This document shows, piece by piece, positions 1 through 64,000 of a stretch of 64,000 nucleotides of DNA. The DNA is from a virus. The stretch covers positions 1-64,000 of IMG/VR virus record IMGVR_UViG_3300045988_175722. The stretch is one strand, 5' to 3'. How positions within the stretch are numbered: the stretch's first letter is position 1; every line of letters begins with the position of its first letter. The translations under genes and the position numbers were made by a program. Below the pieces are notes generated by a model that saw only the letters and a program-made list of their open reading frames with translations, had not been told where the DNA came from and did no database searches.

Positions 1-10
1 TACTATAAGA

Positions 11-42
11 AGTAGGATTCCTTAAAAAAGGAAATCCTACTT
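11..42. terminator. imperfect hairpin at left window edge
   Basis: AGTAGGATTCC (11-21) pairs with GGAAATCCTACT (31-42) with one bulge and is followed by TTT. The gene it would serve lies outside the window. Confidence 0.3.
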
Positions 43-148
43 TATAGAGCAACATGCCTAAAATAATCTTTCAACCACTTATGATTTGAAATCCGCCGTT
101 AAAAAATGTCATAACCTATCAAACCAGGGGATTTGCAATCCCCTCCCC

Positions 149-200
149 AAAAAAAAGAAGCCCTCTGCCCCTCAATCCGAGGAGCAGAAGGCTTCTTTTT
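149..200 (-). terminator. bidirectional intrinsic terminator after lipoprotein gene
   Basis: A8 run, GAAGCCCTCTGC (157-168) / GCAGAAGGCTTC (184-195) with 11 of 12 bp paired, then T5. It lies 20 nt past the stop of 220..1068(-). Confidence 0.7.
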
Positions 201-219
201 ATCCTCAAGCACACGCACA

Positions 220-1068
220 TCAATATCGGGCCGCATCTTCCCTGTTCTTAAACCATATAGACGAAAGATAGCCGTTCTCGCAGCTATACAGCTTAATCTC
301 TATACCGTAAAGGTTTGTGTAATAGAATGTAGCCACATGATTCTTTACCAGATAACCATTGATAGTAACCTTTCCGTTCTTCGTGGTGTAGGTAGTGGTA
401 TAATCTTGGTGGTCCTCAATCACCATGTGCATCGTGCCATCCTCATTAAACGTCATGGAGCCCATACAATCCTTCTTCTTTCCATCCTTGGTAATGGTAA
501 TGATACAATACCAGGTACCCCTTAGTGCTGCATCATGCTCCGTCTCGTCAGAAATATCATTCAGCGAACTGCCGCATCTCATCTGGCATTCATTTCCGTT
601 TGCAAAAGTACCCACAATCAACGGACGCATATCGACGCTGACGGTTACTCTACTGCCCGTAATCGTGCTATTCTCCTTCAGATGCACCCCTGAAATCGTT
701 TCGTTGAGCAGATTGCTGATATTAAAGCCTTCCGGACGGCCCACCTCGAATTTAGTAGTGAGTTTGTCGCCCGCCATCTGCCAGTAGCCGAAAGCAACAT
801 TAGGCTCACCAAAAAGACCACCCGGAGTCCACTGCCCGCTACCCTCATAATATACCATGTGGTTCTTGTAATAAGAGTAAGTGCCGCTGGTACTATTGAT
901 GGTCCACTCGTTGCCGGCAAGATATTCCTTCACCTTTGCCGCATTCTTCTCACTCTCATCATCATTGCTGCTGCAAGCCGCCAGCGAAGCCGTAATCATT
1001 CCCGCAGCCACCACTGTGCAGATAGCTATCATGGAATGTTTCATCATAGTTAAAAAGTTCTTTTTCAT
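220..1068 (-). CDS. secreted lipoprotein, lipocalin-like (function unknown)
   Basis: 282-aa ORF. N-terminal signal peptide ends in the lipobox ASLAAC-S. GTW/GxW-rich beta-type repeats resemble Bacteroidota lipocalin-like lipoproteins. The overlapping + strand ORFs are treated as shadows. Confidence 0.75.
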   Translation of the reverse strand: MKKNFLTMMKHSMIAICTVVAAGMITASLAACSSNDDESEKNAAKVKEYLAGNEWTINSTSGTYSYYKNHMVYYEGSGQWTPGGLFGEPNVAFGYWQMAGDKLTTKFEVGRPEGFNISNLLNETISGVHLKENSTITGSRVTVSVDMRPLIVGTFANGNECQMRCGSSLNDISDETEHDAALRGTWYCIITITKDGKKKDCMGSMTFNEDGTMHMVIEDHQDYTTTYTTKNGKVTINGYLVKNHVATFYYTNLYGIEIKLYSCENGYLSSIWFKNREDAARY

Positions 1069-1118
1069 TTCTTTGTTCTTGTTTTAAGAGTTATACTTTG
1101 TTTAATCACTAATCACTA

Positions 1119-1580
1119 TCAATCATCTAACAGTACCACTCCCACCCTTACTTTCTTTCCGCAGTGAGGGCAGAAAGTGGAAGTCTGAATCATCTGCTGC
1201 TGTTGGTCCTCTGATACCAATCCGTTTTCGTGAACTGGGCAGGCTGGGGCATTCTCTGCTCCCTGCTGCACGAACTTCACGTCTCTACAAATGGTACCTT
1301 CCGGCAAATCGCCCCGTAGCGTTGCGTTCAGAGCTTCACCCTCACTTCCCGTTTCTGCAGGAATCTCTTTTTTCTCTGCTTCTTCCGCTGGGTCGGGATA
1401 GAAGAGGTCGGTGATGTCACAGCCGATACCTTCGGCAATCTGCATAAGCTTGGCAACGGTAGGATTGTTGTTCTTGATGATCATGCAGATGGCTTGCGGC
1501 GACATACCGATTTTCTGATTGAGGTCAGCCTGCGTCATGTTGTGCTCGCTTAGGGCACGCTTAATATCTAGTTTTTTCAT
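1119..1580 (-). CDS. XRE-family HTH regulator with C-terminal zinc-ribbon-like tail
   Basis: HTH segment MTQADLNQKIGMSPQAICMIIKNNNPTVAKLMQIAEGIGCDITDLF. Tail is PVHENGLVSEDQQQ...FCPHCGKKVRVGVV. Start moved to MKKLDIK (1580) because the -7 box at 1614-1621 lies inside the longer track ORF. Paralogue of 2979..3413. Confidence 0.75.
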   Translation of the reverse strand: MKKLDIKRALSEHNMTQADLNQKIGMSPQAICMIIKNNNPTVAKLMQIAEGIGCDITDLFYPDPAEEAEKKEIPAETGSEGEALNATLRGDLPEGTICRDVKFVQQGAENAPACPVHENGLVSEDQQQQMIQTSTFCPHCGKKVRVGVVLLDD

Positions 1581-1613
1581 CTTTACTTGGAGTTTATTGT
1601 TAATATTTCGCTG

Positions 1614-1645
1614 CAAAAGTACAAAGAAATATTGATATAAACAAG
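1614..1645 (-). promoter_or_regulatory. Bacteroidota-type promoter for 1119..1580
   Basis: Minus strand reads CTTG (1645-1642), 20 nt, TACTTTTG (1621-1614). This matches the -33 TTTG / -7 TAnnTTTG consensus. The box ends 33 nt before ATG 1580. Confidence 0.6.
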
Positions 1646-1692
1646 ATTTTTGTAGAAATATTCATGTAAAAATGAATTTTTCTTAGAAAATG

Positions 1693-1724
1693 TTTGGTAG
1701 TTTCGAGAAATCTCCTTATCTTTG
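1693..1724 (+). promoter_or_regulatory. Bacteroidota-type promoter (extended -33 TTTGGTAGTT)
   Basis: TTTG 1693-1696, 20-nt spacer, TATCTTTG 1717-1724. Near-identical to the promoter at 12634-12665. Confidence 0.65.
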
Positions 1725-2028
1725 CACCGTCTAAAAAATAAAATATCGGAGCGAATGTAGCATTGGAGTATCAGAGTGTATCGTAAGATATATCTTTGGT
1801 ATGGATGTGTCGCATACATACTTGCAAGATTGATAATACAATAGATGTATAAACATATTTGCAGTACGTACTCCCTTGCTTACACTCGTAATGATGTAAG
1901 CGTGGCTGTTTTTGTTCGCTCCGGATATTAAGCCATTAGACAAAGGGCGAGGCGTACTGCCTTTTTACGAGATAGTTTTATCTCGTATATAATAAAAGGT
2001 ACGTAAATGTCTAATAATATAAATTAAT

Positions 2029-2226
2029 ATGGAGCGAACAAAAGAAACAACTATTACCCTACCAATGGGTAAAGCTGACCTCCAGGAGGCAGCCACGGCA
2101 GTAATCGAGCAGCTTGTCACTGCACCACCCGATACTGGGAGTATGAGTCAAGAACAGTCCATATCCTATAATATGGGCTTAAGCATCCTTTTTGCGTGTT
2201 TGCGCTCTACCTTTGTGCAAGCATGA
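2029..2226 (+). CDS. hypothetical small protein (weak)
   Basis: 65-aa ORF downstream of the structured leader. No motif and no conserved leader. Confidence 0.3.
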   Translation: MERTKETTITLPMGKADLQEAATAVIEQLVTAPPDTGSMSQEQSISYNMGLSILFACLRSTFVQA

Positions 2227-2253
2227 AGTTTCACCTTTAAAGAGATTAAGATT

Positions 2254-2931
2254 ATGAATCAGTTAACTAAGAAAAGTAGCGAGAGTGAGATTAAAGCATA
2301 CTTCGAGGGTATTGCTAAATTGATGCAGAGTAATGAGCCGTTTCCGGTTAACCTGGAAGACGTTTGGCAACTGGTATATGCCACCAAAAGTAAGGCTGTG
2401 CAGGTGCTTCGCAGAAGCGAATTGTTTATGGAAGGCGTTGATTATCAAGTTTTGAACCAAAAGGTACAAAATTCGGGTGTTTTGTACCGAGATGGTAATG
2501 ATGCAAATATGGTGGGTCGCCCAGCATCCACTTATATGCTTTCCGTCCCTTGTTTGGAGTTCTTCATCGCTCGAAAGGTTCGTCCGGTGTTCGATGTTTA
2601 CCGCAAGGTATTCCACAAGGTAGTAGATACGGTGCAGGCTTCCACGGTTTCCTCCTTTCAGCCTATCAGTTATATTGATACGCTTGAACCGTTGTCCAAG
2701 TTTCATAATAGCATCACGCCTCGATTCAAGCGTTTACTTGAAATGACGAATGATTGCGTCTGTGTAAAGAGCCTTTGGTGTGATTATTATAAGGAGTACG
2801 ACCAGATGCGTTATCTTCTCGCCCTGTTAACGTTTTACGAGGGAGTAGCCAAGATTGATGGCGTTTCAGCCCTCAAGATAGTGCGAATAATAGATGATGG
2901 GAACGTACCAATTCCGCGACCTACTGATTGA
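2254..2931 (+). CDS. phage regulatory protein, possibly antirepressor/Rha-like (weak functional call)
   Basis: 225-aa ORF between two divergent or convergent XRE regulators. The N-terminal part (VNLEDVWQLVY...AVQVLRRSELFMEGVDYQVL) resembles phage antirepressor-type DNA-binding domains by eye only. Confidence 0.6.
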   Translation: MNQLTKKSSESEIKAYFEGIAKLMQSNEPFPVNLEDVWQLVYATKSKAVQVLRRSELFMEGVDYQVLNQKVQNSGVLYRDGNDANMVGRPASTYMLSVPCLEFFIARKVRPVFDVYRKVFHKVVDTVQASTVSSFQPISYIDTLEPLSKFHNSITPRFKRLLEMTNDCVCVKSLWCDYYKEYDQMRYLLALLTFYEGVAKIDGVSALKIVRIIDDGNVPIPRPTD

Positions 2932-2978
2932 TTTTAGCAAATAGCCCAGAGCAAAAAGCCCTGGGCTATATCATTTCG

Positions 2979-3413
2979 TTATTTTGCTTCCTGAATCATC
3001 ACCACACCCAGCTTTACTCTGGTGCCGCAATGTGGGCAGAAGGTTTCCGCCTGCATCATGCTACTTGCAGGAATCATTACTTCTCCTTGCTGCTGATTTT
3101 CCGCCACCAATCCGTTTTCGTGAACTGGATAGGCTGACTTTGCCTCTGCTGCTACCTCATTCTCGCTCTTATCAGTATTCGAGAAAAGATCATCCTTCTC
3201 CTCTGTCGGGAAGAACATATCACGAGGGTCTATATCCAGAGCCATAGCTATGCGATAGATGGTGTTTGTCGTTAACGACTTGTTGCGGAGGAACTGCGAC
3301 ATTGATTGCGATGACATGCCGCATTTCTCGGCAAATGCATTTGTGCCCAAGCCTAATTTCTGCATCAGTTTACGGAGGTTGATTTCCGATTTTGGTTTAT
3401 TATTTTCTTCCAT
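2979..3413 (-). CDS. XRE-family HTH regulator with C-terminal zinc-ribbon-like tail (paralogue of 1119..1580)
   Basis: HTH segment LGLGTNAFAEKCGMSSQSMSQFLRNKSLTTNTIYRIAMALDIDPRDMFFP. Tail is PVHENGLVAENQQQ...FCPHCGTRVKLGVV. Start set at MEENNKP (3413), below the -7 box. Confidence 0.75.
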   Translation of the reverse strand: MEENNKPKSEINLRKLMQKLGLGTNAFAEKCGMSSQSMSQFLRNKSLTTNTIYRIAMALDIDPRDMFFPTEEKDDLFSNTDKSENEVAAEAKSAYPVHENGLVAENQQQGEVMIPASSMMQAETFCPHCGTRVKLGVVMIQEAK

Positions 3414-3452
3414 AATTTCTATATTTATATATATGTTCTTTAAATTTCGGTG

Positions 3453-3484
3453 CAAAGGTAATATATTTATTTGGTTTTTGCAAA
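3453..3484 (-). promoter_or_regulatory. Bacteroidota-type promoter for 2979..3413
   Basis: Minus strand reads TTTG (3484-3481), 20 nt, TACCTTTG (3460-3453). Confidence 0.7.
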
Positions 3485-3815
3485 TATTTATAGTTAAAAG
3501 TTATATATTTATTTGTTTTTCGTATATTTTTAATTAAAATAGCGCATATTTGAGGTTCTTTTATCTAAGATTTTAGATGATATGACTTATTTCCGAATAA
3601 TTTTAAATCCCCTCTAAACTATTGGTATTTAAGGTATTACAAGAGATAGCCTTTTGTTTTTACCGCCCAAGAGGAGAAGATAAATAATTGATAATTAGAG
3701 AAATCCCAACTTCGGAGAAAACCCGAGAATCTTCTTTCAGCCGCACGACCCCAGCCGCCCTGAGATGACTGCCCCGTGCCCGCCTGCCTGGGTCCGTCTG
3801 GATATATGCCGCCGG

Positions 3816-3977
3816 CACCCACTAGATGAGGAACACCCCACCGCCTCCCAGGTGTACCCGCTGCCTGAACGAGTGCACCCACTAGATGAGGAACACCCCA
3901 CCGCCTCCCAGGGGTACCCGCTGCCTGAACGAGTGCACCCACTAGATGAGGAATACCCCACCGCCTCCCAGGTGTAC
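3816..3977. repeat. 60-bp GC-rich tandem repeat, 2.7 copies
   Basis: Unit CACCCACTAGATGAGGAACACCCCACCGCCTCCCAGGTGTACCCGCTGCCTGAACGAGTG at 3816-3875, 3876-3935 and 3936-3977 (partial), with 2-3 substitutions. A degenerate copy lies just upstream (about 3770-3815). Confidence 0.9.
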
Positions 3978-4152
3978 ACCGTTTTATTTTTCCTATATAT
4001 AATAATGTATACTATATAATAAGCAATGATTAAGGCAAACGGATAAAAACACGTAACAAATAAGTTTATTTGCAAATATATGTAAATTTAAGGCGTTTAT
4101 TTGTGTACAAAGGTTAAAAATAAAGGAAAATATAAACTTTTTGCGGAAAATA

Positions 4153-4184
4153 TTTGCGTGGAACAAATAAATTTATTACCTTTG
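4153..4184 (+). promoter_or_regulatory. Bacteroidota-type promoter heading the early + strand gene block
   Basis: TTTG 4153-4156, 20 nt, TACCTTTG 4177-4184. Confidence 0.6.
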
Positions 4185-4607
4185 CAAACGTAAAACAAAA
4201 GATAATGGTTTTACATTTGATCTTTGACTTATTTACATATTATATATAACTGAAGGCGGTTATTTAAAATCGCAAACGAATTGAACGTGTTTAATGAGTA
4301 GCAAATACTTATTAATAGATATATAAGGATTTTTGCCGTTAACCTTCAGGAAACGGCGGGTACTAAACATTAGGCTATTATAAAGAAATGTAGCGAGCTA
4401 TTTTGCAATGTATCTTATTATAGGCGCGGGCGTTATTTGGAGTACTGCAACGGCCGGAAACGGTAACAACACAAGCCAAATAGAAAATAAAATACATTAT
4501 ATTATAGACGGTGAAAACATTTAGCTTTTTGAAAAGGGGCAGTTCCTTTTATAGCCGCAAAAAGTAAACAATAAATAAAGTATTAAACAATTAAATTTTT
4601 AAAAGTT

Positions 4608-4976
4608 ATGAAAAAGAATGTAGTAATTTCAAGTGTAGCTGCTATTGCAGCAATGAGTCCAGAAGGTTTTACTGTTAACGCTGCAAAATTGCAGCCGGTC
4701 ACTTCAGGCTACGCTGTAGCATTGAAGCGCACACAAAACAGTTTTGGCGCTGAGGGCCTGGCAAAGGTAGTAAATGTTATTGAGGAACTCCAGGCTTCAG
4801 GCAAATTGGCCGGCCGCACCCTGGCGTTCGGCGGCTGGTATGATTCAGAAAGCGGACTTTATTATTATGATGCCACCGTGATTTTCCAGGATCGCGCTGA
4901 AGCTATTGAGGCGGGCCGTGCAAATGATCAGATAGCAATTTTTGATCTTGCAAATCTGGAGGAGATCCGCTTGTAA
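4608..4976 (+). CDS. hypothetical early protein
   Basis: 122-aa ORF. It is the first ORF after promoter 4153-4184 and is preceded by a degenerate Leader-A (TATTAAACAATTAAATTTTTAAAAGTT-ATG). Confidence 0.65.
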   Translation: MKKNVVISSVAAIAAMSPEGFTVNAAKLQPVTSGYAVALKRTQNSFGAEGLAKVVNVIEELQASGKLAGRTLAFGGWYDSESGLYYYDATVIFQDRAEAIEAGRANDQIAIFDLANLEEIRL

Positions 4977-5008
4977 TATATAGTTAACGGGACCGTTCCG
5001 GCGGTTCC

Positions 5009-5038
5009 TATTATAGGAACATTTTAAAATTTAGAATC
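5009..5038 (+). promoter_or_regulatory. Leader-A copy (TATTATAG-N22-ATG)
   Basis: TATTATAGGAACATTTTAAAATTTAGAATC then ATG 5039. Core start to ATG is 30 nt. A CGGAACGGTCCC/GGGACCGTTCCG-type hairpin region lies just upstream. Confidence 0.6.
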
Positions 5039-5287
5039 ATGAAGGAATTTTTAAAGGTATTATCAAATATGCAAGTAATGAGTTTTATTCTTGTTATTAT
5101 TCCCGTACCTTTTTTGTTGGGTGTTTTTGTTGCCGCTTACGATCTAGTATTTAACGAAGTAGCTAAAAAGCAGATAGCAATCGAAAATTTGTTGTTACTG
5201 TCTGTCATTGCCATCTTGATGTATGTTATTTTTGGCATGATGTTTAAGATGGATTATAACGACACAAAACGAGAATTAGGCAAATAA
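5039..5287 (+). CDS. small membrane protein
   Basis: 82-aa ORF with two hydrophobic helices (FILVIIPVPFLLGVFVAAY, LLLLSVIAILMYVIFGMMF). Leader-A upstream. Confidence 0.7.
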   Translation: MKEFLKVLSNMQVMSFILVIIPVPFLLGVFVAAYDLVFNEVAKKQIAIENLLLLSVIAILMYVIFGMMFKMDYNDTKRELGK

Positions 5288-5334
5288 CATAGGTAGAATT
5301 ATATAAGATACGAACATTTAAAAATATAGAAATT

Positions 5335-5772
5335 ATGGCTACAAAAAGATATAATAACAAGGATTTTGAGTTCACAGTTAACGGCGAACGTATTAGTTTT
5401 TATTGCTGGACTACAGACACAAAAAACGGTTTTTGTCATCATGTTTACGCTGTAGGTGGCGGCAAAGATTACGAACACACCCGTGTATCATATTACAACC
5501 GTACTTGGGAATCGTTTGAGTACGAAAGCGCACTAAAAAGCGCGGTTGCTAAGTTCCGTAAATGTTTTCGTGAACCTTTGCGCCTAGAGCTCCAGGCTAT
5601 TTCTTTAGGTGAAGGGGAAAAGGCGGAAAAATTTGTCCAGGCGTTTAAGGCTAATTTTGCGGCACTGAGTGACAAGCAAAAGAAATTTGTGCGTGATCAT
5701 ACACCAGTTATTAATAACATGAACCAGGCTAAAATGGTTAGTACGGCGGTTGCAATGTTAGCAGCTATCTAA
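5335..5772 (+). CDS. hypothetical early protein
   Basis: 145-aa ORF. A degenerate Leader-A (GAACATTTAAAAATATAGAAATT-ATG) lies upstream. Confidence 0.7.
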   Translation: MATKRYNNKDFEFTVNGERISFYCWTTDTKNGFCHHVYAVGGGKDYEHTRVSYYNRTWESFEYESALKSAVAKFRKCFREPLRLELQAISLGEGEKAEKFVQAFKANFAALSDKQKKFVRDHTPVINNMNQAKMVSTAVAMLAAI

Positions 5773-5783
5773 TGATGATATAT

Positions 5784-5834
5784 CAGGGTGCAAAGGTAGC
5801 CAGGCCAGAACGGCGGACCATTCCCGCCGGCACC
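5784..5834 (+). repeat. R-element copy 1 (structured intergenic repeat)
   Basis: CAGGGTGCAAAGGTAGCCAGGCCAGAACGGCGGACCATTCCCGCCGGCACC. Inner stem CGGCGG/CCGCCG with a 7-nt loop; outer GGTGC/GCACC. Confidence 0.8.
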
Positions 5835-5837
5835 CCC

Positions 5838-5868
5838 TATTATAGAACAATTTAATTTTTGAAAAGTT
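5838..5868 (+). promoter_or_regulatory. Leader-A copy
   Basis: TATTATAGAACAATTTAATTTTTGAAAAGTT then ATG 5869 (31 nt). Confidence 0.6.
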
Positions 5869-6012
5869 ATGGCAAAGATCACAAAGGAAATGGAATACAA
5901 CGAGCTCGCAAAGTTCGGGGAGTGTTTACCCGCTGTGCCTAAAAAAAACGGTGCCCTGGCTCCTCCAGGGTACCCACAAAATAACCATATTATAGAATCT
6001 TTAAAATATTAG
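5869..6012 (+). CDS. small hypothetical protein (47 aa, below ORF-track cutoff)
   Basis: Hand translation gives MAKITKEMEYNELAKFGECLPAVPKKNGALAPPGYPQNNHIIESLKY with stop TAG at 6010-6012. A canonical Leader-A sits at the correct distance. Confidence 0.55.
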   Translation: MAKITKEMEYNELAKFGECLPAVPKKNGALAPPGYPQNNHIIESLKY

Positions 6013-6016
6013 GATC
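5988..6016 (+). promoter_or_regulatory. Leader-A copy (overlaps the 3' end of the previous small ORF)
   Basis: TATTATAGAATCTTTAAAATATTAGGATC then ATG 6017 (29 nt). Confidence 0.55.
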
Positions 6017-6277
6017 ATGAATAAAAGTAATATCACCTTTTCACGCCGTACCAGTACGGCGGATTTATTAAGCGTATTATTTGCCGTGTGTGCCCTTCTT
6101 TTTGTGCGCATGACTAAATGTATCTTTGCGGCTGCAAAAAGCGCATGGAGCTGGTTATTTGCACCAAAAACGTACTTTGCAAGCGACGGCGAAGGGGTGA
6201 CAGTAAACGGGCTGCAATTTATAGGCATTAATTTAATTGCCGCGGCCGTGTGTGTGTTGTTATCAGTATCTTTATAA
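6017..6277 (+). CDS. small membrane protein
   Basis: 86-aa ORF with hydrophobic segments (LLSVLFAVCALLFV, INLIAAAVCVLLSVSL). Leader-A upstream. Preferred over the antisense ORF 6001..6294. Confidence 0.65.
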   Translation: MNKSNITFSRRTSTADLLSVLFAVCALLFVRMTKCIFAAAKSAWSWLFAPKTYFASDGEGVTVNGLQFIGINLIAAAVCVLLSVSL

Positions 6278-6305
6278 AGATATTCTTTTTTCAAACTTTA
6301 AATAT

Positions 6306-6356
6306 CAGGGTGCAAAGGTAATCAGGCCAAAACGGCGGATCATTCCCGCCGGCACC
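6306..6356 (+). repeat. R-element copy 2
   Basis: CAGGGTGCAAAGGTAATCAGGCCAAAACGGCGGATCATTCCCGCCGGCACC. Confidence 0.8.
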
Positions 6357-6359
6357 TTC

Positions 6360-6389
6360 TATTATAGAACATTTTAAAAATTAGGAATT
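6360..6389 (+). promoter_or_regulatory. Leader-A copy
   Basis: TATTATAGAACATTTTAAAAATTAGGAATT then ATG 6390 (30 nt). Confidence 0.6.
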
Positions 6390-6590
6390 ATGGAAACTAT
6401 CTTTATATCTTCAAAAGATTATAGCCACGAAGACATGGCGGAAATCTATTTGGGCCGTCGAGCCGCTGAAGAAGGGTACCAAAGTATTTGGGATCTTATT
6501 TCAGACTTACCAAACAGGACACCAAAGGAAAAGCGGAGCGGGTTCGGTATCTGGTCTTTATGTTTTAAAAAACAGGGTGCAAAGGTTTGA
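6390..6590 (+). CDS. hypothetical early protein
   Basis: 66-aa ORF with Leader-A upstream. Its last 6 codons (KQGAKV) are encoded by R-element copy 3. Confidence 0.6.
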   Translation: METIFISSKDYSHEDMAEIYLGRRAAEEGYQSIWDLISDLPNRTPKEKRSGFGIWSLCFKKQGAKV

Positions 6591-6622
6591 GGCCAAAATG
6601 GCGGATCATTCCCGCCGGCACC
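6573..6622 (+). repeat. R-element copy 3 (overlaps the CDS 3' end)
   Basis: CAGGGTGCAAAGGTTTGAGGCCAAAATGGCGGATCATTCCCGCCGGCACC. Confidence 0.75.
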
Positions 6623-6689
6623 TTCTAATAAGGTGATAAAAGCCGCTATTATAGCGGCTGCAAAATATCACCAGGGAATTAATGAAATA

Positions 6690-6718
6690 TATTATAGAAC
6701 ATTTAAATTTTTAGAGTT
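6690..6718 (+). promoter_or_regulatory. Leader-A copy
   Basis: TATTATAGAACATTTAAATTTTTAGAGTT then ATG 6719 (29 nt). Confidence 0.6.
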
Positions 6719-7105
6719 ATGAAGACTTTTCATTTTAGTTACACTGTGACCCCTTCCGAATCATACGACAAGGAAGGCGACGTAAAAAGTGCGGATTTTT
6801 GGATTGATATTAGAAATCAGCATAGCGAGATCCAGGCGGAAAACCTGAAGGAGGCGTGCCAGGCATTCAGCGAGATTTTAAGTCGTAATTGGTGTATAGA
6901 TTTAACCAAAAACGGTATCAAAACCGCTACAGGTATATATCGAGACACCGACGAAGGAGCGGAACAAATAGGCCTTGTATTTAAGGCGCGCACGGAGGTT
7001 GAATTTGATTACGTTTATAAAAGACGTAATATTCAGGTATGGGCATCTATTCGCGAGGAGTTCATTCCAGATTTCGAGAAAGAAGGATTTAAGTCTTCAT
7101 TATAG
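6719..7105 (+). CDS. hypothetical early protein
   Basis: 128-aa ORF with Leader-A upstream. Confidence 0.7.
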   Translation: MKTFHFSYTVTPSESYDKEGDVKSADFWIDIRNQHSEIQAENLKEACQAFSEILSRNWCIDLTKNGIKTATGIYRDTDEGAEQIGLVFKARTEVEFDYVYKRRNIQVWASIREEFIPDFEKEGFKSSL

Positions 7106-7124
7106 AGTATGTGATTTATCACCC

Positions 7125-7154
7125 TATTATAAAACATCTAAAATATTAAGCAAT
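7125..7154 (+). promoter_or_regulatory. Leader-A copy (variant TATTATAA)
   Basis: TATTATAAAACATCTAAAATATTAAGCAAT then ATG 7155 (30 nt). Confidence 0.55.
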
Positions 7155-7550
7155 ATGGCAAAGATAACATTAAAAGACGTATCAGGCACTCCGGAGTTTG
7201 CACCCGCAAAGTGCGATATTTTCCCGAAGGATAAATTCCAGGAGGCAAAGAGACTCTTTGCCCGTGTGATTAAACAGACTTGCGAAGATGGTAAGAAGAA
7301 GACGGCTAACTACCTGAAAGGTTTGATAGTTTGCGCTGATATTCCAGCAGCAGAAAAGGGCAAATATAACAATGCCCTGGCGATGCTGGCCAACGGCGGC
7401 GATCGTGCGAACGGTTCCGGATCATTCACGGTTAACGATATAACCGGAGAAAGTTATCTTTATGTAGCCGCAAACGGCGCATACTGCATCGCGCAATATG
7501 ACTACAGCGACGGAATCAAATTATCATACCTTCAGATTATTGAAGGTTAA
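7155..7550 (+). CDS. hypothetical early protein
   Basis: The track ORF 6975..7550 is trimmed to the internal MAKITLKD start, which sits exactly 30 nt after a Leader-A core. This removes the overlap with 6719..7105. 131 aa. Confidence 0.65.
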   Translation: MAKITLKDVSGTPEFAPAKCDIFPKDKFQEAKRLFARVIKQTCEDGKKKTANYLKGLIVCADIPAAEKGKYNNALAMLANGGDRANGSGSFTVNDITGESYLYVAANGAYCIAQYDYSDGIKLSYLQIIEG

Positions 7551-7572
7551 GAAAAAAAAAAGAATATCACTC

Positions 7573-7602
7573 TATTATAGAACATTTTAAATTTTACGAA
7601 TT
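7573..7602 (+). promoter_or_regulatory. Leader-A copy
   Basis: TATTATAGAACATTTTAAATTTTACGAATT then ATG 7603 (30 nt). Confidence 0.6.
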
Positions 7603-8430
7603 ATGGAAGCAAAGATAAATTTTGAGAATATCCAGAACGAGGACCAGGAGAAAATCATGACTAGATATAAGGAACTGGCAGCAGATAGTGGCGACGTGTA
7701 CGCCTGGCAGACTAGCAAAGATACTCCACCTTCAGCCCGTACCTTCAGCAGCGAGGAAAACGCGAAGGAGTACGAAGTATTGAACAATGAACGTTTGCGC
7801 CGCTGGCTAGGTGATCGTGTACTCGCAAAATCCTATATTATAGGCACGGAAAAAGATTACCTGAACGCGGTGAAAAATTGGGAACATGACCGCGCAAAGA
7901 TGGAGGCTAAACAATACGCCGAACATGTTGCAAAGGTAGTAGATGTTTACCAGCAGCAAATAAAAGCCCTGGAGGCGTTAAAACCCGTTTGCCGCACCTT
8001 TGACGGCAAAGTGATAAATAAGCGCTTCAATGAGGCAGTAAAAGCCGCTACGGGCTTTTCTTGCTACTTTGAGGATAACAGCATGAGTTTATATAAATAT
8101 AATTGTGCCGGTCCTTATGAGAAATTTGACATTTATCTCTATTATAGAGATTATGAAGGAATGGAGAATTTCTGGCAGTGGACCACGGGCGACCGTATGG
8201 AGGCAGAGAAGGCCGTATCTATTATGGATATAAAGATAAATAAGCTTCAGAAGGATATTCAGCGACTCCAGGGCACCAAGAAAGAATACGCAAAGTACGT
8301 GGCAAAGGTGCGCAAAGTGGAAAAACTCATCGATGAACTTCGCTGCGAGAATATGGATATGCGCTATTTTGCGATGGAGCATGACCTGAAAAAATATCCT
8401 TTAGTTTCCAGTATTTGGAAGTGTTATTAA
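7603..8430 (+). CDS. hypothetical early protein
   Basis: 275-aa ORF with Leader-A upstream. Charged, coiled-coil-like central part. Confidence 0.75.
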   Translation: MEAKINFENIQNEDQEKIMTRYKELAADSGDVYAWQTSKDTPPSARTFSSEENAKEYEVLNNERLRRWLGDRVLAKSYIIGTEKDYLNAVKNWEHDRAKMEAKQYAEHVAKVVDVYQQQIKALEALKPVCRTFDGKVINKRFNEAVKAATGFSCYFEDNSMSLYKYNCAGPYEKFDIYLYYRDYEGMENFWQWTTGDRMEAEKAVSIMDIKINKLQKDIQRLQGTKKEYAKYVAKVRKVEKLIDELRCENMDMRYFAMEHDLKKYPLVSSIWKCY

Positions 8431-8443
8431 ACACGCGGGGCAG

Positions 8444-8462
8444 CCCTGGGCATCACCCAGGG
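8444..8462 (+). terminator. hairpin between cassettes
   Basis: CCCTGGG / CATCA / CCCAGGG. It is followed by GCACC and then Leader-A, the same junction as in the R-elements. No T tract. Confidence 0.4.
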
Positions 8463-8466
8463 CACC

Positions 8467-8524
8467 TATTATAGAACATGTGAATTTTTACTATATTATA
8501 GAACCATTTAAATTTTGAGGATTT
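8467..8524 (+). promoter_or_regulatory. Leader-A, duplicated core
   Basis: TATTATAGAAC at 8467 and again at 8494. ATG 8525 is 31 nt from the second core. Confidence 0.6.
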
Positions 8525-9232
8525 ATGATTAATACGAAATTATATGTAGATATTTTGAGCGACCAGGCAAAGGAAGACGGGCGACCACACGAGATGGCGC
8601 TGAGTGATTTCTGTGATTACCTTCTGGATTTATTCAGCGAGGAGGCATTCCGCGGCGGAACCCAGAATTTTATAAACTGGTATCAGGAACGTGTGATAGC
8701 CAAGCCAAATTTCGCTATCCTTGCCGCTACCTGGCTAAACGATGTGGCTGCATCAATGAAAAAAGGCGATTGGCTTGACGTGTTCGGAACCCTCTATGAG
8801 GATATGTATCTATCACCGGGTAAGGCTTCCCAGACGGGGCAATTTTTCACTCCTCATGACATTTCAGATCTGATTAGTGATATTATAGTCCCTGCGGAAA
8901 ATCAGGCTTCATGCCCTAAGATTTCAGGGAATCGTGTGAATGATTGTGCAGCCGGAAGCGGCCGTCTCCTTCTGTCGCACTTCGCAAAGGTTAGCCGTAA
9001 GAATCCGTACGGAGGCCGTCGATATAAGTATGTAGCCCAAGACTCTGATCCGCTGGTATGCAAGATGTGCGCGCTGAACATGATGGCGCACGGCATGAAC
9101 GGAACGGTGATTTGTCAAAACACCCTGGCATTAAATACCCCTTCCGTGATATACCACATCAACGGCATAAGGTACCCGTTTATCACACCTTATTATAGCG
9201 TACGTACAGTATCAGGGAATCCTAAGAAATAG
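8525..9232 (+). CDS. HsdM/N6_Mtase-like protein lacking a canonical catalytic motif IV
   Basis: 235-aa ORF. GQFFTPHDISDLISDII (motif X), VNDCAAGSGRLLL (motif I) and YVAQDSDPLVCKMCALNMMAHGMNGTVICQNTL follow the gamma-class N6-adenine methylase order. RYPF stands where NPPF/Y is expected, and the ORF ends 16 aa later. Confidence 0.6.
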   Translation: MINTKLYVDILSDQAKEDGRPHEMALSDFCDYLLDLFSEEAFRGGTQNFINWYQERVIAKPNFAILAATWLNDVAASMKKGDWLDVFGTLYEDMYLSPGKASQTGQFFTPHDISDLISDIIVPAENQASCPKISGNRVNDCAAGSGRLLLSHFAKVSRKNPYGGRRYKYVAQDSDPLVCKMCALNMMAHGMNGTVICQNTLALNTPSVIYHINGIRYPFITPYYSVRTVSGNPKK

Positions 9233-9241
9233 GATTCCCTG
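9213..9241 (+). terminator. perfect 11-bp hairpin over the stop codon of 8525..9232
   Basis: CAGGGAATCCT / AAGAAAT / AGGATTCCCTG. No T tract. Confidence 0.45.
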
Positions 9242-9257
9242 GCAATAAAAAGAAACA

Positions 9258-9286
9258 TATTATAGAACATTTAAATTTTTAAGGTT
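9258..9286 (+). promoter_or_regulatory. Leader-A copy
   Basis: TATTATAGAACATTTAAATTTTTAAGGTT then ATG 9287 (29 nt). Confidence 0.6.
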
Positions 9287-9931
9287 ATGGAAAAGAAGAA
9301 GGAATTAGATGTATCAAACATCAACCTGGTAAGTTTTGAAGGTTTCTACCAGACGATCTGGTGCCCGGAGTTCGAGATTTCAGATTATGAACTCGAAAAT
9401 GAAGTGGAGGAAGACAAGGATTTCACCTTTAACAATGACGGGTACGAAAAGGCAATTAGCGAGGCTTACGCCCAGCAGTGGGAGCGCTGGCTTCAGCAGT
9501 ATATTTGCAAGGATATAAAATTATCCTTCGTAGGCGTTCAACATCCACTTTTCTACAATTATAGTACTGATACCATCCAGGTAAAAATCGGGCTTACCAA
9601 TGAAGCAAAGAAGGCTATTATGGCAAAGGTAAAAGAACATCGTAAAAAAATAGGTACCTGGATTGAGCAGGGCTTTACGTCTTATGATGGCTTTTTCTCA
9701 AATTTGAGTCACTACAGAAAAGACTGGAACCGCCGCAGCTTCTTTGATCACAGCGAAAAGAACCAGGAGTCATATTTGGCCTATATTCTCTACTTCCTGG
9801 TGTTAGCTGAAGTCTATAAAAAAGATGGTTCTACTAGTGATAGCCTGGAAATGCAGGCTTACTGGAATATCAGTGAACAAATAAGCATCGCTGAGTTTAT
9901 CACGTACCTAGGCAACAATAAGGCAGCGTAG
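9287..9931 (+). CDS. hypothetical early protein
   Basis: 214-aa ORF with Leader-A upstream. Confidence 0.75.
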   Translation: MEKKKELDVSNINLVSFEGFYQTIWCPEFEISDYELENEVEEDKDFTFNNDGYEKAISEAYAQQWERWLQQYICKDIKLSFVGVQHPLFYNYSTDTIQVKIGLTNEAKKAIMAKVKEHRKKIGTWIEQGFTSYDGFFSNLSHYRKDWNRRSFFDHSEKNQESYLAYILYFLVLAEVYKKDGSTSDSLEMQAYWNISEQISIAEFITYLGNNKAA

Positions 9932-9939
9932 CGCTGCCC

Positions 9940-10002
9940 TATTATAGCCCATCGGAAAAATTAGAAATCACCCATTATAGAACATTTAAAATATTAGGAA
10001 TT
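9940..10002 (+). promoter_or_regulatory. Leader-A, duplicated core
   Basis: TATTATAGCCC at 9940 and CATTATAGAAC at 9973. ATG 10003 is 30 nt from the second core. The hairpin GCAGCG/CGCTGC lies just upstream. Confidence 0.6.
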
Positions 10003-10992
10003 ATGGCAAACAAAGTTACAGACTTATTCAAGAAGTCTTCATCATACGATAAGAAACATATTAAGAATTTGAGCACAAAGAAGGTTCCGGCAGCACTGCT
10101 GCAGGCAGTAGAGAAGGGATGCAGCATTGAAGCCCTGGAGAAGCTGGCAAAGGGCTTCCCTATCTGCAAATATCAGACTCAGATTACCGTCCACGGCATC
10201 TTCGATGATCCGGGTACCCGATGTGTAGGCGCTTACGTAAACTTGACGAAAAACAAAAACCAGTCACTAGGCATCAGATGGACCGCCATCGACCACAAGA
10301 AGAAAGAGAAGCTCTTCCACTATATTTCTGCAGCGGATGGAGAATGGCGAATCCTGGAGGACAGCAGCAGTTTTTATATCCGAAAAATGGTACGCGTACC
10401 AGGCAGAGAAGCCGGGCTAAAAGCTTTGGAAAAGTATCAGGCGGAGGCGGAAAAGATAAATGTAAATCTTTTCACAGGTAGTGCCAGTGCGTTCCGACAG
10501 GTGAACATCTGGGGCATGGTGTACGTTTGTCTTGTATTGGACATCCAGTGTTTCCCTGAAGGCAATTTATGGCAGATAGCGGAGAATATCACGGGCAAGA
10601 AAAAAGCGGAGATCCTGGCAGTAGAAGCAGCAAAGACGGCGGAGGAAAAGAAACGTAACGAAGAGTATGAGGCAGAATTGGGAAAGAATCGCCTGAAAAT
10701 TGCGCTCAGATTCAAGGCGTACGAGGAGCGCCGCGAAGCTTGGAAGGCAAAGAATCCAGCCCCTAAGAGTTTTCAGAAGATGGTAAATTACACCTTCAAG
10801 CCGGGAGATATTGAGCTAACAGAACCGTATGAACTCGGCGACAAATCAGGTTTTGCGTACCGCTATCGCACCTATTACAAGTGCTTCGGCAAGTTATGCC
10901 GCTGCCTGTGCGATATAAACGGAAAGCGCCTGGAACGTGGCAGTGAGGTATGGAAGCCGACAGTGGCGGAAGCATACGTCAAGACGGCGTAA
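10003..10992 (+). CDS. hypothetical early protein
   Basis: 329-aa ORF with Leader-A upstream. Confidence 0.75.
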   Translation: MANKVTDLFKKSSSYDKKHIKNLSTKKVPAALLQAVEKGCSIEALEKLAKGFPICKYQTQITVHGIFDDPGTRCVGAYVNLTKNKNQSLGIRWTAIDHKKKEKLFHYISAADGEWRILEDSSSFYIRKMVRVPGREAGLKALEKYQAEAEKINVNLFTGSASAFRQVNIWGMVYVCLVLDIQCFPEGNLWQIAENITGKKKAEILAVEAAKTAEEKKRNEEYEAELGKNRLKIALRFKAYEERREAWKAKNPAPKSFQKMVNYTFKPGDIELTEPYELGDKSGFAYRYRTYYKCFGKLCRCLCDINGKRLERGSEVWKPTVAEAYVKTA

Positions 10993-11021
10993 ATATTCAC
11001 CCTTTATAGAATATGTAGAAA

Positions 11022-11378
11022 ATGAAGAAATCATCAATTATATATAATTTCGCTATCTCGCAGCAGGATGGCAAGACCATCCTGGCTGCCCAGGAGTACC
11101 CGTGGAGTGTGCTCCAGGTTATCACCTTCGACCCAAAGTACTTCGATAAGGTAGTGCAGCTTTTCAAGCGCCGCGGCATGGTAGCCGCCCACGACAAGGA
11201 CCGCTCATTCTGTATCATCCATCTTTGCAGTGGAGATCAGGGCAGGAAATATCCAGATAAGCACATCGACACTGATACGCCAGCGGCTATCAACAAATAT
11301 CTGGAGGCACTGAAAGATGCGATGGCGCAAGCAGTGGTTTGGTATTTTACGAATATTATAGAACGTGTGAAAAATTAG
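11022..11378 (+). CDS. hypothetical early protein
   Basis: 118-aa ORF. Short degenerate leader (CTTTATAGAATATGTAGAAA-ATG). Confidence 0.65.
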   Translation: MKKSSIIYNFAISQQDGKTILAAQEYPWSVLQVITFDPKYFDKVVQLFKRRGMVAAHDKDRSFCIIHLCSGDQGRKYPDKHIDTDTPAAINKYLEALKDAMAQAVVWYFTNIIERVKN

Positions 11379-11383
11379 AAATT
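11354..11383 (+). promoter_or_regulatory. Leader-A copy (inside the 3' end of the previous CDS)
   Basis: TATTATAGAACGTGTGAAAAATTAGAAATT then ATG 11384 (30 nt). Confidence 0.55.
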
Positions 11384-11647
11384 ATGGCAAAGTTAACAAA
11401 GAATGATAAGGTGTATCTCCAGAGTATAGGCTATCTCAAAACAGATTTTACTCAGATAGAGGAAGCTAATTATGAGTACTACGCTGAAGGCAATCAGAAA
11501 ATCAGCGAAGAGGAAGCTATTAAAAAGCTAGGTAGAGAGTGCTGGTTATCTGGTATAGGTGGAGCTTGTTTCCACGCTTCATCTGTAAGAATTTGCAAGT
11601 GTGGTTCAGAAATTATATATATTACTAGCGACATTTTCGGTAAATAA
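11384..11647 (+). CDS. hypothetical early protein
   Basis: The track ORF 11339..11647 is trimmed to MAKLTKND at the Leader-A distance. 87 aa. Confidence 0.65.
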   Translation: MAKLTKNDKVYLQSIGYLKTDFTQIEEANYEYYAEGNQKISEEEAIKKLGRECWLSGIGGACFHASSVRICKCGSEIIYITSDIFGK

Positions 11648-11660
11648 TATCACAATATCA

Positions 11661-11690
11661 TATTATAATAACATTTAAAAATTAGAAATT
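11661..11690 (+). promoter_or_regulatory. Leader-A copy (variant TATTATAA)
   Basis: TATTATAATAACATTTAAAAATTAGAAATT then ATG 11691 (30 nt). Confidence 0.55.
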
Positions 11691-11816
11691 ATGGAAGCAA
11701 AGAGTAATAATAAGAACGGTATGAACGTTATAGAGAATGTAGAGAACGAAATGCAGGTGACAGAAGAGAGCCGCAAGGCATACGGCCGACCATCCGTTAA
11801 CGAGGCGAAAGGATGA
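11691..11816 (+). CDS. 41-aa ORF ending at a TGA that is in frame with the next ORF
   Basis: Hand translation gives MEAKSNNKNGMNVIENVENEMQVTEESRKAYGRPSVNEAKG, with TGA at 11814-11816. Leader-A upstream. Confidence 0.45.
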   Translation: MEAKSNNKNGMNVIENVENEMQVTEESRKAYGRPSVNEAKG

Positions 11817-11891
11817 AAGCTGGATCACGTTATCCCTTTCGATTTTTATCATAATGCCTACATCAAGAGCCGCAAGGGCATCGACGAGCTT

Positions 11892-12251
11892 GTGGAGATG
11901 GTGCTGAAGGAGTGCAATATCAGCCTGGATGATACCAGCTCATGGGCAAAGGACATCCGTATTATTACCAAGTATGAAATCATGACGTATGACAAGCAGC
12001 TAGATGAAAGCGAGGAAACTCCCGACGAGTGGAATCGAATCGTATCAGGGCAATCGATAGGTGACTCTATCGAGTTACGCAATGAGGCTTACTCCACTGC
12101 TGAAGGTTTCGCTCCTCATACCTTTGAGGAAATGAAGGAGGAATATATCCGAGAAGGAACCTGGACAAGATTCCTCGCATTAAACAGCATGACGGAGGCG
12201 GAATGCAAAGAATACCGTGATAGCCGCTACGGTAATCTATATGAAGCCTAG
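11892..12251 (+). CDS. hypothetical protein, possibly the C-terminal part of a gene interrupted at TGA 11814
   Basis: 119-aa track ORF (GTG start) in the same frame as 11691. The frame is open from 11817, and this ORF has no leader of its own. Confidence 0.55.
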   Translation: MEMVLKECNISLDDTSSWAKDIRIITKYEIMTYDKQLDESEETPDEWNRIVSGQSIGDSIELRNEAYSTAEGFAPHTFEEMKEEYIREGTWTRFLALNSMTEAECKEYRDSRYGNLYEA

Positions 12252-12297
12252 AAGGATATATTATAACCATACGTTATAGATTATATTATATATCACA

Positions 12298-12540
12298 CGA
12301 GGGGAGTTTGCTCCCCTACCCCGTCCGGCAGACCGGCAAAAGCGGAGCGACACCGCCACGGGGTGCGTTATTTTAAACATAACTTTAAAATTTTAATTGT
12401 TCGCGCTGAAGCGTCAGCGCGGTGTTTAGTTTTACTCGCTGCCTGCGGTCCGGGAGGATAGCAGCAGCAAATTTCGCCCATGGTTGGCCGAGGATGATAT
12501 ACTTCATCCTTCAGGGTCCGAATCCCTGGTGGGTGACAAG
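12298..12540 (+). other. GC-rich, hairpin-dense non-coding island
   Basis: GGGGAG/CTCCCC (12301-12316). ACCCCG...CGGGGT (12318-12364) encloses CCGG-CAGA-CCGG and GCGG-N7-CCGC. CGCGCTGA/TCAGCGCG (12402-12421). T-arm-like CAGGG-TCCGAAT-CCCTG (12512-12528). Confidence 0.4.
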
Positions 12541-12633
12541 AGAAAAAGAAGATAAAAAAGGTAGCAAGAATTTACTTTGAAAATAAAACAAAGGTTAAAA
12601 ATGCACCTAAAATAGCATTTTAAGTGCATTTTA

Positions 12634-12665
12634 TTTGGTAGTTTCAGAAATTCTTTGTACCTTTG
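12634..12665 (+). promoter_or_regulatory. Bacteroidota-type promoter heading the Leader-B gene block
   Basis: TTTG 12634-12637 (extended TTTGGTAGTTTC), 20 nt, TACCTTTG 12658-12665. An imperfect palindrome lies just upstream at 12602-12630. Confidence 0.65.
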
Positions 12666-12713
12666 CATCAGAAATAAAACAAGAAGATAAATAAAAACAA
12701 TAATAATCATTTT

Positions 12714-12746
12714 AGCCCTAGCGCATCACGGTTAAGCGACGAACGT
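12714..12746 (+). promoter_or_regulatory. Leader-B copy 1 (5' stem-loop)
   Basis: AGCCCTA GCGC ATCACGGTTAA GCGA CGAACGT then ATG 12747. CGC/GCG pair. Confidence 0.65.
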
Positions 12747-13013
12747 ATGAAGACAATGTTAGAAGAAGAGTTGATTAAGACAGGTTATCGTTATCGTGAA
12801 AACGATGATAACTCCTTCGATGTATGCTACGACCATTCTCAGGATTCATTTTTTGACGGTATCAGTTCGTATCATGTAGCAACCGTTAAAGAGGATGATG
12901 ATCTCTGGTACATTGACAATAATGAAGGTGCCGGCTGGGGCGAATATCCTAAAGCAGACTGGAGTTTATCAAAGGCCATCTATGATCAGTGTATCGACGA
13001 ACACATCAATTAA
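12747..13013 (+). CDS. hypothetical protein
   Basis: 88-aa acidic ORF with Leader-B upstream. Confidence 0.7.
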   Translation: MKTMLEEELIKTGYRYRENDDNSFDVCYDHSQDSFFDGISSYHVATVKEDDDLWYIDNNEGAGWGEYPKADWSLSKAIYDQCIDEHIN

Positions 13014-13033
13014 TAACTATTATCAATCATCTA

Positions 13034-13067
13034 AGCCCTAAGCGCATCACGGTTAAGCGACAAGAAT
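13034..13067 (+). promoter_or_regulatory. Leader-B copy 2
   Basis: AGCCCTAA GCGC ATCACGGTTAA GCGA CAAGAAT then ATG 13068. Confidence 0.65.
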
Positions 13068-13397
13068 ATGACTATCAAAACTACAGAAGAAGCAAAAGAA
13101 AAACTTAACAGCATTATTGCACGATTAAATTCTCTCTATGACGCAGAGGATATGTTGGATGACGGACGCGATGATAATAATCAGAGCCAGAACCGCCGTT
13201 TTGTGAGTGCAAATAGTGTTATCAACTCGATTCATTCAGAGTTGGCTGGTTACGACTTCGATATGATTCCTTTCTCAGATTGTGATAGAATTTGGAAGGA
13301 GGCTTGGAATGGTGGTACAAATTTCCATCTTCCAGAAGAGAGATACAATCATGCTATAGAGTATGCAAACAGACTCCTTGCTGTTATAAATAAGTAA
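13068..13397 (+). CDS. hypothetical protein
   Basis: 109-aa ORF with Leader-B upstream. Confidence 0.7.
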   Translation: MTIKTTEEAKEKLNSIIARLNSLYDAEDMLDDGRDDNNQSQNRRFVSANSVINSIHSELAGYDFDMIPFSDCDRIWKEAWNGGTNFHLPEERYNHAIEYANRLLAVINK

Positions 13398-13405
13398 TCA
13401 CATTC

Positions 13406-13439
13406 AGCCCTAGGCGCATCACGGTTAAGCGCAAGCGAT
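13406..13439 (+). promoter_or_regulatory. Leader-B copy 3
   Basis: AGCCCTAG GCGC(13414-17) ATCACGGTTAA GCGC(13429-32) AAGCGAT then ATG 13440. Confidence 0.65.
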
Positions 13440-13805
13440 ATGAAAACAATTTCCTTTAATTTGAATTTTGTAGAAATCCAAGCCTTGCTTACATCTATTA
13501 TCAATATAGATAAGTTGATGGGTGTGCATGATTGTTCAGATCAAGACTATCCACGAACACCGCAGGAGGTAAAGATTGCGGTTGCCATCGAGTTGAAGGC
13601 GATGGGCGTGCTAGCCTACGACCTCGACAATATCACCGACAAGACCCGCGATACCTTGGAAAACCGAGGATATACGGGAGAGTGGCAGGACGAACACGAA
13701 ACCTTCTGGCTGAAAGGGCAGTATGTATGGGTACGAGTAAGAATGCTCTATAAGACAGACGGAACGCCTGTTATAGCTTTGGAGGCAAAAGCTAATAATC
13801 AATAA
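13440..13805 (+). CDS. hypothetical protein
   Basis: 121-aa ORF with Leader-B upstream. Confidence 0.7.
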   Translation: MKTISFNLNFVEIQALLTSIINIDKLMGVHDCSDQDYPRTPQEVKIAVAIELKAMGVLAYDLDNITDKTRDTLENRGYTGEWQDEHETFWLKGQYVWVRVRMLYKTDGTPVIALEAKANNQ

Positions 13806-13819
13806 TACATTTATAGTTC

Positions 13820-13853
13820 AGCCCTAGGCGCATCACGGTTAAGCGCGAACAAT
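13820..13853 (+). promoter_or_regulatory. Leader-B copy 4
   Basis: AGCCCTAG GCGC(13828-31) ATCACGGTTAA GCGC(13843-46) GAACAAT then ATG 13854. Confidence 0.65.
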
Positions 13854-14444
13854 ATGAAGAAGTTTTTTGTATATTTCGACAAGAAAGTTATTATTGACTC
13901 GGCAGAAAAAGCCGAGGAGTTTATTAACAGCCTGACCGACAAAAACGAGCCTGGCGGCAGAAAGTTGGAGGTTAACGACAACGTTCATGCCCTTCTGAAG
14001 AAGATCTATCAGGACGAGCAGGCGGGCAGAAAATTGCAGACTACAGGCTGTAGCCCTTCATCTTTTATTTACTGCTACCCCGCCCTTGCTGATACCCCAG
14101 AGGAGTGCGAGAAGGCTATCATAGCGAAAGAGGCAGCAGACCGCAAGCGCAAGCAGGATGAGGAGATACAGGAGAAGCAGCGCATCGCCCGAGAAATCAA
14201 TGAGCGCCGCAAGAAGCTGGCTGCGATGCCGAAAGGCTTCTTCACCGTCTGTCTTTATGCAACCGTCAGTTTTTCATATAAATATTATGAGTATGAAGGC
14301 TATGCCGAGAATGGCGAGGAGGCATATAAAATGGCAGTAGCGAAGCTGAAGAAAGATTTCGGTGCCCACCTCTGGGATTACGATAGCATCCTTGATGCTG
14401 AAATCATTCCCCGCCTTCACGGTAACGAAGTTTATTCGTTATAA
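13854..14444 (+). CDS. hypothetical protein
   Basis: 196-aa ORF with Leader-B upstream. K/E/R-rich central helix. Confidence 0.7.
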   Translation: MKKFFVYFDKKVIIDSAEKAEEFINSLTDKNEPGGRKLEVNDNVHALLKKIYQDEQAGRKLQTTGCSPSSFIYCYPALADTPEECEKAIIAKEAADRKRKQDEEIQEKQRIAREINERRKKLAAMPKGFFTVCLYATVSFSYKYYEYEGYAENGEEAYKMAVAKLKKDFGAHLWDYDSILDAEIIPRLHGNEVYSL

Positions 14445-14481
14445 CATCGGAGATTTTTTACTAGATTTAGTAACACATTAT

Positions 14482-14512
14482 AGCCCTCGACATCACGGTT
14501 AAGTCAGTAGAT
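14482..14512 (+). promoter_or_regulatory. Leader-B copy 5 (stem GAC/GTC)
   Basis: AGCCCT CGAC(14488-91) ATCACGGTTAA GTCA(14503-06) GTAGAT then ATG 14513. Two stem positions are changed on both sides. Confidence 0.65.
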
Positions 14513-15466
14513 ATGAAAGCGATTACGAAAAGCGGAACTGCTTACGATGTGAAGTTTCAAAATAATAAAGACCCTTTCTGTTTATATCTATGCGAGAAGG
14601 ACGGAAGAGCATTATCTTGGCAAGATTTTGACGGTCTTATAAACATATCCGGAGAATGGTATCATTGTCTTATGAAGGTTGGAATATCCAATAATGAGGC
14701 AATACCGGCTGTTTGTTTGTGCCAAGATGCAAAAGACGCTTTGGGCCTGAACACCAAAGAAAGTGTATATATCCGTCTTGATTCTACCCCTAAAGAAGAG
14801 TTTAATGCTTTTTATAGAGAAGTACTCAAGTCGATTAAAGAAAAAGCAAAGGATTTAAGTTTTACTTACATAGAGTTTACTGATGATTTCATTTGCGGTA
14901 GCGACTGTGCGGAAAACTACAGATTCCTTTATTTCAACGAAAAGGCGTTAAACATCTTGAATGCTTTTAAGGCAATAGATAAGTTTGAGGACAGATTGAA
15001 GTTTACGTCGTGCTTTGAAGGACATGATACGACCTATCGTGTCGATGATACGAATATGGATAAACTTTTTGCGCTTGCTGCTCCAAAACTTAAAGAGGTT
15101 GAGGAGAGAAAGGAAAAGAATGCAATAAAGAATGAGAAGATCAGAAGAGTTAAAGAGGCTATAGAAAATGGCGCTATCTCTTTTCACTGCGAATCGGCAC
15201 CACATGACGAAGATTTGAGTGAGGCCATTTTAACCCGTCCTTGTCCTAATTCAGGTACCTTCACCTTGACGCATCGCATACCTGCCGAAGTGTTCTCAAA
15301 GATAAAGAAATTCGGTGTGTATTACAACGACGATTTCTTAGAGGAGTGCGATATGTTCTGGTCTGTTCCTGGATGGCGTTTCGGGAAGGAAGCTATTGAA
15401 ACCTTGTTGCGTGATAACTTCAAGGTGTTTGTAGATTACGAAGAAGTTTCTCTGACCAAAGATTAG
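14513..15466 (+). CDS. hypothetical protein
   Basis: 317-aa ORF with Leader-B upstream. Confidence 0.75.
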   Translation: MKAITKSGTAYDVKFQNNKDPFCLYLCEKDGRALSWQDFDGLINISGEWYHCLMKVGISNNEAIPAVCLCQDAKDALGLNTKESVYIRLDSTPKEEFNAFYREVLKSIKEKAKDLSFTYIEFTDDFICGSDCAENYRFLYFNEKALNILNAFKAIDKFEDRLKFTSCFEGHDTTYRVDDTNMDKLFALAAPKLKEVEERKEKNAIKNEKIRRVKEAIENGAISFHCESAPHDEDLSEAILTRPCPNSGTFTLTHRIPAEVFSKIKKFGVYYNDDFLEECDMFWSVPGWRFGKEAIETLLRDNFKVFVDYEEVSLTKD

Positions 15467-15477
15467 GAAACGAAAAA

Positions 15478-15517
15478 GCCCCGACCTAAGCCGGGGCACC
15501 GCGAGCCTTCCGGCTCG
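15478..15517 (+). terminator. tandem GC hairpins after 14513..15466
   Basis: GCCCCG-N8-CGGGGC (15478-15497) then CGAGCC-TTCC-GGCTCG (15502-15517). A further hairpin, CAGACTTTTGAAAGTCTG, lies about 55 nt downstream. Confidence 0.5.
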
Positions 15518-15614
15518 AATCTACTATAGTAGAAATTTGGCTCTCTAAGAGCGTTTAAATCCGCAGACTTTTGAAAGTCTGACCGTCAACGGAAGCTCTA
15601 TGTTTCTTTCTATT

Positions 15615-15660
15615 CCATAAAGGTACGATTAAATCAATATCCATAAAGGTACGATTGAAT
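15615..15660 (+). repeat. direct repeat CCATAAAGGTACGATTRAAT x2
   Basis: 15615-15634 and 15641-15660, 19/20 identical, period 26. The 11-mer AAGGTACGATT recurs immediately before the rep ATG (21166-21176). Confidence 0.8.
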
Positions 15661-15748
15661 GATCTTCCGAAGACGGGTGCAAATTTAAGAAATAAAATAA
15701 TACGGTGCAAGTATTTGCCCAAAAAATTATAGAATTTTAAGTTTTAAA

Positions 15749-15781
15749 AGCCCTACCGCATCGCGGATAAGCGGAATAAAG
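15749..15781 (+). promoter_or_regulatory. Leader-B copy 6 (stem CCGC/GCGG)
   Basis: AGCCCTA CCGC(15756-59) ATCGCGGATAA GCGG(15771-74) AATAAAG then ATG 15782. Confidence 0.6.
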
Positions 15782-16060
15782 ATGTTTAAGATATTGCACG
15801 CCTTCCTTGATTATCCCTTCTGCTCGTTCGAGTTTCTGAACCTCGATACCCAGGAGCATATATTTGCTTCATTCTTCGATGATCCTCTTTATGAGCTTCT
15901 GAAAGAGTGCGGAGTGAATTACGACCACGAGTTGGAAGGGAAGATAATAGAGAAGATTCCGTCCGATCTGCGCATACATACCAAGGAGTATGCCGTTATC
16001 AGGGCGCAACAGCATTTGGAAGGTTCCTGGTTCTTTCCTTGGTTAAAGAAGAAAAAGTAA
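15782..16060 (+). CDS. hypothetical protein
   Basis: 92-aa ORF with Leader-B upstream. Confidence 0.7.
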   Translation: MFKILHAFLDYPFCSFEFLNLDTQEHIFASFFDDPLYELLKECGVNYDHELEGKIIEKIPSDLRIHTKEYAVIRAQQHLEGSWFFPWLKKKK

Positions 16061-16071
16061 TATAATCATTC

Positions 16072-16104
16072 AGCCCTACCGCATCACGGCAAAGCGGAAA
16101 AGAT
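16072..16104 (+). promoter_or_regulatory. Leader-B copy 7 (stem CCGC/GCGG)
   Basis: AGCCCTA CCGC(16079-82) ATCACGGCAAA GCGG(16094-97) AAAAGAT then ATG 16105. Confidence 0.6.
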
Positions 16105-16290
16105 ATGGAGATCAATAAAACAACGAATAAGAAAGGTCGCCCCGCAGCAGAGGGCAAGGTTCATAAGTATGTAGTGCCCGATGATGTGCACGACTGGATT
16201 TCAAAGCATGGGGGCAGTAGATATATCACTGATACTTTCCGAGCTATCAAGGCTGTAACCTTGCAGGCTCAGGAAAATCCTTCTTTATAA
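16105..16290 (+). CDS. small basic protein
   Basis: 61-aa ORF with a basic N-terminus (KKGRPAAEGK). Leader-B upstream. Confidence 0.65.
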   Translation: MEINKTTNKKGRPAAEGKVHKYVVPDDVHDWISKHGGSRYITDTFRAIKAVTLQAQENPSL

Positions 16291-16312
16291 CATCGGTGAA
16301 ACATCACCGATG
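16291..16312 (+). terminator. 9-bp hairpin directly after stop of 16105..16290
   Basis: CATCGGTGA / AACA / TCACCGATG, flanked by conserved TATAACATCGG ... GCTGCGATAAAA. Confidence 0.45.
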
Positions 16313-16364
16313 CTGCGATAAAAATATAATATCAATATTAATACTTTAAAGATTATAGGCAATT

Positions 16365-16487
16365 ATGAAAAAAGCAATTACTTACTCTCTTGCAGCCCTC
16401 GCCTTCGTAGGCGTAGCCGTGCTGCTCTTCTCTACCATCGGCGTAGCAGTGTTCTTCCTCCCACTTCTGGCAGGAGCATTCAAGTAA
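16365..16487 (+). CDS. 40-aa hydrophobic peptide (below ORF-track cutoff)
   Basis: Hand translation gives MKKAITYSLAALAFVGVAVLLFSTIGVAVFFLPLLAGAFK with TAA at 16485-16487. AT-rich leader AAAGATTATAGGCAATT-ATG. Preferred over antisense ORF 16382..16582. Confidence 0.5.
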   Translation: MKKAITYSLAALAFVGVAVLLFSTIGVAVFFLPLLAGAFK

Positions 16488-16690
16488 GATATAACAATTT
16501 TAATACTTTCGATTTTAAAGATTATAAGATAACTGTGCCAACGGGGAGAAATAATGGCGCAGGTGCGAAGAAAATGCACCATCTGGTTGGCGTAGCAGTA
16601 AAAGCTATGCCGCCACCCAGGTGCTAGCCAGCAAAAAAAAAGCGCGAAGGTATATAATAATTCCGGAAACCTTTGCGTTACTTAGATATA

Positions 16691-16720
16691 TATTATAGAA
16701 CAATTTTAAAACTTAGAATT
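16691..16720 (+). promoter_or_regulatory. Leader-A copy
   Basis: TATTATAGAACAATTTTAAAACTTAGAATT then ATG 16721 (30 nt). Confidence 0.6.
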
Positions 16721-17530
16721 ATGGAAGAAGACGGAAAAGTAATATGGGCTATTCCTTGCGCTGATCATGCTATCTTTATAGATACGAATGGCTACCTATC
16801 GGAACGTTATGGCATGGCCAGTGTGATGGGTAAATATGGTGAAGAAATTAATTTTATTGATGAGGACGGGCTAACAATGGAACCGTATGGTAATATGCCA
16901 TCAGATTCTATTATCGGAAGACGCGGCGAAACCATTCCTATTTGTCGCTTGAGTGAAGCGGTTGCTTATACTCTCGATGTAGAATCGATATTTTTTGATT
17001 TGGACGAGTTAGGCTTGAACGTAGATGTTTCAAGTATGAAGCAGACCCTAGAAGTTCATTTTATACGCAATAATGCCACACAAAAGCCTACTTATAGTAT
17101 GTATATTAATATTAAGGATGGAGCGGTTGTATTTGATGATCTTTCTTACAACTTCGTGTATATGGATAATCTGGAGTGCGTTGGCGTAAAATTTATGCAA
17201 GATAGAGATATTGATCCGCGCCGTTTGAGCGGAAGTGTCATCCAGTATCTATATGAATACAGCTGCTATCGTGATGCCCTGGTCGATGTTGAGATATATT
17301 TCGATAAGAGGATTTATTGCGGTGTGTGTGATGATAAGGATGCAGCATACAATAAGGAAGTTTACGCTGATGAGGAGAAATATCTGGGTAAATTACGTAA
17401 GTACGTTCGCGATACATTGAAAAAAATGTGGGATGAGCACAAAAATGAGGCAGCTCGTATCAAGGATTACCAGAAAGCAAGGCTGCAGGTTGCCAGCAAG
17501 TACGATAAGGACCCTAACCTGATAGAGTAA
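16721..17530 (+). CDS. hypothetical protein
   Basis: The track ORF 16673..17530 is trimmed to MEEDGKV at the Leader-A distance. 269 aa. Confidence 0.7.
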   Translation: MEEDGKVIWAIPCADHAIFIDTNGYLSERYGMASVMGKYGEEINFIDEDGLTMEPYGNMPSDSIIGRRGETIPICRLSEAVAYTLDVESIFFDLDELGLNVDVSSMKQTLEVHFIRNNATQKPTYSMYINIKDGAVVFDDLSYNFVYMDNLECVGVKFMQDRDIDPRRLSGSVIQYLYEYSCYRDALVDVEIYFDKRIYCGVCDDKDAAYNKEVYADEEKYLGKLRKYVRDTLKKMWDEHKNEAARIKDYQKARLQVASKYDKDPNLIE

Positions 17531-17621
17531 GAAACAACTACGTTATAGCATCGGGGAGGAATGACTGATTTCTCCCTCGCTGCGACAAAATTATAATATA
17601 AACTTTTAAATTTTTGGGCTT

Positions 17622-18664
17622 ATGAAAACTAAGACGTTTTTATTTGCCACCACCTTTGCGATGATGGCAGCCTGCATGGGTATCAATACCTCATGCAGCA
17701 AGTTGGCGATGGACGATGTAGTAGAGAATGGCAACGGGGATGAGGACGGCAGTCAGGCGACTCCTGCGGGTAAGGAGCATGTGAAGCTGAACTTTTCTAC
17801 CAGTTTGCCTACGGTAGAAACAAGCGGTACCCGTGGCTCCCATGGGGCGAATGGTACCCGTGGTGTTGATGGTGCGGCCGGAGTGGCTGGTACCCGTGCA
17901 TCCTTGCAGGCAGATGGCAAGGATATGACCGACATCTATATCTTTGACTACGACAAGACGAGCGGAAAGCTTCTGCAGGTGTTGCACCAGACGAACTCTT
18001 CCGCCGATTTCGCTCAGCCAGATATGACGCTGGCATACGGCGATCATACATTGAAGGTGATTGCTACCCGTAGCCTCTCCCCTACCCTGACGGATGCGGA
18101 GAAGACAACGTGGGCGGTGAATGATAATGTGCTCACGGCAGTGGGCGACGCTACCCCTGCCATCTGGACGAGCGAGAAGACATCTGATAGCTTCGGAGCG
18201 ATTAAGGATATTAGTGTGGTTCCGGCAAGGTTCAGATGGTGAACATTGCCCTGGAGCGTATCGTGGCAAAGTTGATACTGAACTGTACGGAGACTTATCC
18301 GGAGGATTGTGACGCGATGGTGGCCGAGTTCAGCGAGTACAAAGATTTCTCATTGAGCAGTTTTGACGTTATGAGCGCCGTGAAAAATCAGCGTACCTAT
18401 GACGTTACACCTTATGCAGGACTTAGCGGTAAGGGTGTATATTACTATGTACTGGTGCCAAAAACGGGTTACACCACGGATATTGCTGTAACAATGACCA
18501 GAAAGAACAGCGAGAAGCCTTATTCACAATTCACCATCACTGATGTGCCATTGGAGAGAAATAAGGTTACTACCGTGAAGGGTCAGTATTATAGCCACCA
18601 ATCCGGCATCACCTTTTCTCTGAAGTCAGAGTGGGATAAGAACGGGAATGATATTGCTATTTAG
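17622..18664 (+). pseudogene. fimbrillin-like surface lipoprotein with collagen-like G-X-Y run, split by a frameshift near 18215-18240
   Basis: ORF 17622..18242 has a signal peptide plus lipobox (INTSC) and eight G-X-Y triplets (GTRGSHGANGTRGVDGAAGVAGTR). ORF 18236..18664 continues in the +2 frame, which is open from 18215 (SGKVQMVNIALERIVAKL...), a motif typical of FimB/Mfa2-type proteins. One extra base around GTGGTTCCGG would explain the split. Confidence 0.5.
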
Positions 18665-18691
18665 TTTATAGTTTATAGAATAGAATAAAAA

Positions 18692-18729
18692 GGTGCAATC
18701 GTACTATAGCACTCTAGTACGATTGCACC
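18692..18729 (+). terminator. intrinsic terminator after the lipoprotein gene
   Basis: GGTGCAATCGTACTA (18692-18706) / 8-nt loop / TAGTACGATTGCACC (18715-18729). Perfect 15-bp stem followed by a T-rich tract. Confidence 0.7.
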
Positions 18730-18752
18730 TTTCACCTTTTCTTTATTCCTCT

Positions 18753-19399
18753 TTGGTACTATGGTGCATTTGCACCTTCGCACCTTCACATATTAACACT
18801 ATGGGGCATTCGCTCAATCGCACTTTGGTACGATTTAGTATTCGTACTATTCCACCTTGGTACTATGGAGCATTTGTACTACTATACATTGGTACGATTA
18901 AACATCCATACTATTTAAGTATTTGCACTATTGTACATTAGTGCGATGGTACATTGGTACGATGGGGCATTTGCACCAATGTACATAAGCCACGGGTAAA
19001 CGGTTTCGTAGATATGATTTTCTTTTCTTTTCTTCTGATACATAAGCATATATATATTCCCCCGATGCAGTAAATGAGAAAATAAATGAGAAGATAAATG
19101 AGAGAGCAAATGAATTTTTGCTCTATAGTTCTATTCGCCTTTCGTATTATAACACTTTCGTACAATACCGCTTTTACACTATAGTACTTTTGTACTATTC
19201 CTATTCTTAATAATTAAATAAGATTAAAATCTTAAAAATATATGCGGATTTTCTTGCAGGTTCCGATATTTTTTTGTACTTTTGCACCGTAGTACTTTGG
19301 TACGATGGAACATTTGAACTTTGGTTCATTTGCACATTGTACGTTGGAACGTATATTCATTTGCACCTTTGTACATTGGTACGTTAGTGCATTTGTGCT
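18753..19399 (+). repeat. centromere-like (parS/parC) repeat array upstream of parA
   Basis: Five full 24-nt units TTGGTACNATGGNNCATTTGCACC at 18753, 18857, 18954, 19297 and 19376, plus many half units (TTGGTAC, CATTTGCAC). About 650 bp with no credible ORF. Confidence 0.6.
19253..19284 (+). promoter_or_regulatory. probable parA promoter embedded in the repeat array
   Basis: CTTG 19253-19256, 20 nt, TACTTTTG 19277-19284. Repeat units 19297-19399 lie between it and the parA ATG. Confidence 0.55.
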
Positions 19400-19448
19400 T
19401 TAGTACTCGTAGTTTAAATTTAATTATTAATACTTTAAAATAAAGATT

Positions 19449-20342
19449 ATGGCAGAAGATAGATTGAAAGAAGTTTTGGCCTTTGTAAATCACAAGGGTG
19501 GCGTTGGTAAGACTACAACCGTACAGAATCTTGCTGTAGGTTTGCGTCGATTCGGCAAAGGCAAGTTTGGATTGAATGCGGCTGGCAAGCAGCGCTTACC
19601 ACGCATCCTGCTCATCGACCTCGATCCCCAGGGTTCGCTCTCCTTCCTTTTCGACCGCAGCGGGACCAAGCATCCCGAGCAGCTCACTATCTACGATTCG
19701 CTGGTAGAGCAGAAGCCTATCCCTATCTATCAGGTGAGAGAGGGCATCTACCTGGCTCCTGCATCCAAGAAATTGATTTCCATTGAGCCTTTTTTAAATC
19801 TGCGTGCAGTGCCAAGAAAGGCACTCTTCAAGCTGATGGCGAAGCCGCTTGCCCTGATGAGCGAGGAGGATGGCGACCTGGCGAGTGATGGCATTGATTA
19901 CAAGGATGGTGTAAACATAATGGAGGCATTCGATTTTGTGTTACTAGATTGCCCACCTGCGCTGTCCCTGCTCACCTATAATGCACTCACGGCTGCATCG
20001 GGTGCCGTGCTTCCGGTGCAACTGGAAGCATTGGCAACGAAGGGTATTTCCGAAATCATTAATGCCATCAAGGAGACGCGAGAGGATTTGAATGCTAATC
20101 TGAATATCCGCGGAATGTTAATGGTTATGAGTAATGATCAGACTAGAGCCACCAAGGAATATAAGGAATATTTGGGTGATACGTTCGAGAAGTATCTTTT
20201 TAAAGCCTACACCCGTCGTGATACCAAGATGGTAGAGGCGCAGTCGCTGAAAAAGTCTATTTTTGAGCGTACGCCTTATTGCAGAGTAGGTTTAGACTAC
20301 GAGCAGTTTACCAAGGAAGTGATGGACACCATGCCTGATTAA
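19449..20342 (+). CDS. parA: ParA/Soj-family partition ATPase
   Basis: 297 aa. Deviant Walker A NHKGGVGKTTT at the N-terminus, then LLIDLDPQGS and VLLDCPPALS motifs. Confidence 0.9.
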   Translation: MAEDRLKEVLAFVNHKGGVGKTTTVQNLAVGLRRFGKGKFGLNAAGKQRLPRILLIDLDPQGSLSFLFDRSGTKHPEQLTIYDSLVEQKPIPIYQVREGIYLAPASKKLISIEPFLNLRAVPRKALFKLMAKPLALMSEEDGDLASDGIDYKDGVNIMEAFDFVLLDCPPALSLLTYNALTAASGAVLPVQLEALATKGISEIINAIKETREDLNANLNIRGMLMVMSNDQTRATKEYKEYLGDTFEKYLFKAYTRRDTKMVEAQSLKKSIFERTPYCRVGLDYEQFTKEVMDTMPD

Positions 20343-20367
20343 TATTTAATATAATGATTTATAGATT

Positions 20368-20757
20368 ATGGTAGAGAAAGTAAAAAAGCCGTATAACGCA
20401 TTTACGCTTGAAGGTTCTGACCTCGTAGAGGAGAACGAGAAGGTTTTGAATGATGATGCAGCACCTGTTTCTTCGTCATCTGCTGCATCATCTACATCGC
20501 AGCAGGAGCAATCCTCACAGCAGGAGCCCCCAGAGCAGCCAGCGCAGCGCATTGCACCTGTAGTAAATGTGCAGCCTACAAAGACTACAAAGACCGTGAA
20601 GCTGATTCTCCCGATAGAGTATTATTTCTCGTTAGCGAGAATCAAAGAGTGCACAAATAAGTCTTTGCAGGACTTGGCAGCCCAGGCCGTGATGGACTTC
20701 GTAGATAATTTCGGAAAGAAGCAGGTAAACGAAAAGTCAGATTTGGTACCGAAATAG
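20368..20757 (+). CDS. small partition adaptor, ParG/RHH-like centromere-binding protein (by context)
   Basis: 129 aa immediately after parA. Disordered Ser/Gln/Pro-rich N-half. The C-terminal KTVKLILPIEYYFSLARIKECTNKSLQDLAAQAVMDFVDNF fits a strand-helix-helix (ribbon-helix-helix) pattern. Confidence 0.5.
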   Translation: MVEKVKKPYNAFTLEGSDLVEENEKVLNDDAAPVSSSSAASSTSQQEQSSQQEPPEQPAQRIAPVVNVQPTKTTKTVKLILPIEYYFSLARIKECTNKSLQDLAAQAVMDFVDNFGKKQVNEKSDLVPK

Positions 20758-20786
20758 TACCGAAGGGTATAGTTTTTGGAACCAAC

Positions 20787-20874
20787 TCACTACATTTATG
20801 GCCAGGTTTCACTACATTTATGGCCGGGTTTCACTACATTTATGGCTAAGTTTCACTACAAATGTGGCTAAGTT
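20787..20874 (+). repeat. iteron array, 4 contiguous 22-bp direct repeats
   Basis: TCACTACATTTATGGCCAGGTT at 20787, 20809, 20831 and 20853 (1-5 substitutions each). Confidence 0.9.
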
Positions 20875-21044
20875 TGAAACTTAACTATCTATGTTTCAGA
20901 AAGTTAGTGTTTTCGGAATATCGAATATAGAAGATGGAATATATTATATATAAGAGTTTATCTTTATATATATCAAAGATTCTATATTTAATATTCTATA
21001 TTCCGAGATAGCTAATTTGGTGGCTATCAATAAGTTGGATATCA
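20875..21044. other. AT-rich spacer of the origin (candidate unwinding region)
   Basis: 170 bp between the two opposed iteron arrays. Long ATAT/TATA runs (for example ATATATTATATATAAGAG and TTTATATATATC). Confidence 0.55.
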
Positions 21045-21154
21045 AAGTTATCCATAAATGTAGCGAAACTTAGCCATAAATGTAGTGAAACCTGGCCACA
21101 AATGTAGTGAAACCTGGCCACAAATGTAGTGAAACCTGGCCACAAATGTAGTGA
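21045..21154 (-). repeat. iteron array, 5 contiguous 22-bp repeats in inverted orientation
   Basis: AACCTGGCCACAAATGTAGTGA at 21089, 21111 and 21133; variants at 21045 and 21067. These are the reverse complement of the left array. The array ends 22 nt before the rep ATG. Confidence 0.9.
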
Positions 21155-21176
21155 CATTATATAATAAGGTACGATT

Positions 21177-22634
21177 ATGGATAAAAACAAGCAAATAGAC
21201 AACCGATATATTAATACGCCCTTTGCCTATACGAAGACTCAGAACGGATTGACGTTACTCCAGCAGAACGTGATGGTAAGGGTGTCAGCGCATCTTCAGA
21301 AGTATATCGAGAAGTTTTATAAAGATCCTCAGTTGCTGGCTTCAAAGGATGATCCGAAGCCGCTGATGCACTCTTACGAGAAGGAGCACGTGCCTCCTGT
21401 TCGTATCAGGTTGTCAGAGCTGGGTATTGCATCGAACGTTTACAGCCGTGTCCGAGCGGCCTTAGAAGGCATTCTTGACGTGAAAGTTGAGCAACCTGGA
21501 TATGATGAAGAAGGAAGACCGGTAATGAATATACTTCCTTTATTCAATAGAATAAGTATTCCTGTTACCGACCATGGTACAGTAGTAAAGAAGCGCTTAT
21601 TAAAAGATGACGAGGACTTAACAGAAGTGTTTGTTGATAGAGTTCGTGGTTATGTAGAAATCTCTCTGAATCCTGGGGCAATCGACGACATGTTTAACAT
21701 GAACCTTGGATATGTTACCCACCCGGTAGATATAGCTCGTATAGGCAAGGTAGATAAGATGCCTTTGATGTATTATTTCATTCGTCACAAGATGTTGAAC
21801 TTTAAGAAGGCGAGCACGCAGGTATCTGTAGAGGAGATACGTGACTATCTGGGTATGATAGTAAGAGATTTCGATGGAAACATTATTAAGGTTCAATATC
21901 CTCATTATAGCCGATTCAAGGCTCGTGTGATAGACACGGCACTGAATGACATTAAAAGGGTGTACGAGGCAGGGCAGATAGATTTCTACTTTGAAATGAA
22001 GGAAATTCGTGCATCTGGCAAGAAGATAGGTGAACCTGATTTTTTGGAGTTCAAAAAGGTAGGAACCGTGAAGAATGATAATGCCAAGTATAGAACCAAC
22101 TCCGAGCGCAAGCTAATTGACACCCTGCTTACATCTTATCCTACTCTCGATAAGAGCAGGGTAGTGGCTATCCTTTCAGGCATTACTGAAGACAAATGGA
22201 ATGAGTTTAAGAATTACGCCTATAAAGATGTGCCGAGGATGGCAGAGCAGCCACATCGATGGAACGGAACAAACGAGGAATTTATCTATCACTTACTCGA
22301 GCATTGGGAGAAGGGGCGGTCTGTTCAACAGACAACAAATAAGCCGCCGCAGCAGCTTGATTTATTTGCCAACGTTCTCCCTGTTTCCTCGAAGATAGAA
22401 ACGAAGGTAGGCGAGGGCGCTGATAAATGGAAGGCGTTCTGCAAGCTCATTATAGGCGACGCTGAAAAATCACTGATTTCCCGTCTTTCCTTTGTCGGCA
22501 TGAAGAACGACCGCTTCTGCGTGGAGTGCAGCGATGAGGATTTTGATATGATCCGAAAATTAGGTATCGAGGATAAAGCGAAAGAGTTCTTTGGATGTGT
22601 CGGCTCGTTTGCTCCTGTGTTCTATCGAGGATAG
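21177..22634 (+). CDS. rep: plasmid-type replication initiator (iteron-binding Rep)
   Basis: 485-aa ORF directly downstream of the iterons. The N-terminus NTPFAYTKTQNGLTLLQQNVMVRVSAHL resembles the Rep_3/RepB-type initiator signature by eye. Confidence 0.7.
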   Translation: MDKNKQIDNRYINTPFAYTKTQNGLTLLQQNVMVRVSAHLQKYIEKFYKDPQLLASKDDPKPLMHSYEKEHVPPVRIRLSELGIASNVYSRVRAALEGILDVKVEQPGYDEEGRPVMNILPLFNRISIPVTDHGTVVKKRLLKDDEDLTEVFVDRVRGYVEISLNPGAIDDMFNMNLGYVTHPVDIARIGKVDKMPLMYYFIRHKMLNFKKASTQVSVEEIRDYLGMIVRDFDGNIIKVQYPHYSRFKARVIDTALNDIKRVYEAGQIDFYFEMKEIRASGKKIGEPDFLEFKKVGTVKNDNAKYRTNSERKLIDTLLTSYPTLDKSRVVAILSGITEDKWNEFKNYAYKDVPRMAEQPHRWNGTNEEFIYHLLEHWEKGRSVQQTTNKPPQQLDLFANVLPVSSKIETKVGEGADKWKAFCKLIIGDAEKSLISRLSFVGMKNDRFCVECSDEDFDMIRKLGIEDKAKEFFGCVGSFAPVFYRG

Positions 22635-22693
22635 TGATTAGTGAGCAGTGATTAATGAGTAGTGATTAGTGATTAGTGATTATTGATTAGTGG
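22633..22693 (+). repeat. array of short tandem repeats (GTGATTAGT-like), left arm of a large palindrome
   Basis: AGTGATTAGTGAGCAGTGATTAATGAGTAGTGATTAGTGATTAGTGATTATTGATTAGTGGG. Confidence 0.85.
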
Positions 22694-22754
22694 GTATAGA
22701 GAGGGGCGTAATTTCGGATTGCGCTCCTTTTTTTTGTGTTATAAACGCCAGCTT

Positions 22755-22806
22755 AGTTAATCACTAATCACTACCATCCCCTAATCACTACCCATTAATC
22801 ACTAAC
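22755..22806 (+). repeat. inverted array (TAATCACTA-like), right arm
   Basis: TTAGTTAATCACTAATCACTACCATCCCCTAATCACTACCCATTAATCACTAACC. Reverse-complement sense of 22633-22693. A T8 tract lies between the arms. Confidence 0.85.
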
Positions 22807-22836
22807 CCTTGTCCCCCTCATTTCAGAGAAAATGGC

Positions 22837-22844
22837 TACCTTTG
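22837..22844 (+). promoter_or_regulatory. -7 box TACCTTTG upstream of 22875
   Basis: Exact TAnnTTTG 31 nt before ATG 22875. No clear -33 TTTG. Confidence 0.45.
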
Positions 22845-22874
22845 CACCAGAAATATTAAACGAAATGAAAACGT

Positions 22875-23504
22875 ATGAAAAGGAAAGAGATTATTCATCT
22901 ACTCTTGATAGCAGTAGCGATGATGATGCTTGCGGCATGCGCCTCTTCTCGACGAGTGGTTACTGATAACCATCAGGAGACAAAGGATAGCGTAAAGACC
23001 GTACAGACGGATAGCGTGCATAAGCAGATAACGGCGAACGATAGCCTTGCCACCAAGGTAATCGAAGATAGGCATACCGCAGCCACCTCCACGGAATCGG
23101 ATGAATATGAGGAAACCATTCAGGAGAATATCACCGAATCCACCGATTCTTCCGGTAACAAGCAGAAGACTACCCATCGTACCACTCACCGCAAAGGCAG
23201 CCGCAGCAGCCAGTCTTCCTACGATGAGCGATTGCAGCATCAGCAGCAGGAAATCAGTCAGATGCAGAAAACCATCGATAGCCTTGCCCTCAACAACCGC
23301 AGTGATGTAGGCACCCACTGGGCAGCTACCGATAGTTTATCAGATACGCAGGAAAAGAATACCAAGGATGTAAGAAAGGCTACCTGGCTACAGGCAGCTA
23401 AAAAAAACGCCTTTGCGTTGTTCCTGATATTAGTAATAGCATTGTTATTGACCACTTTTAAAAAGCATAGCGACCATGGGCAAGAAGAAAAAAAACGATC
23501 CTGA
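22875..23504 (+). CDS. lipoprotein/membrane protein, S/T/Q-rich
   Basis: 209 aa. Signal peptide plus lipobox MLAAC-A, and a C-terminal TM helix AFALFLILVIALLLTTF. Confidence 0.7.
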   Translation: MKRKEIIHLLLIAVAMMMLAACASSRRVVTDNHQETKDSVKTVQTDSVHKQITANDSLATKVIEDRHTAATSTESDEYEETIQENITESTDSSGNKQKTTHRTTHRKGSRSSQSSYDERLQHQQQEISQMQKTIDSLALNNRSDVGTHWAATDSLSDTQEKNTKDVRKATWLQAAKKNAFALFLILVIALLLTTFKKHSDHGQEEKKRS

Positions 23505-23778
23505 CATCGTGGATAATGACGGACAGGCAGAGGTAACACTCAATGATTTCGTCATTCCATCAAAAATACTCGCTTTCTCCAGGCAGTTCGAGCCGATGGA
23601 TCACTGGACGGAAGACTGCGAGGTATTCAATGATGCCCGGCTTCGAGAATATTTTAAGGCGATAGTCTGCCCGCTTGGAGACCCGCTTTCTCTCTATCTG
23701 CAGGAGTTAGACTACAAAGGTTTCCACATGCAGCACGACGAGAGCGGGGAGCCGGTTATCTATTGCAGGGCAATTTAA
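23476..23778 (+). CDS. hypothetical protein
   Basis: 100-aa ORF that overlaps the previous gene by 29 nt. Confidence 0.6.
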   Translation: MGKKKKNDPDIVDNDGQAEVTLNDFVIPSKILAFSRQFEPMDHWTEDCEVFNDARLREYFKAIVCPLGDPLSLYLQELDYKGFHMQHDESGEPVIYCRAI

Positions 23779-23818
23779 AAGGTAAAAAGATAAAAAGATA
23801 AAATCTCTTAGCCCTTTT

Positions 23819-23852
23819 GCGTCCTCGTTCCCAGCGATTCCATCGCTGGTCC
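23819..23852 (+). repeat. HP32 hairpin element copy 1
   Basis: GCGTCCTCGTTC CCAGCGAT TCC ATCGCTGG TCC. 40 nt after stop 23778. Confidence 0.85.
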
Positions 23853-23860
23853 GCAAAAAC

Positions 23861-23906
23861 ACAATATTCCGCCGAAAATATATACAATATTTCGCCAAAA
23901 ATATAT
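23861..23906 (+). repeat. 23-bp tandem direct repeat upstream of 23941
   Basis: ACAATATTCCGCCGAAAATATAT / ACAATATTTCGCCAAAAATATAT (20/23 identical). Confidence 0.8.
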
Positions 23907-23940
23907 AATAGATTTCTAATTACTTTAAATACAAGGATTT

Positions 23941-24498
23941 ATGGGTAAAGATAAAAGACCTCACAACTATTTGAAGATAGCAGAGGAGAGTGGAGTAGGC
24001 AAGAAGCTGAAAACCTTTCTTGCCGAGTGCAGTGAAGCAAGCGAGAAGGCGAGAGCCTGGGTAGAGAAGCAGGGAGGCGACATCTATTACGAATCACCCG
24101 AAGGCTTTGCCGGAGGTGTATCGATGGTAGAGTTCCCGACTGCTATCAGCAAAGAAGGCTGGAAAAACATCCAGGTTCCTACTAAGGACGGATGGCAGAG
24201 CACCCATCTCTTCGTACCAGAAGAAGATAGTGACCTGGAAAAGGAAATGATGACGCTTCCGGTGGTGAGCGAAACGGCGCTTATAACCATCCTGCAGTTC
24301 AAACCTAAGATGGCGAAGGGCAAGGATGAAAAGGAAGTGCAACTTCCGTTCACCTTTGGCAATGCCACGCCAGCCATCTTCCTCCATCATGGCTTTTTCT
24401 TCACCGATGTTCCCTATGAGAGCATGAGTAATGACTGCCAGCCCATCTCAGAGAAGGAGTTCCTTCGCCGCAGGATGGCAGCCGTGAACGAACGATAA
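23941..24498 (+). CDS. hypothetical protein
   Basis: 185-aa ORF. The antisense ORFs are treated as shadows. Confidence 0.7.
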   Translation: MGKDKRPHNYLKIAEESGVGKKLKTFLAECSEASEKARAWVEKQGGDIYYESPEGFAGGVSMVEFPTAISKEGWKNIQVPTKDGWQSTHLFVPEEDSDLEKEMMTLPVVSETALITILQFKPKMAKGKDEKEVQLPFTFGNATPAIFLHHGFFFTDVPYESMSNDCQPISEKEFLRRRMAAVNER

Positions 24499-24571
24499 TT
24501 TTTCTTCTGAATTGAATATATTTTAACTAATTCAGCCAGCCGTCCGTGACGGATAGCTGGCTTTTTATTTA

Positions 24572-25282
24572 TCATTCGTCATGGCGCAGTTCTTTTGCCA
24601 CCATGCCGTATCCCGCTTGCGGCAAATTACCTCCATCCTGCTGAGAGTTCAATCGACGGGTCAGTTCACCGATGAGCTTCTGCTGGTCGCCTATCTGCTT
24701 TTGCTGCTCGGCTATGATGTCGAGCATGCGGTTAAGCGTAGTCATACTGATGCCATGCCCCATATCTGGAACATGTGCGCCATTTTCTTCTTTAGCTAGA
24801 GCACGAGCACCCACTTCTTCTTCTCTCTCTTTCTTCTTTCCTCTTCCATTCCAATCACTCTCGCCCCCATTTCCAGCGATTCCATCGCTGGTCCACCCCG
24901 GCACCACCGATTTAATCCTATCCACATCGAGCGGGTCACGGAGCGCACGTGTGCCCAGTTTCCGCTTGGCATCATTCCCCAGATAACCGCCATCCGGCTC
25001 AAACTGGTCTCCCGCACCTGGGCACACATACTCCATCTTGCGGCAATCGCCATCCCCCAACGGGCTGGCATCAACATCCACAATAAAAGCTGATAGCGGG
25101 ACGTGAAACGCATTGCAGAAACGCAGCAGCGCAATGGTAGGCAGTGGCGACTTCATCCGTTCCCAACTATCAAGGCAAGTATTACTCGTAGTACCCATGG
25201 CGCGCATCATCTGCTTATTAGTGATGTCCTTATTGGCTTCCATCCATCTGTTCAGGAAGCTGTAGTTATAACAGTACTTCAT
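24572..25282 (-). CDS. HTH transcriptional regulator (candidate repressor) with coiled-coil C-terminus
   Basis: 236 aa. The N-terminal ITNKQMMRAMGTTSNTCLDSWERMKSPLPTIALLRFCNAFHVPLSAFIV fits an XRE-like HTH. C-terminal heptad-like QQKQIGDQQKLIGELTRRL. Divergent from 25454..25948. HP32 copy 2 sits in frame in the linker. Confidence 0.7.
   Translation of the reverse strand: MKYCYNYSFLNRWMEANKDITNKQMMRAMGTTSNTCLDSWERMKSPLPTIALLRFCNAFHVPLSAFIVDVDASPLGDGDCRKMEYVCPGAGDQFEPDGGYLGNDAKRKLGTRALRDPLDVDRIKSVVPGWTSDGIAGNGGESDWNGRGKKKEREEEVGARALAKEENGAHVPDMGHGISMTTLNRMLDIIAEQQKQIGDQQKLIGELTRRLNSQQDGGNLPQAGYGMVAKELRHDE
24862..24893 (+). repeat. HP32 hairpin element copy 2 (inside a minus-strand CDS)
   Basis: CGCCCCCATTT CCAGCGAT TCC ATCGCTGG TC. 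Read on the minus strand it encodes WTSDGIAGN. Confidence 0.85.
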
Positions 25283-25395
25283 ATTTCAACTATATTTTAA
25301 AGATGAATAACTCTAATATGTTCACTGAAAAATCAATTAATATAACTAACCTATGTTAAATTCCCCTAATTTTCGGCAAAAAAATATAGGTAACA

Positions 25396-25427
25396 TTTGG
25401 TAGTTGCAATTTTATTATTTAAATTTG
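25396..25427 (+). promoter_or_regulatory. Bacteroidota-type promoter for 25454..25948
   Basis: TTTG 25396-25399 (extended TTTGGTAGTT), 20 nt, TAAATTTG 25420-25427. Confidence 0.65.
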
Positions 25428-25453
25428 CACCAAAATTAAGAAATAAAATTGAA

Positions 25454-25948
25454 ATGACAAAGGAAATCTTAGAAAAAATATGTAGAAAAAATACTCCATT
25501 AGAGGTAAATGACATCTCGGTGGAGGAAAAGAAGAACTTAGCTGAGTTTTTATCGGTTAAAGGATTCTCTACATCTACATTCTATCTCAGATTTTTTCAG
25601 AAAGGTTTCGATGCCTGGGAAATTCAGGGTATCAACAACTGCAAAAGTCAGTTCTTAGCTATACCGGATGTAGGTAAGCTATTAGCGGAATATGTAGAAA
25701 CCGATGCCCTGGGTAACGAGATTGGCAAAAAGGGCTATCTCGTAGAGCTCGCGCAGAGCAAAGAACCGGGCGTGTTCTATACCTGCTTGAAGAAAGTAAA
25801 CAACGGTCTCTGCATCAAGTTCTTTGCCTACATGGAAGAGAGAGGCATGAGCCGTACCACCGTTATTAAGCGTTTCACCGCTGACGATTGGAAGCCATGG
25901 GAGCAGGAGGGAATAAAAGCACTTTTAAAGGTAAAAGCCTGTGCTTAG
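25454..25948 (+). CDS. hypothetical protein divergent from the HTH regulator
   Basis: The track ORF is trimmed to MTKEILEK (ATG 25454) because the promoter lies inside the longer ORF. 164 aa. Confidence 0.65.
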   Translation: MTKEILEKICRKNTPLEVNDISVEEKKNLAEFLSVKGFSTSTFYLRFFQKGFDAWEIQGINNCKSQFLAIPDVGKLLAEYVETDALGNEIGKKGYLVELAQSKEPGVFYTCLKKVNNGLCIKFFAYMEERGMSRTTVIKRFTADDWKPWEQEGIKALLKVKACA

Positions 25949-25961
25949 TTAAATCCTCTCT

Positions 25962-25993
25962 CACCCCCGTTTCCAGCGATTCTATCGCTGGTT
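25962..25993 (+). repeat. HP32 hairpin element copy 3
   Basis: CACCCCCGTTT CCAGCGAT TCT ATCGCTGG TT. 13 nt after stop 25948. Confidence 0.85.
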
Positions 25994-26030
25994 TAAGAAG
26001 AATGTAACTACAAATGATAGATGTAACTGA

Positions 26031-26720
26031 ATGATAGACATTACTGTCGATTTAGAAACCTGTTCGCTTTCGCCCACCGCAGCGGTGATGAGCATTGCTG
26101 CGGTGGCGTGGAAGCGCTACGGTAAAGAGTCGCCTTTCTTCGATGAAGGCGACGGAGTATTGAGAAATTCCACATATTCTGCACACGTGGACTTGAGAAG
26201 CATGTTCCTTAACGGGTTCACCTTCGACCAGAGCACGGCAGATTGGTGGGCGAAGCAGAGCGACGAGGCAAAAGCTGCCTTGCTCGACAATGACAGCGAC
26301 GAGTCGCCCTGCCAGCCTATAGACGTGATAGTAAATGACCTCTTCGAGTGGATAGAAGACATCAAGAAGAAACTCGGTGATGAAGACCTCTGCCTTTGGG
26401 CGCAGGGTACTGATTTCGACGTGGCTATTCTGAAATATATCTGCTACAAGATGGGCATTGAGTTCAGAGTTAAACATACCCAGTTGAGAGACCACCGCAC
26501 GTTCTATCTCGAACTTGCGAGAATCTTATGGGATGCAGCCGAGCCTAACGAGGAGAAATTCACCCTCGACAAGGCTTACTCCCTGACCACGGACTACAAG
26601 GACATCGCTGATGATGAAGGTGCGGCTCATAACCCGATCTTCGACTGCAAGCGAAGTATCTATAGCACTTGGCAGATGATGAAGAAGATAAGAGAAGAAG
26701 TTTATGCCTCGTCTGTTTGA
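26031..26720 (+). CDS. DEDDh 3'-5' exonuclease (DnaQ-like fold)
   Basis: 229 aa. The three exonuclease motifs appear in the right order: ITVDLET (Exo I D-x-E), WAQGTDFDVAIL (Exo II) and HNPIFD (Exo III H-x4-D). Confidence 0.7.
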   Translation: MIDITVDLETCSLSPTAAVMSIAAVAWKRYGKESPFFDEGDGVLRNSTYSAHVDLRSMFLNGFTFDQSTADWWAKQSDEAKAALLDNDSDESPCQPIDVIVNDLFEWIEDIKKKLGDEDLCLWAQGTDFDVAILKYICYKMGIEFRVKHTQLRDHRTFYLELARILWDAAEPNEEKFTLDKAYSLTTDYKDIADDEGAAHNPIFDCKRSIYSTWQMMKKIREEVYASSV

Positions 26721-27120
26721 TTTGCCCTATATCCCTACCCGGACGAGCATCCATCGTAGGCATAGAAATCTATCCCGATATAAACTGCTGCACCGTTTCG
26801 CCTATACCGAAACGATGAGCGGGCTAAGGGATGATATACCGACCCTGCTATTCTATGCGCCCTTCGCCCTGTTGAAAGATACCTGCGAGTATCTTTGCAG
26901 GATGATGGCAGGCAGCGTGGAAGATATAATCATCACGCCCTCGCATAGCTGCCGCCGCAAGAACGGCAAGATATACTGGAGGCAGGAGGTGCAGATCATC
27001 GGTCTCGATACCAACTTCCTTACGATGGAAAGTCTCTCGCAGATGATAGTACATCGTATGGAAATTATCTGCAACTGCAAGATACGGCGCTATCGCCTGG
27101 AAACATTCTTGAATTTATAA
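26704..27120 (+). CDS. hypothetical protein (uncertain)
   Basis: 138-aa ORF that overlaps the exonuclease end by 17 nt. No motif. Confidence 0.45.
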   Translation: MPRLFDLPYIPTRTSIHRRHRNLSRYKLLHRFAYTETMSGLRDDIPTLLFYAPFALLKDTCEYLCRMMAGSVEDIIITPSHSCRRKNGKIYWRQEVQIIGLDTNFLTMESLSQMIVHRMEIICNCKIRRYRLETFLNL

Positions 27121-27717
27121 AAATATAAAGATATGAAGAAATAAACAAAGATATACTGCATGACATCATGCGCCATCAGAGATACACTACATTTCTGATA
27201 CGTTTTATTTTGTTAGACAACCAAGCCATCGGTTAAAATGGCAGGAAGACCTGACGGGCGATAGGTGGACGCTGGAAAGCTTCACTAATAAGTTAATACC
27301 CCCCCCACCGCAGTCTTGGAACGATAAGTGAAAAGTCTGATTAAAAAGCCTGAGGAATACCTATCGATGCGGTAAGCGGGGCATCCTCGAAATTTGGCGG
27401 TGTCGCCCCGAAGGTCTTCTTTCTTTGACAATATTGATATAAAGAGAATAGGGGAGGCATTCTGGAAACACTCTTATGCAAGGGTAGTGGGAGCAGTAAT
27501 GTCCCATGACTACGCTGCACACTGCATCTTTGCCGGCACTATGGAGAGACGTGATTAGCGTTATGCCGCGTCTTTGCGTTAGAATATTCAGCGGGCGAGT
27601 ACCACAGATTCACAAATGCTCCGACCGCTCGCTCTAGAATATAACCCGGCAAGGTGTAAACACTTGAAGTTTGGCCTACCCTCTGCGCCCCCGTCCCCAG
27701 CGATTCCATCGCTGGTC
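27121..27717 (+). ncRNA. candidate large non-coding RNA or cis element (ORF-free region ending in an HP32 hairpin)
   Basis: No ORF of 60 aa or more on either strand in the track between 27120 and 27780. Not AT-rich, unlike other spacers. Contains a C8 run (27299-27306). Ends with HP32 copy 4, as protein-coding units do. Confidence 0.3.
27685..27717 (+). repeat. HP32 hairpin element copy 4
   Basis: GCGCCCCCGTCC CCAGCGAT TCC ATCGCTGG TC. 63 nt upstream of ATG 27780. Confidence 0.85.
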
Positions 27718-27779
27718 AATGGTCAAGAGTGGTGCCTTCCCTGTCTCTTTTAACTCTATAAATACTCTTGATGTAAGAT

Positions 27780-30700
27780 ATGTTATTCCATCCTATATTG
27801 AATCAGCTAAGCAACATCGATATGGCTTTTCTCGTAAAACCAGCCGATGAGCAGCGCATCGAAGGGCAGACGGCTTGTTTCTGTCCGCTCTGCCAGAAGG
27901 AGGAGGCAGACGATGGCGAGCAGAGCAAAGCAGAGCAGACCCCACATCTCATTGTCTATAATAATGAGCGTGGCGGTATGTATAATGGTGTAGGGGTGGA
28001 AGGCAATACCAAAGCAGAGCATGGAGCCTTACGTTGGATGTGTACCAAGACTGGAAAGTATGGCTACGGAGCCTTAGAACTCTATGCCGCCATGCGTAAG
28101 CTGCCAATGCACGGAGCCAGCCTGTTGCGCCTTTGTCACGACCTCGTGGTAAAGGTGTATGGCGACAACGAAAAGACAAGAGCCAAATGGCCAATGCTCT
28201 TTGCCAGGATGGACTATCGCACCATCGCGAACCACACGATAGCGACATTTTCTTTTATCCCAAAGACAGACTTCAATCCCCAGGAGCTCGCAGCCCTGGG
28301 GTGCGAAGTCACAATGATAAAAGGAATTCCGCAATATGGTTTTGGCAAGGATTTCAACACTACGATGCTGAATGATGATTTCCGCATCTATGCCGTAGAT
28401 CAAGTAACCCTGCCCAATGTAGTGAGAAACGGGCAGCAGGTGAGCGAAGTGATTTACGGCACACCCTGGAACCCGTTATTCGTCTGCTTCGCTACAGATG
28501 TGATAGCGCCTCAAGGAAGTTGCGGATGTTTCTTCCGTCCAGCCATGCAGCAAGACCCAATCGTCTTCTCCACCTGCGAGGATCACAGTGTGAGGAAGGT
28601 GAGCAAGTGGCTCATGGGCGACAAGGTTTTTACTTATGCCATGGATCATCGGAGTAACAACTCTACTGCCGTTCACTCGGCAATAGAAAAGCTACAACCG
28701 GACGAGCCTTATACCGATAAGAAAGAAATATGGGTGGAGAACGAAACTAAGGATGGCGAACCGAAAGGCACCTTTCATGCAGAACAGAAACCCATAGAAG
28801 TTGGTGACATCAAGGCTCAGAACATCGTGTTCTGCAGAACATCCGAAGACGCATTAAGCGTTTATTACGCCATGCGTTCCCTGCGTCAGGATAAGGCGCA
28901 GGATAATCATTTTCAGAAATACTGCTGGTATCACGTAGCCTTCTCGCTTGGCAGAAGAAACTTCTGGTATATCGAGCGTGGGCAGTGGAGGCAGGAAAAG
29001 CTAGACTTCAATGCCGTGCAGTATCAGAAGATGAAGCGATTTGCCGAGAGGGTTATCATGCTTTACCCTAACGACATCGCCAGCCAAAGGGATTGCGGAG
29101 CCATCGCAACTAAGTATTGCGATATTTGCTATGCTACATTGCCCGATGGCTTTAGAAGTAGATATAATCAAAGGTGGAACTGGTTGTATGGTTGCTCACC
29201 ACGAAGTGTGAGAGATTATCTGATATGCTACCACATGGATGATGCCGACAACTTCAAGTTCGACCACGATATAAGATTGCCGTTATATTCGAGATTACGG
29301 GGAGCCAACAACACAGATCCATTCGAGATTGAATATCCCCGAGACCCGAGAAGTGGCAAACCTAAACCGCCTACCTGCAAGGTATCGCCTACCAAGGTGT
29401 GGCTCTTTATGACCTGCCGTGGTTATTACAGAATGATAGACCCTGAGAGTACTGACCTCGTAGGTCAGTATATCCATTTGGATAGATGTTTTGTGGAATA
29501 CATCGACCAGAAGAGTGTCATCCAGGCAACGAAAGTTCAACTTCTGCAGTTTATCGAACAGAGTTGGCGGTACAACGACAAGGAGCGTAAGATGATGTCG
29601 GATTGCGCTAACCTGATAGACAAGAATTTCAGCGAGAAATCGGCTGGAGGCTTACAGAGCATGGTGATAGATTTCACCGAAAGCTTCGATGCACATACGG
29701 AATATTTCTTCTTCCGAAATGTAGCGTTAAAGATTACGCCCGAAGCCATTACACCAGTCAGCTATGAGAAGCTGAATTTCTTCATCCCATCCCTGGCCAA
29801 GAAGCCGTATGATTTCACGATGAGGGTATTCAATCCTCCTTTTGTTATCAGCGAGAGTCAGGAGTATAAGGATAAGGTAGCAGCCATCGCCCAAGAGGAA
29901 GCGCAGGTTAACGAGGACGGTTCACCGGTTTTCTCAAGAGAGGAAATTGACCAGAAGAAGAAAGACCTCAAAGATTGGGCACAGACTTTCCGTTGGCAGG
30001 TGAATTGGCAAGGCAAGCAGGAAAAAGAGCTTTGGCCTGTGCTGAGAGTGATACGCGGTTGCTGCAATGTGCAGTGGAGACTGGAGCAGGATAGTATTCG
30101 CAACAAGAAGCCGATGCCCCCTGAAGCCATCGCCGACATCAACTCTCATTTCGCCAACATGATTTCCTGCTTGGGAAGAATCTGTTACCGCTCATGGGCT
30201 GACATGCAGAGTATCTGCCCCTATCTCCTCGAAGATGCGGTGGAGGACGAGAAGCAGGCTAGTGGCGGTTCGGGCAAATCATTGATGATAAACCTCGTGG
30301 TAGGTTCAGCGGTAAATGTACTGCGTGTCGATATGAAAGAGTTTGTAACGATTGCCGACGCAAAGTTTGCTCTTTCTGATTTACTGATATATCCGGGTAA
30401 GTTTAGAGTCATACACTGGGAAGACAAGCCTTCGGGTTTCCCGATGAAGTACTTCTATATTAAGGTAACGGCAGGTGCCAAGGTTGAGCGAAAGTTCGGC
30501 GACCCGATTGTATTCAAACTGGAGGAATCGCCATTGAACGTGATAACTAGTAACTATCAGCTAAGTGATAGTGAAGATAGTACGCTCAGACGTTTCCCCT
30601 TGGTGTCATTATCCGACAGATTTTGCTGTGAAAACCCAATGAAACATAAGTTGGCGCGCTCTCCTAAAGAGGTAATGAAGAATCTTGCCTCCGACCCTGA

Positions 30701-31460
30701 AAAGCTGAATGAGCGAGATCGCAATCAGGCGATATATATCTGTGCCCTTGCCGTGCAGTTCATCATGCGCTATCATACCTTTGCGGTTGCTCCTCAGAAG
30801 AATGTTCAGCGAAGATTGATGGTAAGAGAGCTGACCGAAAACACGGTGAACTACTTTGAGTGGTTCTTCAGCCGTAATGAGGTATATTCAGCACCTATCT
30901 GTGCAGATGAAATGTTTAATGAGTTCATGCGAGATTGGGCTGATGCCAGCGAGGGTAAGAGTAAGGAATACAGCCGAGCCACCTTCAAGAAGAAAATCAG
31001 GAAGTATTGCGAGAATATGAATATCGACTGCAATCCGGAGAATCTTCTGATTGGCGAGGATAACAAGCGCCATGGCTGTTTCAAGCTCAGAGCTTGGATA
31101 ACGGAGGAGTACTTCGTAGGACGGGAATGGGAGAATGATGAAAGTGTAGAGCCGAAACATATCCGCAGGGTAAAAACCAGCAAGCACGTCTATTTCTTCT
31201 TCCGTAAGGGTAAGGATCACATTCCAGAAAGCTACGATGAGTTAAAACGCATCGCCAAGGAATACGTAGAAGGTCCCGACCCATTACCATATCGTGATGA
31301 TGATGGCAACATCGTCTCCCTCACCCCAGAAGAGGAAGAACGCTGGAAGGCATTCACCTCCCGCAAGCAGGGCAGAAGGCAAGCCATGCAAAACGGCAGC
31401 GATAGCAACAACGCAGCAGAAATGGTAGGCGAAATAGATAAGAGCAATTTGCCATTCTAG
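27780..31460 (+). CDS. primase-helicase (CHC2-like zinc finger N-terminus, P-loop NTPase C-terminal half)
   Basis: 1226 aa. CFCPLCQKEE...TPHLIVYN...WMCTKTGKYGYGALELY resembles a DnaG-type zinc finger. Walker A is ASGGSGKSLMINLV near residue 820, as in P4/D5-type SF3 helicases. Ends in ...DKSNLPF. Confidence 0.7.
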   Translation: MLFHPILNQLSNIDMAFLVKPADEQRIEGQTACFCPLCQKEEADDGEQSKAEQTPHLIVYNNERGGMYNGVGVEGNTKAEHGALRWMCTKTGKYGYGALELYAAMRKLPMHGASLLRLCHDLVVKVYGDNEKTRAKWPMLFARMDYRTIANHTIATFSFIPKTDFNPQELAALGCEVTMIKGIPQYGFGKDFNTTMLNDDFRIYAVDQVTLPNVVRNGQQVSEVIYGTPWNPLFVCFATDVIAPQGSCGCFFRPAMQQDPIVFSTCEDHSVRKVSKWLMGDKVFTYAMDHRSNNSTAVHSAIEKLQPDEPYTDKKEIWVENETKDGEPKGTFHAEQKPIEVGDIKAQNIVFCRTSEDALSVYYAMRSLRQDKAQDNHFQKYCWYHVAFSLGRRNFWYIERGQWRQEKLDFNAVQYQKMKRFAERVIMLYPNDIASQRDCGAIATKYCDICYATLPDGFRSRYNQRWNWLYGCSPRSVRDYLICYHMDDADNFKFDHDIRLPLYSRLRGANNTDPFEIEYPRDPRSGKPKPPTCKVSPTKVWLFMTCRGYYRMIDPESTDLVGQYIHLDRCFVEYIDQKSVIQATKVQLLQFIEQSWRYNDKERKMMSDCANLIDKNFSEKSAGGLQSMVIDFTESFDAHTEYFFFRNVALKITPEAITPVSYEKLNFFIPSLAKKPYDFTMRVFNPPFVISESQEYKDKVAAIAQEEAQVNEDGSPVFSREEIDQKKKDLKDWAQTFRWQVNWQGKQEKELWPVLRVIRGCCNVQWRLEQDSIRNKKPMPPEAIADINSHFANMISCLGRICYRSWADMQSICPYLLEDAVEDEKQASGGSGKSLMINLVVGSAVNVLRVDMKEFVTIADAKFALSDLLIYPGKFRVIHWEDKPSGFPMKYFYIKVTAGAKVERKFGDPIVFKLEESPLNVITSNYQLSDSEDSTLRRFPLVSLSDRFCCENPMKHKLARSPKEVMKNLASDPEKLNERDRNQAIYICALAVQFIMRYHTFAVAPQKNVQRRLMVRELTENTVNYFEWFFSRNEVYSAPICADEMFNEFMRDWADASEGKSKEYSRATFKKKIRKYCENMNIDCNPENLLIGEDNKRHGCFKLRAWITEEYFVGREWENDESVEPKHIRRVKTSKHVYFFFRKGKDHIPESYDELKRIAKEYVEGPDPLPYRDDDGNIVSLTPEEEERWKAFTSRKQGRRQAMQNGSDSNNAAEMVGEIDKSNLPF

Positions 31461-31490
31461 CCCCCGTTCCCAGCGATTCCATCGCTGGTC
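31459..31490 (+). repeat. HP32 hairpin element copy 5
   Basis: AGCCCCCGTTC CCAGCGAT TCC ATCGCTGG TC. It overlaps the TAG stop of the primase-helicase and is identical to copy 8. Confidence 0.9.
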
Positions 31491-31505
31491 TAAAATAAAA
31501 AAGTT

Positions 31506-31763
31506 ATGGCAAAGAAAGAAGAAACAAAGAAGAAGAAAGGCGTAAGAGTAGCCAATCGTCAAGCATGGGTAGATACCTTCGTATATCTCTGCCCTTATCA
31601 CCGAGGCGGAACAGGCCCCGGTGAATATTGCGAGGAACCCGACGGAACCCGCACCAACTGCACAGGCAGATGCACCTACACGGGCAGCGGAGCCTGTTCG
31701 CATGTAACGCAGTTCTTCAAAACATATCTCAAGTTCGTAAACAAGGAAATTGAATTTTTATAA
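31506..31763 (+). CDS. small Cys-rich protein
   Basis: 85 aa. Basic N-terminus and 6 Cys (CPYH...C...C..RC...C). Confidence 0.6.
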   Translation: MAKKEETKKKKGVRVANRQAWVDTFVYLCPYHRGGTGPGEYCEEPDGTRTNCTGRCTYTGSGACSHVTQFFKTYLKFVNKEIEFL

Positions 31764-31774
31764 AATTACAAAAT

Positions 31775-32383
31775 ATGGCAAGTTATACAGGAAACGTTAA
31801 TCTCATGGCACTGAATGGTGCCAAAGTTCTAGTTGGTCTCGATGAGAAGAATGCGCAGCGTCCTTACATCTGTATTCCACTCGATGTTAACGAAATTAGG
31901 ATGGAAGCATCCAAAAATGATCCCAACAAGCAGATGGCCAAGTTGAGAATCAGCATTTGGCCATTCAACGAGCAGTACAAGGCAAAGGTACGCCAGAGCC
32001 TTGCCGAGCGTGGCGACAGCAATGTGAGTGTGCCTACCCACGAAATGCAGCTCTCGTTCTCCGCCGAGTACGTCAAGGCGGTAGCCAAGGCGTTCCCCAA
32101 GCTTGTAGAGCAGGTGAAGGAAGCCAACAAGGAAAGAGACCCAGAAATCGTAAATCAGGATTTCAATGATGAGAATACTCATCTCTTCAAGGCAATCCGC
32201 ACCCGCATGAATAAACGCATTGCGCAGCTCTATCAACCACAAGTCACCCCTCAGCAGACGTATCCACAGCAAGCCTACGGCACGGCTGGCAACGCCACCG
32301 CATACGTGCCACCAGCAGATGGAGCAAATGATTATACCTCAATGCCAGGTTACAATGACCCGAACAGCGACCTGCCATTCTAA
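31775..32383 (+). CDS. putative ssDNA-binding/replication accessory protein with SSB-like C-terminal tip
   Basis: 202 aa. Q/P/Y-rich disordered tail ending in ...DPNSDLPF, compared with the bacterial SSB tip D-D-D-I/L-P-F. Located between the primase-helicase and the clamp. Confidence 0.4.
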   Translation: MASYTGNVNLMALNGAKVLVGLDEKNAQRPYICIPLDVNEIRMEASKNDPNKQMAKLRISIWPFNEQYKAKVRQSLAERGDSNVSVPTHEMQLSFSAEYVKAVAKAFPKLVEQVKEANKERDPEIVNQDFNDENTHLFKAIRTRMNKRIAQLYQPQVTPQQTYPQQAYGTAGNATAYVPPADGANDYTSMPGYNDPNSDLPF

Positions 32384-32405
32384 TTAATAATTAATCATTG
32401 GCTAT

Positions 32406-32438
32406 GCGCCCCAGTTCCCAGCGATTCTATCGCCGGTC
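32406..32438 (+). repeat. HP32 hairpin element copy 6
   Basis: GCGCCCCAGTTC CCAGCGAT TCT ATCGCCGG TC. One A.C mismatch in the stem. Confidence 0.8.
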
Positions 32439-32465
32439 CATCATCATCAACAAAAAAGCAGAAAA

Positions 32466-33662
32466 ATGAAAATACAAGCACAATCATCATTGACACTTCG
32501 CAAAGCCCTACAGAAAGCCGCGAAGTGCATTGATAGTAAGAGTGCCATCGTCATCATGACCCAGGTGCTTCTTACCCAACGCAAATCAGATGGAAAGTTC
32601 TTTTTTGTATCAGCCACCACTGATTCAGAACTTACCATCCCTGCCCCTCTCAGCATCGTAGAGGGCAGTTTCAAGGAAGATGCAGTTTTACCGATAGGCA
32701 ATTTGCTCTCCCTTCTTTCCACCCTTCCTGCCGACTGTGTAGTCACCATGGAGCTATCTCAGGACAAGGAGCACAACATGAACATCGAGTACTGTACCCA
32801 AAACGGTGACAACGTGAAGAAAGGAACCGTAAGCCTGGTTTATTTCAGCGCCGAGGATTTCACCCGTGCCGTGCAGCCCGAGAATATCAGTCTCCATATA
32901 TCTTTGCCAATGGCAACCTTTGGCAATGTGCTCGCTCATGCAGGAAAATTCGTTGGAGACTCAGAGCTTAGACCTATCATGAACTGCCTCTGTATCGATG
33001 TATCAGAGGATAGGAGCGACGTTAAGTTCGTCGCATCAAATGGGCATGTCCTTATCAAGCTCACCCATACCAACGACCCTGAGACAGGAGGCAGCGATTT
33101 CTTCCGTGAGGGAACACCAGGCAAAATCCTGGTTCATAGCAGTTATTTCAAGACCTTGGCAATTTTTGATGATTGTGAGGATGTTGATATTGAGTGCAAC
33201 GAGAACATGGTGCGCTTTACATCGGGTGATATTACCTTCGTATGCAAGAAGGTAGAAGGTAAATATCCTAATTACGATTCTGTTATCCCTAAAAATAACC
33301 CTCATACGGTTATCTTGGATAAGCGAGAGTTGGCAAGCGTCGTAAAACGTGTAGCTCTCTTTTCTTCCGAAAGTAGTAATCTTATCGTGTTGAAGAAGAA
33401 CGGCATGTTCCTGGATATTACTGCCCAGGATCAGGACTTCAATATGTCGGCAACCGACCAGGTGCTTATCAATGACGGAACGTGCCCGGAAGGGTACCGA
33501 ATCGGTTTCAAGGCAAGCAGCTTGCTTGATTCTCTTGCACCTATCCCAAGCAATGAAGTCTGCCTGCATCTGGGCGACGTTAGTCGTGCGGGTACGATTA
33601 CCGCCAATGAGTCTTCGCCACTTGCATTGGCCCTGCTCATGCCGATGATTATGAATGATTAA
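32466..33662 (+). CDS. dnaN: DNA polymerase III beta subunit (sliding clamp) homologue
   Basis: 398 aa. The N-terminus LTLRKALQKAAKCIDSKSAIVIMTQVLLTQ...FFFVSATTDSELTI follows the DnaN pattern. Three-domain length and an LLMPMIM C-terminal end, like the MPM(R/K)L ends of bacterial clamps. Confidence 0.75.
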   Translation: MKIQAQSSLTLRKALQKAAKCIDSKSAIVIMTQVLLTQRKSDGKFFFVSATTDSELTIPAPLSIVEGSFKEDAVLPIGNLLSLLSTLPADCVVTMELSQDKEHNMNIEYCTQNGDNVKKGTVSLVYFSAEDFTRAVQPENISLHISLPMATFGNVLAHAGKFVGDSELRPIMNCLCIDVSEDRSDVKFVASNGHVLIKLTHTNDPETGGSDFFREGTPGKILVHSSYFKTLAIFDDCEDVDIECNENMVRFTSGDITFVCKKVEGKYPNYDSVIPKNNPHTVILDKRELASVVKRVALFSSESSNLIVLKKNGMFLDITAQDQDFNMSATDQVLINDGTCPEGYRIGFKASSLLDSLAPIPSNEVCLHLGDVSRAGTITANESSPLALALLMPMIMND

Positions 33663-33694
33663 CTTACATCAACTGATAAGATTAAGATAAGAAT

Positions 33695-34411
33695 ATGGAC
33701 GATACCTTACTCTTTATTCCGCCCTGCTGTGTAGATAAAAAACTGCCCAAGGCTGTAATGCAGGCACCACGGCGGGCGTTGAGCTTCTATACTCAGGGCG
33801 ATGTGAAGATAGACCAATTCTTCCATGCCATCGGATATTTAGCCGACCCTGCCCTCAGCCGAGCAACAAAGAACCATTTCAGTGTCATGGTGCTAGCCAT
33901 GACCGTGAGCCGAACTTCAGCCACCGGGTACATCACTCACTACCTTCAACTTTGTTTTGAGCGTGGATGGATCACTCACCTGGTACTATCTACCGATAGA
34001 AATGTAGAGGATTGGCTGAACGTTCATCTTCGGGAATACAAGGATAGAATCCTTTACGTACATCACAAAGACGTAACTGCCCAGACTTCACACATGGTTC
34101 TCTATAACGAGGAGAAGGCTTTCACCTTGGCAGGGCCGATGCTCGACACATCTACAAGTAAGCTGTCACATTATTCGATGGTGTTCTACCCTGACTATGC
34201 TGCCTGGGACCATTCGTCCGATTGGTCTAACCCGCTAAGGAATATCTGCTTTCCTGATATATTGCGGCACAGACAAAAAGTAGTCAAAGAGAAGCGAAAG
34301 ATAAAGAGTATCATCCTCGACCGCTTCTTGCAAGCGTCTCTGCCTCCTTATGCAGAGGATATGGAGCCGGATAACCGTCATGATTATCATGATTTCGGTA
34401 ATGTAATGTAG
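33695..34411 (+). CDS. hypothetical protein
   Basis: 238-aa ORF after dnaN. No motif recognised. Confidence 0.7.
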   Translation: MDDTLLFIPPCCVDKKLPKAVMQAPRRALSFYTQGDVKIDQFFHAIGYLADPALSRATKNHFSVMVLAMTVSRTSATGYITHYLQLCFERGWITHLVLSTDRNVEDWLNVHLREYKDRILYVHHKDVTAQTSHMVLYNEEKAFTLAGPMLDTSTSKLSHYSMVFYPDYAAWDHSSDWSNPLRNICFPDILRHRQKVVKEKRKIKSIILDRFLQASLPPYAEDMEPDNRHDYHDFGNVM

Positions 34412-34441
34412 GCAGGCATGAACCAATAAATATATATCACC

Positions 34442-34753
34442 ATGGCAAGATATACCCAATCTTATCAAAGTCTTCGCCAGTTCTGCGAGAAGTGGCAATG
34501 GATAGACCCACGCAGCGGGCAGCAGGTAACTGGCTATGTGCATCCGCAGACGGCGAGGAAGGTAGAACGCAAGCCGTTCTACATCAAGTTCCTCACCAAG
34601 ACGGGGCATGTAGATGAAGGCGAATGCGTCTGCCTGAAGGTAGATGTGCTGCGCCACCAGCGAAAAGTGCAGTTCGTCAACAGTAAGCAGATAAGAGTGG
34701 TGAATGACATCCTGGTATTAGAAGTAGATGGCACTAGGTTCATCACCCATTGA
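34442..34753 (+). CDS. hypothetical protein
   Basis: 103-aa ORF. Confidence 0.65.
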   Translation: MARYTQSYQSLRQFCEKWQWIDPRSGQQVTGYVHPQTARKVERKPFYIKFLTKTGHVDEGECVCLKVDVLRHQRKVQFVNSKQIRVVNDILVLEVDGTRFITH

Positions 34754-35012
34754 CAAGTCTTCATGTTTTTAGATTTAAATAAATTTTGTTTTTAAACTCT
34801 AAGTTGTTCATCTTTTAGGTGATCTTTTTAGGTGAATCAAAACTATTTCATAATGGTTATTACGATAGGCTTTCAGTGGAAAGCAAAAACGTGATAATAG
34901 TGTGTTGTTAAAGCAATGTGGGGGCATTTTACTCATTTCCCCTACACCTCCCCGGTGCGTGAGCATAGGGCGTTTTTTGATTAGAATATTCATTTAAAAC
35001 AAGATATTTATT

Positions 35013-35633
35013 ATGGTAGAAATTCCATTATTAATAAAAGGCCTCGCTCTCATCCTGGTGGTAGCAGGCATCGCAGTCCTTATCTTCAAGAGGCTTAAGA
35101 AGAGAAAGACGGGGAATGCGTTAAAAAACATAAGCTCCATCGCCGCTTTAATTGCGAAGTGGGAGCGTTCGGGCTTGCTTCATTGGCAGGTAAAAGGCAA
35201 GACTCTTTTGCTGGAACAGAGCCTCGCGGTCTCTGTGATGTCGCTGGGAGAAGAACTTTTCAAGAAGTTTCTCAATCTTCTGGCGCAGTTTAAGAATGCT
35301 GAACTGGTAGGTAATGCCTACGAGCAGCAGCGTCTAGACCTGGAGACGACAGCCGTGCGCAAGGCACAGGAACAGACCCAGGCCAAACTCACCGATATTG
35401 ATATTCAGCGCATTCGTCAGGATGCACGCAAGGATATGCAGCACATCGACATGAAGAGCATCATGGATGCCATTCATGAATTTGATATAATGATTATCCG
35501 CAGTAACGCCATCTCATCTGCCGATGCCACCCAGGAAGGTGGGCAGTTAGTAGCCATCGGTCATTTCGACGGCAAGAAGGTGGAAATGGCAATGTGGGAT
35601 GAAATCAAGCACGATTTAAATACAGAAAAATAA
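35013..35633 (+). CDS. membrane-anchored hypothetical protein
   Basis: 206 aa. N-terminal TM helix LLIKGLALILVVAGIAVLIF. Confidence 0.7.
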   Translation: MVEIPLLIKGLALILVVAGIAVLIFKRLKKRKTGNALKNISSIAALIAKWERSGLLHWQVKGKTLLLEQSLAVSVMSLGEELFKKFLNLLAQFKNAELVGNAYEQQRLDLETTAVRKAQEQTQAKLTDIDIQRIRQDARKDMQHIDMKSIMDAIHEFDIMIIRSNAISSADATQEGGQLVAIGHFDGKKVEMAMWDEIKHDLNTEK

Positions 35634-35644
35634 AGTCCTCGCTT

Positions 35645-36013
35645 ATGAAAGCAATCGTGATAGCCAAAGAGTCTTGGCTGTGCAGTCAACTGAGCATAGC
35701 CAAGTATTCTGGAGGTATTGATATATCAGATCAGGAAAATGGTACACGCCATTTCCTGGTAGTAGATGGAAAAGGTAAGCCTTACCAAGGCAAACTACTC
35801 CCTAGTGTACCTGCCGATTTGATAGATAAGGAGTTTATTCCTCTCTATCGAAAATTGGGCAGAGAAAAGTTTATATCCCTCGTATCAGGGAATCCTCTAG
35901 CCTCCCGCAAGGAGTTAAAACAGATACTGTCTGATGCAGTTCTGTCAGAGAAAGCGGAAAAGGCGGCAAGAGAAGAGAAACTGAAAGCACAGAATCCTTC
36001 CCTTTTCGATTAG
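35645..36013 (+). CDS. hypothetical protein
   Basis: 122 aa. C-terminus is ...KAQNPSLFD. Confidence 0.7.
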   Translation: MKAIVIAKESWLCSQLSIAKYSGGIDISDQENGTRHFLVVDGKGKPYQGKLLPSVPADLIDKEFIPLYRKLGREKFISLVSGNPLASRKELKQILSDAVLSEKAEKAAREEKLKAQNPSLFD

Positions 36014-36052
36014 ATAAAATACTTTTTAATACAATTAAAGATTTATAGAGAA

Positions 36053-36538
36053 ATGAGAACATTAGAAGAATTTCAGAAAGAAGTCCTTGCGCCATTGCGT
36101 AAGGAGAGAGATGACAAGCATGCAGCAGCTTTGAAGATCAAGACCGATGCCGGTGCTGCGTTTGCAAAGCGCAAGAAGGAAATCGTAGAGAAGGAAGGGG
36201 AGTACAAGGAGTATCAGAAACTTTGTCTGAAAGAATTTCTTAGCAAGCAGGCCTTAGAGAAGAAATCTTTCTTCGTCTTGCAAGATGCCGAGCGTACCGA
36301 TGCTCACGCCCAGTATTTAAAAGCGAATCAAGAATACAAGGCAGCTAAACGCCGTGCCAACGAGGAGTATATGGATAAGTTAGCCGTAGCCTTCGCTGAG
36401 TACAACAAGGACAGGGTAGCAGCAGGTGAACAGCCTGTATCTTACGACAACTGCCGCGAGAAATCACCCGAGGGTTGTAAGGCAGTTTATAGCGAAAATG
36501 GGTGGCCAGCAGACCCGGCACAGGAGGCAGAAGCATGA
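36053..36538 (+). CDS. hypothetical K/E-rich protein
   Basis: 161-aa ORF. Leader is AAAGATTTATAGAGAA-ATG. Confidence 0.7.
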   Translation: MRTLEEFQKEVLAPLRKERDDKHAAALKIKTDAGAAFAKRKKEIVEKEGEYKEYQKLCLKEFLSKQALEKKSFFVLQDAERTDAHAQYLKANQEYKAAKRRANEEYMDKLAVAFAEYNKDRVAAGEQPVSYDNCREKSPEGCKAVYSENGWPADPAQEAEA

Positions 36539-36632
36539 GTTTCCGGAACACGAAAACCCCGTTTAAACCTACCGGCAAGGCGAAGTACCAGGCTGTGGTA
36601 AGTAACGACAAACAATAAACAACAATAAAAAC

Positions 36633-37727
36633 ATGAACACAAGACAACAAAATATACTTCGCTCTCTCTTGAAGAAGTACAAATATAAGAGCGTAAGCAA
36701 CGTGGTTCGTCAGGCACTTGAAATCAACTTCGAGAATTTCCTGCAGAAGACGGAACCCCTCTACGTTATCCCTCGCATCGCTTCCTGCTACGCCGATGAG
36801 CAGGATAAGCAAAAACTGAATGGCATCATTTATAAGGAGTGGCTTAAAGACGTGGTGGAGAAAGCCTGGGTAGCGCCACTTAATGCCTACACCGAGGAAT
36901 ACGGCGAGCGCATCGTACTCTCAGCCATCTACTACCTCATCGACAATGGCCTATGGGAGTCCTACGAGGGTCGCCTGGCCCTCGATGTCCAGGAAGATAA
37001 TTACTACGACAAACTGGGAGATATGCCTTCCGCCATCGCCATGGTCCAGGAGCAGCAAGCCGAGGAGAAAAAGGCAGAAGAAAAGAAAGCCGCCGAGCAA
37101 GCCGCCACCCAGCAGCGAGCCGATGCCTCGTCACGTCCCCCTCTCGCATCCGTCCCCAGCGATTCCATCGCTGGTCAAAAAGAAGCCGCTCCCGGCTATA
37201 CCCTAACTGCCGAAGAAGCCGCAACCCTCATCGCTACCACTTCCGATACCTGCTCTCAGCTAAAGCAGAATATTGAGCGCTTGTTTGATTTCATCCATAC
37301 CGCCACTGATGCCGATACCTTGCGTCAGAAGCTTGCCACTCTTCAGCATCAGCTAGAAGATCAGAAAGCCGAGCATCAGAAAGAAGTTACCGCCATGCAG
37401 CAGAAAATCGATGATGCCTATACTACAGCGAATAAGGCAAGCGATTATATCTCAACTCTGCGCCAGAAAGCCCAGGAAGCCCAGAAGCAATACGATGAGC
37501 TGAATGCCAAATACAAGAAAGCCCTGGACGAGCGTGATGATGCTGACAAGGAGTTGGAAACCTGCAAGAAGCTCCTCGAAGAGGAAGCCAATCGTGAGCA
37601 GCTTCCCAAGAAGAAAATCATCCCTTACAGCGTATTGGATGCTGTTCCTCTTTTGGGCAAGGGAGTAATGACGGGCTTGGTACCCGTCCTCGCTAAGTAC
37701 AACATCGTGATAGATTACAACAAGTAG
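36633..37727 (+). CDS. hypothetical coiled-coil protein carrying an in-frame HP32 insertion
   Basis: 364 aa. Low-complexity AEEKKAEEKKAAEQAA linker, and VPSDSIAGQ encoded by HP32 copy 7. The C-terminal half is heptad-rich. Confidence 0.7.
   Translation: MNTRQQNILRSLLKKYKYKSVSNVVRQALEINFENFLQKTEPLYVIPRIASCYADEQDKQKLNGIIYKEWLKDVVEKAWVAPLNAYTEEYGERIVLSAIYYLIDNGLWESYEGRLALDVQEDNYYDKLGDMPSAIAMVQEQQAEEKKAEEKKAAEQAATQQRADASSRPPLASVPSDSIAGQKEAAPGYTLTAEEAATLIATTSDTCSQLKQNIERLFDFIHTATDADTLRQKLATLQHQLEDQKAEHQKEVTAMQQKIDDAYTTANKASDYISTLRQKAQEAQKQYDELNAKYKKALDERDDADKELETCKKLLEEEANREQLPKKKIIPYSVLDAVPLLGKGVMTGLVPVLAKYNIVIDYNK
37145..37176 (+). repeat. HP32 hairpin element copy 7 (inside a + strand CDS)
   Basis: CGCATCCGTCC CCAGCGAT TCC ATCGCTGG TC. 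Confidence 0.85.
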
Positions 37728-37739
37728 AAGGTATAGCGT

Positions 37740-38441
37740 ATGGATCAAGGAGTAATCAATTTTGATAAGATATTCCCAAAGAATGATAGCGATGAACCTA
37801 TTGTAGTAGTTTCTACCTTTTATGGTGATGAATACACCGATAGGTCAGCCTACCTAAAGTTCAATAATGCCATCATGCGTATGGGTGAACCCAGGGATGT
37901 GGATCATACAGAAACAGATGTGGAGTTCGTTACTCGTAATGAGGCGGGTAGTCTTTATGCCGTGGTATATCATTATCGGGATGGTAGTGTAGATTCCGAT
38001 ATGTTGGTTAAGGCGAAAATTGGAGGTTGGATGTTCCATCGTTTCAAGTTGCGCTTCCATCCTAATTTCGTGAGTGCCTATATCCCGTCGATATACGGTT
38101 ACAAGCGACTCACAGAACCGCAGATAGCACAAGAGTTGGCTCAGGTTCCTGCGTTTCCAACCAAGATGGCAACGATAGAAGATTATGTTTTTGCACTGTT
38201 CCCTGGAGGTATAATGATTGCGAAGTGTGCCATCAATAATGAGAATGAAGCAACTTCCATTGAAGCGATAGATTTTGTTCCTTACGAATCTTTTGCGCGA
38301 GATGAAATCAGGTATTTTTATCAGCGATTACTCCATCGCTATATATCAATCGGAGACTTGAATGTCGATGATTTCCCCGAAGACTTGATAAGGAAAGTTC
38401 TGGAGAATAGTCTTAAAAAAAATGAAAAAGAAATATGGTAA
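37740..38441 (+). CDS. hypothetical protein
   Basis: 233-aa ORF. Start context TAGCGTATG. Confidence 0.7.
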   Translation: MDQGVINFDKIFPKNDSDEPIVVVSTFYGDEYTDRSAYLKFNNAIMRMGEPRDVDHTETDVEFVTRNEAGSLYAVVYHYRDGSVDSDMLVKAKIGGWMFHRFKLRFHPNFVSAYIPSIYGYKRLTEPQIAQELAQVPAFPTKMATIEDYVFALFPGGIMIAKCAINNENEATSIEAIDFVPYESFARDEIRYFYQRLLHRYISIGDLNVDDFPEDLIRKVLENSLKKNEKEIW

Positions 38442-38458
38442 ATAAGTAAAACAAAGTT

Positions 38459-38839
38459 ATGAAAGAAGAAAATAATAATAATGTAAACGAGCAGCAGGCT
38501 AAAATCGAAGAAAGACGTAAAGTTATGACTATCTACAATAAGATAATAGCCATTGCTGATAAAATCACCGATGATTATAACGATGATTTTGATACAACTC
38601 CAAATCACGAATTGTTAGCTATCGGAGTCTTCCTGCGCCGTATGGAGTCTTCACTGATAGATAAAGATGCAATACGCAAGGATGGCAAGCCTTGGGGCGA
38701 TCAGACTCCCGGCTCAAACGAGGAGCCTACCTACGCCAGTATGCTGGATGTTATCGAGAAAGGCTACGAGATAGGACAAATGACCGAATGTAAAACTTCG
38801 GAAGAACCGGACCAAACATCTGAAGACAATGGCAAATAA
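38459..38839 (+). CDS. hypothetical protein
   Basis: 126-aa ORF. Confidence 0.65.
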   Translation: MKEENNNNVNEQQAKIEERRKVMTIYNKIIAIADKITDDYNDDFDTTPNHELLAIGVFLRRMESSLIDKDAIRKDGKPWGDQTPGSNEEPTYASMLDVIEKGYEIGQMTECKTSEEPDQTSEDNGK

Positions 38840-39434
38840 AATAAAGATAAGCGGTTCCACTCCTGTTAAGTATGGACCGCACGATTTTCAGTTGGGCGAT
38901 TACGTTTATGCTCCCGTATCTCTCAATGATCCGTCACAGGGGAATCAGTTGGCTTATATCACCCAGCAGGATGATGAGTTTTGTCTTATCATCTTTGCAC
39001 AGACAGGCTGCATGGCTAGCAGAGAGTATGAAGACCTTTACCTTGTGCCGATAACGGAGGAATGGTTGAAGGAGAATCCGCAGGTATTTACATCTGCAGG
39101 TTATGTAGCTCAGCCGGGTAATGGTTTTCGTTTCGCATTTCAATATATGTTCTCTGCCAAGCGCTTTAACAGTGATTACTATATCTTGGCCTACGAACTG
39201 CATTACGAAAATGAAGAAGAATACCAGCGTTTGGTAGGAGAGGGTTTGAATTATTTCACCTGTCTCAAAGAGTCGCAGGGTAAGATTACGGTTGCACAGA
39301 TTGCTCGCAGTTCTAATACCGCGAAGTTGGTAATCGGAGTCGCGCAGGCAATAAGCATTCACGACCTGCAGCATTTCCTCCGTTTTTGCGGTTGCGGGGA
39401 GTTAAAGATTCCCCAGTCTTTACTTGAAGATTAA
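38829..39434 (+). CDS. hypothetical protein
   Basis: 201-aa ORF with an 11-nt overlap with the previous gene. Confidence 0.7.
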   Translation: MANKIKISGSTPVKYGPHDFQLGDYVYAPVSLNDPSQGNQLAYITQQDDEFCLIIFAQTGCMASREYEDLYLVPITEEWLKENPQVFTSAGYVAQPGNGFRFAFQYMFSAKRFNSDYYILAYELHYENEEEYQRLVGEGLNYFTCLKESQGKITVAQIARSSNTAKLVIGVAQAISIHDLQHFLRFCGCGELKIPQSLLED

Positions 39435-39465
39435 GAATTGAAGAATAAGATAAAATAATAAGTAT

Positions 39466-40035
39466 ATGAAGATATTCAAACTAAAAGAAGGCACCAAGTC
39501 CTACGATTGGGTAAAAGACGTGATGGCAAAAGAACTCGAAGAAAAGAATGCGTATGGCAGACGAGTTCAGGAGGCGATGGGCATTCCTCTAGGTAATTGT
39601 ATCTATCGTCACGCCAATTTTTCCTATGCCCGAAAAACGATTATCCACAAGTTTGAGTTTACTCTCGAAGAGTATGCTAAAATGGATAAAGACGTATGGA
39701 AGAAACTCGGTGGCGGTGAATCTGTCGTATATGTGGTCCCTAACCCGATAAACGAGCAGGGCAAACGTATCAGAGAGGCAATGCAATCGTACAATCCTGC
39801 AACCTGCCATGCCGAAATTTTGAAAAAGCTAGGCTTAAAGTCCATGGTTCGGGAAATTGATACCACTCCCGTTAGTCTTTTCACTCACGAGAGTAAATAT
39901 TACTTCGTCCTTGCAGATGACAACATCATTCTCGCCGATGATAATAACGATGAGATAGAGCTGATAACTGAGGACGATGCCAAACGCCTAACCGGTTTCA
40001 AAGATGAGCGGATAGATTATAGCAAGAAGCAGTAA
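39466..40035 (+). CDS. paralogue family member 1 (unknown function)
   Basis: 189 aa. It shares K-x-G-[ST]-K-[AS]-Y-[ED]-[YW]-[IV]-K ... AY..RV.EA.G ... VW ... Y[VC].[VA]PN.....QGK ... IL.KLG with 42516..43037 and 43994..44542. Confidence 0.7.
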   Translation: MKIFKLKEGTKSYDWVKDVMAKELEEKNAYGRRVQEAMGIPLGNCIYRHANFSYARKTIIHKFEFTLEEYAKMDKDVWKKLGGGESVVYVVPNPINEQGKRIREAMQSYNPATCHAEILKKLGLKSMVREIDTTPVSLFTHESKYYFVLADDNIILADDNNDEIELITEDDAKRLTGFKDERIDYSKKQ

Positions 40036-40163
40036 TATGGTTATGACACTTGGACAATGTTTAGATTTACGGCTTATACTTCTTGTAGTATTCGTAATAT
40101 CCCTTATCGTGTTGATGGAGCAGATAGCAGAGTATTTTTATTTTAAAAAAAGATAATAGTGGT

Positions 40164-40385
40164 ATGAAGATAAAAATTGTTTCGGAATGCCTTCCTGGAT
40201 TCTTTGATGGGGATAGACTTCCAGCTTTTGCGGATAAAATGAAGTATTTCATCATGTACAAAAAACATTGGTGGCAGAGGTATAGATACTTTAATGATTA
40301 TTTCGGCCGCCCCATGAAGTTTGGCAGCCAAGAGGAAGCCGAAGAGTATCTGGAAAGGAAAGGTATAAATTATAAGGGAAAATAA
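40164..40385 (+). CDS. hypothetical small protein
   Basis: 73-aa ORF. Confidence 0.5.
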   Translation: MKIKIVSECLPGFFDGDRLPAFADKMKYFIMYKKHWWQRYRYFNDYFGRPMKFGSQEEAEEYLERKGINYKGK

Positions 40386-40387
40386 CT

Positions 40388-40843
40388 ATGGCAAAGAAAG
40401 AAGATCCAAAGAAAGAACCGGCAGAAGAATATGCAGGTTTAGGTAAGGAAGTCTTCATCTGTAAGAGAAAAGACTTCGGCAATCCTTCCCTGTGGCACAA
40501 AGTTTCTCTTGCCGATAATGGCACAGTTGCTATCTTCAGCGATTCTGCCACAGGTAAGCAAACGAGCAAGAAAAAGCCCCGTAGTTTCACCGGCACTTTC
40601 ATACTGGTAGATGATAAGAAAGCACGATATGAAGCTCAGATGTTGGCAGTAACGGTCTTGCCAGTATTCAGCAAGTCTATACTATCCATCACCATGCCTC
40701 ATGTGCCATTCCAGATGCGGGACGAGTTTACGAAGTTATATCGCAACCCTATCAATTTCTTCTATAATGAATTGGATGACCGCTTATCTTACTCTATCCG
40801 GAAGTCGAAGTGGTTTCCATCGTTGGTAAAAAAAAGTAGGTAA
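40388..40843 (+). CDS. hypothetical protein
   Basis: 151-aa ORF that starts 2 nt after the previous stop. Confidence 0.7.
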   Translation: MAKKEDPKKEPAEEYAGLGKEVFICKRKDFGNPSLWHKVSLADNGTVAIFSDSATGKQTSKKKPRSFTGTFILVDDKKARYEAQMLAVTVLPVFSKSILSITMPHVPFQMRDEFTKLYRNPINFFYNELDDRLSYSIRKSKWFPSLVKKSR

Positions 40844-40844
40844 T

Positions 40845-41600
40845 ATGGCAGAAGAAAGTTTTTCAAAGCAGATCTATACCCTCGAAGACTTGGCAAATGA
40901 TATGTTCTGGCGAGACTCGAAAGAATTCCCGGCAGACCAGGTTTATTGGAACCACGGTCTTTGGGCAGAACAGGAGCGTTTACGCAAAGCTCTCGATAAA
41001 GGTATAGTGATTGACAATGAATGGTGCAATGAGAACTTCTGCATTCCGAGAACCCTGCATCATGGAATGTATGAATACTTAAAAGGTGCCGACGAGTTTC
41101 GTCACAGAGTAGGAGTTGTCTTGAACTATGGCGATAAATTTACGCAAGATGGTGCGTGCTCGTCCTTCTATTCAGGAGATACGAAATACCAGCAGCGTCC
41201 TGCACCCGATTACGTCGCTCGTTATTTTGCTAAAAGAAGACAGACTATGACAGAGAAAAAAGTGTTATCCCTCGTCCTGGAAAAGAAATGGTTCAAGAAA
41301 ATCGTTTCGGGCGAGAAGACGGAAGAATATCGGGAAATCAAACCCTATTGGGCTTCCCGACTGGTAAATCAGCAAGCCGAAAGTGGCGAGGTATTGTTTG
41401 ATGAGTTTGGCGGCTATTGCCGTGTACTAGGCGAGCCGGAATACAAACCCTTTACCCACGTCCTCCTCTATGGCGGTTACGCCAAGGGGCGCCAGGTAGT
41501 AGAGAAGAAAATCGAAAGCATCTCCATCGGCAAACCGCAGAAGGGTATGTGTCCCGAAGAGTGGTTAAATAAAGATGTTTTCATCATCAAATTCAAGTAG
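40845..41600 (+). CDS. protein with C-terminal ASCH-like (PUA-fold) domain
   Basis: 251 aa. LSLVLEKKWFKKIVSGEKTEEYREIKPYWASRL matches the ASCH signature (I..G.KT.E.R) by eye. Confidence 0.6.
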   Translation: MAEESFSKQIYTLEDLANDMFWRDSKEFPADQVYWNHGLWAEQERLRKALDKGIVIDNEWCNENFCIPRTLHHGMYEYLKGADEFRHRVGVVLNYGDKFTQDGACSSFYSGDTKYQQRPAPDYVARYFAKRRQTMTEKKVLSLVLEKKWFKKIVSGEKTEEYREIKPYWASRLVNQQAESGEVLFDEFGGYCRVLGEPEYKPFTHVLLYGGYAKGRQVVEKKIESISIGKPQKGMCPEEWLNKDVFIIKFK

Positions 41601-41602
41601 CA

Positions 41603-41740
41603 ATGGTAAAGAGAGAAGAGAAATGTTGTGGTAACTGCTTCTGGTTTGACAACGAGGATGCTTATGGACAAGGCTGGTGTATTGATGAGCAGTGCGAAGT
41701 ATCCTGCGGCAGCATTTGTGGTAATCATTTAAACAGATAA
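41603..41740 (+). CDS. 45-aa Cys-rich mini-protein (below ORF-track cutoff)
   Basis: Hand translation gives MVKREEKCCGNCFWFDNEDAYGQGWCIDEQCEVSCGSICGNHLNR (8 Cys). It fills the gap between 41600 and 41745 exactly. Confidence 0.5.
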   Translation: MVKREEKCCGNCFWFDNEDAYGQGWCIDEQCEVSCGSICGNHLNR

Positions 41741-41744
41741 GCGT

Positions 41745-42167
41745 ATGACACAAGAAGAATATATTAAATCATATCCTACTATACCCTGTACTGAGAGTGT
41801 AGATGCTGATGAGCTGGCAGAAGGTAGAATATATGCCGCAGAAACAATAGAAGCGGATTCGATATTAAAAAGGTCGTTTCTTTGCGTGAAGCAGGTATAT
41901 CCTCAAGGCCTTGGAGTCTCACTTTATTTCGGAGTATATTTTGAAATAAATGGTACACTGGTTCATATATTGGATTCTCAAGCAGAACATTACCAGAGTG
42001 TGGCTTCTTCGCAATATGCCAATTTTATATATAAGAATATAGGCATACGACGAATTGACAATTACCATTTCTTTATCCCTGGCCAAGGGCAGGTAAAGAA
42101 CGCCTTAAATATTCTCAGCAGTTTGGGGTATGAGTTTGTGGACGGTGAGATAAGAAAAAAGAAGTAG
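41745..42167 (+). CDS. hypothetical protein
   Basis: 140-aa ORF. Start context TAAGCGTATG. Confidence 0.7.
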   Translation: MTQEEYIKSYPTIPCTESVDADELAEGRIYAAETIEADSILKRSFLCVKQVYPQGLGVSLYFGVYFEINGTLVHILDSQAEHYQSVASSQYANFIYKNIGIRRIDNYHFFIPGQGQVKNALNILSSLGYEFVDGEIRKKK

Positions 42168-42170
42168 CGT

Positions 42171-42308
42171 ATGAAAGAAAGTCTTAGAGATTATTATTAT
42201 CACCCGGAATTTACAATGATGGACAAGTCCTTTATGATAGTTCCTACCCCGAAAGATTTCGGGCAGTATTTACAACAGAAGAAACGTAATAGGAGAAGAA
42301 AGAAATGA
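42171..42308 (+). CDS. 45-aa basic mini-protein (below ORF-track cutoff)
   Basis: Hand translation gives MKESLRDYYYHPEFTMMDKSFMIVPTPKDFGQYLQQKKRNRRRKK. Start context TAGCGTATG, and an ATGA overlap with the next ORF. Confidence 0.45.
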   Translation: MKESLRDYYYHPEFTMMDKSFMIVPTPKDFGQYLQQKKRNRRRKK

Positions 42309-42562
42309 CGTTAGAGTTATCGACGGAGGAAAAGATAATCGTAACTATTCTTTGGGTATTTACGATATTCTTCCTGGTGTTGGTTTCCGGAATATTGGAA
42401 GGTAGGCATGAGCCTATAAAGCCGCCGAATATTCCGCCACCGCCGCCTCCATCTCGCCCTCGCCCTCTGCCATTCCGTCGCAGATCAAGAGTAAGAACTA
42501 ACAAAAGAAGAAAATATGTTATACGAAGCAAAACAAGGATCAAAGGCTTACGAATATATTAA
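42305..42562 (+). CDS. small membrane protein with poly-Pro and basic tail
   Basis: 85 aa. TM helix IIVTILWVFTIFFLVLVSGIL, then PPNIPPPPPPSRPRPLPFRRRSR. Confidence 0.55.
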   Translation: MTLELSTEEKIIVTILWVFTIFFLVLVSGILEGRHEPIKPPNIPPPPPPSRPRPLPFRRRSRVRTNKRRKYVIRSKTRIKGLRIY

Positions 42563-43037
42563 GAGTATTCTTGATGCGGAGAAAAGAGAGCGTCAGGCTT
42601 ATATGGAGAGAGTAAAAGAAGCTGCGGGCTTCGAGTTCGATGATTACCTATGTTGTCTAGCTAACGACAGCAATGATCGAAAAATCGAAATATCCTATAT
42701 CTGGGTGTCTTTTAAACGATACGAAACACTAGATAACAAGGCATGGCGAGTAATGAATTGGGATAAACGAGAGGATGGCCGATATGTAGCTATAGTGCCC
42801 AATAAGCGCTATAAGCAAGGAAGGCTATTAGCTGGCGTATTCGACTCCTATAAACCTGTCATCGGAAAAGATGAGATACTCAAGGAATTGGGAATAGATG
42901 TGTCTCATGTTAGCCCTTTTGGTAATAAAATTATGCTCTTTCGTCGTAAGGACTGCATTTTCGTTTCTTTTAATGACCGTGCCCGAGTCGAAGAGTGTAA
43001 TCTTGATTTCAATAAAGTCGAGATAGAAGGATATTAG
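42516..43037 (+). CDS. paralogue family member 2
   Basis: 173 aa. The first 16 residues (MLYEAKQGSKAYEYIK) are identical to 43994..44542. Confidence 0.7.
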   Translation: MLYEAKQGSKAYEYIKSILDAEKRERQAYMERVKEAAGFEFDDYLCCLANDSNDRKIEISYIWVSFKRYETLDNKAWRVMNWDKREDGRYVAIVPNKRYKQGRLLAGVFDSYKPVIGKDEILKELGIDVSHVSPFGNKIMLFRRKDCIFVSFNDRARVEECNLDFNKVEIEGY

Positions 43038-43070
43038 AATTTTATTAATAGTGATAAAAGAAAATAGCGT

Positions 43071-43652
43071 ATGATTGCAGTAACATCTCCTCTCTTGGTA
43101 ATTCTGTTTATGCTCTTAGTAATGCTTATATTTGTAATATGTGACAAGGTAAAAACAGAAAGATCTTATAGATTAAGTCATAGACTTTGGACAGGAGAGG
43201 AGAAATGCCAATGGGATATAGAGTCTCAGTTCATCACTGGAGATTTGGTGTCAATAGATTCACATCTTGTATATGAAGTCTTGGGGCGTATTTCGGAAAC
43301 GGAATATCTAGTCACTTATAATCGACTTTTGAAAAAGGGACACCTAGTCGTGCATGTATCTAACATGAATGGTATCAGAATTACACCTGAAAGATTGATA
43401 CGTGCAGGTTTTTCCTGTCCGGACTATGATCCGGAAGATATACGTTTCGATGTGCCTTATAAAAAGGTGTTCAAAAAGGATGGAACTGAAGTTATGATAA
43501 CTCATAGCGCCAAGAGCACTATACTAAGAGACTATTGGAATGTTCATTTAGAACATTACGATTTTGTTACCCCGTCCAAAAAAGATATTGTTTACATCCA
43601 CGAGTTGCAGCATTTTCTTTTTGGTCTAGGTCTTAATTATCGAGATGAATAA
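43071..43652 (+). CDS. membrane-anchored hypothetical protein
   Basis: 193 aa. N-terminal TM helix LLVILFMLLVMLIFVI. Start context TAGCGTATG. Confidence 0.7.
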   Translation: MIAVTSPLLVILFMLLVMLIFVICDKVKTERSYRLSHRLWTGEEKCQWDIESQFITGDLVSIDSHLVYEVLGRISETEYLVTYNRLLKKGHLVVHVSNMNGIRITPERLIRAGFSCPDYDPEDIRFDVPYKKVFKKDGTEVMITHSAKSTILRDYWNVHLEHYDFVTPSKKDIVYIHELQHFLFGLGLNYRDE

Positions 43653-43726
43653 TTTTTAAAGCGTATAAAAGAAGGAGAACGTGCAGCCTTGGCTGCGAGA
43701 TTAAAGTAATAAAAACATTAAAGATT

Positions 43727-43990
43727 ATGGCATGTGATTGTATTAGCAGAGTTGAAAAACTTATCAAGGCGCAGACCAACGAGAGTGGTTGTCTTGACAC
43801 AAGTATCGGTGTTCCATCGGGCATTGTGATGGTAAACATTTATGGTCTGTTCCATAAGCAGAAGAAGGATGGTTCCTTCTGCGAGAAGTGGAACAAGGTA
43901 AATATCCTCCCAGAGTATTGTCCTTTCTGCGGCAAGAAGTATGTGGATGATAAGAAAGAAGATGTTCAACAGAAAGAAAAGGAGAAATAG
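43727..43990 (+). CDS. small Cys-containing protein (zinc-ribbon-like)
   Basis: 87 aa. CDC...C...C and CPFCGKK pairs. Confidence 0.6.
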   Translation: MACDCISRVEKLIKAQTNESGCLDTSIGVPSGIVMVNIYGLFHKQKKDGSFCEKWNKVNILPEYCPFCGKKYVDDKKEDVQQKEKEK

Positions 43991-43993
43991 TGT

Positions 43994-44542
43994 ATGTTAT
44001 ACGAAGCTAAACAAGGTTCAAAGGCCTACGAATACATTAAGGGTATTCTCGAAGCTGAAGAAAAAGAGTATCAAGCCTACATGAAAAGAGTAGATGAAGC
44101 CGTTGGCTTCGAGTTTGAGAAGTGGCAAGGTTATCAGCCTAACCGCAGTCTGCTGCGAGAGTATGAGATAACCGCTATCTGGGTACCGTCCGAGCGATAT
44201 GAAACGCTGGATAAGAAGGTATGGCGAGAGGTAGGTAGCCAGTTGTTTAATGATGGCCGTTACGTTTGCGTAGCGCCTAACAAGCGATACAAGCAAGGTA
44301 AGGCTATCGCCGCTGTACTTGCCTCCTATAAAGCTACCACCAATCATTTCAAGATATTGAAGGAGTTAGACATAGGGGGTTCTCAAGGTAACTCTATCTC
44401 CATCACTCAGCTTCTCCGTTGCAAGGACCGCATCTTCGCTTTCTTTGATGATAGCATTCGAGCCGAGAAGCGCAATCCTGATTTCACGGAAATCACGATA
44501 GGAGAGTATGAGGATCTTATTAATAGTGATAAAGAAGGATAG
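43994..44542 (+). CDS. paralogue family member 3
   Basis: 182 aa. See 42516..43037. Confidence 0.7.
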   Translation: MLYEAKQGSKAYEYIKGILEAEEKEYQAYMKRVDEAVGFEFEKWQGYQPNRSLLREYEITAIWVPSERYETLDKKVWREVGSQLFNDGRYVCVAPNKRYKQGKAIAAVLASYKATTNHFKILKELDIGGSQGNSISITQLLRCKDRIFAFFDDSIRAEKRNPDFTEITIGEYEDLINSDKEG

Positions 44543-44545
44543 CGT

Positions 44546-45010
44546 ATGAAGATAAATATGAATCATGTAAAGGAGAAGATAGCAGGCATTATCTTTGACC
44601 TTATCATAGAATCGGGCAGTAAGTCTAAATTCTTCCGTAAGTACACCAACCATCGCTTCCGTAAGCAGTACGAACGATTGAAGGATGATTCCTATTTTCA
44701 TCAGTATAAACGCAACAACGCTTTAGAAAAAGCAAATAGTAAGCTGCATGAAAGGATCAGCGCTTTAAATTACAGACTTCACTCTATTTATGATGCGGTG
44801 AAAGTCGTAGCTACGGAGTACCCTAAGAACATCCCGTGCCCTCACGGAGAAAAAGATGAAGAAAACGATTGCCCCGTCAGAACAGATTCCACTGAATGCT
44901 GGTGCTGCCCAGGTTTCGTATGTAGAATACCTGAAAAAGGTACCATTATCTGTTGGAACGAGAACTTTGAACAGAGTGAGGATTTAGAAAATAAAGAAAA
45001 AGAAGAGTAA
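44546..45010 (+). CDS. hypothetical protein, Cys-rich C-terminus
   Basis: 154 aa. CPHGE...CPVRTDSTECWCCPGFVC. Start context TAGCGTATG. Confidence 0.7.
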   Translation: MKINMNHVKEKIAGIIFDLIIESGSKSKFFRKYTNHRFRKQYERLKDDSYFHQYKRNNALEKANSKLHERISALNYRLHSIYDAVKVVATEYPKNIPCPHGEKDEENDCPVRTDSTECWCCPGFVCRIPEKGTIICWNENFEQSEDLENKEKEE

Positions 45011-45043
45011 TAATCAGTAACAAAGAAATTAATAGAAAAAGAT

Positions 45044-45868
45044 ATGGCAAAGAATAACGATTATCTTGTAAAAGCAAAAGAGTACCTAGCCGCAATGAAG
45101 ACTATGTACAACCTAGAGCAGTTGGCAGATGGGGTCCGCCCTGATAAATACAAGTACATCTGTCAAAAGTATGGTATTGATGAGGGCGAAGCCATGAACA
45201 TGTACTCTGTTCTTCAGAAGATGAAGAAGGAGTATTACATGGTGAACTATAAGGACTCGGCAGCCTTGGAGCGCGTCCTGTCTATCGCTGAGGAAGCCTA
45301 TGTTACCTACAAGCATGATCGTGTTGATTTTTATGTAGAGCTACACTCCCCTGAAACAAGATACAAGTATATTCTTGTAAGTTTCCACAAACCAGGCGAA
45401 AAGTTGGTTCAACAGGAATTCAATATAACAGACCCGAAAACCTTTCCGGCTGTTACCGACATGATGAATAACGGCTTCGAGATTGTCGGAATGTCACGAC
45501 AGGCAGACGAGATAGAAAGTACAAAGTACGATGGAGTCGATGACAATAGAAGGATTTACATCCCTATCTATGATGGCGACGTGCTCCTCTGCTACTTAGA
45601 GAATCCTGACAGTATTTTCTCTCATCATAAAGAATGTGGTCTCTATCTCTGCCATGCTGGTGTTTATCATCGCCTCGTCTATACTCCTGGCAAGGGGTAC
45701 GTAAGACATCATGAGCCAGATGAGGATGAAGATTTCGAGTTGGATATTAGCGAAGAGCCTTTCAGCCAGTACGTCTTGACATTATCTAAGAGATTTCGTA
45801 AGTTGGGTAATATTCATTCCGGCATCGGGTTCCTCATGGAAGAAGATAACAAGAAAGAAGAGAAATAG
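45044..45868 (+). CDS. hypothetical protein
   Basis: 274-aa ORF. Confidence 0.7.
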   Translation: MAKNNDYLVKAKEYLAAMKTMYNLEQLADGVRPDKYKYICQKYGIDEGEAMNMYSVLQKMKKEYYMVNYKDSAALERVLSIAEEAYVTYKHDRVDFYVELHSPETRYKYILVSFHKPGEKLVQQEFNITDPKTFPAVTDMMNNGFEIVGMSRQADEIESTKYDGVDDNRRIYIPIYDGDVLLCYLENPDSIFSHHKECGLYLCHAGVYHRLVYTPGKGYVRHHEPDEDEDFELDISEEPFSQYVLTLSKRFRKLGNIHSGIGFLMEEDNKKEEK

Positions 45869-45871
45869 CCT

Positions 45872-46213
45872 ATGACAAAGCAAGAGTTGTTATCTAGCCC
45901 TGCCTTTCAGACGGCGGGGGATGATGCTATTATCTATCTCGTAGCATGGTTCGATGGTGGTCCATGGATAAGATATGTTACAGCTCCTAAGAAAGAGGAT
46001 CAAACTAGAGATTGCATTCGTTTCCGCTCATTTGAACCGCTGATTAGCAAGATACGTCTGTTGACAAATCTTTCTTTTCTCCATTCAAGGGGAGGTAAAG
46101 TTTTGACCTTCCAGTATCCAAATGGCTGGCATAAAACGGGAGAATGCAGCGTTGATATTGACTCAGACGAAAATATCGTAATTAGAGAAAAAAATAAAAG
46201 AAGAAGATTATGA
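45872..46213 (+). CDS. hypothetical protein
   Basis: 113-aa ORF. Confidence 0.65.
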   Translation: MTKQELLSSPAFQTAGDDAIIYLVAWFDGGPWIRYVTAPKKEDQTRDCIRFRSFEPLISKIRLLTNLSFLHSRGGKVLTFQYPNGWHKTGECSVDIDSDENIVIREKNKRRRL

Positions 46214-46917
46214 AAAGTAAATTAAAGTATTACACCCAGGTTATAGGTGTTAATTTGTTGGCGGCATTGGTACCGATCCTTGCCGTTATCCTTATCTATG
46301 GTCTCGGCAAGCTGAAGAATATCTATACACACCCTTGCGTTTTATCGCAGGAGATATACGATTGCTGCCTAGAGGCAACCATTGTAGTATTGGCTGGGTT
46401 CTCCGTAGGTCTCTTGTTTGTCGGTTGGGCTGATAAGTGGCGAAAGACAAAACTCAGTGTTCTAAAAATCAAAAGAGAGCGTGAGGAAGAAAAAAGAGCT
46501 GCCAAAATCTGTCTTGCTATGGGAGTAGATCCTACTATAGATAGAGTAGAGCCTGAAGTGAATACGGCAGAGCAGGAGAATGCGCCTGTACCTGGTGATT
46601 CCGAGTTCGAGGATATTTCCGGATTGACAGTTAAGGAGATTTGGGAACTCTATAAGGGGCGTGAGATAGATCTTTTAGGTGGTAATGTTTTTATTGCTGG
46701 TTACGACGAGGCGCCTAACTTCGTTGTTGTCGGCACTAAATTAGCTCAACCTAGTATAAGTTATGACGAGATGGTAGAAAGGATGGCTAGTAAAGACCCC
46801 GATAAGTGGCATGTAGAAAAAGGCTATGCGGATTACGGAACACTTTCTACCGAATACGTCCACGTTTACAAAAAAGAAGCAATAATTAGATGCAGAAGCT
46901 TATGGCAGCACGCCTAA
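46210..46917 (+). CDS. membrane protein
   Basis: 235 aa. Two N-terminal TM helices. ATGA overlap with the previous gene. Confidence 0.7.
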   Translation: MKSKLKYYTQVIGVNLLAALVPILAVILIYGLGKLKNIYTHPCVLSQEIYDCCLEATIVVLAGFSVGLLFVGWADKWRKTKLSVLKIKREREEEKRAAKICLAMGVDPTIDRVEPEVNTAEQENAPVPGDSEFEDISGLTVKEIWELYKGREIDLLGGNVFIAGYDEAPNFVVVGTKLAQPSISYDEMVERMASKDPDKWHVEKGYADYGTLSTEYVHVYKKEAIIRCRSLWQHA

Positions 46918-47234
46918 GTGATTACAAGACGTATTACGCCAATCTTTATTATACAAACCCATCGGCATGTGAAGGTAAGGCATTCTTTATGCGTCCTATC
47001 CCGGAACACATGAAGCAGTTCTTACCTGTTGCCGATGCGGATGCAGCTATAGCGCAAGCTCTATCTTTTGCGAAAGCTCATCCCGATTTCTGCATGAAAA
47101 GGTTATGTGTAGTAACGTCTTTCTATACAAAGAAAGACAATTATAATTACCGTACAGATTACCAGTGGTACAGATGGGATAAAACTTTGCATAATTTTGA
47201 GCGAGACGAATATCAGAAAGATGTGCATTGGTAA
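46890..47234 (+). CDS. hypothetical protein
   Basis: 114-aa ORF. An alternative start lies at 46902. Confidence 0.6.
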   Translation: MQKLMAARLSDYKTYYANLYYTNPSACEGKAFFMRPIPEHMKQFLPVADADAAIAQALSFAKAHPDFCMKRLCVVTSFYTKKDNYNYRTDYQWYRWDKTLHNFERDEYQKDVHW

Positions 47235-47262
47235 TATAGAAAGAATAATAAAAAGAATTGTT

Positions 47263-47880
47263 ATGAAGAAGAATTATTTGTTTGATGTTGGCGGCTTGCT
47301 ACAGGTGCTGCAAGCCATCCAGGAGGGAAAGCCCGTGGAGTATCGTCCATTAGAGGAACCTAATTGGCGAGAGTTCAACCCAGAGGATTGCGGTATTGAT
47401 ACTGAGAACTGTAAATATCGCGTTAAGCCTTGCGAGTATGGAGACAGCTCGGGTATAGAACCTATCCGTCCGGAAGATTTAGAGGAAGACAGAATCTATC
47501 TTTTGAGAAGCCGAGATTACGGTAATGATAAGGGATTTCTTTGCGTAAAAAGTAATATGTGGAAATGGAATAAGTTAATGTCTTTGCATTTTTCTTATAT
47601 TATTGAGAATGACAGTAGCGCTGTGTTGAGTATATGCGATCCTAATACCTGGAAATGTAGTCATAGCGAGTACTCGGAAAGTTTTGCCAACAGCATTTCC
47701 TCTAATCTCGCAGTTTGTAACTTTGATGATGTAGTGTGCTATGAGCCATCTTTAGCACAAGTTCAGATGCTGGAGTCTAAGCTGCGCGAAATAGGTTATG
47801 AGCTCAAAAACGGAGAAATGATAAAGATAGATGAAAACGAAGAACAAACAACAAGGCATGAATGCAGAACAGCAAAATGA
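47263..47880 (+). CDS. hypothetical protein
   Basis: The track ORF 47197..47880 is trimmed to MKKNYLF (ATG 47263), just past the previous stop at 47234. 205 aa. Confidence 0.65.
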   Translation: MKKNYLFDVGGLLQVLQAIQEGKPVEYRPLEEPNWREFNPEDCGIDTENCKYRVKPCEYGDSSGIEPIRPEDLEEDRIYLLRSRDYGNDKGFLCVKSNMWKWNKLMSLHFSYIIENDSSAVLSICDPNTWKCSHSEYSESFANSISSNLAVCNFDDVVCYEPSLAQVQMLESKLREIGYELKNGEMIKIDENEEQTTRHECRTAK

Positions 47881-48205
47881 TACGGCGAGTTTCTTGCGTA
47901 TACCCGTTCCTTGCTTCATGCTTCCTTTGTATAAGGAAAGAAAAATAAACATAGCATTCGTACCTTTTTACTCAGAGTGGAAGAAAGAATTGCTTTTGTC
48001 AGAAAAGCCTACAGGTGATGGAGGCATGGAATACATTTTTAAGCAATATGATTTCGTGCAGATATACAATGAAGATGATCCATCCATGCAGGTAACGAGA
48101 ATGTTTCAGGGATTTGCCCTGGATAGTTGCGGAACTCCCGAGGAGAAGAAGAAAACTCCATCGGTAGGCATTAACTTTAATCAGGTTGTTATCTATTTCA
48201 GATAG
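47831..48205 (+). CDS. hypothetical protein (start uncertain)
   Basis: 124-aa ORF that overlaps the previous gene by 50 nt. Internal ATGs at 47858 and 47918 are alternative starts. Confidence 0.5.
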   Translation: MKTKNKQQGMNAEQQNDTASFLRIPVPCFMLPLYKERKINIAFVPFYSEWKKELLLSEKPTGDGGMEYIFKQYDFVQIYNEDDPSMQVTRMFQGFALDSCGTPEEKKKTPSVGINFNQVVIYFR

Positions 48206-48257
48206 ATAAAGTAATTTGCCCGTAGGTAAGTCAAGAAAATAAAAAGATTTATAGATT

Positions 48258-48911
48258 ATGGAAAAGATTGAATTTACGAAGGAACAGATAGAAAAGATAG
48301 CTGAAGACATCAGCGTAATCTGCTTCCGCTCTAACTCGGAGGCAAAGAAGTTTTTGCTTATGGAATATCCGAAGGTTAAAGATGTGTTTGGTAACTCTTG
48401 TATCTGGGATGATCCTATCTATAATAAGGAACACCCCCAGGAAGTGAAAAGCGTGCTGCCTAGTTTTGAGGCAGTGCATACTTTTGGCTCACCGGCTTTA
48501 TTCAAACCAACTCTTGCTGAGATTATCCAGGCTTGCCCTATCAACCTTCTTGGGAACTTTAACGCTGTCACTATCCATTATAATGGTTTTGCAGAGAATG
48601 CTTCCAAGCATCAGAGTATCGTGACTCCTTACGTGATTTGTGAGAAGAAGAAGCCATTCGTTCCTTGTTTCAGTGATGAAGAGGAGAAGAAGCTGCATCC
48701 TTCGCCATTGAAGATAGGCGACCTTGTAGGTACTATCATTGACGAGTTCTGCCAGGTAAGCATTGATACTATCCAGCCTGATACCCGCAACCTTCAGACC
48801 TTATTTGAGGGTCCGATGAATGAAGTCCCCGAGAAGTACCTGGATAAGCATTTCCGTCCGATAGAGATTATTAAGGACTACGGAGATGAGATACATTTAA
48901 TCATTAACTAA
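48258..48911 (+). CDS. hypothetical protein
   Basis: 217-aa ORF. The leader AAAGATTTATAGATT-ATG is identical to that of 20368. Confidence 0.7.
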   Translation: MEKIEFTKEQIEKIAEDISVICFRSNSEAKKFLLMEYPKVKDVFGNSCIWDDPIYNKEHPQEVKSVLPSFEAVHTFGSPALFKPTLAEIIQACPINLLGNFNAVTIHYNGFAENASKHQSIVTPYVICEKKKPFVPCFSDEEEKKLHPSPLKIGDLVGTIIDEFCQVSIDTIQPDTRNLQTLFEGPMNEVPEKYLDKHFRPIEIIKDYGDEIHLIIN

Positions 48912-48919
48912 GCTTTATC

Positions 48920-49501
48920 ATGTTTGAGATATACGTTAAAATGAAGAGAAAGAAGTGCTGGAAACTCGCTATAGAGGTTCCCAACGCTTGGGGTGGAATG
49001 CCTCACCTTTGGATGTATTTAGAAAAGAAATACCTTCCATCTTACGTACCGGTAGGAGTTGATGGGAAACCGCTGGATATGGAATGGGTGAAGGAAAAAC
49101 AGGCAAAAGGTGAATATGCAAGCCGTTGGGTCTATGCTTCATCCAAAAAGGAGATTGAGGACCTACAGAAAGATTTCCGCCTAACTTATGAGGAAATGAT
49201 GGTATTCAGATCTACTTTTGATTTTGCAAAGGTTCTAGGCGAAGATATACCAGTTTACCTTGAATGCTTGAAGGTTGTCGCTGATGAATGTGGAGGCATA
49301 TATCCACAACAATACGAAAAGCTGAGAGCCTTTATTAAGGTTCATAGCATAAATGACATAGAGGCAATCGCCTTCAACCAGACAAGCGTAAACTGTGCCT
49401 ATGATTTCTTTGGCAACAGATATAATGCGCCAGTAGATAACTTTTGGGACTGTATGTGTCCAAAGGATTTTTACAACAACCTCAGAAAAGAAACGAAATG
49501 A
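48920..49501 (+). CDS. hypothetical protein
   Basis: 193-aa ORF. Confidence 0.7.
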   Translation: MFEIYVKMKRKKCWKLAIEVPNAWGGMPHLWMYLEKKYLPSYVPVGVDGKPLDMEWVKEKQAKGEYASRWVYASSKKEIEDLQKDFRLTYEEMMVFRSTFDFAKVLGEDIPVYLECLKVVADECGGIYPQQYEKLRAFIKVHSINDIEAIAFNQTSVNCAYDFFGNRYNAPVDNFWDCMCPKDFYNNLRKETK

Positions 49502-50004
49502 ATGCAAGAGCGTTTTTCGATCTGGTGACTAATATAAATAGTAAGATTATGAAAAGAAATTTTAAGTATATGATTAAAAAAGCTGTCGTTAAGCTGAATG
49601 ACGCATTAGAACTTCTCTTGTCGGCCACCCTAATCTATGCTTTAGAAAAACTGGCGATTATCGTTCTCTCTCCTAACCCACCAACGCAAGAGGTGCAAGC
49701 CCGCTTCATTTTTGCTCTAATAGTAGTCTTTCTCGACATCATTTATTATTTCATTATCGATTTCTTCACGATAAACTGGAGAAGATGGAGAAGAAGAAGG
49801 CTTGCGAAGTTAAAGGCGCAGAAAGATACAGAAAAGTCTCGAACAGCAGCAGAGAATAGTAAGCTAGCGGCTGCGATTATCCAGGCAGAAATAGAGAAGG
49901 GCATGGCGGGTTTTTGGGGAGGTATAGAAATTCCGCAAAGGCGGATGAGTAAGGAAGGTATCAATAAGACTGAAACGTTAAAAGATAAAAAGAAAAAACA
50001 ATAA
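49498..50004 (+). CDS. membrane protein
   Basis: Trimmed to MNARAFF (ATG 49498), which gives an ATGA overlap with the previous stop. 168 aa with two TM helices and an RRWRRRRL patch. Confidence 0.65.
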   Translation: MNARAFFDLVTNINSKIMKRNFKYMIKKAVVKLNDALELLLSATLIYALEKLAIIVLSPNPPTQEVQARFIFALIVVFLDIIYYFIIDFFTINWRRWRRRRLAKLKAQKDTEKSRTAAENSKLAAAIIQAEIEKGMAGFWGGIEIPQRRMSKEGINKTETLKDKKKKQ

Positions 50005-50011
50005 GATTACT

Positions 50012-50043
50012 AGCCCCCGTTCCCAGCGATTCCATCGCTGGTC
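50012..50043 (+). repeat. HP32 hairpin element copy 8
   Basis: AGCCCCCGTTC CCAGCGAT TCC ATCGCTGG TC. 8 nt after stop 50004. Confidence 0.9.
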
Positions 50044-50141
50044 AGCAGGCAAAAGCAGCGGCGGGCAATACCCTTTTGTCCCCGCCATCCAAAAATTAAG
50101 TATTAACTTTGCAAATAGAAAAATAAAGATTTATAGAGAAT

Positions 50142-50612
50142 ATGACAGAATTGGAACAATATGAACTCCTGGGGGAGTTGAAAGACCTTGCAGAATGGAT
50201 GCAAAATAGCGCACCTGGTTTCGATGTAGAGGAGTATAGATCGCTCGAAGAGCAGATAAAGAGTCTGAATCAGGATTCGGGTGATTTCTATGAGGTCATT
50301 ATTGAAATCCATTTTAATAATGGCAGATACATCATTCTCCACAATCAAGCCTTTGAGGCTTTGGTGCAGGATTCATATATAGGTGATGAGATTGATGCTA
50401 CGTCGAAGGATACGGTGATAGGAGTTACATACACAGACCCAGAGACAGACTATACGCAGATGGTGATTCCTATCAGTTCCATCTGCTACATTTCTGCCTA
50501 CACCCAAGAAATCAAGTGGCAGGAGCGATGGGATGCACTGAGCAGAGATAAGAAAGATGACTGCATTGCAGCCTTCGACAAATGGTATTCCAAGAGCCAG
50601 CAAGAGAAATAA
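50142..50612 (+). CDS. acidic hypothetical protein
   Basis: 156-aa ORF. Leader AAAGATTTATAGAGAAT-ATG. Confidence 0.7.
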   Translation: MTELEQYELLGELKDLAEWMQNSAPGFDVEEYRSLEEQIKSLNQDSGDFYEVIIEIHFNNGRYIILHNQAFEALVQDSYIGDEIDATSKDTVIGVTYTDPETDYTQMVIPISSICYISAYTQEIKWQERWDALSRDKKDDCIAAFDKWYSKSQQEK

Positions 50613-50808
50613 GAATTTTTCATTCTTCTAAATAATATATATAATAGTTTTCAATCTTGTTTTATAAGATAGTTTTTATTTATAATGTATTTAGATTACC
50701 TAAGCCCTCCTTCGTTGTGATAACGCGGGAGGCTTCTTTAGTCAAGGTCAAACGTGTAATAATGTAGTTTTTGTATTCTTACAAATAATTGGTTTTGTAT
50801 AAAGAAGA

Positions 50809-50837
50809 GGGGCGATTGTCGTGATGACAGTCGCCCC
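50809..50837. terminator. bidirectional terminator between convergent 50142..50612 and terL
   Basis: GGGGCGATTGTC / GTGAT / GACAGTCGCCCC (one G.T pair). Flanked by AAAGAAGA and TTTGTTCTTT. 16 nt from the terL stop. Confidence 0.7.
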
Positions 50838-50852
50838 TTTGTTCTTTACTTG

Positions 50853-52856
50853 CTATACGTTCCTTCCGTCCGGCAATACGAACCAGCCGATATTGCCTCG
50901 CCAGAACTTGCAGCCAAGATATAAGGAGTCGAAGGCATCAGTGAAGTCTGTTCTCTGCTGCAACGGCAGGTTGTCTTCCGTCTCCGCTTTCTTCTCCTGA
51001 CTTTTATCCTTTCGGAATCCCTGGTAGCCGATGCTCACTTCACAGAGCTGCATGGCGATAATCAAATCGGGGTTCTGAGTCTGATTGATACGGATGGCAG
51101 GATATTCTATGCCGGCAAGAGAATTATTGATAATGCGATGTTTCACCTCGTGCTTCTCCGGCACACCCATATCTATCGCCGTCACATTCCATCCATTACG
51201 CTCCAATTCTTTAATTACAGCCTGATAGAATCTCTCATCAGTCAGTGCATACGATGCACCCTGCTTGGCGGTGGCATCGTAGAAGTAAACCACGTCTCTG
51301 TTGATGGCTCTCTTCGGAGCATAGTAATGCGAGAAATCATCTACCAACTCCCTCAGTTTGCGCTCGTTCTTCACATAAAAACTCTTGATAACATTCACTG
51401 CCTCTACTCCGTCACGCTGATATACCTGGCCTACCACCAGGGTATTGATGTTGGCATTATAGTCAAATGCGAGATAGAGAGGAAGGTCGTTCACGCAGTC
51501 AGCATCCATACGGCAATCGTTTCTCTCGGACAGTTCCTTCAAGTTCGGCTGATAACTTTCCGAAGTAATCTTCTTGCCGCCGATGATACCCATAGCCTTC
51601 TGGGTGCTCCAGTTGGCTTGACTCAGAGGGTCTATTCCCTCGTCAGGAATATAACCGTGAACATGATCTATATCCAGATTAGAATAGAAACCATCGTTCG
51701 ATTTCTTGATTTTTACGTTCAAAATACTGACCATGAAGGTGTAATTAGGCAAATCTCGCTTCATGGTGCGGATGTAGTCTTCACTCAATAAGTCCACATT
51801 GTCGAGGGTAGAAGCACGCCTAACGAGAAATGCCGAGCGGCGAAGCTCTCTCAGTTCGTCTTCCCGAAACTCTTTTGATTTGTCGAACTTTTGCATCTCC
51901 CACCATTCTTCATCAGTTACCAGATATTCGTAATCATAGATGAGTTCTGCATCCGCTGCATCCACCAGCTTGTAGTTTACCGCCATATCCACCATGTTCT
52001 TGGTGAGCTGGTTGCCGTGGTTAGGCAGAATCTTAAACTGCCCCTCGTGCTTAATCATCTTGAGGGCGATGGCACGTATCATCAATCTCAAATCGGGTGG
52101 CACGGCATGAGGGGTATGCCCGGTCTTTTTGGCATTATAGATAAGGTCGTTGTAACGGATAATCTTGTTTGCATAGTCTTCCAACTGCTCCTGCACCCAT
52201 CGGTAAGTCTTGCCTTGAAATTTACCTGATTCTATCGTAAGGTCAAGTTTCTCCTCCTCGCGCTCCAGCCAACTGCCCTTGGTAGTAAGCGAAGCATCAG
52301 ATAGGAATCTTGTCGATTTATAGAGTGGGTTGTAATCAGTAAAGTTGATGTTGCCCAAGGGGTGAGTCTGGCCTGATAATGCCGGCATCAACTCATCGGT
52401 TACTTTCTTGTAAGGGAAGAACCTGGCTTCGTCACCTACCATCGCGGAAAAAGTGTAACTGTTGGCACTTGCGGTCTGCGAGAGGGAGATGAGCACCCAC
52501 TGGGCACCATTCGCAAACCAAATAATATTGTCATAGCTTTTCGGCTTAAAGATAGCCTCACGGGCGTGCTTCGGTGGTCGTCCCCAACCGAAATGAATGC
52601 CCTGCGTAAAGCCGAACATTCTCTCCATGGCAGCCATGGTACCAGGAATAGTTTTGCCGAATCCCTGCTGCCGTGATACGGCTACCCAGGCTCCCAGCAT
52701 ACCGGGCATAGAGTTAGAAGCCATCCAGACGTAAGGAGCCACAAGACCGTCGGTTTTACCCACACGTCTTGCGGCAATCACCCTTTCATCCTTCGCAGCC
52801 ATATATAATGACTGCTGCTGGAATTTGGTTAGGTATATCAAATGTGGTTGTTGCAT
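50853..52856 (-). CDS. terL: terminase large subunit
   Basis: 667 aa. Walker A-like AARRVGKTDG near the N-terminus and Walker B-like AMVGDEARFF. The C-terminal nuclease-type acidic motifs (LAFDYNAN, FYDATAKQG, DAFDSL) are in the order expected for TerL. Confidence 0.7.
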   Translation of the reverse strand: MQQPHLIYLTKFQQQSLYMAAKDERVIAARRVGKTDGLVAPYVWMASNSMPGMLGAWVAVSRQQGFGKTIPGTMAAMERMFGFTQGIHFGWGRPPKHAREAIFKPKSYDNIIWFANGAQWVLISLSQTASANSYTFSAMVGDEARFFPYKKVTDELMPALSGQTHPLGNINFTDYNPLYKSTRFLSDASLTTKGSWLEREEEKLDLTIESGKFQGKTYRWVQEQLEDYANKIIRYNDLIYNAKKTGHTPHAVPPDLRLMIRAIALKMIKHEGQFKILPNHGNQLTKNMVDMAVNYKLVDAADAELIYDYEYLVTDEEWWEMQKFDKSKEFREDELRELRRSAFLVRRASTLDNVDLLSEDYIRTMKRDLPNYTFMVSILNVKIKKSNDGFYSNLDIDHVHGYIPDEGIDPLSQANWSTQKAMGIIGGKKITSESYQPNLKELSERNDCRMDADCVNDLPLYLAFDYNANINTLVVGQVYQRDGVEAVNVIKSFYVKNERKLRELVDDFSHYYAPKRAINRDVVYFYDATAKQGASYALTDERFYQAVIKELERNGWNVTAIDMGVPEKHEVKHRIINNSLAGIEYPAIRINQTQNPDLIIAMQLCEVSIGYQGFRKDKSQEKKAETEDNLPLQQRTDFTDAFDSLYLGCKFWRGNIGWFVLPDGRNV

Positions 52857-52922
52857 ATTTTAAAATTTTGTTATCCTGAATGTATGTTGATTTAGCCGCG
52901 TCCTTGCGCCCGTTAGGCGTTC

Positions 52923-52943
52923 CTGCGGATTTGAAATCCGCAG
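52923..52943 (-). terminator. 9-bp hairpin between 52965..53246 and terL
   Basis: CTGCGGATT / TGA / AATCCGCAG. No clear T tract on the minus strand. Confidence 0.3.
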
Positions 52944-52964
52944 ACATGCCAGTTTTTTACAGTC

Positions 52965-53246
52965 TTAGAGAAATTTTGCGGGCTGGCAATCATCGATTAG
53001 CTTGCGTGTTTCTTTGGCACACTCAGCCACGCATCTCTCGACTGCCTCGGTGATGTCTTGAATTTGATTCTCACGCATATTGCCGTATTTATCGCAAGTA
53101 TCGTTTATTATTTTGTAGAGAACCTGATTTTGTAAAGCCTCCATATAATCTACGTACTCCTTGCAAGTACTGCGCCGAGGTGCTTGCACCCATTTAAGGA
53201 AGTCCTGTTTCCAGTCTTTCCATGTTTTTATTTTTATTACTATCAT
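52965..53246 (-). CDS. hypothetical protein
   Basis: 93-aa ORF in the minus-strand operon. Confidence 0.6.
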   Translation of the reverse strand: MIVIKIKTWKDWKQDFLKWVQAPRRSTCKEYVDYMEALQNQVLYKIINDTCDKYGNMRENQIQDITEAVERCVAECAKETRKLIDDCQPAKFL

Positions 53247-53252
53247 TGTTGC

Positions 53253-53576
53253 TTACATTTTAAATTGTCGTTTCAAAAACTGGTTGCTCTTTATGAGTTC
53301 TATCATTTCTTCTTCTGAGTGTACTCCCTCCCAGAAGAGTTCGGTATGGTCTCCGACCCTATCTTCATCTACAGAGAAAGGCACGCCATAGTTAGTATAG
53401 GTTTCGCCGTGGTGTTGAATCAGGTGACGACCTGGATTTTTCCGGATGTTTTCTATCCAGACTTCATTATCACACTCGCACCATTTATTATACTCCTCTC
53501 CTGTCAGTGTCATATCAATACCGATAGGGTAGTGCCCGGAGCACCCATTGGTTCCGAAGTAAATAATCTTTGCCAT
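53253..53576 (-). CDS. hypothetical protein
   Basis: 107-aa ORF in the minus-strand operon. Confidence 0.65.
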   Translation of the reverse strand: MAKIIYFGTNGCSGHYPIGIDMTLTGEEYNKWCECDNEVWIENIRKNPGRHLIQHHGETYTNYGVPFSVDEDRVGDHTELFWEGVHSEEEMIELIKSNQFLKRQFKM

Positions 53577-53588
53577 AATTTCGCAGAT

Positions 53589-54359
53589 TTAAAATAGGCT
53601 AGGCTGCGCCATTTCGAGCTGAATACGCTTGCAAGCCTTGTCGTAATATTCTTTGTTCAGCTCAAAGCCGATGAAGTTCCTCTTTTCTCTGATGCAGGCG
53701 ATTGCGGTAGTTCCGCTGCCCATGCAATTATCGAGAACGCACCCCCCCACATTAGTATAAGTACATATAAGATACTGGATAAGAGCTACTGGCTTTTGCG
53801 TAGGGTGGAAGGTATCGGCAGAATGTTCTTTATCAAAGCAGATAATGCTCTTTGGGAATTTTTCATCTGATACGATAGTAGGCACTTCTTTATGGTCTCC
53901 ATAACAGCCTCGCTTCAAACTATGCGAGCCATCTCCCCTTCGATGATTCCTTTGATGTGGCGCACATTTTACCATTTGAGGATTGTAGACAGGTTGTTTT
54001 CGATAAAATACAGCAATATCCTCATGTGAGCGCAGAGGCATCTTGTTGGCATTCAGAAAGCCTGTTACCCGTTGTTTGCTCCAAATAAGATTATATTTCC
54101 AGAGTTTCGGCTGCGACATCATAAGTTGTGCGGTAAACATACCTTGGCAGAAAAGGATAATGGCTGCATTGGGTTTGGTTATGCGCAGATATTCCTTCCA
54201 TAATGGCTCAAGCGGGATAATGCTATCCCAGCCACCGCCCTCACTCTTTTTATTGAGAACGCCATACGGCAAATCGCAGATAATGCAATCCACGCTTGCG
54301 TCCGGAATCTTTTTCATTCCTACCAGGCAATCCTCATTATAAATCTTATTTAATTCCAT
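53589..54359 (-). CDS. DNA methyltransferase, N4/N6 beta-class
   Basis: 256 aa. Motif IV variant CIICDLPYG is near the N-terminus. The SAM motif CMGSGTTAIAC followed by RNFIGFELNKEYY is near the C-terminus, the typical N6_N4_Mtase order. Confidence 0.8.
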   Translation of the reverse strand: MELNKIYNEDCLVGMKKIPDASVDCIICDLPYGVLNKKSEGGGWDSIIPLEPLWKEYLRITKPNAAIILFCQGMFTAQLMMSQPKLWKYNLIWSKQRVTGFLNANKMPLRSHEDIAVFYRKQPVYNPQMVKCAPHQRNHRRGDGSHSLKRGCYGDHKEVPTIVSDEKFPKSIICFDKEHSADTFHPTQKPVALIQYLICTYTNVGGCVLDNCMGSGTTAIACIREKRNFIGFELNKEYYDKACKRIQLEMAQPSLF

Positions 54360-54379
54360 CCTCTATAAAACTGTTTTTA

Positions 54380-54977
54380 TCAATTAAACCATTTTAGAAT
54401 AGTTTCTCCTTTATATCCTTTTTCCCAGATAAACCAGGCATAGGCTTGAGCGCTACCAGCCATTGCATCGAAATCGCCATTGGCAGCACATTTCAGTCGT
54501 GAACTGCTTACCCATACTCTGCATGGAGGCTGTGTTCTAAACAGATGCCTTCTTCCTTTCCCTTCAAGAAAAGTAAGTTTTAGAAACATAGCAACCTTTC
54601 TTCCTTTCGGAATAATCTGCAAAGCCTTTTCCACGAACTCTAACGCAAATCGGTATGGTGGATTGGTAACAATATCTCCATTCCATTCTATGTTGTCGAT
54701 GGAAAGAAAATCTGCAACATCACCATAACCTCTATCTATCAAGTCACGGCTGACTACATCGTAGCCATGAGCCTTTAACACTTTGCTAATATGTCCTTCG
54801 CCGCAGGAAGGTTCCAAAATTACCCCCCCCCGTAAAATGCTCTATCTTACAGAGCCATTCGGTAGCTGCGGGTTCTGTGGCATAGTAGTCTTCTTTTTGG
54901 CGCTCACCATTTTTGTGATTGCTAGCGCCCAAAGTCTTAAACACGGCAGCCTTGCCGCCTACCCAGTCTTTTGCCAT
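54380..54977 (-). pseudogene. N6-adenine DNA methyltransferase, out of frame at a G9 homopolymer (phase-OFF state or sequencing error)
   Basis: N-terminal ORF 54786..54977 (...DYYATEPAATEWLCKIEHFTGGG) and C-terminal ORF 54380..54817 (LEPSCGEGH...TNPPY) are in different frames. They are joined by C9 on the + strand (54823-54831). G8 would give ...HFTGGVILEPSCGEG... in frame. Confidence 0.75.
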
Positions 54978-55010
54978 AAAGTCTATAAACTATTAACTAT
55001 AAATTATTAA

Positions 55011-55238
55011 CTATCTTAACTTTCCAATGTGCCATTTCGAGCACACCTTGCACTGATAAGCCGTATATCCTGCAGCCATGATTTTTTGGTGCAGCTTCAG
55101 AAACTCGCAGGCTTCATCTTCACTCTCGTAGGCAACCTTGGCTTTCCAGCCGTGACTGCTTTTCCTCGTCCAGTGTTCCGGATCAGGACGGAAGGGAGGT
55201 ATCTTGTTGGGATGATGATTTCCGTATCGCTTACTCAT
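55011..55238 (-). CDS. hypothetical small protein
   Basis: 75 aa. C-terminal CKVCSKWH motif. Confidence 0.6.
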   Translation of the reverse strand: MSKRYGNHHPNKIPPFRPDPEHWTRKSSHGWKAKVAYESEDEACEFLKLHQKIMAAGYTAYQCKVCSKWHIGKLR

Positions 55239-56016
55239 CGGCTGGTTCCTCCTTCATTTCTTTAGCCTGCTGACCAGCCTCCTTCTCTTCCATCACCTCT
55301 TCCATATAGTCGAAGTAATCAGGAGCTTTTTCCGGAGTAGCATTCAGACTCTCCTCATCGGCTATCTGCTGCATATCCTTCACCGTAAGACCGTACTTGC
55401 GAGCCATCTTGCGCTTATACTCATCGGTATAGTTGATGCGGTCGTGCTTCACGATGCTAACATCCTGCGTAATGGCAATGCGGCTCATATCCGGCATCTC
55501 ATCCGTAGCATCCTTATCCTCCACGAAGTTGCCATATACATTAGCCAGGGCTTGCATACCCTTATCCACCGCTCGGTCGTTGTTCTGCTGTTTGCCGGTA
55601 CGAATCAGCCATTCAGCGCTGCTCAGATACATCGCCTTGTGACGAGGGCTTTCATCGGTCTGGAAGAAACGGATGATGTGGTTGCATACCGCCACATCAT
55701 TATTCAGTTCCGTAACCGTTCGGGGTTTGATATTTCCTTCCTCGTCAATATCAATATGCAGCGCCATCACCATCTCCTGCGCCTCTTTGTTGCCCTGTCC
55801 TGCCTGGTTCACGAAGAGCGTATAATCGCGCCGTGCGATATTGCGGCAGGTGGTACGCGGGTCTATATCGTTGTTCTGCACCCATCGCTTGTAGAACTCG
55901 GCACAAATCTGCATGCGGTACCGCTGTTCCAGTTTGGGGAACATCGTCTCCATGCTGAGACCATTGGATAGCCACTTATCTATCCTCTGCAGGGTGTTTT
56001 GCGTTAATTGGCTCAT
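55231..56016 (-). CDS. hypothetical protein, first gene of the packaging/methylase operon (small terminase is possible but unsupported)
   Basis: 261-aa ORF. The + strand ORFs on top of it are treated as shadows. Confidence 0.7.
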   Translation of the reverse strand: MSQLTQNTLQRIDKWLSNGLSMETMFPKLEQRYRMQICAEFYKRWVQNNDIDPRTTCRNIARRDYTLFVNQAGQGNKEAQEMVMALHIDIDEEGNIKPRTVTELNNDVAVCNHIIRFFQTDESPRHKAMYLSSAEWLIRTGKQQNNDRAVDKGMQALANVYGNFVEDKDATDEMPDMSRIAITQDVSIVKHDRINYTDEYKRKMARKYGLTVKDMQQIADEESLNATPEKAPDYFDYMEEVMEEKEAGQQAKEMKEEPADE

Positions 56017-56056
56017 TTTGCTTTGCAGTGTTTAATGTTATTTTTATATCTGCCCA

Positions 56057-56064
56057 CAAAATTA
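56057..56064 (-). promoter_or_regulatory. -7 box TAATTTTG for the minus-strand operon
   Basis: The + strand CAAAATTA at 56057-56064 is TAATTTTG on the minus strand, 40 nt upstream of ATG 56016. Confidence 0.45.
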
Positions 56065-56101
56065 CGAAATCACCCCTAAATGATTGGGACAAGGGGGATG
56101 C

Positions 56102-56189
56102 AGTTGATAGTTGATAGTTTATAGTTAACAGCATCCTTGCTCAAAGGCGCTAGCTTCTATAAACTATAAACTGTAAACTATCAACTATA
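56102..56189. repeat. large imperfect palindrome built from short tandem repeats (GTTGATAG / TATAAACTA)
   Basis: The left arm AGTTGATAGTTGATAGTTTATAGTTAAC (56102-56129) is mirrored by TTCTATAAACTATAAACTGTAAACTATCAACTAT (56156-56189). An outer GGGACAA (56086-92) / TTGTCCC (56193-99) pair encloses it. Confidence 0.8.
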
Positions 56190-56220
56190 TTTTTGTCCCC
56201 GTCTTAGGGCAAAAATATTC

Positions 56221-56228
56221 TACCTTTG
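56221..56228 (+). promoter_or_regulatory. -7 box TACCTTTG upstream of the holin gene
   Basis: Exact TAnnTTTG 47 nt before ATG 56275. TTTG at 56192-56195 has a non-canonical 25-nt spacing. Confidence 0.45.
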
Positions 56229-56274
56229 TATCGTATTAAAGACAACATAGGATAACATTAAAAAGAAAAAAGAA

Positions 56275-56901
56275 ATGCAAAGTTTAATTCCAACCCTTAC
56301 CAGGTTTCTTGCAGCCATCATTGGCTTGTTGTGGTGTACACTGGAACCATCCCTTAACTACATCGCCGTATGCTTCTTCGCCCTTATCTGCGACTGCTAC
56401 ACGGCTTGGCGGTGCAACTGCCGCATCTATTCCCGCTATCGGGAGGCTATCAAGAAAGACCCTCGATGCAAAATCGACGGGAAACTGAAATCTAAGAAAA
56501 TGGCAAAGATGGTGAAAGATTTCTCCGTCCTCATCCTTGCGATATTCTTGGCCACGATGGTAGATACCGTGATACTCGATTTTCAGAACCCTTTCCATCT
56601 CGCCAACTATCTTGCTGCTATCTATTGTGGTGTGCAGCTCGTAAGTATTCTCGAAAACGAGAGTACCTGTAATGGGGCACCCTGGGCAAGAGTGATGCAG
56701 AAGATTGTGGCCGATAAAACCGAAAGGCACTTCAACGTGAAGCTGAAAGACTTGATGAAGGAAGAAGAGGAGGACAGCGAGAAAGAAGAGGTAAAGGATA
56801 AAGGTAAGGCAGATACAGATAATGCAGCCAAGCCGGATAATGGTGCAGATAAAGATGAGTGGATTCCGTCGAAATTAGGTGGAGATGCTTATGATATATA
56901 G
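56275..56901 (+). CDS. holin (phage_holin_4 / toxin-secretion holin-like)
   Basis: 208 aa with four hydrophobic helices. The signature VQLVSILENESTCNGAPW matches the E-x-x-S-I-x-E-N...G..P motif of that holin family. Highly charged C-terminal tail. Confidence 0.6.
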   Translation: MQSLIPTLTRFLAAIIGLLWCTLEPSLNYIAVCFFALICDCYTAWRCNCRIYSRYREAIKKDPRCKIDGKLKSKKMAKMVKDFSVLILAIFLATMVDTVILDFQNPFHLANYLAAIYCGVQLVSILENESTCNGAPWARVMQKIVADKTERHFNVKLKDLMKEEEEDSEKEEVKDKGKADTDNAAKPDNGADKDEWIPSKLGGDAYDI

Positions 56902-56963
56902 TGCCAACAACTCTTAATTTCTGTACGCCATCAGTTAATAATGTGTTAAAATCCTTTTGAATT

Positions 56964-57566
56964 ATGACAATATCAAATGTTTTGGAACACTGGGCTACGA
57001 TATACAAGCCCTTATCCCATGACCCGACAAGCAAGAAGCTGGAGGATCAGAGTTTCTTTCGCATTCGTGATATTGATGAGGAAAATATCTTTTCCCGAAA
57101 CGCCAATATCATTCACTCTCCCTGTATGCTCTATCGTGTAGTTAACTCCGGAGAGCTAAAATCGGATAAGCAAGCCCTGATTACCTATCAGGTCTGCTTC
57201 CTTACCCGACTGAAAGATTCCTCTGCTACGTTGGGCAGATATGATGGCAGCAAATTGCAGGCTGCATCGGATGATCTGATGGAGTATTGCGAAGACCTCG
57301 CCTCTTATCTCACTCAGCTTCGCCGCACGGGTATCTGTCCTATCACTGGCAGAAACTTCAAGACGGAAGAGCCTAAGTTGGGCATAGAGTTATCATCCGT
57401 CGATATAGAGAGTTTTGCCTATGGTGTAAACCCTCTTTTCCGTGGTCCGAGCTGGCTCCTCGCTGATTGCTATTGGCAGACCATCCGTCCGCTCTATAAC
57501 TTCCAATGCGGGAAGGAGCAGAAATATATCATTCCTGCATCAACAGAAGACGGAAAGGAGGGATAA
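56964..57566 (+). CDS. hypothetical protein upstream of the tape measure gene
   Basis: 200-aa ORF. Confidence 0.7.
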   Translation: MTISNVLEHWATIYKPLSHDPTSKKLEDQSFFRIRDIDEENIFSRNANIIHSPCMLYRVVNSGELKSDKQALITYQVCFLTRLKDSSATLGRYDGSKLQAASDDLMEYCEDLASYLTQLRRTGICPITGRNFKTEEPKLGIELSSVDIESFAYGVNPLFRGPSWLLADCYWQTIRPLYNFQCGKEQKYIIPASTEDGKEG

Positions 57567-57569
57567 GCT

Positions 57570-58124
57570 ATGCCTATCAGAACCCAACCCATCAAGTCGC
57601 CTTTTGCCCCCTTAAAAGAGGTGGCAGGTGTATATCTGAAGCAAGCCCTTCTTGATATAGAAGTTAACTTCAATACCCAGAAGATTTATCCGGTAGAGGT
57701 ATATCGTGGCTACGAGAAGGTGAATAAATATCGTGAGGAACACGGCATGTGGTACTCTACGGGTGAAGGCAAGAAATCCTTTGAGGGTACGGTATATCAG
57801 GCTGATGAAAAGACGGGTAATCTGATGGTAGGAATCCGTTATAACGATTATCTCCGCTATGTGGATATTGGTGTAGGTTTGACGGGTGATCCTCGTGACC
57901 CTGCAGCCCATATCACTGCCGATAAGGTGGACCGCTCGAAAAAAGCCAAGTTCAAAACCCGCTATATCGGCAAGTGGGATAGAAGGGCAGGTAAATCTCA
58001 CCGTCCTGCCATCATGCGAACCGTCCGCAGGTTGAAAACGAGATACGAAAACCATCTTGCCGATTACTACGGCTATCAAGGCTTGTTACAGATAATGAAC
58101 GCCCTGGAAGACAAAGGCGATTAA
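57570..58124 (+). CDS. hypothetical protein upstream of the tape measure gene
   Basis: 184-aa ORF that starts 3 nt after the previous stop. Confidence 0.7.
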   Translation: MPIRTQPIKSPFAPLKEVAGVYLKQALLDIEVNFNTQKIYPVEVYRGYEKVNKYREEHGMWYSTGEGKKSFEGTVYQADEKTGNLMVGIRYNDYLRYVDIGVGLTGDPRDPAAHITADKVDRSKKAKFKTRYIGKWDRRAGKSHRPAIMRTVRRLKTRYENHLADYYGYQGLLQIMNALEDKGD

Positions 58125-58130
58125 CCCATC

Positions 58131-58163
58131 TCGCCCCCGTTCCCGGTGATTCCATCGCCGGTC
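58131..58163 (+). repeat. HP32 hairpin element copy 9 (compensated stem variant)
   Basis: TCGCCCCCGTTC CCGGTGAT TCC ATCGCCGG TC. 6 nt after stop 58124. Confidence 0.85.
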
Positions 58164-58201
58164 TCATATCCCCCAAAAATAAACATTAAAAATAAAAAGC
58201 A

Positions 58202-61200
58202 ATGGCAAAGAATAAAACAGAGGCTATCATCACGCTCAATGGCCAGCAACCGCTCCAGGTACTGAAGCAGTTGCAGGAGGCTGCAGCGGGTATATCCGAG
58301 CAGATAGATGCGGCTCAGGCGAAGCTGAAAAACCTGAAGCCGAACACTGATCCATATAAAACGCTCGATGCCACCATCAAGGATTTGAAGAAGCAGTATG
58401 ATTTGCTGGCTTCTGCACAGATTAAGGATATAGCTGCCAATGAACGTTTGCAGAGTGTAGTGGACCAGCTTAGTAATACTTCTCTCCGCAATCTGCGCCG
58501 TGCATTGGGCGATGGCAAGCGTCAGCTCGAAGGTTTGTCGGAGGCAGAGCTGGAGCAGGCTAATTCCATCCGTGCGATGATGAAGGAAGTAGGCGATGAG
58601 ATACGTCTGCTCGAAGGTAAGTATGTGAAGATTAAAGAAGGATTGAAGGATGTTGATGAGCAATCCGACCAATGGCTCAGTAAGGCTCTTACTCAGCAGA
58701 GAGAACTCGTTTCCTCTTTAAAAAAAACCGATGCCAGCTATCAGTCTAATCTTGACACATTGAAACAACTGGAGGCGGAGGAGGATAGGCGCAAAGGCAA
58801 GATGAGTGTTTGGGAGGCTACTGGCATCGTTAACAGAAAGCACGCATCTGCATCTGATTTGCGCAGGGCAAAGACAACCCTCACGGAAGCTAGGGATAAT
58901 ACTGATTTATCTGATGAGAATAAGATTAATTCTTATAACGAAAGCCTTGCTACCATCGAAAAGCGTCTGGAGGCGGTTTCCGGTAAAGCTCAGAAGGCTT
59001 CTATGGATTCTATTACGCTCTTAAAAATTCTGAGTAACCCTAACGGACATCCTGCAGAAGATATTAAGGCGGCAATGGATGCTATTCAAAAGCAGATTCA
59101 AAAGTTGCCTGTAGGCTCACAGGAGGTGGCAAAACTCCGTCAGCAGTATGCTATGTTGGAGAAAGCCCTGAAAGGTACCTATCTTTCGCATAGTCAGCTT
59201 AATGATGTTATCGAGAGAGGAAGAAGGGGGAAAGCTTCTATCAATGAGTTGAAACAGGCTTACAATCAGCTTTCCGAAGAGTTGAATCAGTTAAACACCA
59301 AAAGCAAGGAGTTTAACGAGAAACAAAAAGAGCTGAAGGATTTAAAAAAGAATATCGATAATGCTACCGGGTCAATAAGCCAGCAAAGTAAATCCTGGCA
59401 GACGGCAGTGAAGAACCTTACGGCATACGTGGGTCTCTTCCAGGTCTTCAATGCTATCAAAGATACAGTTACTTCTGCTATCAAGAAAAACTTTGAATAT
59501 TCTTCGTCTTTGACGGATATTCGCAAGGTGTCCGGACTCACGATGCAGGATGTCAATAAACTGTCTGAGGAATTGGCTAAGATTGATACTCGTACTTCTG
59601 TTGATGGTTTGGCTCAACTTGCCTACCAGGGTGCAAAACTTGGTATGGGTAAGTATGGCGTGGAAGGTATGAAGCAGTTCGTAGCTGCTGCAGACCAAAT
59701 CAATGTAGCAATCGGTGAGGAGATGGGAGAGGAAGCGCTGCCGGCTCTGTCTAAGATGGTGGAGACGATGGGGCTTATCCCGAAGATGGGTATTGAAAAA
59801 GCGATGCTTGCTACGGGTTCGGCTATGTTCAAACTGTCTTCTACCTCTACATCTACATCTACTAATATCGTAGAGTTTGCCAAGCGATTAACCGGTGTGA
59901 GCCGTACTGCAGGTATCACTACCGACCAGTTGTTGGCTCTCGGTTCTGCATCCGATTCTCTCTTCCTGATGCCGGAGGTGAGTGCCACGGCGATGTCTAA
60001 GTTCATCGTAGCTTTGCAGAAGAATCATAACCTTATCGAGAAGGATTTGGGCATTCAGCAGGGTACTATCAAGAATATGTATGCCGCTGGCCATGCCATG
60101 GATGCCATCGTTCTTGTATTGGAGAAGATGCGTGACAAGGGCAACATGAATGCTCTTGGTGAAATCTTTAAAGACCTTGGTTCTGACGGACAAAGACTTA
60201 TTACTTCTATGGTAACTATGTCTAAGAACGTGGACGTACTGAAGGATCATCTCTATGAGTCTAAGGAGGCATTCGAGGAGGCAAGCGCTGTAACCAATGA
60301 GTACAAAATGCAGCAGCAGTCTGCTGCAGGTATATTGGATAGAGCCAACAACCTTTGGGAGAAGGCATTTGTCAACCCTGATGGCGTGGAGAGTGTAAAG
60401 GCTATGGCACAGGCTTGGTACGATATGTCGCAGATGATCTTGCAAAGTCCGGTGTTCAAGAATACGCTTCAGGCAGCCCTGTGGAGCGTGATAACTGCTT
60501 GCAAGGTATTTATAACCCTTCTTCCTCTTATCGCCAACTATTTCGCTGCTCTGGGTATTTACAAAACCGTTTCGTTTCTTTGGGAATTAGGCAAGGCTTT
60601 AAAAGCTGCAGCAGCTGCGCAAACGTTGTTTAATTCAGCAGCCAAGGTAAATCCTTATGTAGCTATTGCAAGTGCGATTCTTACCGCCGTAGGAGTGGTA
60701 TGGTCTTTTGCGGAAGCGAATAGAGAAGCTGCTGCTGCGGAAGCAGAGGCAACACGTAAAGCTAATTCCTGGAAAAAAACACTTAACGAGGCGGCAGTAG
60801 AAACGAGTAACCTTAACAAGAAACTCGATAATTATAAGCGAATGATGAATGAGGCGAACCTTTCGCAAAAGGAACGCCAAGGTCTCGTATCCAGATTCAA
60901 TCGGGATTTCCGCTCTTATATTGCTAATCTCGGTATAGAGATAAAGAATGTAAAAGACCTTCGTGACCATTATTCAGAGTTGGCACAGGAAGCGCAGAGG
61001 GCAACTTATTACCGTATGCGTGAGAAAGCCAAACAGCAGGCTTTGCCGAAATTTGATTCCGACAGAAACGCAGCTTCAAACGTTTTGATGGAAAAGGTTC
61101 GTGGTTTAGGTCTTGATAAGCTTGGAGTGTCTTTTCAGGATATAGACCGATGGGTCAGCAAGGGTGCAAGCGGTACCTCCGTGTTCTGGTACTTAGCTAA

Positions 61201-64000
61201 AAAACTGCCGAAAAATAAATCAGGCTTGATTAGCGGTGAAAATTGGAAAGTTGATAATAAGGGTTTCGTTTACCGCCAGGGTTATGACGGCAGAAAGATT
61301 TCTCCCTCTTCCAGTGACCCGCAAATGGTATTCAAACTTCGTGATTTGCTTTCTGCGTCTCGCTGGTACACAAACGCTACGCATCGTAGAGGCAATAAAG
61401 AAAAGGAAATTGAGAAGGCTTATGCGAATTGGGTTCCAGAAGGATATACTGATTATCCGGAAGAAAGTCCTGGCACTCTTGATAATAATGCACCCGATCC
61501 TGATGCTATCGCTGCTGCGAAGCGGGAGGCACGTGAACAGAAGCAGGCGTTGCGTGACCAGCAGCGTTCCTGGCGTGATGAGCTGAAGCAGAAGCAGGAC
61601 GAGGCGAGTGCTATCATGGATAACGTTCGCAACTTCTATGAGCGACAAATTAACGAGAAGCTATCCCAGGCAGTAAGCCTCGGAAGGGATGAGACAGAGC
61701 AGAAATTCTATATAGAACCGATAAAGAGACGTATGAATGAAGCTCTTGCTCAGGTGCGCCTTGCTATCGCTGGTCAGGCTAACACCTGGGAGGAGTTCAA
61801 GAAGACGATGGATAATGATCTTGTTGAGAAGACCGATGAGACTGGCGTGAATCTTTCTCAAAATCTCCTCGCTTCCATCCAAAAGAATAACGTCGATGCC
61901 CTGCGTGAGAAGATGGCTCAGTTGGGTAATAGTCTGAACCGCTCGATGAACTCCATCACGTCTGAAATCTTTGCCAAGGCTACCAAGAATCAGCAGAATA
62001 ATATAACGCTGGAGGCTCAACAGGCAGAAGCTCGGCGAAAGATAGCCCGAGAGCACAACTATACTGGAGCCGTGCAGCAGAGCATGTACGATGATTTCAA
62101 TCAGATGGGCTTCGCTAACCCAACCGGTTTTGAGCTAGCGGATGAGGAACGCGCAGAAAAACGCAAGGAGCATATCATCGCCATGTACGAGCAGGCAAGA
62201 AAGCAAATTGCCAACCTTTATACAGTTGATGTCAGCAGTAAAGAGGGTAGGGGATTGTTGATGCAGATGCTCTTTGGTGATGATCCTTATGCACTGGGTG
62301 CCCGTATTCAGAATATGTTGGGCGATAATGCGGAGGACTGGCATGTGTTCTATAATAAACTCATTCAGTATTCTGATGAATATACCGAAGCTCAGAAGAA
62401 GACCTTCGACCAGGCAAAGAAGATTGCCGAGCAGATGTGGAAGGTGAACCAGCGCAATCTTGCCAATCAGGAAGCCCTTCGCAAGATGCAGCAGGAAAGT
62501 GCGCTCTTCGGCAAGCGAACTAATATGTGGTCGAACCTTGGACTGGGTAATCTCACCGCTGACCCAGAGGTGGAGCTGATGAAGATGAAGATGCAGATGG
62601 CAGAAGATTACTATGCCTTTGTATTCAAGAACTCAAAGAACAAGCAGCTCCTCGATGAAGCTGACAAGGCTCGTCAGGAGGCAGAACTCGCCTACGTCAA
62701 CCAAATGGCTACGGCGATGAGGAACCGCCTTTCTCAGATGCAGCAGCTCGTGCAGCCTATCGAAACCTTCGGTGCAGAAGTAGGCAAGGCATTTGCCGAA
62801 ATGCGCAACGATGCAAAAAGCGCACAGGAGAGCATCAAGAACGCCCTGAAGTCTATGCTCGAATCGTGGGGTAACATGGCACTCAACGACGTGAATACGC
62901 AGATGTGGAAGGCTATCAATGATGCTGGCGCCAAGCGAGCCAAGAAGAAAGCACAACCTGGTATTGATGCAGCGAGAGCCAACGCTGATGCCAATGCCGT
63001 GAAGGAAGATTTCTCTCATCTCGGCACAAAGGCGAATCCGATGTATGTGCGACTGGTAGATGAGGGTGCATCTTATCTTACTCAGCAGCCGCAGTCTAGT
63101 TTCGAGAATATGAGTTCACGGCAGCAGCCTATCGGTTGGAATCCTGATGGCTCGCCTATCATGCCTGGCAAATCTCCTGTTGCGCCTGATAACACTCCCG
63201 TCGTGCCTTATGCGCCTACCGATACCAAGCAGCAGGGCACGCAAGAGCAGCAAAACGGTGCTCCTCATGCGTGGGCACATCGCAACCGAGACAATGCTAA
63301 TGCGTTCTACCAGGATGCAGCCACGCAAACGGGTGCAGCCGCAGCCGATGTTATCTCGGGCGGTAGCTCTTTCAATGATGCCGCAGCCGGTATCGCTGGT
63401 TCCTCCGTTGGAGGAATGATGAACACCGAGTTCAAAACTGGCGGCAAATCCAAGGAGGATAAGGAAAAAGCCGAGCAGTTGAAGAAGGAAAAGAAGCACC
63501 AGAAGGAGCTGAGTAAAGAGGTAAAGAAGGGCAACAAGGAACGTGAAAAGGTAACTACCCAGGGTGTTAAGAACATCACAGATGTAACCGCTGCCGGAAA
63601 CAAGGAGCAGAACGAGGGTACTAAGGTGACTTTGAATGCAGGTATGCAGATGACGGAAACGGCCCTTAATACCAACCTTGCAAAGACAAAGGAGAACAAC
63701 CAGGAAGTAACCGAGTCAGATGCCAGCCGCACGCAGGCTGAAATGACCTTCTCTATCGCTGGTGCGATGGCGAAGTGTTTCGAGTTCCTGGGTCCTATCG
63801 CTGGTCCTATTGCAGCCGCAGGCGTAATGGCCACCCTTATGGGCTTACTCCAGTGGGCACTCAACTCTGCCTTCAGCAGTGGCAAGAAAAAGAACACATC
63901 TTCTTCCACCAATACCAAGCTCACCTCCGGCATGCTTACCTACGATAGTGGTAACGTGCAGGATTTGAAGCCTTTCGTGGCCGATAATGGCGAGGTGTAT
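58202..64000 (+). CDS. tail tape measure protein (5' partial view, runs off the window)
   Basis: Not in the ORF track because no stop is reached. My hand translation from ATG 58202 stays open for 1933 codons to position 64000. The conserved TMP core is SSLTDIRKVSGLTMQDVNKLSEELAKIDTRTSVDGLAQLAYQGAKLGMG...AIGEEMGEEALPALSKMVETMGL. Hydrophobic segments occur mid-protein. All minus-strand ORFs here are shadows. Confidence 0.85.
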   Translation, partial: MAKNKTEAIITLNGQQPLQVLKQLQEAAAGISEQIDAAQAKLKNLKPNTDPYKTLDATIKDLKKQYDLLASAQIKDIAANERLQSVVDQLSNTSLRNLRRALGDGKRQLEGLSEAELEQANSIRAMMKEVGDEIRLLEGKYVKIKEGLKDVDEQSDQWLSKALTQQRELVSSLKKTDASYQSNLDTLKQLEAEEDRRKGKMSVWEATGIVNRKHASASDLRRAKTTLTEARDNTDLSDENKINSYNESLATIEKRLEAVSGKAQKASMDSITLLKILSNPNGHPAEDIKAAMDAIQKQIQKLPVGSQEVAKLRQQYAMLEKALKGTYLSHSQLNDVIERGRRGKASINELKQAYNQLSEELNQLNTKSKEFNEKQKELKDLKKNIDNATGSISQQSKSWQTAVKNLTAYVGLFQVFNAIKDTVTSAIKKNFEYSSSLTDIRKVSGLTMQDVNKLSEELAKIDTRTSVDGLAQLAYQGAKLGMGKYGVEGMKQFVAAADQINVAIGEEMGEEALPALSKMVETMGLIPKMGIEKAMLATGSAMFKLSSTSTSTSTNIVEFAKRLTGVSRTAGITTDQLLALGSASDSLFLMPEVSATAMSKFIVALQKNHNLIEKDLGIQQGTIKNMYAAGHAMDAIVLVLEKMRDKGNMNALGEIFKDLGSDGQRLITSMVTMSKNVDVLKDHLYESKEAFEEASAVTNEYKMQQQSAAGILDRANNLWEKAFVNPDGVESVKAMAQAWYDMSQMILQSPVFKNTLQAALWSVITACKVFITLLPLIANYFAALGIYKTVSFLWELGKALKAAAAAQTLFNSAAKVNPYVAIASAILTAVGVVWSFAEANREAAAAEAEATRKANSWKKTLNEAAVETSNLNKKLDNYKRMMNEANLSQKERQGLVSRFNRDFRSYIANLGIEIKNVKDLRDHYSELAQEAQRATYYRMREKAKQQALPKFDSDRNAASNVLMEKVRGLGLDKLGVSFQDIDRWVSKGASGTSVFWYLAKKLPKNKSGLISGENWKVDNKGFVYRQGYDGRKISPSSSDPQMVFKLRDLLSASRWYTNATHRRGNKEKEIEKAYANWVPEGYTDYPEESPGTLDNNAPDPDAIAAAKREAREQKQALRDQQRSWRDELKQKQDEASAIMDNVRNFYERQINEKLSQAVSLGRDETEQKFYIEPIKRRMNEALAQVRLAIAGQANTWEEFKKTMDNDLVEKTDETGVNLSQNLLASIQKNNVDALREKMAQLGNSLNRSMNSITSEIFAKATKNQQNNITLEAQQAEARRKIAREHNYTGAVQQSMYDDFNQMGFANPTGFELADEERAEKRKEHIIAMYEQARKQIANLYTVDVSSKEGRGLLMQMLFGDDPYALGARIQNMLGDNAEDWHVFYNKLIQYSDEYTEAQKKTFDQAKKIAEQMWKVNQRNLANQEALRKMQQESALFGKRTNMWSNLGLGNLTADPEVELMKMKMQMAEDYYAFVFKNSKNKQLLDEADKARQEAELAYVNQMATAMRNRLSQMQQLVQPIETFGAEVGKAFAEMRNDAKSAQESIKNALKSMLESWGNMALNDVNTQMWKAINDAGAKRAKKKAQPGIDAARANADANAVKEDFSHLGTKANPMYVRLVDEGASYLTQQPQSSFENMSSRQQPIGWNPDGSPIMPGKSPVAPDNTPVVPYAPTDTKQQGTQEQQNGAPHAWAHRNRDNANAFYQDAATQTGAAAADVISGGSSFNDAAAGIAGSSVGGMMNTEFKTGGKSKEDKEKAEQLKKEKKHQKELSKEVKKGNKEREKVTTQGVKNITDVTAAGNKEQNEGTKVTLNAGMQMTETALNTNLAKTKENNQEVTESDASRTQAEMTFSIAGAMAKCFEFLGPIAGPIAAAGVMATLMGLLQWALNSAFSSGKKKNTSSSTNTKLTSGMLTYDSGNVQDLKPFVADNGEVY

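Follow-up and report, generated by a model that had tools for sequence, protein, structure and literature searches.

How does a tailed phage persist in its host when its genome holds the partition and replication functions of a plasmid? The question is raised by a 64,000-nucleotide stretch of the IMG/VR virus record IMGVR_UViG_3300045988_175722 (the window), from a phage of the human gut. An earlier note, made from the sequence alone, proposed that this element is maintained as a low-copy plasmid prophage. To our knowledge, the phage-plasmid lifestyle is barely documented in Bacteroidota. Plasmid-style phage persistence, if true, would therefore be a lifestyle with little precedent there.

A plasmid-type partition and replication cassette

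The earlier note described a block composed of a repeat array, ParA, an RHH-like adaptor, an iteron origin and Rep. We found every element, within a few bases of where it had been placed. They form a single unit (window positions 18689-22740) with terminator-like hairpins at either end, in the order period-8 repeat array, parA, RHH adaptor, iterons/AT-rich spacer/inverted iterons, rep:

18689..18732, no strand: near-perfect 21-nt inverted repeat, AAAGGTGCAATCGTACTATAG / CTCTAGTACGATTGCACCTTT, 95% complementary
18737..18992, + strand: array block 1, centromere/operator-like, about 31 units of 8 nt, consensus TTTG-TAC/CAC-N
19069..19124, + strand: array interruption, 12-nt repeat TAAATGAGAAAA in 3.8 copies plus a small hairpin
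19125..19200, + strand: array block 2, about 8 units of 8 nt, CTTTCGTA-type
19265..19414, + strand: array block 3, about 16 units of 8 nt, TTTGTACN / TTTGCACN
19449..20342, + strand: parA, 297 aa, deviant Walker-A ATPase (K16-GGVGKTT)
20368..20757, + strand: predicted centromere-binding adaptor, 129 aa
20724..20779, + strand: vestigial single iterons of other Rep types (type B at 20724-20745, 1 mismatch; type C at 20758-20779, 2 mismatches)
20787..20874, + strand: left iteron array, 4 direct 22-bp copies, TCACTACATTTATGGCCAGGTT-type
20880..21044, no strand: AT-rich spacer with internal short repeats and an imperfect palindrome (GC 19-24%, measured over 20900-21050)
21045..21154, - strand: right iteron array, 4 good copies and 1 degenerate, inverted relative to the left array
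21177..22634, + strand: rep, 485 aa, predicted iteron-binding initiator of Rep_3/pi type
22632..22805, no strand: two converging heptad arrays, TAGTGAT / TAATCAC, about 8.7 and 6.4 copies
22698..22740, + strand: intrinsic-terminator-like hairpin followed by a T-run, right cassette edge

The inverted repeat is terminator-like on both strands and looks like a bidirectional terminator at the left cassette edge; it doubles as the first GTAC/GCAC-containing unit of the array. The heptad arrays sit either side of the right terminator and are particular to this genome variant.

The array itself (18690-19414) comprises about 720 bp of 8-nt-periodic repeats 5' of parA. Its period-8 autocorrelation is 0.459, compared with 0.264 +/- 0.026 across all 720-nt windows of the 64 kb, and no other region of the 64 kb has such a signal. 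The array holds 35 copies of the motif T[TAG]G[TGC][AGT]C against 3.3 expected from window density, and successive occurrences are spaced by exactly 8 nt in 21 of 34 pairs and by other multiples of 8 in a further 8. GTAC density reaches 30.5 per kb, versus 3.0 per kb. Each unit of block 1 combines a GTAC/GCAC tetramer core with a T-rich 4-nt spacer. Block 3 ends 35 nt 5' of the parA start codon and is likely the par operator and promoter region.

ParA matched Pfam AAA_31 (3e-33) and CbiA (9.5e-13), PHROG 164 'ParA-like partition protein' (4e-41) and, as its top PDB match, Soj (1wcv, 2e-27). It shares 36% identity (E = 1e-62) with ParA of the circular Segatella copri plasmid NZ_CP137558.1. Because it lacks an N-terminal HTH domain, we classify it by sequence as type Ib-like. 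The adjacent small ORF had no match in a Pfam search. A basic tail at its N-terminus is joined by a low-complexity linker (S/Q/E/P) to a ribbon-helix-helix domain at its C-terminus, KTVKLILPIEYYFSLARIKECTNKSLQDLAAQAVMDFVDNF. A profile of this C-terminal domain matched the pRN1 RHH protein ORF56 (2k9i/3ft7) at E = 1.2e-4, and a low-confidence AF2 model (pLDDT 56) places helices at 89-96 and 100-117. On this basis the ORF is predicted to encode a small RHH adaptor. An equivalent ORF directly follows ParA in 44/44 loci that hold ParA.

The AT-rich spacer between the iteron arrays is a candidate DNA-unwinding element. With 22 nt between the end of the right array and the rep start codon, overlap of this array with the rep promoter is probable. 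Rep matched Pfam Rep3_C (WH2) at 23.9 bits (cut-off 21.1), Pfam detected no Rep_3 N-terminal WH1 domain in it, and it matched the R6K pi protein (2nra) at 2e-5. Full-length tblastn retrieved Segatella plasmid genes annotated 'RepB family plasmid replication initiator', the best at E = 8e-48.

Rep and adaptor types vary together with their DNA sites

The strongest functional evidence for the cassette is the covariation of its specificity determinants with their DNA sites. Rep has at least five N-terminal types, and the three main ones each have their own iteron sequence. In IMG/VR loci, type A pairs with TCACTACAAATGTGGCTAAGTT, type B with GGTAAACGAAAAGTCAGATTTA and type C with TACCAAAGGGTATAGTTTTCGG. 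The pairing was repeated in a second set of 60 metagenome loci, where 28/28 type-B Reps had 2-9 B iterons, 12/13 type-C Reps had 3-7 C iterons, and all five 485-aa type-A Reps had A iterons (5/5). The C-terminal ~90 aa of Rep are kept between types A and C.

The adaptor likewise has three DNA-binding types, accompanied by differing array motifs. RHH-1 loci have the GTAC core at 8-nt spacing in 12 of 13 cases, and RHH-2 or RHH-3 loci have A-rich or TATTTA motifs in its place. The period-8 signal is kept in all loci (0.36-0.47). ParA, RHH and Rep types occur in varied combinations among loci. Together with the vestigial foreign iterons in the window, these combinations indicate that cassette parts have been exchanged. 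The Rep DNA-binding half would be swapped with its iterons and the RHH domain with its array, and such swaps would create several incompatibility types inside one phage lineage.

The cassette belongs to the core of a large phage clade

The par/rep block could be suspected of belonging to a co-resident plasmid joined to the phage during assembly. The sole pointer to such a chimera is that iteron repeats break assemblies, with several contigs beginning 100-150 nt 5' of rep. We found the same neighbours (up285, lipoprotein, p142, array-parA-rhh-iterons-rep, p209, p100, p185, p236, p183) in 47 independent IMG/VR contigs, and the same synteny in 60 human-gut metagenome contigs. Rep lies 5' of p185 in 54 of these 60; the remaining six have no full-length ORF upstream of p185, mostly from contig truncation. 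ParA is present in at least 334 IMG/VR stretches, sister clade included. The flanks are identical in 47 IMG/VR contigs and in 54 from metagenomes, across many samples and assemblers, and GC content is continuous through the block. These observations refute the chimera, which we regard as virtually impossible. Within a large phage clade the par/rep cassette is a core element.

Fifteen of the 60 metagenome contigs are 102-107 kb long and were taken as complete, giving a genome of roughly 104 kb. The earlier note had called for a check of circularity. Contigs break at differing points, and both ends of each of two complete contigs adjoin one another in other contigs, which yields a circular map. 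This map equally fits a circularly permuted, terminally redundant virion genome. Three metagenome contigs (ERZ1034701 NODE_1, ERZ15610513 NODE_75 and ERZ27246973 k141_1830) are over-length: one has 165,062 bp and starts inside the iteron array, and two have 130 and 132 kb. They could be host junctions, concatemers or strain joins.

By its gene content, including a tape measure, a holin and a terminase homologue, the DNA around the cassette is that of a real tailed phage:

1119..3455, - strand: two Cro/CI-type HTH regulator genes (1119-1616 and 2979-3455), with Bacteroidota-type promoters close by
26031..33662, + strand: phage replication genes distinct from rep (exonuclease, primase/TOPRIM-like protein, DnaN clamp)
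26031-26720, + strand: DnaQ-like exonuclease (Rv2179c-like, 7e-24)
27780-31460, + strand: primase/TOPRIM-like protein, 1226 aa
32466-33662, + strand: DnaN sliding clamp, all three DnaN domains matched
50853..52856, - strand: probable large terminase, 667 aa, Walker A AARRVGKT, Walker B MVGDE
56275..56901, + strand: holin (Phage_holin_4_1, 1e-7)
58202..64000, + strand: tape measure protein, running past the window end, 2091 aa in the full contig

The profile searches suggested in the earlier note matched ParA, Rep (Rep3_C) and the tape measure (PhageMin_Tail 6.8e-10; phrog_28 8.6e-23), and the holin and a tape measure of more than 1933 aa were as it had described. Its 'unambiguous' large terminase was overstated. 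Pfam, PHROG and PDB sequence searches gave no match, and the probable assignment comes from the source name, the Walker A/B motifs and a tblastn match (30% identity, E = 7e-33) to Microcystis phage genes annotated as terminase large subunit. Among the phage-type replication genes it listed, the clamp and exonuclease stand; the 'primase-helicase' has a weak match to a phage 'DNA primase/TOPRIM' gene (E = 2e-10) as its sole support.

The element might also be a defective phage-plasmid that no longer makes infectious virions, given that the phage is known here from genes alone and that the terminase and most structural genes have diverged too far for annotation. Nevertheless, the genes for virion, lysis and packaging functions are intact and, over hundreds of contigs, very strongly conserved: about 50 contigs share one structural protein at 99% identity, and terminase identity among contigs is 87-97%. 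A relative with a 95%-identical ParA also encodes a head protease, an endolysin and a DGR-type reverse transcriptase. The last adjoins a lectin-fold target gene, which suggests ongoing selection on host adsorption. We therefore consider a defective element very unlikely.

No integrase was detected, and the host is most likely Prevotella/Segatella

The earlier note reported no integrase, recombinase or att-like tRNA fragment in the 64 kb, and our searches agree. No window ORF of at least 180 aa contained an integrase or recombinase Pfam domain, and neither did the long ORFs in the complementary 48 kb of the closest relative, which was scanned in place of the rest of the window's own contig. A tRNA search found no tRNA or att-like fragment within the window. 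The integrase scans used Pfam on ORFs of about 150-180 aa or longer, and would overlook a novel recombinase or recombination by host XerCD. Host flanks with an integrase had been named as evidence against a plasmid prophage, but we found no chromosome-embedded copy among 185,579 species-representative genomes; only four short MAG contigs matched.

An integrating temperate phage, with an overlooked recombinase or use of host XerCD or transposition, would need par and rep for a transient episomal phase only. Contigs longer than one genome, the many ORFs without a Pfam match and p183 (25397-25948), with its sub-threshold Phage_int_SAM_5 match (21.6 vs cut-off 22.3 bits), point that way. Yet p183 has just 183 aa and lacks a catalytic domain, no catalytic integrase or resolvase domain turned up in the long ORFs of the window or of the relative's 48 kb, and the 15 contigs that end at 102-107 kb have varied break points rather than a single att site. 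With the missing att-like fragment and chromosomal copy, these data make integration improbable.

The earlier note had deduced the host phylum, Bacteroidota, from TAnnTTTG promoters. The full TTTG-N17-21-TAnnTTTG pattern occurs 7 times in the window against 1.55 +/- 1.48 expected. Of the four MAG contigs, two sit in Prevotella bins. These promoters and bins, together with ParA and Rep homologues on circular Segatella plasmids, indicate that the host is most likely Prevotella/Segatella.

A probable low-copy plasmid prophage

A full partition and replication cassette with no detected integrase makes low-copy plasmid persistence probable. We think it likely that this is a ~104-kb temperate tailed phage of Prevotella/Segatella kept as a low-copy circular plasmid prophage, that is, a phage-plasmid. 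The proposal in the earlier note thus gained support: all its testable predictions held, and neither of the two findings it had named as refuting, host flanks with an integrase or a chimeric contig, was obtained. The extrachromosomal state itself is inferred. The clade forms a new and large group of probable phage-plasmids in gut Bacteroidota.

A virulent or pseudolysogenic phage could instead use Rep and the iterons as its main (lytic) origin, with ParA/RHH merely positioning replicating genomes or aiding a transient carrier state; a stable plasmid prophage would then not exist. Because the phage has its own clamp, exonuclease and primase-like protein, rep and the iterons could serve lytic replication. 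Coverage in contig names is very high, reaching 430x, and no lysogen is known, nor any isolate copy among the species representatives. On the other hand, promoter-overlapping iterons, a full par locus and a centromere-like array of 720 bp serve copy control and segregation, functions that a lytic burst hardly needs. The CI/Cro-type regulators on the opposite strand are candidates for lysogeny control. The matched Rep-iteron and RHH-array types are the outcome that incompatibility of co-resident replicons would favour. The genome also carries cargo genes (a LysR regulator and a ketoacyl synthase) and an insertion at which assemblies break; both suggest that the element has long resided in cells. 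These results leave a purely lytic role unlikely, though it deserves consideration.

As a plasmid prophage, the phage could be maintained as follows. Rep monomers would bind the iterons, melt the AT-rich spacer and start theta replication with replisome components from the host or the phage; the conserved C-terminus of Rep would probably dock onto a conserved partner. Iterons across the rep promoter would allow Rep autorepression, and pairing of iteron arrays ('handcuffing') would keep copy number low. RHH dimers may cover the GTAC/GCAC boxes at their 8-bp spacing, with a single dimer on each box, and act as repressors of the par promoter. The basic N-terminal tails of the adaptor would stimulate nucleoid-bound ParA-ATP, so that sister copies are separated before division. 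Until induction, CI/Cro-type repressors would silence the modules for virion and lysis functions as well as the phage's separate replication module (26-40 kb).

In its layout the partition locus matches TP228 parFG-parH, in which tetramer boxes with 4-bp spacers lie 5' of the operon, and the RHH protein has a flexible N-terminal tail (PMC3130281). Here, too, tetramer boxes with 4-nt spacers precede parA, and the predicted RHH adaptor has an N-terminal tail; the proposed binding of one RHH dimer per box is modelled on TP228 ParG at parH. Bona fide circular Segatella plasmids carry homologous ParA (36% identity) and Rep (28-30%).

A partition and replication cassette between two hairpins

The earlier note placed a centromere-like array, a ParA, an RHH-like adaptor, iterons and a Rep initiator in one block, and all five elements are found there. 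They make up a compact cassette (window 18689-22740), with all genes on one strand, between two terminator-like hairpins.

Features of the cassette (window coordinates; all genes on the same strand)
18689-18732: left terminator-like hairpin
18737-18992, 19125-19200 and 19265-19414: degenerate array of 8-nt units, in three blocks
19449-20342: parA, 297 aa; deviant Walker-A ATPase with KGGVGKTT from residue 16
20368-20757: adaptor ORF, 129 aa, starting 26 nt past parA
20787-20874: left iterons, four of 22 bp
20900-21050: AT-rich spacer, GC 19-24%
21045-21154: right iterons in the opposite orientation, one degenerate and four good, 22 nt before rep
21177-22634: rep, 485 aa
22698-22732: right terminator-like hairpin, followed by a T-run; the cassette ends at 22740

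The array covers about 720 bp and holds roughly 55-65 units over its three blocks. The unit consensus is TTTG-TAC/CAC-N, made up of a tetramer (GTAC or GCAC) and a T-rich spacer of 4 nt. Period-8 autocorrelation of the array is 0.459, compared with 0.264 ± 0.026 for the full set of 720-nt windows across the 64 kb, among which no second region gave a comparable signal. The core motif was observed 35 times against 3.3 expected, and the gap between consecutive hits was 8 nt in 21 of 34 cases. At 19069-19124, a 12-nt repeat (TAAATGAGAAAA, 3.8 copies) and a small hairpin break up the array.

ParA matched AAA_31 (3e-33), CbiA, the PHROG 'ParA-like partition protein' (4e-41) and Soj (1wcv, 2e-27). 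It lacks an N-terminal HTH domain and has the size of a type Ib protein (about 200-310 aa). The adaptor consists of a basic N-terminus, a low-complexity linker (acidic/Pro/Gln) and a conserved C-terminal domain of 45 aa. Neither the full protein nor this domain alone matched Pfam; a profile of the domain had a sole match in the PDB, the RHH protein ORF56 of plasmid pRN1 (E = 1.2e-4). An AF2 model from a 20-sequence alignment places two helices where the RHH fold needs them, at low confidence (pLDDT 56). Each of the 44 loci with ParA also has an ORF equivalent to the adaptor. Judged by these sequence features, the par system is type Ib and ParF/ParG-like, pairing a small ParA with an adaptor predicted to be a small RHH centromere-binding protein. 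The presence of the 8-nt array, its periodicity and its covariation with the adaptor make it the candidate centromere and operator of such a system.

A second kind of repeat lies nearby. Heptad arrays (TAGTGAT / TAATCAC) converge on the terminator after rep (22632-22692 and 22758-22805), two further copies adjoin an HTH gene (1103-1118), and in one relative parA and the adaptor gene are separated by five copies (L046 8769-8797). The heptad core matches WATCACW, the heptad to which the omega RHH protein of pSM19035 binds. We rejected omega-type heptads as the conserved centromere because the arrays after rep are missing from 46 of 47 relatives and WATCACW is only marginally enriched across the window (48 vs 37 ± 5.5), whereas the 8-nt array is universal.

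Rep resembles iteron-binding plasmid initiators

The 22-bp iterons lie beside the AT-rich region and rep, as expected for an iteron-controlled initiator. In Rep, the WH2 domain matched Pfam Rep3_C (PF21205) with 23.9 bits against a cut-off of 21.1, and the R6K pi protein (2nra_C) matched at E = 2e-5; for WH1 (Pfam Rep_3) there was no Pfam match at E <= 0.01. Rep also aligned over its full length (residues 2-485, 28-30% identity) with 'RepB family plasmid replication initiator' genes carried by three Segatella plasmids (NZ_CP137558.1, NZ_CP137560.1 and NZ_CP085934.1). It has a C-terminal extension of about 200 aa, the last 90 of which are conserved across otherwise divergent Rep types.

DnaA boxes do not stand out in the origin. 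Three one-mismatch matches (20863-21184) overlap the iterons and are indistinguishable from chance or from iterons, and the window-wide total of 23 DnaA-box-like matches is not clearly above the 15.3 ± 4.0 expected by chance.

DNA-binding proteins and their repeats vary together

Among relatives, the N-terminal part of Rep occurs in at least five types, and the three main ones each lie beside their own 22-bp repeat.

Main Rep types and their iterons
Type A (the window Rep): TCACTACAAATGTGGCTAAGTT, two inverted arrays
Type B: GGTAAACGAAAAGTCAGATTTA, 4-7 direct copies
Type C: TACCAAAGGGTATAGTTTTCGG, 6.5-14.8 copies

Types B and C have a single direct array, whereas the window variant is an inverted pair around the AT-rich spacer. 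The pairing of Rep with iteron was seen in two independent sets, the IMG/VR loci and the metagenome loci. Among the latter, the matching iteron was present for 28/28 type B Reps, 12/13 type C Reps and 5/5 type A Reps of 485 aa. Types A and C are 80-86% identical over their C-terminal ~90 aa and unrelated at that level in their N-terminal parts. Since these Reps share the C-terminus and not the N-terminus, and the iterons match, the DNA-reading half and its sites appear to move together.

The same holds for the partition locus. The C-terminal domain of the adaptor comes in three types. GTAC boxes 8 nt apart were found in 12 of the 13 loci with the adaptor type of the window, and A-rich or TATTTA units take their place in loci with the other two types; the period-8 signal is retained in all loci compared, whatever the adaptor type. 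The N-terminal peptide type of the adaptor tracks the ParA type across loci. ParA, RHH and Rep types are found in more than one combination. We consider the covariation the best evidence that the cassette works.

Single iterons of the other types occur in the window at 20724-20779, just upstream of its own array. One is type B (1 mismatch) and lies within the 3' end of the adaptor gene; the other is type C (2 mismatches). Many genomes among the metagenome loci likewise contain 1-3 foreign-iteron copies. The single copies in the window look like the scar of a cassette exchange.

One reading of these patterns is that the abundant human-gut clade of ~90-107-kb Prevotella/Segatella phages consists of obligate phage-plasmids, split into several incompatibility groups by exchange of two matched cassettes. 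One would couple the DNA-binding half of Rep to the iterons, the other the RHH domain to the 8-nt centromere array. We hold this reading to be evenly balanced between right and wrong. If it is right, related phages could co-reside in one cell, and Bacteroidota would have a first phage-plasmid group of the classical par-plus-iteron kind, one that offers a natural setting for studying the evolution of incompatibility. Matched Rep-iteron and RHH-array variants on backbones that are otherwise 60-99% identical make incompatibility-driven module swapping directly testable. Assembly ERZ1034669 contains two family members (L252 and L260; 295x and 430x) with Rep-iteron types C and B. Their coexistence, a community-level observation only, is what different incompatibility types would allow.

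The cassette is an integral part of a phage clade

The earlier note had raised the alternative of a chimeric contig, in which the par/rep block would belong to a separate co-assembled plasmid. Its surroundings rule this out. When eleven window proteins were searched by tblastn, gene order was the same on both sides of the cassette in all of the 47 IMG/VR loci that a Rep search had picked out, with flanking proteins 45-88% identical. An independent scan of metagenome contigs based on p185, a protein encoded near the cassette, recovered 60 human-gut contigs, and full-length rep was present in 54/54 of those with enough upstream sequence. Plasmid-type replication and partition genes thus recur with the same synteny in more than 100 independent contigs. 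A ParA profile detected at least 334 stretches in IMG/VR, sister-clade members included.

The window corresponds, in reverse orientation, to the final 64 kb of ENA ERZ28576153 scaffold_132 (104,194 bp). We read the part of the genome beyond it in the closest relative, IMG/VR 3300045988_165550 (104,310 bp; ParA 95% identical to that of the window), from four overlapping loci; its long ORFs include an S49 protease-scaffold fusion, a GH108 endolysin, a reverse transcriptase beside a lectin-fold gene, a LysR regulator and a beta-ketoacyl synthase. Together with this head protease and endolysin, the window genes provide the virion, packaging and lysis functions of a tailed phage.

Most phage genes named in the earlier note were confirmed. 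The holin and the tape measure have domain or PHROG matches; the tape measure, with 2091 aa when read from the full contig, matched both Pfam and four PHROGs. A three-domain DnaN clamp, a DnaQ-like exonuclease and three DNA methyltransferases are also present. Evidence for the proposed primase-helicase is weaker: the 1226-aa protein gave a weak tblastn match to primase/TOPRIM and no match in Pfam or the PDB. The large terminase, which had been called unambiguous, matched nothing in Pfam, PHROG or PDB sequence searches. Its assignment is favoured by Walker A and B motifs and by a tblastn match to annotated Microcystis phage terminase large subunits (30% identity over 76% of the length, E = 7e-33). 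The best match among phages is 32% identical, and one source names the protein 'Large subunit terminase'.

Several regulatory features accompany these genes. Two Cro/CI-type HTH genes lie near the start of the window:
1119-1616, opposite strand: Cro/CI-type HTH gene
2979-3455, opposite strand: Cro/CI-type HTH gene

Between the HTH genes and the early genes is a GC-rich 60-nt tandem repeat (3815-3977; 2.7 copies, 97% matches). Downstream of the cassette, a 236-aa gene (24572-25282, - strand) faces the gene for p183, a 183-aa protein (25397-25948), and two Bacteroidota-type promoter matches stand back to back in the intergenic region (25396-25427, +; 25431-25461, -). Its position, right at the boundary of maintenance cassette and phage replication module, makes 24572-25461 a candidate switch region. 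p183 itself has a sub-threshold Phage_int_SAM_5 match (21.6 vs 22.3 bits) and lacks a catalytic domain.

On each side of the cassette lies a predicted lipoprotein gene (17622-18242 and 22875-23504). Read by eye from the translations, their signal peptides end in a Cys lipobox (MKTKTFLFATTFAMMAAC... and MKRKEIIHLLLIAVAMMMLAAC...). Expression in the carried state, as moron or exclusion genes, is conceivable for both. Short 7-nt units in tandem (CTATAAA, AGTTGAT, GAATATA) occur at 54983-55014, 56102-56126, 56157-56189 and 20916-20943, with GTTGAAT repeats near 3700 of a relative (L200). Such repeats recur intergenically in this phage family, whose regulatory or terminator regions may generally contain them. 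No Rfam family was matched in the sequence.

No integrase domain found, and a circular map

The earlier note had reported no recognisable integrase, recombinase or att-like tRNA fragment in the window. We found no integrase or resolvase Pfam domain in window ORFs of at least 180 aa or in the long ORFs of the other 48 kb of the closest relative, and no tRNA in the window. No copy inside a chromosome was present among 185,579 species representatives (one genome per species), where the scan returned only four short MAG contigs. Two of these are binned as Prevotella, and the pattern TTTG-N17-21-TAnnTTTG occurs 7 times in the window against 1.55 ± 1.48 expected, mostly between genes; both agree with the Bacteroidota host that had been proposed from TAnnTTTG promoters.

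Of the 60 metagenome contigs, 15 are 102-107 kb long, and across more than 100 terminase clusters the longest contig almost never exceeds 111 kb. Contigs break at varied points: some separate the 282-aa gene from the HTH gene, others rep from thyX, and several breaks fall inside the iterons. Both ends of two complete contigs map side by side in other contigs, across a short unassembled insertion, and no exact direct terminal repeat was found in two complete IMG/VR contigs. Adjoining ends and varied break points indicate that the map is circular. Such a map fits a circular plasmid and, equally, a permuted virion genome.

The ends of 3300045988_158849 (L183 start, L123 end) and 3300045988_165610 (L025, L161) carry about 85 + 83 nt of extra sequence, and one such contig end bears the hairpin GGAGGGAGTTTCACCCTCCC. 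The extra sequence looks like an inserted repeat or mobile element with an unassembled interior, possibly IS200/IS605-like. Three contigs exceed one genome length: L284 (ERZ1034701 NODE_1; 165,062 bp, coverage 277), which begins within the iterons of type B at a distance of 125 nt upstream from rep, L309 (ERZ15610513 NODE_75; 132,333 bp) and L310 (ERZ27246973 k141_1830; 130,120 bp). Each may represent a host junction, a concatemer or a strain join.

Just beyond window position 1, an RVT_1 reverse transcriptase gene adjoins an Lcl_C lectin-fold gene in relatives, a pair that by its domains suggests a diversity-generating retroelement (DGR). Contig ends are concentrated here, many of them within a few kb, and hypervariable or template repeats may be what interrupts the assemblies. 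Relatives also contain cargo-like genes for a LysR-family regulator, a beta-ketoacyl-ACP synthase, a PAPS reductase and GNAT acetyltransferases. In L055 the tape measure gene is followed by genes for ThyX and a guanylate kinase.

Sites in relatives
L139 14482-15930 (-); L146 3186-4472 (-) and 5359-6102 (-): RVT_1 / Lcl_C region
L062 17626-18531; L242 5113-6315; L056-L058 and L309-L310: cargo-like genes

A model for maintenance

We infer, in support of the interpretation in the earlier note, that the element probably lives as a phage-plasmid. In our model, Rep would bind the iterons, open the AT-rich spacer and start theta replication. The iteron array overlapping the rep promoter would autoregulate rep, and pairing of iterons would limit copy number. 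For partition, RHH dimers would coat the tetramer boxes and repress par, while the N-terminal tails of the adaptor would activate nucleoid-bound ParA, so that sister copies separate. This is the logic of TP228 ParF/ParG/parH, in which parH consists of 20 ACTC boxes with 4-bp spacers upstream of parFG, one RHH dimer binds per box, and the flexible tails of ParG contact ParF (PMC3130281). By analogy with P1, which uses separate plasmid and lytic origins (PMC10983915), the replication genes at 26-40 kb would serve lytic growth, apart from rep.

If the clade lives as plasmids, lifestyle predictors that rely on integrases would misclassify one of the common, high-coverage components of human gut metagenomes rich in Prevotella. 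The element would also be a vertically inherited carrier of cargo (LysR regulator, ketoacyl synthase and methyltransferases were seen), and its rep with iterons and par with centromere would be ready-made parts for genetic tools in hard-to-manipulate Segatella.

Comparison with known systems

Like the P1, N15 and SSU5 phage-plasmids, the element is a tailed-phage genome of ~100 kb in which virion and lysis genes coexist with a ParA-type locus and a Rep under iteron control. As in those phages, phage replication genes are separate; like P1, it has a circular or permuted map. No integrase domain was found in the long ORFs read. Unlike them, it shows no sequence relationship: the block had no megablast match in phage and plasmid collections, Rep had no tblastn match among 50,697 phage records, and the best ParA matches in phages are about 30% identical. 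Functionally it would be a P1-type phage-plasmid; in sequence it is unrelated to the phages and phage-plasmids of the collections searched. Its par locus is type Ib, unlike the type Ia ParA/ParB of P1 and SopAB of N15. Phage-plasmids are known mostly from Proteobacteria, Firmicutes and Actinobacteria, whereas the host phylum here is Bacteroidota.

A census of phage-plasmids counted Bacteroides among the clades with probable under-detection and listed crAssphage alone for it, as a singleton (Pfeifer et al. 2021, PMC7969092). In the literature searched, crAssphage was also the only gut Bacteroidota case, and no Prevotella/Segatella phage-plasmid of the present kind was described. Carjivirus communis, the prototypic crAssphage, is also a gut Bacteroidota phage; it has no integrase, and extrachromosomal persistence has been proposed for it (PMC10983915). 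Its genome, of podovirus-like Crassvirales type, is unrelated to the present one, which encodes a tape measure, indicating a long tail, and the classical ParA-RHH-iteron-Rep cassette. We class the clade as a new, large group of probable phage-plasmids. Its parts are of classical type, and the novelty lies in the host phylum, in the clade size and in the clear swapping of cassettes.

The partition locus is most like TP228 parFGH, in which a gene for a small ParA-family ATPase precedes one for an RHH protein with a flexible N-terminal tail, and the centromere and operator lie upstream of the operon (PMC3130281); here both the tail and the site are candidates from sequence. The array shares with parH degenerate tetramer boxes in mixed orientation, separated by 4-bp spacers (8-bp period). 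Its boxes are GTAC/GCAC rather than ACTC, and it is much longer than the ~160 bp of parH. The adaptor has no detectable sequence similarity to ParG, is twice as long and contains a low-complexity acidic/Pro/Gln linker.

Rep shares with Rep_3/pi (R6K) initiators a WH2 domain and iterons next to an AT-rich region directly upstream of rep. It differs from them, and from the Segatella RepB-family proteins, in its length of 485 aa with the C-terminal extension and in being encoded in a phage genome. ParA is 36% identical (E = 1e-62) to the ParA of a circular Segatella plasmid. At the level of sequence, both par and rep are related to those of genuine circular Segatella plasmids.

Follow-up and report, generated by a model that had tools for sequence, protein, structure and literature searches.

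The hairpin element described here is, on sequence evidence, a small REP-like repeat family common to the chromosome of Segatella (Prevotella) copri and its phage, and is not phage-specific. It was analyzed in a 64-kb stretch of viral DNA (64,000 nt, the window), whose source is a ~100-kb S. copri phage or phage-plasmid. In host and phage alike, the element was shown to lie in sense orientation 3' of genes, in 3' UTRs and intercistronic spacers. Our best explanation, held at roughly even confidence, is a REP/BIME-like and RPE-like hairpin repeat of the S. copri lineage that probably acts in stability or processing of the sense RNA.

The hairpin element in the window

The window holds nine copies of GCCNCCGTTCC-CAGCGAT-TCC-ATCGCTG-GTC, all on the + strand (Table 1), where essentially none (0.00–0.02) would be expected by chance. 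The minus strand yielded zero copies even at ≤8 mismatches. These are the nine strand-locked copies of the original prediction, which had placed each of them 1–2 nt upstream of the 31-mer start used here. The proposed 8-bp stem with a 3-nt loop (TCC or TCT) held across all nine, and the two copies reported as identical (31460 and 50013) matched over 34 nt. The element is ~31 nt long, or 40–50 nt when a weak C/T-rich 5' extension is counted, and reads without stop codons in all six frames.

Table 1. Copies of the hairpin element in the window and their surroundings.
Copy	Position	Strand	Sequence	Location	Neighboring features
1	23821..23851	+	GTCCTCGTTCCCAGCGATTCCATCGCTGGTC	42 nt past stop of 23476–23778	GGTAAAAAGATAAAAAG array at 23781–23797 precedes copy, same as in host copies; ATG at 23941, 89 nt downstream
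2	24863..24893	+		Antisense, in frame within minus-strand gene 24572–25282	
3	25963..25993	+	Loop TCT	14 nt past stop of 25397–25948	Exonuclease gene 26031–26720 begins 37 nt downstream
4	27687..27717	+		3' end of 659-nt ORF-free stretch 27121–27779	62 nt upstream of gene for 1226-aa product
5	31460..31490	+	Consensus	First G is final base of TAG stop, 27780–31460	Intercistronic; next ATG at 31506, gap just 15 nt
6	32408..32438	+	A.C stem mismatch	24 nt past stop of 31775–32383	Clamp gene 32466–33662 starts 27 nt downstream
7	37146..37176	+		Sense, in frame within 36633–37727	
8	50013..50043	+	Consensus	8 nt past stop of 49444–50004	Upstream gene is final gene in long + block
9	58133..58163	+	CCGGTGAT..ATCGCCGG	8 nt past stop of 57570–58124	Giant + ORF starts 38 nt on (58202 to window end, >1933 codons)

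Six copies sit close to a stop codon, with stop-to-31-mer gaps of 42, 14, −1, 24, 8, and 8 nt, and another (27687) closes an ORF-free region, both as originally described. The reported lack of a T tract after the copies was also confirmed for all nine. Downstream + genes lie 15–98 nt away; the giant ORF at 58202 is absent from the ORF list because it runs off the window.

Compensatory changes over the collected copies support a nucleic-acid hairpin. Double-sided stem changes occurred in 11 cells, and 11 of 11 kept Watson-Crick pairing, compared with 0.7 in shuffles and none of 500 shuffles as high. The stem was thereby shown to be kept by compensation, which supports the earlier idea of a strand-locked hairpin element acting at the nucleotide level. 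Within the window, copy 58133 carries the predicted compensated A>G/T>C pair plus one extra U.G wobble, so its full fold forms only on the + strand, and in copy 32408 the T>C half stands alone, giving an A.C mismatch on the + strand. Single-sided changes comprised 14 G.U and 11 A.C and do not indicate the folding strand. Conservation was ~90–100% at all 31 positions, including the loop and 5' flank, and ended abruptly at the 3' edge. Since this exceeds the need of a bare exonuclease barrier, a sequence-specific partner is implied. At shared sites the element was better conserved than its flanks, an estimate that is biased because the loci were retrieved via exact matches.

Copies in host chromosomes and within genes

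The element had been called phage-specific, which the host assemblies refute. The exact 25-mer was found at 116 loci in S. copri and Prevotella assemblies, nearly all from the S. copri complex; HDD04 and HDD05, both complete chromosomes, are among them. Some 105 of the 116 loci had no similarity to the phage. S. copri chromosomes carry ~28 distinct sites beside housekeeping genes (flanking genes include trpD/trpC, H+-PPase, LptD, RhaA, ALAD, and Pth), and the same sites hold copies across S. copri clades. HDD04 has at least 10 copies, few for a REP family. Counted as exact 25-mers, there are 2 in the 64-kb window and 7 loci in the 3.86 Mb of HDD04, a phage density at least 17-fold that of the host.

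Orientation followed the upstream gene. This gene was in the sense direction in 22 of 23 host intergenic site clusters, whereas downstream genes split 13 sense to 10 antisense, without bias. Host inverted pairs were located between convergent genes. Copies antisense to their own gene were found in 4 of 28 host site clusters and once in the phage (24863). The phage set, 103 copies on 14 contigs, had zero orientation exceptions, and no locus among 255 copies held both orientations. The strand bias had been read as a constraint on one DNA strand or on + sense RNA. A simpler account is that the element tracks the sense of the upstream gene, and it is strand-locked in the phage because nearly all neighboring phage genes are on the + strand.

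Two copies lie in frame inside ORFs, as predicted, encoding VPSDSIAGQ in 36633–37727 (+) and WTSDGIAGN in 24572–25282 (−). With 605 homologues, the latter ORF is a genuine and conserved gene. It had been labeled a regulator; an HTH-like N-terminus is visible by eye, but its product gave no significant Pfam domain. Copy 24863 contributes TSDGIAGNGG to a low-complexity linker of this product, and the antisense copy was kept in 72 and decayed in 48 of 120 homologues. The peptide from copy 37146, (A)SVPSDSIAGQ, falls in a hypervariable linker. PSDSIAG was kept (≤2 changes) in all 120 homologues of 36633–37727 at 75–100% identity while the surrounding linker was indel-rich, and we infer that this sense copy is under purifying selection. 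Phage and host genes alike carried in-frame linker copies, read in several frames and placed in either orientation. Within genes, the element was shown to persist only in frames giving linker-like peptides.

Comparison of relatives showed presence or absence of the element as a whole block. Across 16.6 kb the syntenic relative L231 has zero copies, and a clean 51-nt indel against it takes in copy 32408. Intergenic sites varied by presence/absence and by module replacement. Inside genes, the motif was missing from homologues of 36633–37727 at ≤65% identity. Both the syntenic relative and the distant protein homologues support the insertion-like behavior proposed earlier.

Transcription and alternative explanations

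In the host, at least 7 of the 33 convergent contexts had a canonical hairpin-plus-T terminator 3' of the element; among the 36 co-directional contexts there was none. The HDD04 copy at 335012 sits within the trp operon in the order trpD-element-trpC, and published HDD04 dRNA-seq maps no start in 334600–335399 (within ~400 nt); the start-site coordinates were checked and agreed within 2–3 nt. The original check asked whether transcript starts map at a constant distance from the loop, and none did for the HDD04 copies covered by the dRNA-seq table (one start was 62 nt away). At one copy a primary start was mapped ~15 nt 3' of the element with the canonical −7 box absent, and the element contains no S. 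copri −7 box (TAnnTTTCA). Transcripts were shown to pass through the element rather than start there. Upstream-gene orientation, downstream terminators, and the trp copy without a start mark the element as a transcribed unit of 3' UTRs and intercistronic regions. It is neither a promoter nor a canonical terminator.

If the element were mobile, miniature, and purely selfish, moved as a ssDNA hairpin by a host HUH/Y1 enzyme (RAYT or IS200/IS605-type), it would serve neither phage nor host, and its orientation bias would arise from the insertion mechanism or from purged harmful orientations. Block presence/absence among relatives, the several frames and two orientations used by in-frame linker copies of phage and host, the lack of stop codons in six frames, and decay of the antisense intragenic copy in 48 of 120 homologues all fit. 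Host inverted pairs also resemble REPINs, and the conserved single-stranded 5' flank at the hairpin foot recalls REP/IS608 guide sequences. However, we regard this as possible but rather unlikely. No Y1/HUH transposase was found among the 78 window ORFs or the top 25 families listed beside host copies, and neither a target-site duplication nor GTAG was present. The sense intragenic copy is invariant in 120 diverged homologues whose surroundings are free to vary, the same host sites are retained across S. copri clades, and the phage is at least 17-fold enriched despite genome-size pressure. Service as a short conserved linker for recombinational exchange of phage modules, with similarity breaking at the element, is very unlikely. 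One-side-similar locus pairs reached 0.41 at the element versus 0.06–0.33 at points shifted 400–900 nt, an excess that is confounded, as DNA at gene 3' ends and in linkers and spacers varies most in any case. Some sites do hold a different module in the same spacer, but 31 nt is short for homologous recombination, and host copies and covariation are left unexplained.

Sense position directly past stop codons and a stable, GC-rich hairpin would suit a non-canonical terminator or pause site without a U tract, possibly factor-dependent, in host and phage. Between its genes, the phage replication module lacks canonical + strand terminators, and sequence-conserved U-tail-less hairpins such as the mycobacterial TRIT motif have been proposed as terminator candidates elsewhere, providing precedent. 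This reading is nevertheless unlikely, as intra-operon copies lack either the space for a new promoter or any sign of one (trpD-trpC lacks a start site and only 15 nt, 31490–31506, separate copy 5 from the next ATG), canonical terminators come after the element in convergent host contexts, and the conserved gene 36633–37727 contains a sense copy. A double-stranded DNA site for a phage repressor (stoperator-like), a partition protein, or a nucleoid protein is quite unlikely. Stoperators occur in mycobacteriophage L5 and dispersed centromeres in N15, and the L5 sites are likewise dispersed, highly conserved, near stops, and in one orientation; among the products of the window are ParA, a Rep3-like initiator, and HTH proteins, and one copy lies within an HTH-like gene. 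A protein-DNA half-site would not, however, tolerate the pairing-restoring changes (11/11 Watson-Crick), copies occur at core host genes in many strains irrespective of phage, and host orientation tracks the upstream gene. The originally suggested ssDNA hairpin promoter or priming signal, recognized by an enzyme of the phage such as an N4-like virion RNA polymerase or a primase loading there, is hardly credible. The stem and loop are similar in size to those of N4 early promoters, with a purine at the template-strand loop center (GGA), conservation ends abruptly at the 3' side, copies lie 15–98 nt 5' of + genes, and one host copy has a start ~15 nt downstream. Yet orientation tracks the upstream gene (22/23) and not the downstream gene (antisense in 10 of 23 host clusters), convergent pairs are common, and the other covered HDD04 copies have no start at a comparable offset (one is 62 nt off). 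No giant RNA polymerase was recognized in the window, and copies sit beside housekeeping host genes.

Relation to known repeats and a role in RNA

The original parallels to REP/BIME and RPE were in the right neighborhood, and its structured, strand-locked, insertion-like element stands, while phage specificity, hairpin promoter, and priming do not. Like the REP/BIME/REPIN repeats of Enterobacteria and Pseudomonas, the S. copri element is a 20–40-nt GC-rich imperfect palindrome with an asymmetric conserved flank, transcribed 3' of genes in 3' UTRs and between cistrons, occurring singly or in close inverted pairs between convergent genes, set in a mosaic with other repeated modules, and likely to affect upstream mRNA stability. 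It differs in having no GTAG head, no RAYT gene found, and at least 10 rather than hundreds of host copies per 3.9 Mb, and in being partly in coding sequence, densest in a phage genome, and from Bacteroidota. Rickettsia palindromic elements likewise insert in frame, adding a short peptide to a tolerant region, and also occur in non-coding DNA, but they are ~100–150 nt long, whereas the S. copri element is 31–50 nt, mostly intergenic, tied in orientation to the upstream gene, and shared with a phage.

Phage systems match less of the pattern. Stoperators of cluster A mycobacteriophages (L5 gp71) are also many, dispersed, near-identical, in one orientation relative to transcription, and, in a temperate phage, placed in short spacers close to stop codons. 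These 13-bp double-stranded sites are, however, asymmetric, form no hairpin, and are not known from the host chromosome, unlike an element present in the host that keeps pairing by compensatory change. The N4 early promoters share a small stem-loop, 3-nt loop, single strand, and position upstream of genes, but number three in the early region and are read by the virion RNA polymerase, whereas the S. copri element follows genes, occurs in host operons, and has no fixed-offset starts. PeSL (promoter-early stem-loop) cassettes of T4-type phages are short conserved intergenic stem-loops, gene-co-oriented and with variable gene content, but they are phage-only and carry a recognizable early promoter, and no promoter motif is present here.

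Position and orientation point to an RNA-level role, in which a sequence-specific hairpin would act in the sense RNA. Transcribed REPs in E. coli set upstream-cistron stability. In S. copri and its phage, the hairpin could similarly block 3'-to-5' exonucleases, or it may be a processing or protein-binding site setting the stability of the upstream cistron. The phage would have accumulated such copies around its replication genes, to at least 17-fold the host density.

Occurrence and Anatomy of the Hairpin Repeat in the Phage Group

The hairpin repeat occurs nine times in the window, always on the + strand (31-mer starts at 23821, 24863, 25963, 27687, 31460, 32408, 37146, 50013, and 58133). Searches with the core at up to two mismatches and with the 31-mer at up to three mismatches each returned eight copies, with nine in their union, and allowing up to eight mismatches on either strand of the window added none. 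The number expected by chance is 0.00–0.02. The coordinates, the loop variants, the compensated stem of copy 58133, the half-compensated stem of copy 32408, and the absence of a T run after every copy were as originally described, and both reported in-frame copies (37146 and 24863) are real. Small minus-strand ORFs had been placed after copy 58133; we found instead a + strand ORF from 58202 that continues past the window end (>1933 codons). Seven of the nine copies lie within a 13-kb replication module with short spacers, and no canonical + strand terminator was found in these spacers. Copy 31460 is intercistronic, the next start codon lying only 15 nt beyond it.

The anatomy of the element was derived from 204 distinct contexts pooled from related viral contigs. 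Conservation jumped at position 0 and dropped after position 30. Apart from a variable fourth base and a third loop base that can be C, T, or A, all 31 positions were ∼90–100% conserved, T18 and C19 of the loop and the unpaired 5′ segment GCCNCCGTTC among them. A weaker C/T-rich stretch of ∼9 nt lies 5′ of the element. The hairpin has an 8-bp stem and a 3-nt loop, and among 122 distinct variants 97.3% of stem cells were paired. Both-sided changes occurred at three stem pairs (11 cells), all of them Watson–Crick, compared with 0.7 in shuffles, and 0/500 shuffles reached the observed value. Single-sided changes (14 G·U on the + strand vs 11 A·C) gave no verdict on the folding strand. Read directly from the sequence, the 31-mer contains no stop codon in any of the six frames.

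Exact matches to a 22-mer of the element were present in >114 IMG/VR contig stretches (the contigs being for the most part 60–110 kb), and 1 Mb of such viral DNA held 243–255 element copies. These phage copies form ∼32 site clusters. The two orientations occurred together at no locus, no inverted doublets were found in phage loci, and orientation agreed for 103/103 copies on the 14 contigs each represented by several loci.

Genes and other features of the window beside the repeat copies
Feature	Position	Remark
ParA	19449–20342	
Rep3-like initiator	21177–22634	
Two direct repeats, ∼23 nt (ACAATATTyCGCCrAAAATATATA)	23861–23908	3′ of copy 23821, ahead of the gene at 23941
HTH-like gene, minus strand	24572–25282	conserved, 605 homologues
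Exonuclease	26031–26720	
ORF-free stretch, 659 nt	27121–27779	copy 27687 at its end; fold z-score −1.97
1226-aa protein	27780–31460	no Pfam or PDB sequence match
202-aa protein	31775–32383	
Beta-clamp	32466–33662	
+ strand ORF	58202–64000	no stop before window end; Ala-/Gln-rich, long coiled-coil-like stretches
DNA methyltransferases, Cro/C1-type HTH proteins, holin		also encoded in the window

The order ParA, small downstream ORF, and Rep3-like initiator (19449–22634) suggests plasmid-style maintenance, and the genome may be that of a phage-plasmid. In one relative (locus L062), the small protein encoded after ParA is extended at its N terminus by a segment holding an in-frame element; the window version is without this extension. 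The direct repeats, ∼1.2 kb downstream of the Rep3-like gene and with a related single unit in three other loci (L008, L044, and L077), could be iterons or operators. The ORF-free stretch 5′ of the 1226-aa gene is also present in relatives (site cluster 1) and may represent an origin or an RNA outside the known classes. For the 1226-aa protein, encoded between the exonuclease and the beta-clamp, the sole match was PHROG 28855, a family of unknown function; a highly diverged replicative polymerase is one possibility. Like the 202-aa protein, it has the C terminus ..(N/D)LPF, which looks like a clamp-binding motif, and the coding sequence CCATTCTAA is kept in L231, a syntenic relative without the element. 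The ORF from 58202 may encode a tape-measure or other giant virion protein. No tRNA or tmRNA was found in the window. Rfam returned nothing at the gathering threshold for the window and nothing at E ≤ 1 for 27050–27800, and BLAST against known phages and plasmids gave only one uninformative 533-bp match.

Copies in Segatella copri Chromosomes

The element had been taken to be phage-specific. This view does not hold: the exact 25-mer CCGTTCCCAGCGATTCYATCGCTGG was found in 116 stretches of bacterial assemblies, nearly all from the Segatella (Prevotella) copri complex and including complete chromosomes, and ∼105 of these stretches had no similarity to the phage. The genes flanking host copies include trpD, trpC, trpA, and those for H+-pyrophosphatase, LptD, RhaA, ALAD, peptidyl-tRNA hydrolase, and two-component systems. 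Host copies fall into 28 sites. The upstream gene was in the sense of the element at 22 of the 23 intergenic sites, while the downstream gene was sense at 13 and antisense at 10. Inverted pairs, 50–95 nt apart and in both arrangements, were seen between convergent genes. The host mosaic runs from stop codon through (GGTAAAAR)n, GAGCCTTAACCCCTTTGC, and the element to CCCC, and a hairpin-plus-T terminator followed 3′ of the element in at least 7 of 33 convergent host contexts and in none of 36 co-directional ones. This placement and orientation assign the element to 3′ untranslated regions and intercistronic spacers, with an orientation that tracks how the gene 5′ of it is transcribed. Convergent pairs within 100 nt rule out replication direction as the cause of the orientation.

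In strain HDD04 (NZ_CP152484.1), copies were located by the exact 25-mer, giving seven loci with ten copies seen as a lower bound. The ten copies are at 335012 (+), 1131011 (−), 1824295 (−), 1824379 (+), 1831000 (+), 1943607 (−), 2169430 (+), 2737276 (+), 2737370 (−), and 3855259 (+). Counting exact 25-mers, the window (2 in 64 kb) is ∼17-fold denser than the HDD04 chromosome (7 loci in 3.86 Mb). Counting the nine window copies against the ten HDD04 copies seen, the difference is ∼54-fold, the host count being a lower bound.

Other repeats share these spacers. GGTAAAAR arrays occur in S. copri spacers (e.g., L122 4400–4600, L196, L147, and L226) with TTTTTACC arrays on the other side; the two serve as A arm and T arm in long, bidirectional hairpin terminators (AAAGGTAAAAAGAGCCTAGC...GCTAGGCTCTTTTTACCTTT). 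These terminators are a repeated family themselves, and the element is often inserted beside the left arm. The GGTAAAAR array flanks host copies and was rejected as a general part of phage copies, since the window has one array only. Two apparent intragenic host clusters (11 and 13, in a ∼670-aa protein) were also discarded, one being an over-extended ORF artifact and the other a weak decayed match. In the complete chromosome of S. copri G8 (NZ_CP146523.1, 3088001–3096000; locus L206), ∼90% of 8 kb is similar to IMG/VR loci of the phage group, though not to the window; this similarity suggests that a relative may be integrated in a chromosome.

Insertion and In-Frame Copies

The relative L231 shares 69% nucleotide identity over the region from the putative polymerase gene to the clamp gene and has no element copy in 16.6 kb. 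Before its clamp gene, conserved flanks enclose a clean 51-nt gap, which the window fills with 8 nt, the 31-mer, and 12 nt, and after its putative polymerase gene a GGTAAAAA-type stretch stands in place of the element. Some close-relative spacers are also without the element or hold another module. No consistent target-site duplication was found at the nine copies or the indels, TA..TA being present at copy 31460 only.

Within genes, the sense copy 37146 encodes a PSDSIAG segment of a 364-aa protein. This segment is kept, with at most two changes, in 120/120 best homologues (75–100% identity), and the linker around it is full of indels in the same set. Homologues of ≤65% identity are without the segment, and at this place L231 has at most a 15/31 remnant. 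The antisense copy 24863, within the HTH-like gene, is intact in 72/120 homologues and decayed in 48/120. Sense in-frame copies occur in three different phage proteins, all in one frame (APVPSDSIAG); antisense ones occur in a phage gene and a host mobile-element protein, in the frame TSDGIA(G/R)NGG (host TSDGIARNGG). One host protein reads the element as PPFPAIPSLV. The surviving in-frame readings are linker-compatible only. At shared sites the element is more conserved than its flanks, a comparison biased by fetching loci through exact matches; unbiased support for conservation comes from the protein-homologue analysis of the sense in-frame copy.

Transcription Data, Known Systems, and Possible Roles

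A start-site map of S. copri HDD04 is published (Table S1A, bioRxiv 10.1101/2024.04.05.588293), and its coordinates agree with NZ_CP152484.1 within 2–3 nt (P4D_01036 at 1131312–1131500 vs the ORF at 1131310–1131498). For S. copri promoters, the same paper gives the boxes TAnnTTTCA and AAAnnTTTGG; it does not mention the element. Start 1824471 lies 62 nt after an element copy. Start 1831048 follows a variant copy (CCAAGCGAT..ATCGCTTGG; L202 7000–7055, HDD04 ∼1831000–1831055) by ∼15 nt; it is a primary start of P4D_01691, with a 7-nt leader and no canonical −7 box between copy and start, and is the sole such case among HDD04 copies. Around the remaining HDD04 copies, the 100-nt bins searched contained no start, the result for the copy at 3.855 Mb being uncertain. 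Elsewhere, the 62-aa gene P4D_01036 (L148 3310–3498) has a host copy at a distance of 270 nt and a CHC2-type primase upstream, in surroundings that look like a mobile element. The differential-expression table places it among the genes with the largest changes (∼140 vs ∼20000 counts; bioRxiv 10.1101/2024.04.05.588293).

Among known repeats, REP/BIME sequences are the closest in behavior. They too are short, GC-rich imperfect palindromes with a hairpin, they too are extragenic, after genes or between convergent genes (as the element is in host and phage), and their inverted doublets (BIME/REPIN) have a counterpart in the host element pairs. However, REPs number hundreds per chromosome, whereas ten copies, a lower bound, were seen in HDD04, and REPs carry GTAG at the 5′ foot, whereas the flank GCCNCCGTTC is without it. 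Rickettsia palindromic elements share in-frame insertion in protein-coding genes, but they are ∼100–150 nt long and belong to Rickettsia; here the core is 31 nt, the indel block 51 nt, and the genus Segatella. The element thus works most like REP/BIME, and like the Rickettsia elements inside genes, although strict membership fails for both. It is unusual that a Bacteroidota host and its phage have the element in common, that its density is far higher in the phage, and that a single orientation holds across the phage genome. No paper on the element sequence was found in the searchable literature, and nothing relevant came up for P. copri REP elements.

Several other readings were weighed. A purely selfish element mobilized as single-stranded DNA would account for the insertion behavior, and we rank it first among the alternatives while holding it unlikely. 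Its expected RAYT (Y1 transposase) was found neither in the 78 window ORFs nor among the 25 families listed of 80 host flanking proteins, and the element does not fit the MITE pattern of terminal inverted repeats plus a target-site duplication. Termination ranks next. A canonical intrinsic terminator was rejected, with no T run after the nine window copies and a C run after host copies. With HDD04 copy 335012 placed between trpD and trpC and the interval 334600–335399 free of mapped starts, trpC must be reached by read-through, transcription through the copy being inferred; the element is not an efficient terminator there. We consider a noncanonical terminator or pause site quite improbable.

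A double-stranded operator or centromere appears more improbable still. The covariation argues for a nucleic-acid hairpin because a protein–DNA operator is not rescued by changing both half-sites, and L5-type stoperators are asymmetric and phage-only, whereas the element keeps its palindrome by compensatory changes and is present at host core genes. For a recombination linker, which we regard as very improbable, an excess of breakpoints at the element was noted; it is confounded by variable gene ends and was not relied on. A Chi-like site (GCTGGTC resembles E. coli Chi) does not fit the copy number or the hairpin, and a minus-strand G-quadruplex was set aside because phage copies do not retain the C run at the 3′ side. 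Solitary CRISPR-repeat mimics were likewise set aside. An N4-type hairpin promoter, which the original prediction had listed among its options, can hardly be credited. Such promoters start transcription at a fixed distance toward the served gene, whereas the HDD04 table shows no fixed-offset start at the element and the downstream gene is antisense in 10/23 host clusters. No RNA polymerase family matched in the window, ∼40 kb of the genome lying outside it.

Our findings reveal a hairpin-forming repeat common to host and phage that behaves as an insertion, sits sense 3′ of genes, is probably transcribed through, and is conserved more strictly than a mere stem needs. That loop and flank are so strictly conserved implies a partner with sequence specificity. 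By analogy with E. coli REP sequences, the element would act in sense RNA, where it could be a barrier or recognition site setting the fate of the upstream cistron, and the phage would have recruited and multiplied it around its replication genes. Tentatively, and as a reading that is unlikely, we propose that the element is the site of a dedicated S. copri or phage sequence-specific factor (either a protein that binds RNA or a single-strand nuclease/transposase). In this view, a 3′-UTR signal rare in the host would have been multiplied by the phage so as to couple its replication-module transcripts to that factor's host pathway, and the element would insert in frame into genes without a transposase of its own. 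To our knowledge, Bacteroidota lack Hfq and ProQ. The RNA-level hypothesis can be checked without new wet work, using the ten HDD04 copies and published RNA-seq.

If correct, the proposal would add a new post-transcriptional signal shared by host and phage in Bacteroidota, and the element would be a sequence tag naming the host of an uncultured phage. What appeared to be a phage signal is a host-lineage repeat, and the promoter reading is disfavored. The element ties an uncultured phage or phage-plasmid group of ∼100 kb to S. copri, a major species of the human gut for which few phages are known. High conservation, phage enrichment, and in-frame copies together suggest a specific partner and a route of spread new to Bacteroidota.

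Follow-up and report, generated by a model that had tools for sequence, protein, structure and literature searches.

A length-variable polyG tract interrupts a candidate phase-variable DNA methyltransferase gene in a clade of uncultured phages

Methyltransferase phase variation is a textbook bacterial strategy. G/C homopolymers of 7-10 nucleotides undergo slipped-strand mispairing at a high rate and underlie phase variation in Campylobacter, Neisseria, Haemophilus and Helicobacter, with methyltransferases among the genes concerned, and phasevarions are built on the SSR-driven Type III mod genes of Haemophilus, Neisseria, Helicobacter and Moraxella. In Campylobacter jejuni, the Type IIG gene cj0031 is under polyG-controlled phase variation (PMC4889913). 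Contingency loci of phages were described for agt of T2 and rIIA of T4 by Gomez, Barrick and Waters (bioRxiv 10.1101/2025.10.21.683753), where an A-run SSR in T2 agt toggles a DNA glucosyltransferase, the OFF state evading TgvAB and the ON state evading McrA/BC. As cited in that work, polyG tracts are also present in the receptor-binding genes of Campylobacter Fletchervirus (Sorensen et al. 2021, Cell Rep 35:109214), and a polyG run was noted in the methylase gene of Bordetella phage BPP-1 (Liu et al. 2004). Our literature search returned no description of such polyG methylase switching in gut or Prevotella phages.

Here we analysed a stretch of 64,000 nucleotides, termed the window, which covers positions 1 to 64,000 of the IMG/VR record IMGVR_UViG_3300045988_175722, a metagenome-assembled virus genome of 104,205 bp with inverted terminal repeats that is rated complete. 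One relative was binned with an uncultured Prevotella genome, and the phage clade is probably a gut, Prevotella-infecting one. The minus strand of the window holds nine consecutive G at 54831-54823 (C9 at 54823-54831 on the plus strand), located at codons 49-52 of a gene that we call MTase1 (Table 1). The upstream frame opens with an ATG at 54977, reads MAKDW...DYYATEPAATEWLCKIEHFTGGG NFGTFLRRRTY* and ends with a stop at 54786-54788, leaving a fragment that includes the motif-X-like DYYATEP (54870-54890). The downstream frame from 54817 reads (L/M)EPSCGEGHISKVLKAHGY...TNPPYRF...KWFN* and carries both the AdoMet motif I LEPSCGEG (54794-54817) and the catalytic NPPY (54653-54664). With one base fewer, the resulting G8 allele encodes a seamless protein of 198 aa (...HFTGGVILEPSCGEG...). 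The in-frame tract lengths are therefore G8 and also G5 and G11, and G6, G7, G9 and G10 are out of frame, giving products of 51-63 aa that end before motif I and NPPY; in the G7 and G10 alleles, a TAA stop lies immediately 3′ of the run.

A preliminary description, made from the letters of the window alone, had reported this tract and a downstream half in another frame with motif I and NPPY, and both are confirmed by the window sequence and its reading frames. It was also right that the upstream frame stops shortly past the tract and that removal of one G restores a seamless protein, and we correct here the distance, which is 11 codons after the third Gly instead of 10, and the length, which is 198 aa instead of about 199. 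Its statement that the window has just two G/C runs of at least 8, this tract and a C8, holds as well; it makes no mention of the C7 at 53742-53748 in the adjoining methylase gene. A flank-pattern scan for the C8 (27299-27306) found no relatives.

Table 1. Positions of MTase1, its adjoining methylase gene and their polyG tracts in the window.
Feature	Position	Strand	Basis
PolyG tract, hypervariable, G9 in the window	54823..54831	-	Relatives carry G5-G10 at the same site
MTase1, frameshifted gene for a 198-aa M.TaqI-like putative N6-adenine DNA methyltransferase, phrog_799	54380..54977	-	One-base-shorter read-through and phrog_799 match
Predicted OFF-phase product, 63-aa N-terminal fragment with an 11-residue out-of-frame tail	54786..54977	-	Reading frame
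Rest of MTase1 (two thirds of the gene), other frame, free of lesions	54380..54817	-	Reading frame, invariant columns
MTase2, intact N6/N4 DNA methyltransferase of 256 aa	53589..54359	-	PF01555, E 4.3e-31, profile positions 1-219/221; phrog_67
Second variable polyG tract, G7, in frame (ON), inside MTase2	53742..53748 (plus-strand C7)	-	Variable in relatives

The read-through protein matched phrog_799, a family named "DNA methyltransferase", over residues 2-198 in one stretch (E 2.8e-67), and because this single match runs across the junction, the two halves belong to one gene. More than 7,900 homologues were retrieved in a database search, nearly all of them 196-202 aa long, and DYYATEP (residues 30-36), LEPSCGEG (54-61) and NPPY (105-108) were invariant in an alignment of 17 homologues. 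Pfam and NCBIfam returned nothing above threshold for MTase1, with TehB-type matches at the sub-threshold level only; PDB sequences searched by profile yielded DARPin noise and TehB only, none of it significant, and megablast of 3.2 kb against a GenBank phage collection gave no match. An AlphaFold model built from a shallow alignment was mediocre (pLDDT 62.7, pTM 0.69), and the best PDB matches of this model in Foldseek were M.TaqI (1aqj/1g38/2adm), M.BseCI and CamA at an E of ~1e-5 and a TM of ~0.5, with the tRNA m6A enzyme TrmM also ranking among the top matches. MTase1 shares with M.TaqI-type gamma-class enzymes (M.TaqI, M.BseCI, CamA) the motif order X (DYYATEP), I (LEPSCGEG) and IV (NPPY), at a sequence identity of 14-18% to these structures. 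Unlike M.TaqI, it consists of a Rossmann domain of only 198 aa and has no counterpart of the C-terminal DNA-recognition domain, as the protein ends at residue 198, just past the Rossmann core, with no separate C-terminal target-recognition domain. In our reading, MTase1 is a gamma-class N6-adenine methyltransferase that consists of the catalytic domain and has no recognition domain of its own, and the family name, the fold ranking and the gene context point to DNA as its substrate. The end-to-end family match bears out the earlier call of a DNA methyltransferase split by the tract, and the ranking of M.TaqI, M.BseCI and CamA as best matches of the mediocre model is compatible with it.

The gene lies among a second methylase, small ORFs without family matches and a large terminase-like ORF of 667 aa. 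The second methylase gene, MTase2, starts 20 nt downstream of MTase1 on the same strand, and in relatives a D12/Dam-class methylase is next in order after it. No restriction partner or nuclease gene was identified near MTase1.

The closest full-length proteins, 93-96% identical to MTase1, read FTGGVILEPSCGEG, and their DNA has G8 at the site where the window has G9. Because the route through full-length proteins finds in-frame genes only, we added a frame-independent scan of three collections with the flank patterns and a free gap between them, which gave 25 loci including duplicates. Pure tracts of G5 (n=2), G6 (n=2), G7 (n=5), G8 (n=6) and G9 (n=3) were found, together with the interrupted in-frame tracts GGGGGAGG (n=6) and GGGGGGAG (n=1), and ACC-G7 (in frame), TAC-G4 and further G5, G7 and G9 alleles came out of a second scan based on tblastn. 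Unbiased frequencies were taken from these two scans only, since loci fetched by exact peptide pre-select the tract length, and in this unbiased set the in-frame G8 is the most frequent single allele. Approximately 36 non-redundant genomes could be classified, of which ~14 are predicted to have a functional gene and 13 are OFF through tract length alone; in the rest, two are OFF by the tract plus another lesion and seven are in frame and broken elsewhere, which leaves MTase1 inactive in ~60% of the sampled genomes. Exact-peptide counts in a 15-billion-protein collection show how widespread the alleles are, where the N-terminal haplotype of the window occurs as G7 on 39 contigs, G9 on 18, G6 on five and G10 on one, with the exact full-length protein (G8) on 2-4 contigs. 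A second haplotype in the same collection is found as G7 on 344 contigs, G9 on more than 100 and G10 on 20.

All of this tract-length evidence comes from consensus assemblies of different samples, and several of these differ in the tract on nearly identical backbones. L033 (G8) and L035 (G7) have 0/2036 substitutions in the flanks, L126 (G9) and L137 (G7) have 2/2040, and L131 (G9) and L134 (G8) have 1/2040, or four in 5762 nt, with tracts that are also unequal in MTase2 and in the D12 methylase. The three G9/G7 pairs L126/L137, L129/L141 and L130/L146 show 2-8 differences per 2040 nt. The runs SRR31495738 and SRR31495748 carry G8 and G9 on backbones that are four substitutions apart in 5.8 kb. 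L128, a G9 locus identical to the window, differs from L136 (G8) by 11/2040 substitutions, and this window lineage is 0.5-0.6% from the G8 genomes L136 and L135. On a maximum-likelihood tree of 50 loci, built from 2269 flanking columns with the tract excluded, we counted at least 15 changes of tract length and zero in the clade with the interrupted tract (six rows); frameshift indels elsewhere in MTase1 amount to three singletons across the 50 rows. Expansions and contractions are both present among the relatives (G5-G10), which is compatible with reversibility. The proposal that the tract is length-variable, and a candidate for phase variation, is thus supported by lengths from G5 to G10 among close relatives, including pairs separated by 0-2 substitutions per 2 kb.

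Selection on the gene was assessed by Nei-Gojobori dN/dS computed on both halves of MTase1, giving 0.079 for ON-ON, 0.078 for ON-OFF and 0.087 for OFF-OFF comparisons, and 13 of the 15 tract-OFF alleles carry no second lesion. Since the low values match, the OFF alleles are not old pseudogenes. The preliminary description had kept a plain pseudogene as one alternative, which we reject, as both halves are intact, purifying selection is alike for ON and OFF alleles, and the exact G8 allele exists in relatives that are 0.5% diverged. Homologues of 83% identity or less have no G run and encode FEGR, FDGR or FNGP, one residue shorter, therefore the tract is derived in one clade. Other knock-outs of the gene recur within this clade. 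Each of the four independent G5 lineages has MTase1 broken elsewhere by a stop or frameshift, and in the GGGGGAGG clade ATG became ATA in L014/L030, NPPY became NTPY in L031, and a frameshift is found in L032; tracts that are short or interrupted, and hence stable, are often accompanied by a different knock-out. Low dN/dS and these other knock-outs together make it look as if MTase1 is kept in the long term yet repeatedly selected OFF, a setting in which a reversible switch pays. The G9 tract with the N-terminal haplotype of the window is also present on backbones that are 6-9% diverged, and some OFF alleles may persist for long or spread by recombination, instead of flipping every few generations.

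MTase1 is not the only gene with such a tract. The tract inside MTase2 is in frame in 42 of 55 related loci and out of frame in 13 (G6, G8, G9 and variants), and each of the four possible ON/OFF states of the MTase1/MTase2 pair is represented. In relatives, polyG sites recur within MTase1 and MTase2, twice in the D12 methylase, twice between a holin gene and a PAPS-reductase-like gene, and once inside the latter; the coding strand is always G in these recurrent tracts, and all of them are length-variable. L001, L002 and L003 come from three unrelated SRA runs; over 5725 nt they show not a single substitution, and the lengths of four other polyG tracts in the module are all that separates them. 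As the C8 had no relatives to serve as a control of equal length, we used the A/T runs of the same contigs as a control for tract variation, and the seven A/T runs of 6 or more in this stretch, including a 12-mer, are invariant across the three. The 104-kb genome has 12 G/C runs of at least 7, ten of which fall within 4.7% of its sequence (binomial P 3e-12), and three runs of 9 or more are seen where ~0.27 would be expected from base composition. Two of the ten clustered runs belong to the MTase1/MTase2 pair and the other eight lie at 77.3-80.6 kb, outside the window, surrounding a C5-cytosine methylase (PF00145, E 1.7e-50) and its adjoining small ORFs; nine of the ten are G on the coding strand and one is a C9. 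In 105 kb of the relative G001 there are four G runs of at least 7, each of them inside a 3.5-kb module. The genes touched by these tracts comprise two or three adenine methylases, the PAPS-reductase-like enzyme, and the core of the C5-cytosine methylase with its small neighbouring ORFs.

We consider it likely that the G9 tract of MTase1 makes a phage contingency locus, i.e., a hypermutable SSR, in an orphan methylase, and that the phage of the window is its OFF-phase variant. The locus has three of the features by which an SSR contingency locus is recognised, namely a repeat inside the ORF with an effect on the frame, polymorphism on near-identical backbones, and intact OFF alleles under purifying selection; frequent, reversible switching in a clonal population would be the fourth. 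Under this model, slipped-strand mispairing during replication of the phage DNA would add or remove one G, and variants with one G more or less would arise in every burst. G8 would yield the full enzyme of 198 aa (ON), and G6, G7, G9 and G10 a fragment without motif I and NPPY (OFF), hence the progeny would differ in the m6A mark on their own DNA. The ON state would be favoured where the mark blocks the restriction enzymes of the host, and the OFF state under a methylation-dependent host defence or where the enzyme is costly. Similar switches would act in the PF01555 methylase, in the Dam-like D12 methylase and the PAPS-reductase-like gene of relatives, and in the C5-cytosine methylase region, and a phage population could then hold many combinations of DNA marks. 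Such a switch probably serves as bet-hedging between two kinds of host; the selective agent, the rate and reversibility of switching within a population, and the methylated motif are inferred.

Compared with the bacterial systems, MTase1 resembles phase-variable methyltransferases in that the repeat lies in the 5′ part of the ORF, one unit more or less flips the frame, and the lengths are polymorphic among close isolates, but it resides on a virulent-type or plasmid-like phage genome and not on a chromosome. Unlike the mod genes of phasevarions, it is an orphan of 198 aa with neither a restriction partner nearby nor a separate target-recognition domain, and the likely object of its mark is the DNA of the phage itself. 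On this reading MTase1 works like a phase-variable methyltransferase but does not qualify as a phasevarion member, as the restriction partner is absent. With the phage contingency loci it shares a homopolymer in a phage gene that gives reversible frameshifts, and the logic that we propose for MTase1 is that of T2 agt, a modification enzyme that lets the phage escape one host defence when ON and another when OFF. T2 differs in that its switch uses A runs in a glucosyltransferase gene and was shown in culture, whereas our case concerns a gut phage clade that is uncultured and has its polyG in adenine and cytosine methylases, with many switches confined to modification genes and with support from population genomics only.

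A rival account regards the tract as a non-adaptive hot spot, that is, a fragile site in a dispensable accessory gene that is lost and regained neutrally, with no bet-hedging involved. The large share of genomes with an inactive enzyme does imply that it is dispensable in many settings, and this account would also fit the second lesions in some OFF alleles (L023, L120) and in every G5 allele, as well as the G9 alleles on diverged backbones. However, dN/dS stays at ~0.08 even for OFF-OFF pairs, and the tract arose within a tract-free family and has stayed pure G across ~5-10% divergence despite the alternative Thr, Gly and Val codons available for TGGV. Moreover, polyG is almost confined to DNA-modification genes and mostly to coding-strand G, and the gain of independent knock-outs by stable interrupted tracts points to recurrent selection for OFF and not to drift alone. 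We thus regard the neutral account as unlikely and maintain the contingency locus as our preferred reading.

Far less probable is that G9 yields the full-length enzyme by recoding, through programmed +1 ribosomal frameshifting or slippage of RNA polymerase. Long homopolymers are noted to induce transcriptional slippage and frameshifting (PMC5009743), re-pairing of tRNA-Gly is possible on GGG GGG G, and both halves of MTase1 are intact, but a programmed site is expected at a conserved length, and here the length runs from G5 to G10 with in-frame G8 and interrupted alleles being common. In addition, the TAA right after the run in G7 and G10 means that no common recoding rule could serve all alleles. 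A programmed frameshift or slippage site was rejected on the ground that tract length is not conserved; a low-level leak through G9 may occur. The least credible explanation, also raised in the preliminary description, is that a mistake in sequencing or assembling the homopolymer in this single record hides a true G8 and an intact gene, for even if the record is a metagenome-assembled virus genome and homopolymers are classic sites of indel errors, the ENA assembly L128 (ERZ28576153, sample SAMEA4545385, 104,194 bp) matches the window at every one of 6192 nt, the G9 among them. In addition, at least 10 samples yielded the exact G9 peptide, on 18-22 contigs drawn from ENA assemblies and from Logan assemblies of public runs, and A/T runs of up to 12 are invariant in the same contigs.

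Beyond the contingency locus of MTase1 itself, the clade could carry an "epigenetic phasome" of at least 10 polyG switches confined to DNA-modification genes, producing combinatorial sets of marks in each burst for counter-defence, a proposal for which we see the case for and against as evenly balanced.

The use of contingency loci by phages has been shown only recently and in a few cultured phages, and the present example comes from an abundant uncultured lineage of the human gut. On contigs numbering in the hundreds, a conserved enzyme is present in ON and OFF alleles side by side, and the two appear to interconvert on near-identical backbones. This pattern suggests that selection on phage DNA methylation fluctuates in the gut, probably because classical restriction and methylation-dependent defence take turns among the hosts. 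In gut-virome assemblies, frameshifted methylase genes should accordingly not be dropped as pseudogenes or errors, and the linking of phage contigs to their hosts by methylation may be confounded by switching. If the phasome reading is true and the phage persists as a plasmid, it could also introduce epigenetic heterogeneity into its host.

MTase2, the PF01555 methylase gene that lies next to the adenine methylase gene MTase1 on the same strand, carries a polyG tract of its own, which is in frame in the window. Among 55 related loci, 13 carry this tract as G6, as G8, as G9 or in some variant form, and because its length differs in this way we predict from sequence comparison that MTase2 is switchable as well as its neighbour. 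When the reading frames of MTase1 and MTase2, restored (ON) or broken (OFF) according to tract length, are considered jointly, all four ON/OFF combinations are present among the related loci.

Features in and beyond the window
Feature	Position	Strand	Remark
Second polyG tract, G7, in frame	53742-53748	minus	inside the PF01555 methylase gene 53589-54359
75-aa ORF directly upstream of MTase1	55011-55238	minus	no family match
C8 run	27299-27306	plus	sole other run of at least 8 in the window besides the MTase1 tract
8 G/C runs of 7-9 within 3.2 kb	G000 (whole genome) 77322-80544 = L042 (piece of the same genome) 13322-16544		outside the window

The 75-aa ORF has no family match, and its C-terminus bears a CKVCSKWH motif that is possibly a zinc ribbon; relatives keep a gene of 73-80 aa at the same position. 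The C8 run lies in a stretch holding no ORF of at least 60 aa, and its flanks were searched for in other viral contigs and not found. A 1226-aa ORF without a Pfam match (27780-31460) follows some 470 nt downstream of the run.

Further along the same genome, the cluster of eight runs is located in and around a C5-cytosine methylase gene (PF00145, 433 aa) of circularly permuted appearance, and it also touches a row of 46-73-aa ORFs with tails resembling ...EYE/EYD. The same cluster was found in the related genomes G003 and G005. In many relatives, drawn from loci L001-L004, L013 and L125-L146, the MTase1-MTase2 pair is flanked, up- and downstream of MTase1, by two genes that the window's phage lacks: one of the PAPS-reductase family (PF01507) and one for a methylase of the D12/Dam class (PF02086). 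Both of these genes contain polyG tracts of variable length, one or two per gene. Another related locus, L024 (IMGVR_UViG_3300045988_161142), has about 680 additional bases separating MTase1 from MTase2, and since this insert contains its own G7 tract (gattccaaGGGGGGGtaaattgc), it suggests a further cassette gene with polyG.

Two forms of the MTase1 tract are taken as length-stable, the short in-frame G5 and the interrupted, in-frame GGGGGAGG. The G5 alleles (L019/L028, L048, L053/L054, L121) all have an additional stop or frameshift, and half of the interrupted alleles show loss of the start codon, a change of NPPY to NTPY, or a frameshift (L014/L030, L031, L032). Judged from these lesions, stable MTase1 tracts therefore accompany what are predicted to be irreversible knock-outs, as an association that implies no order of events.
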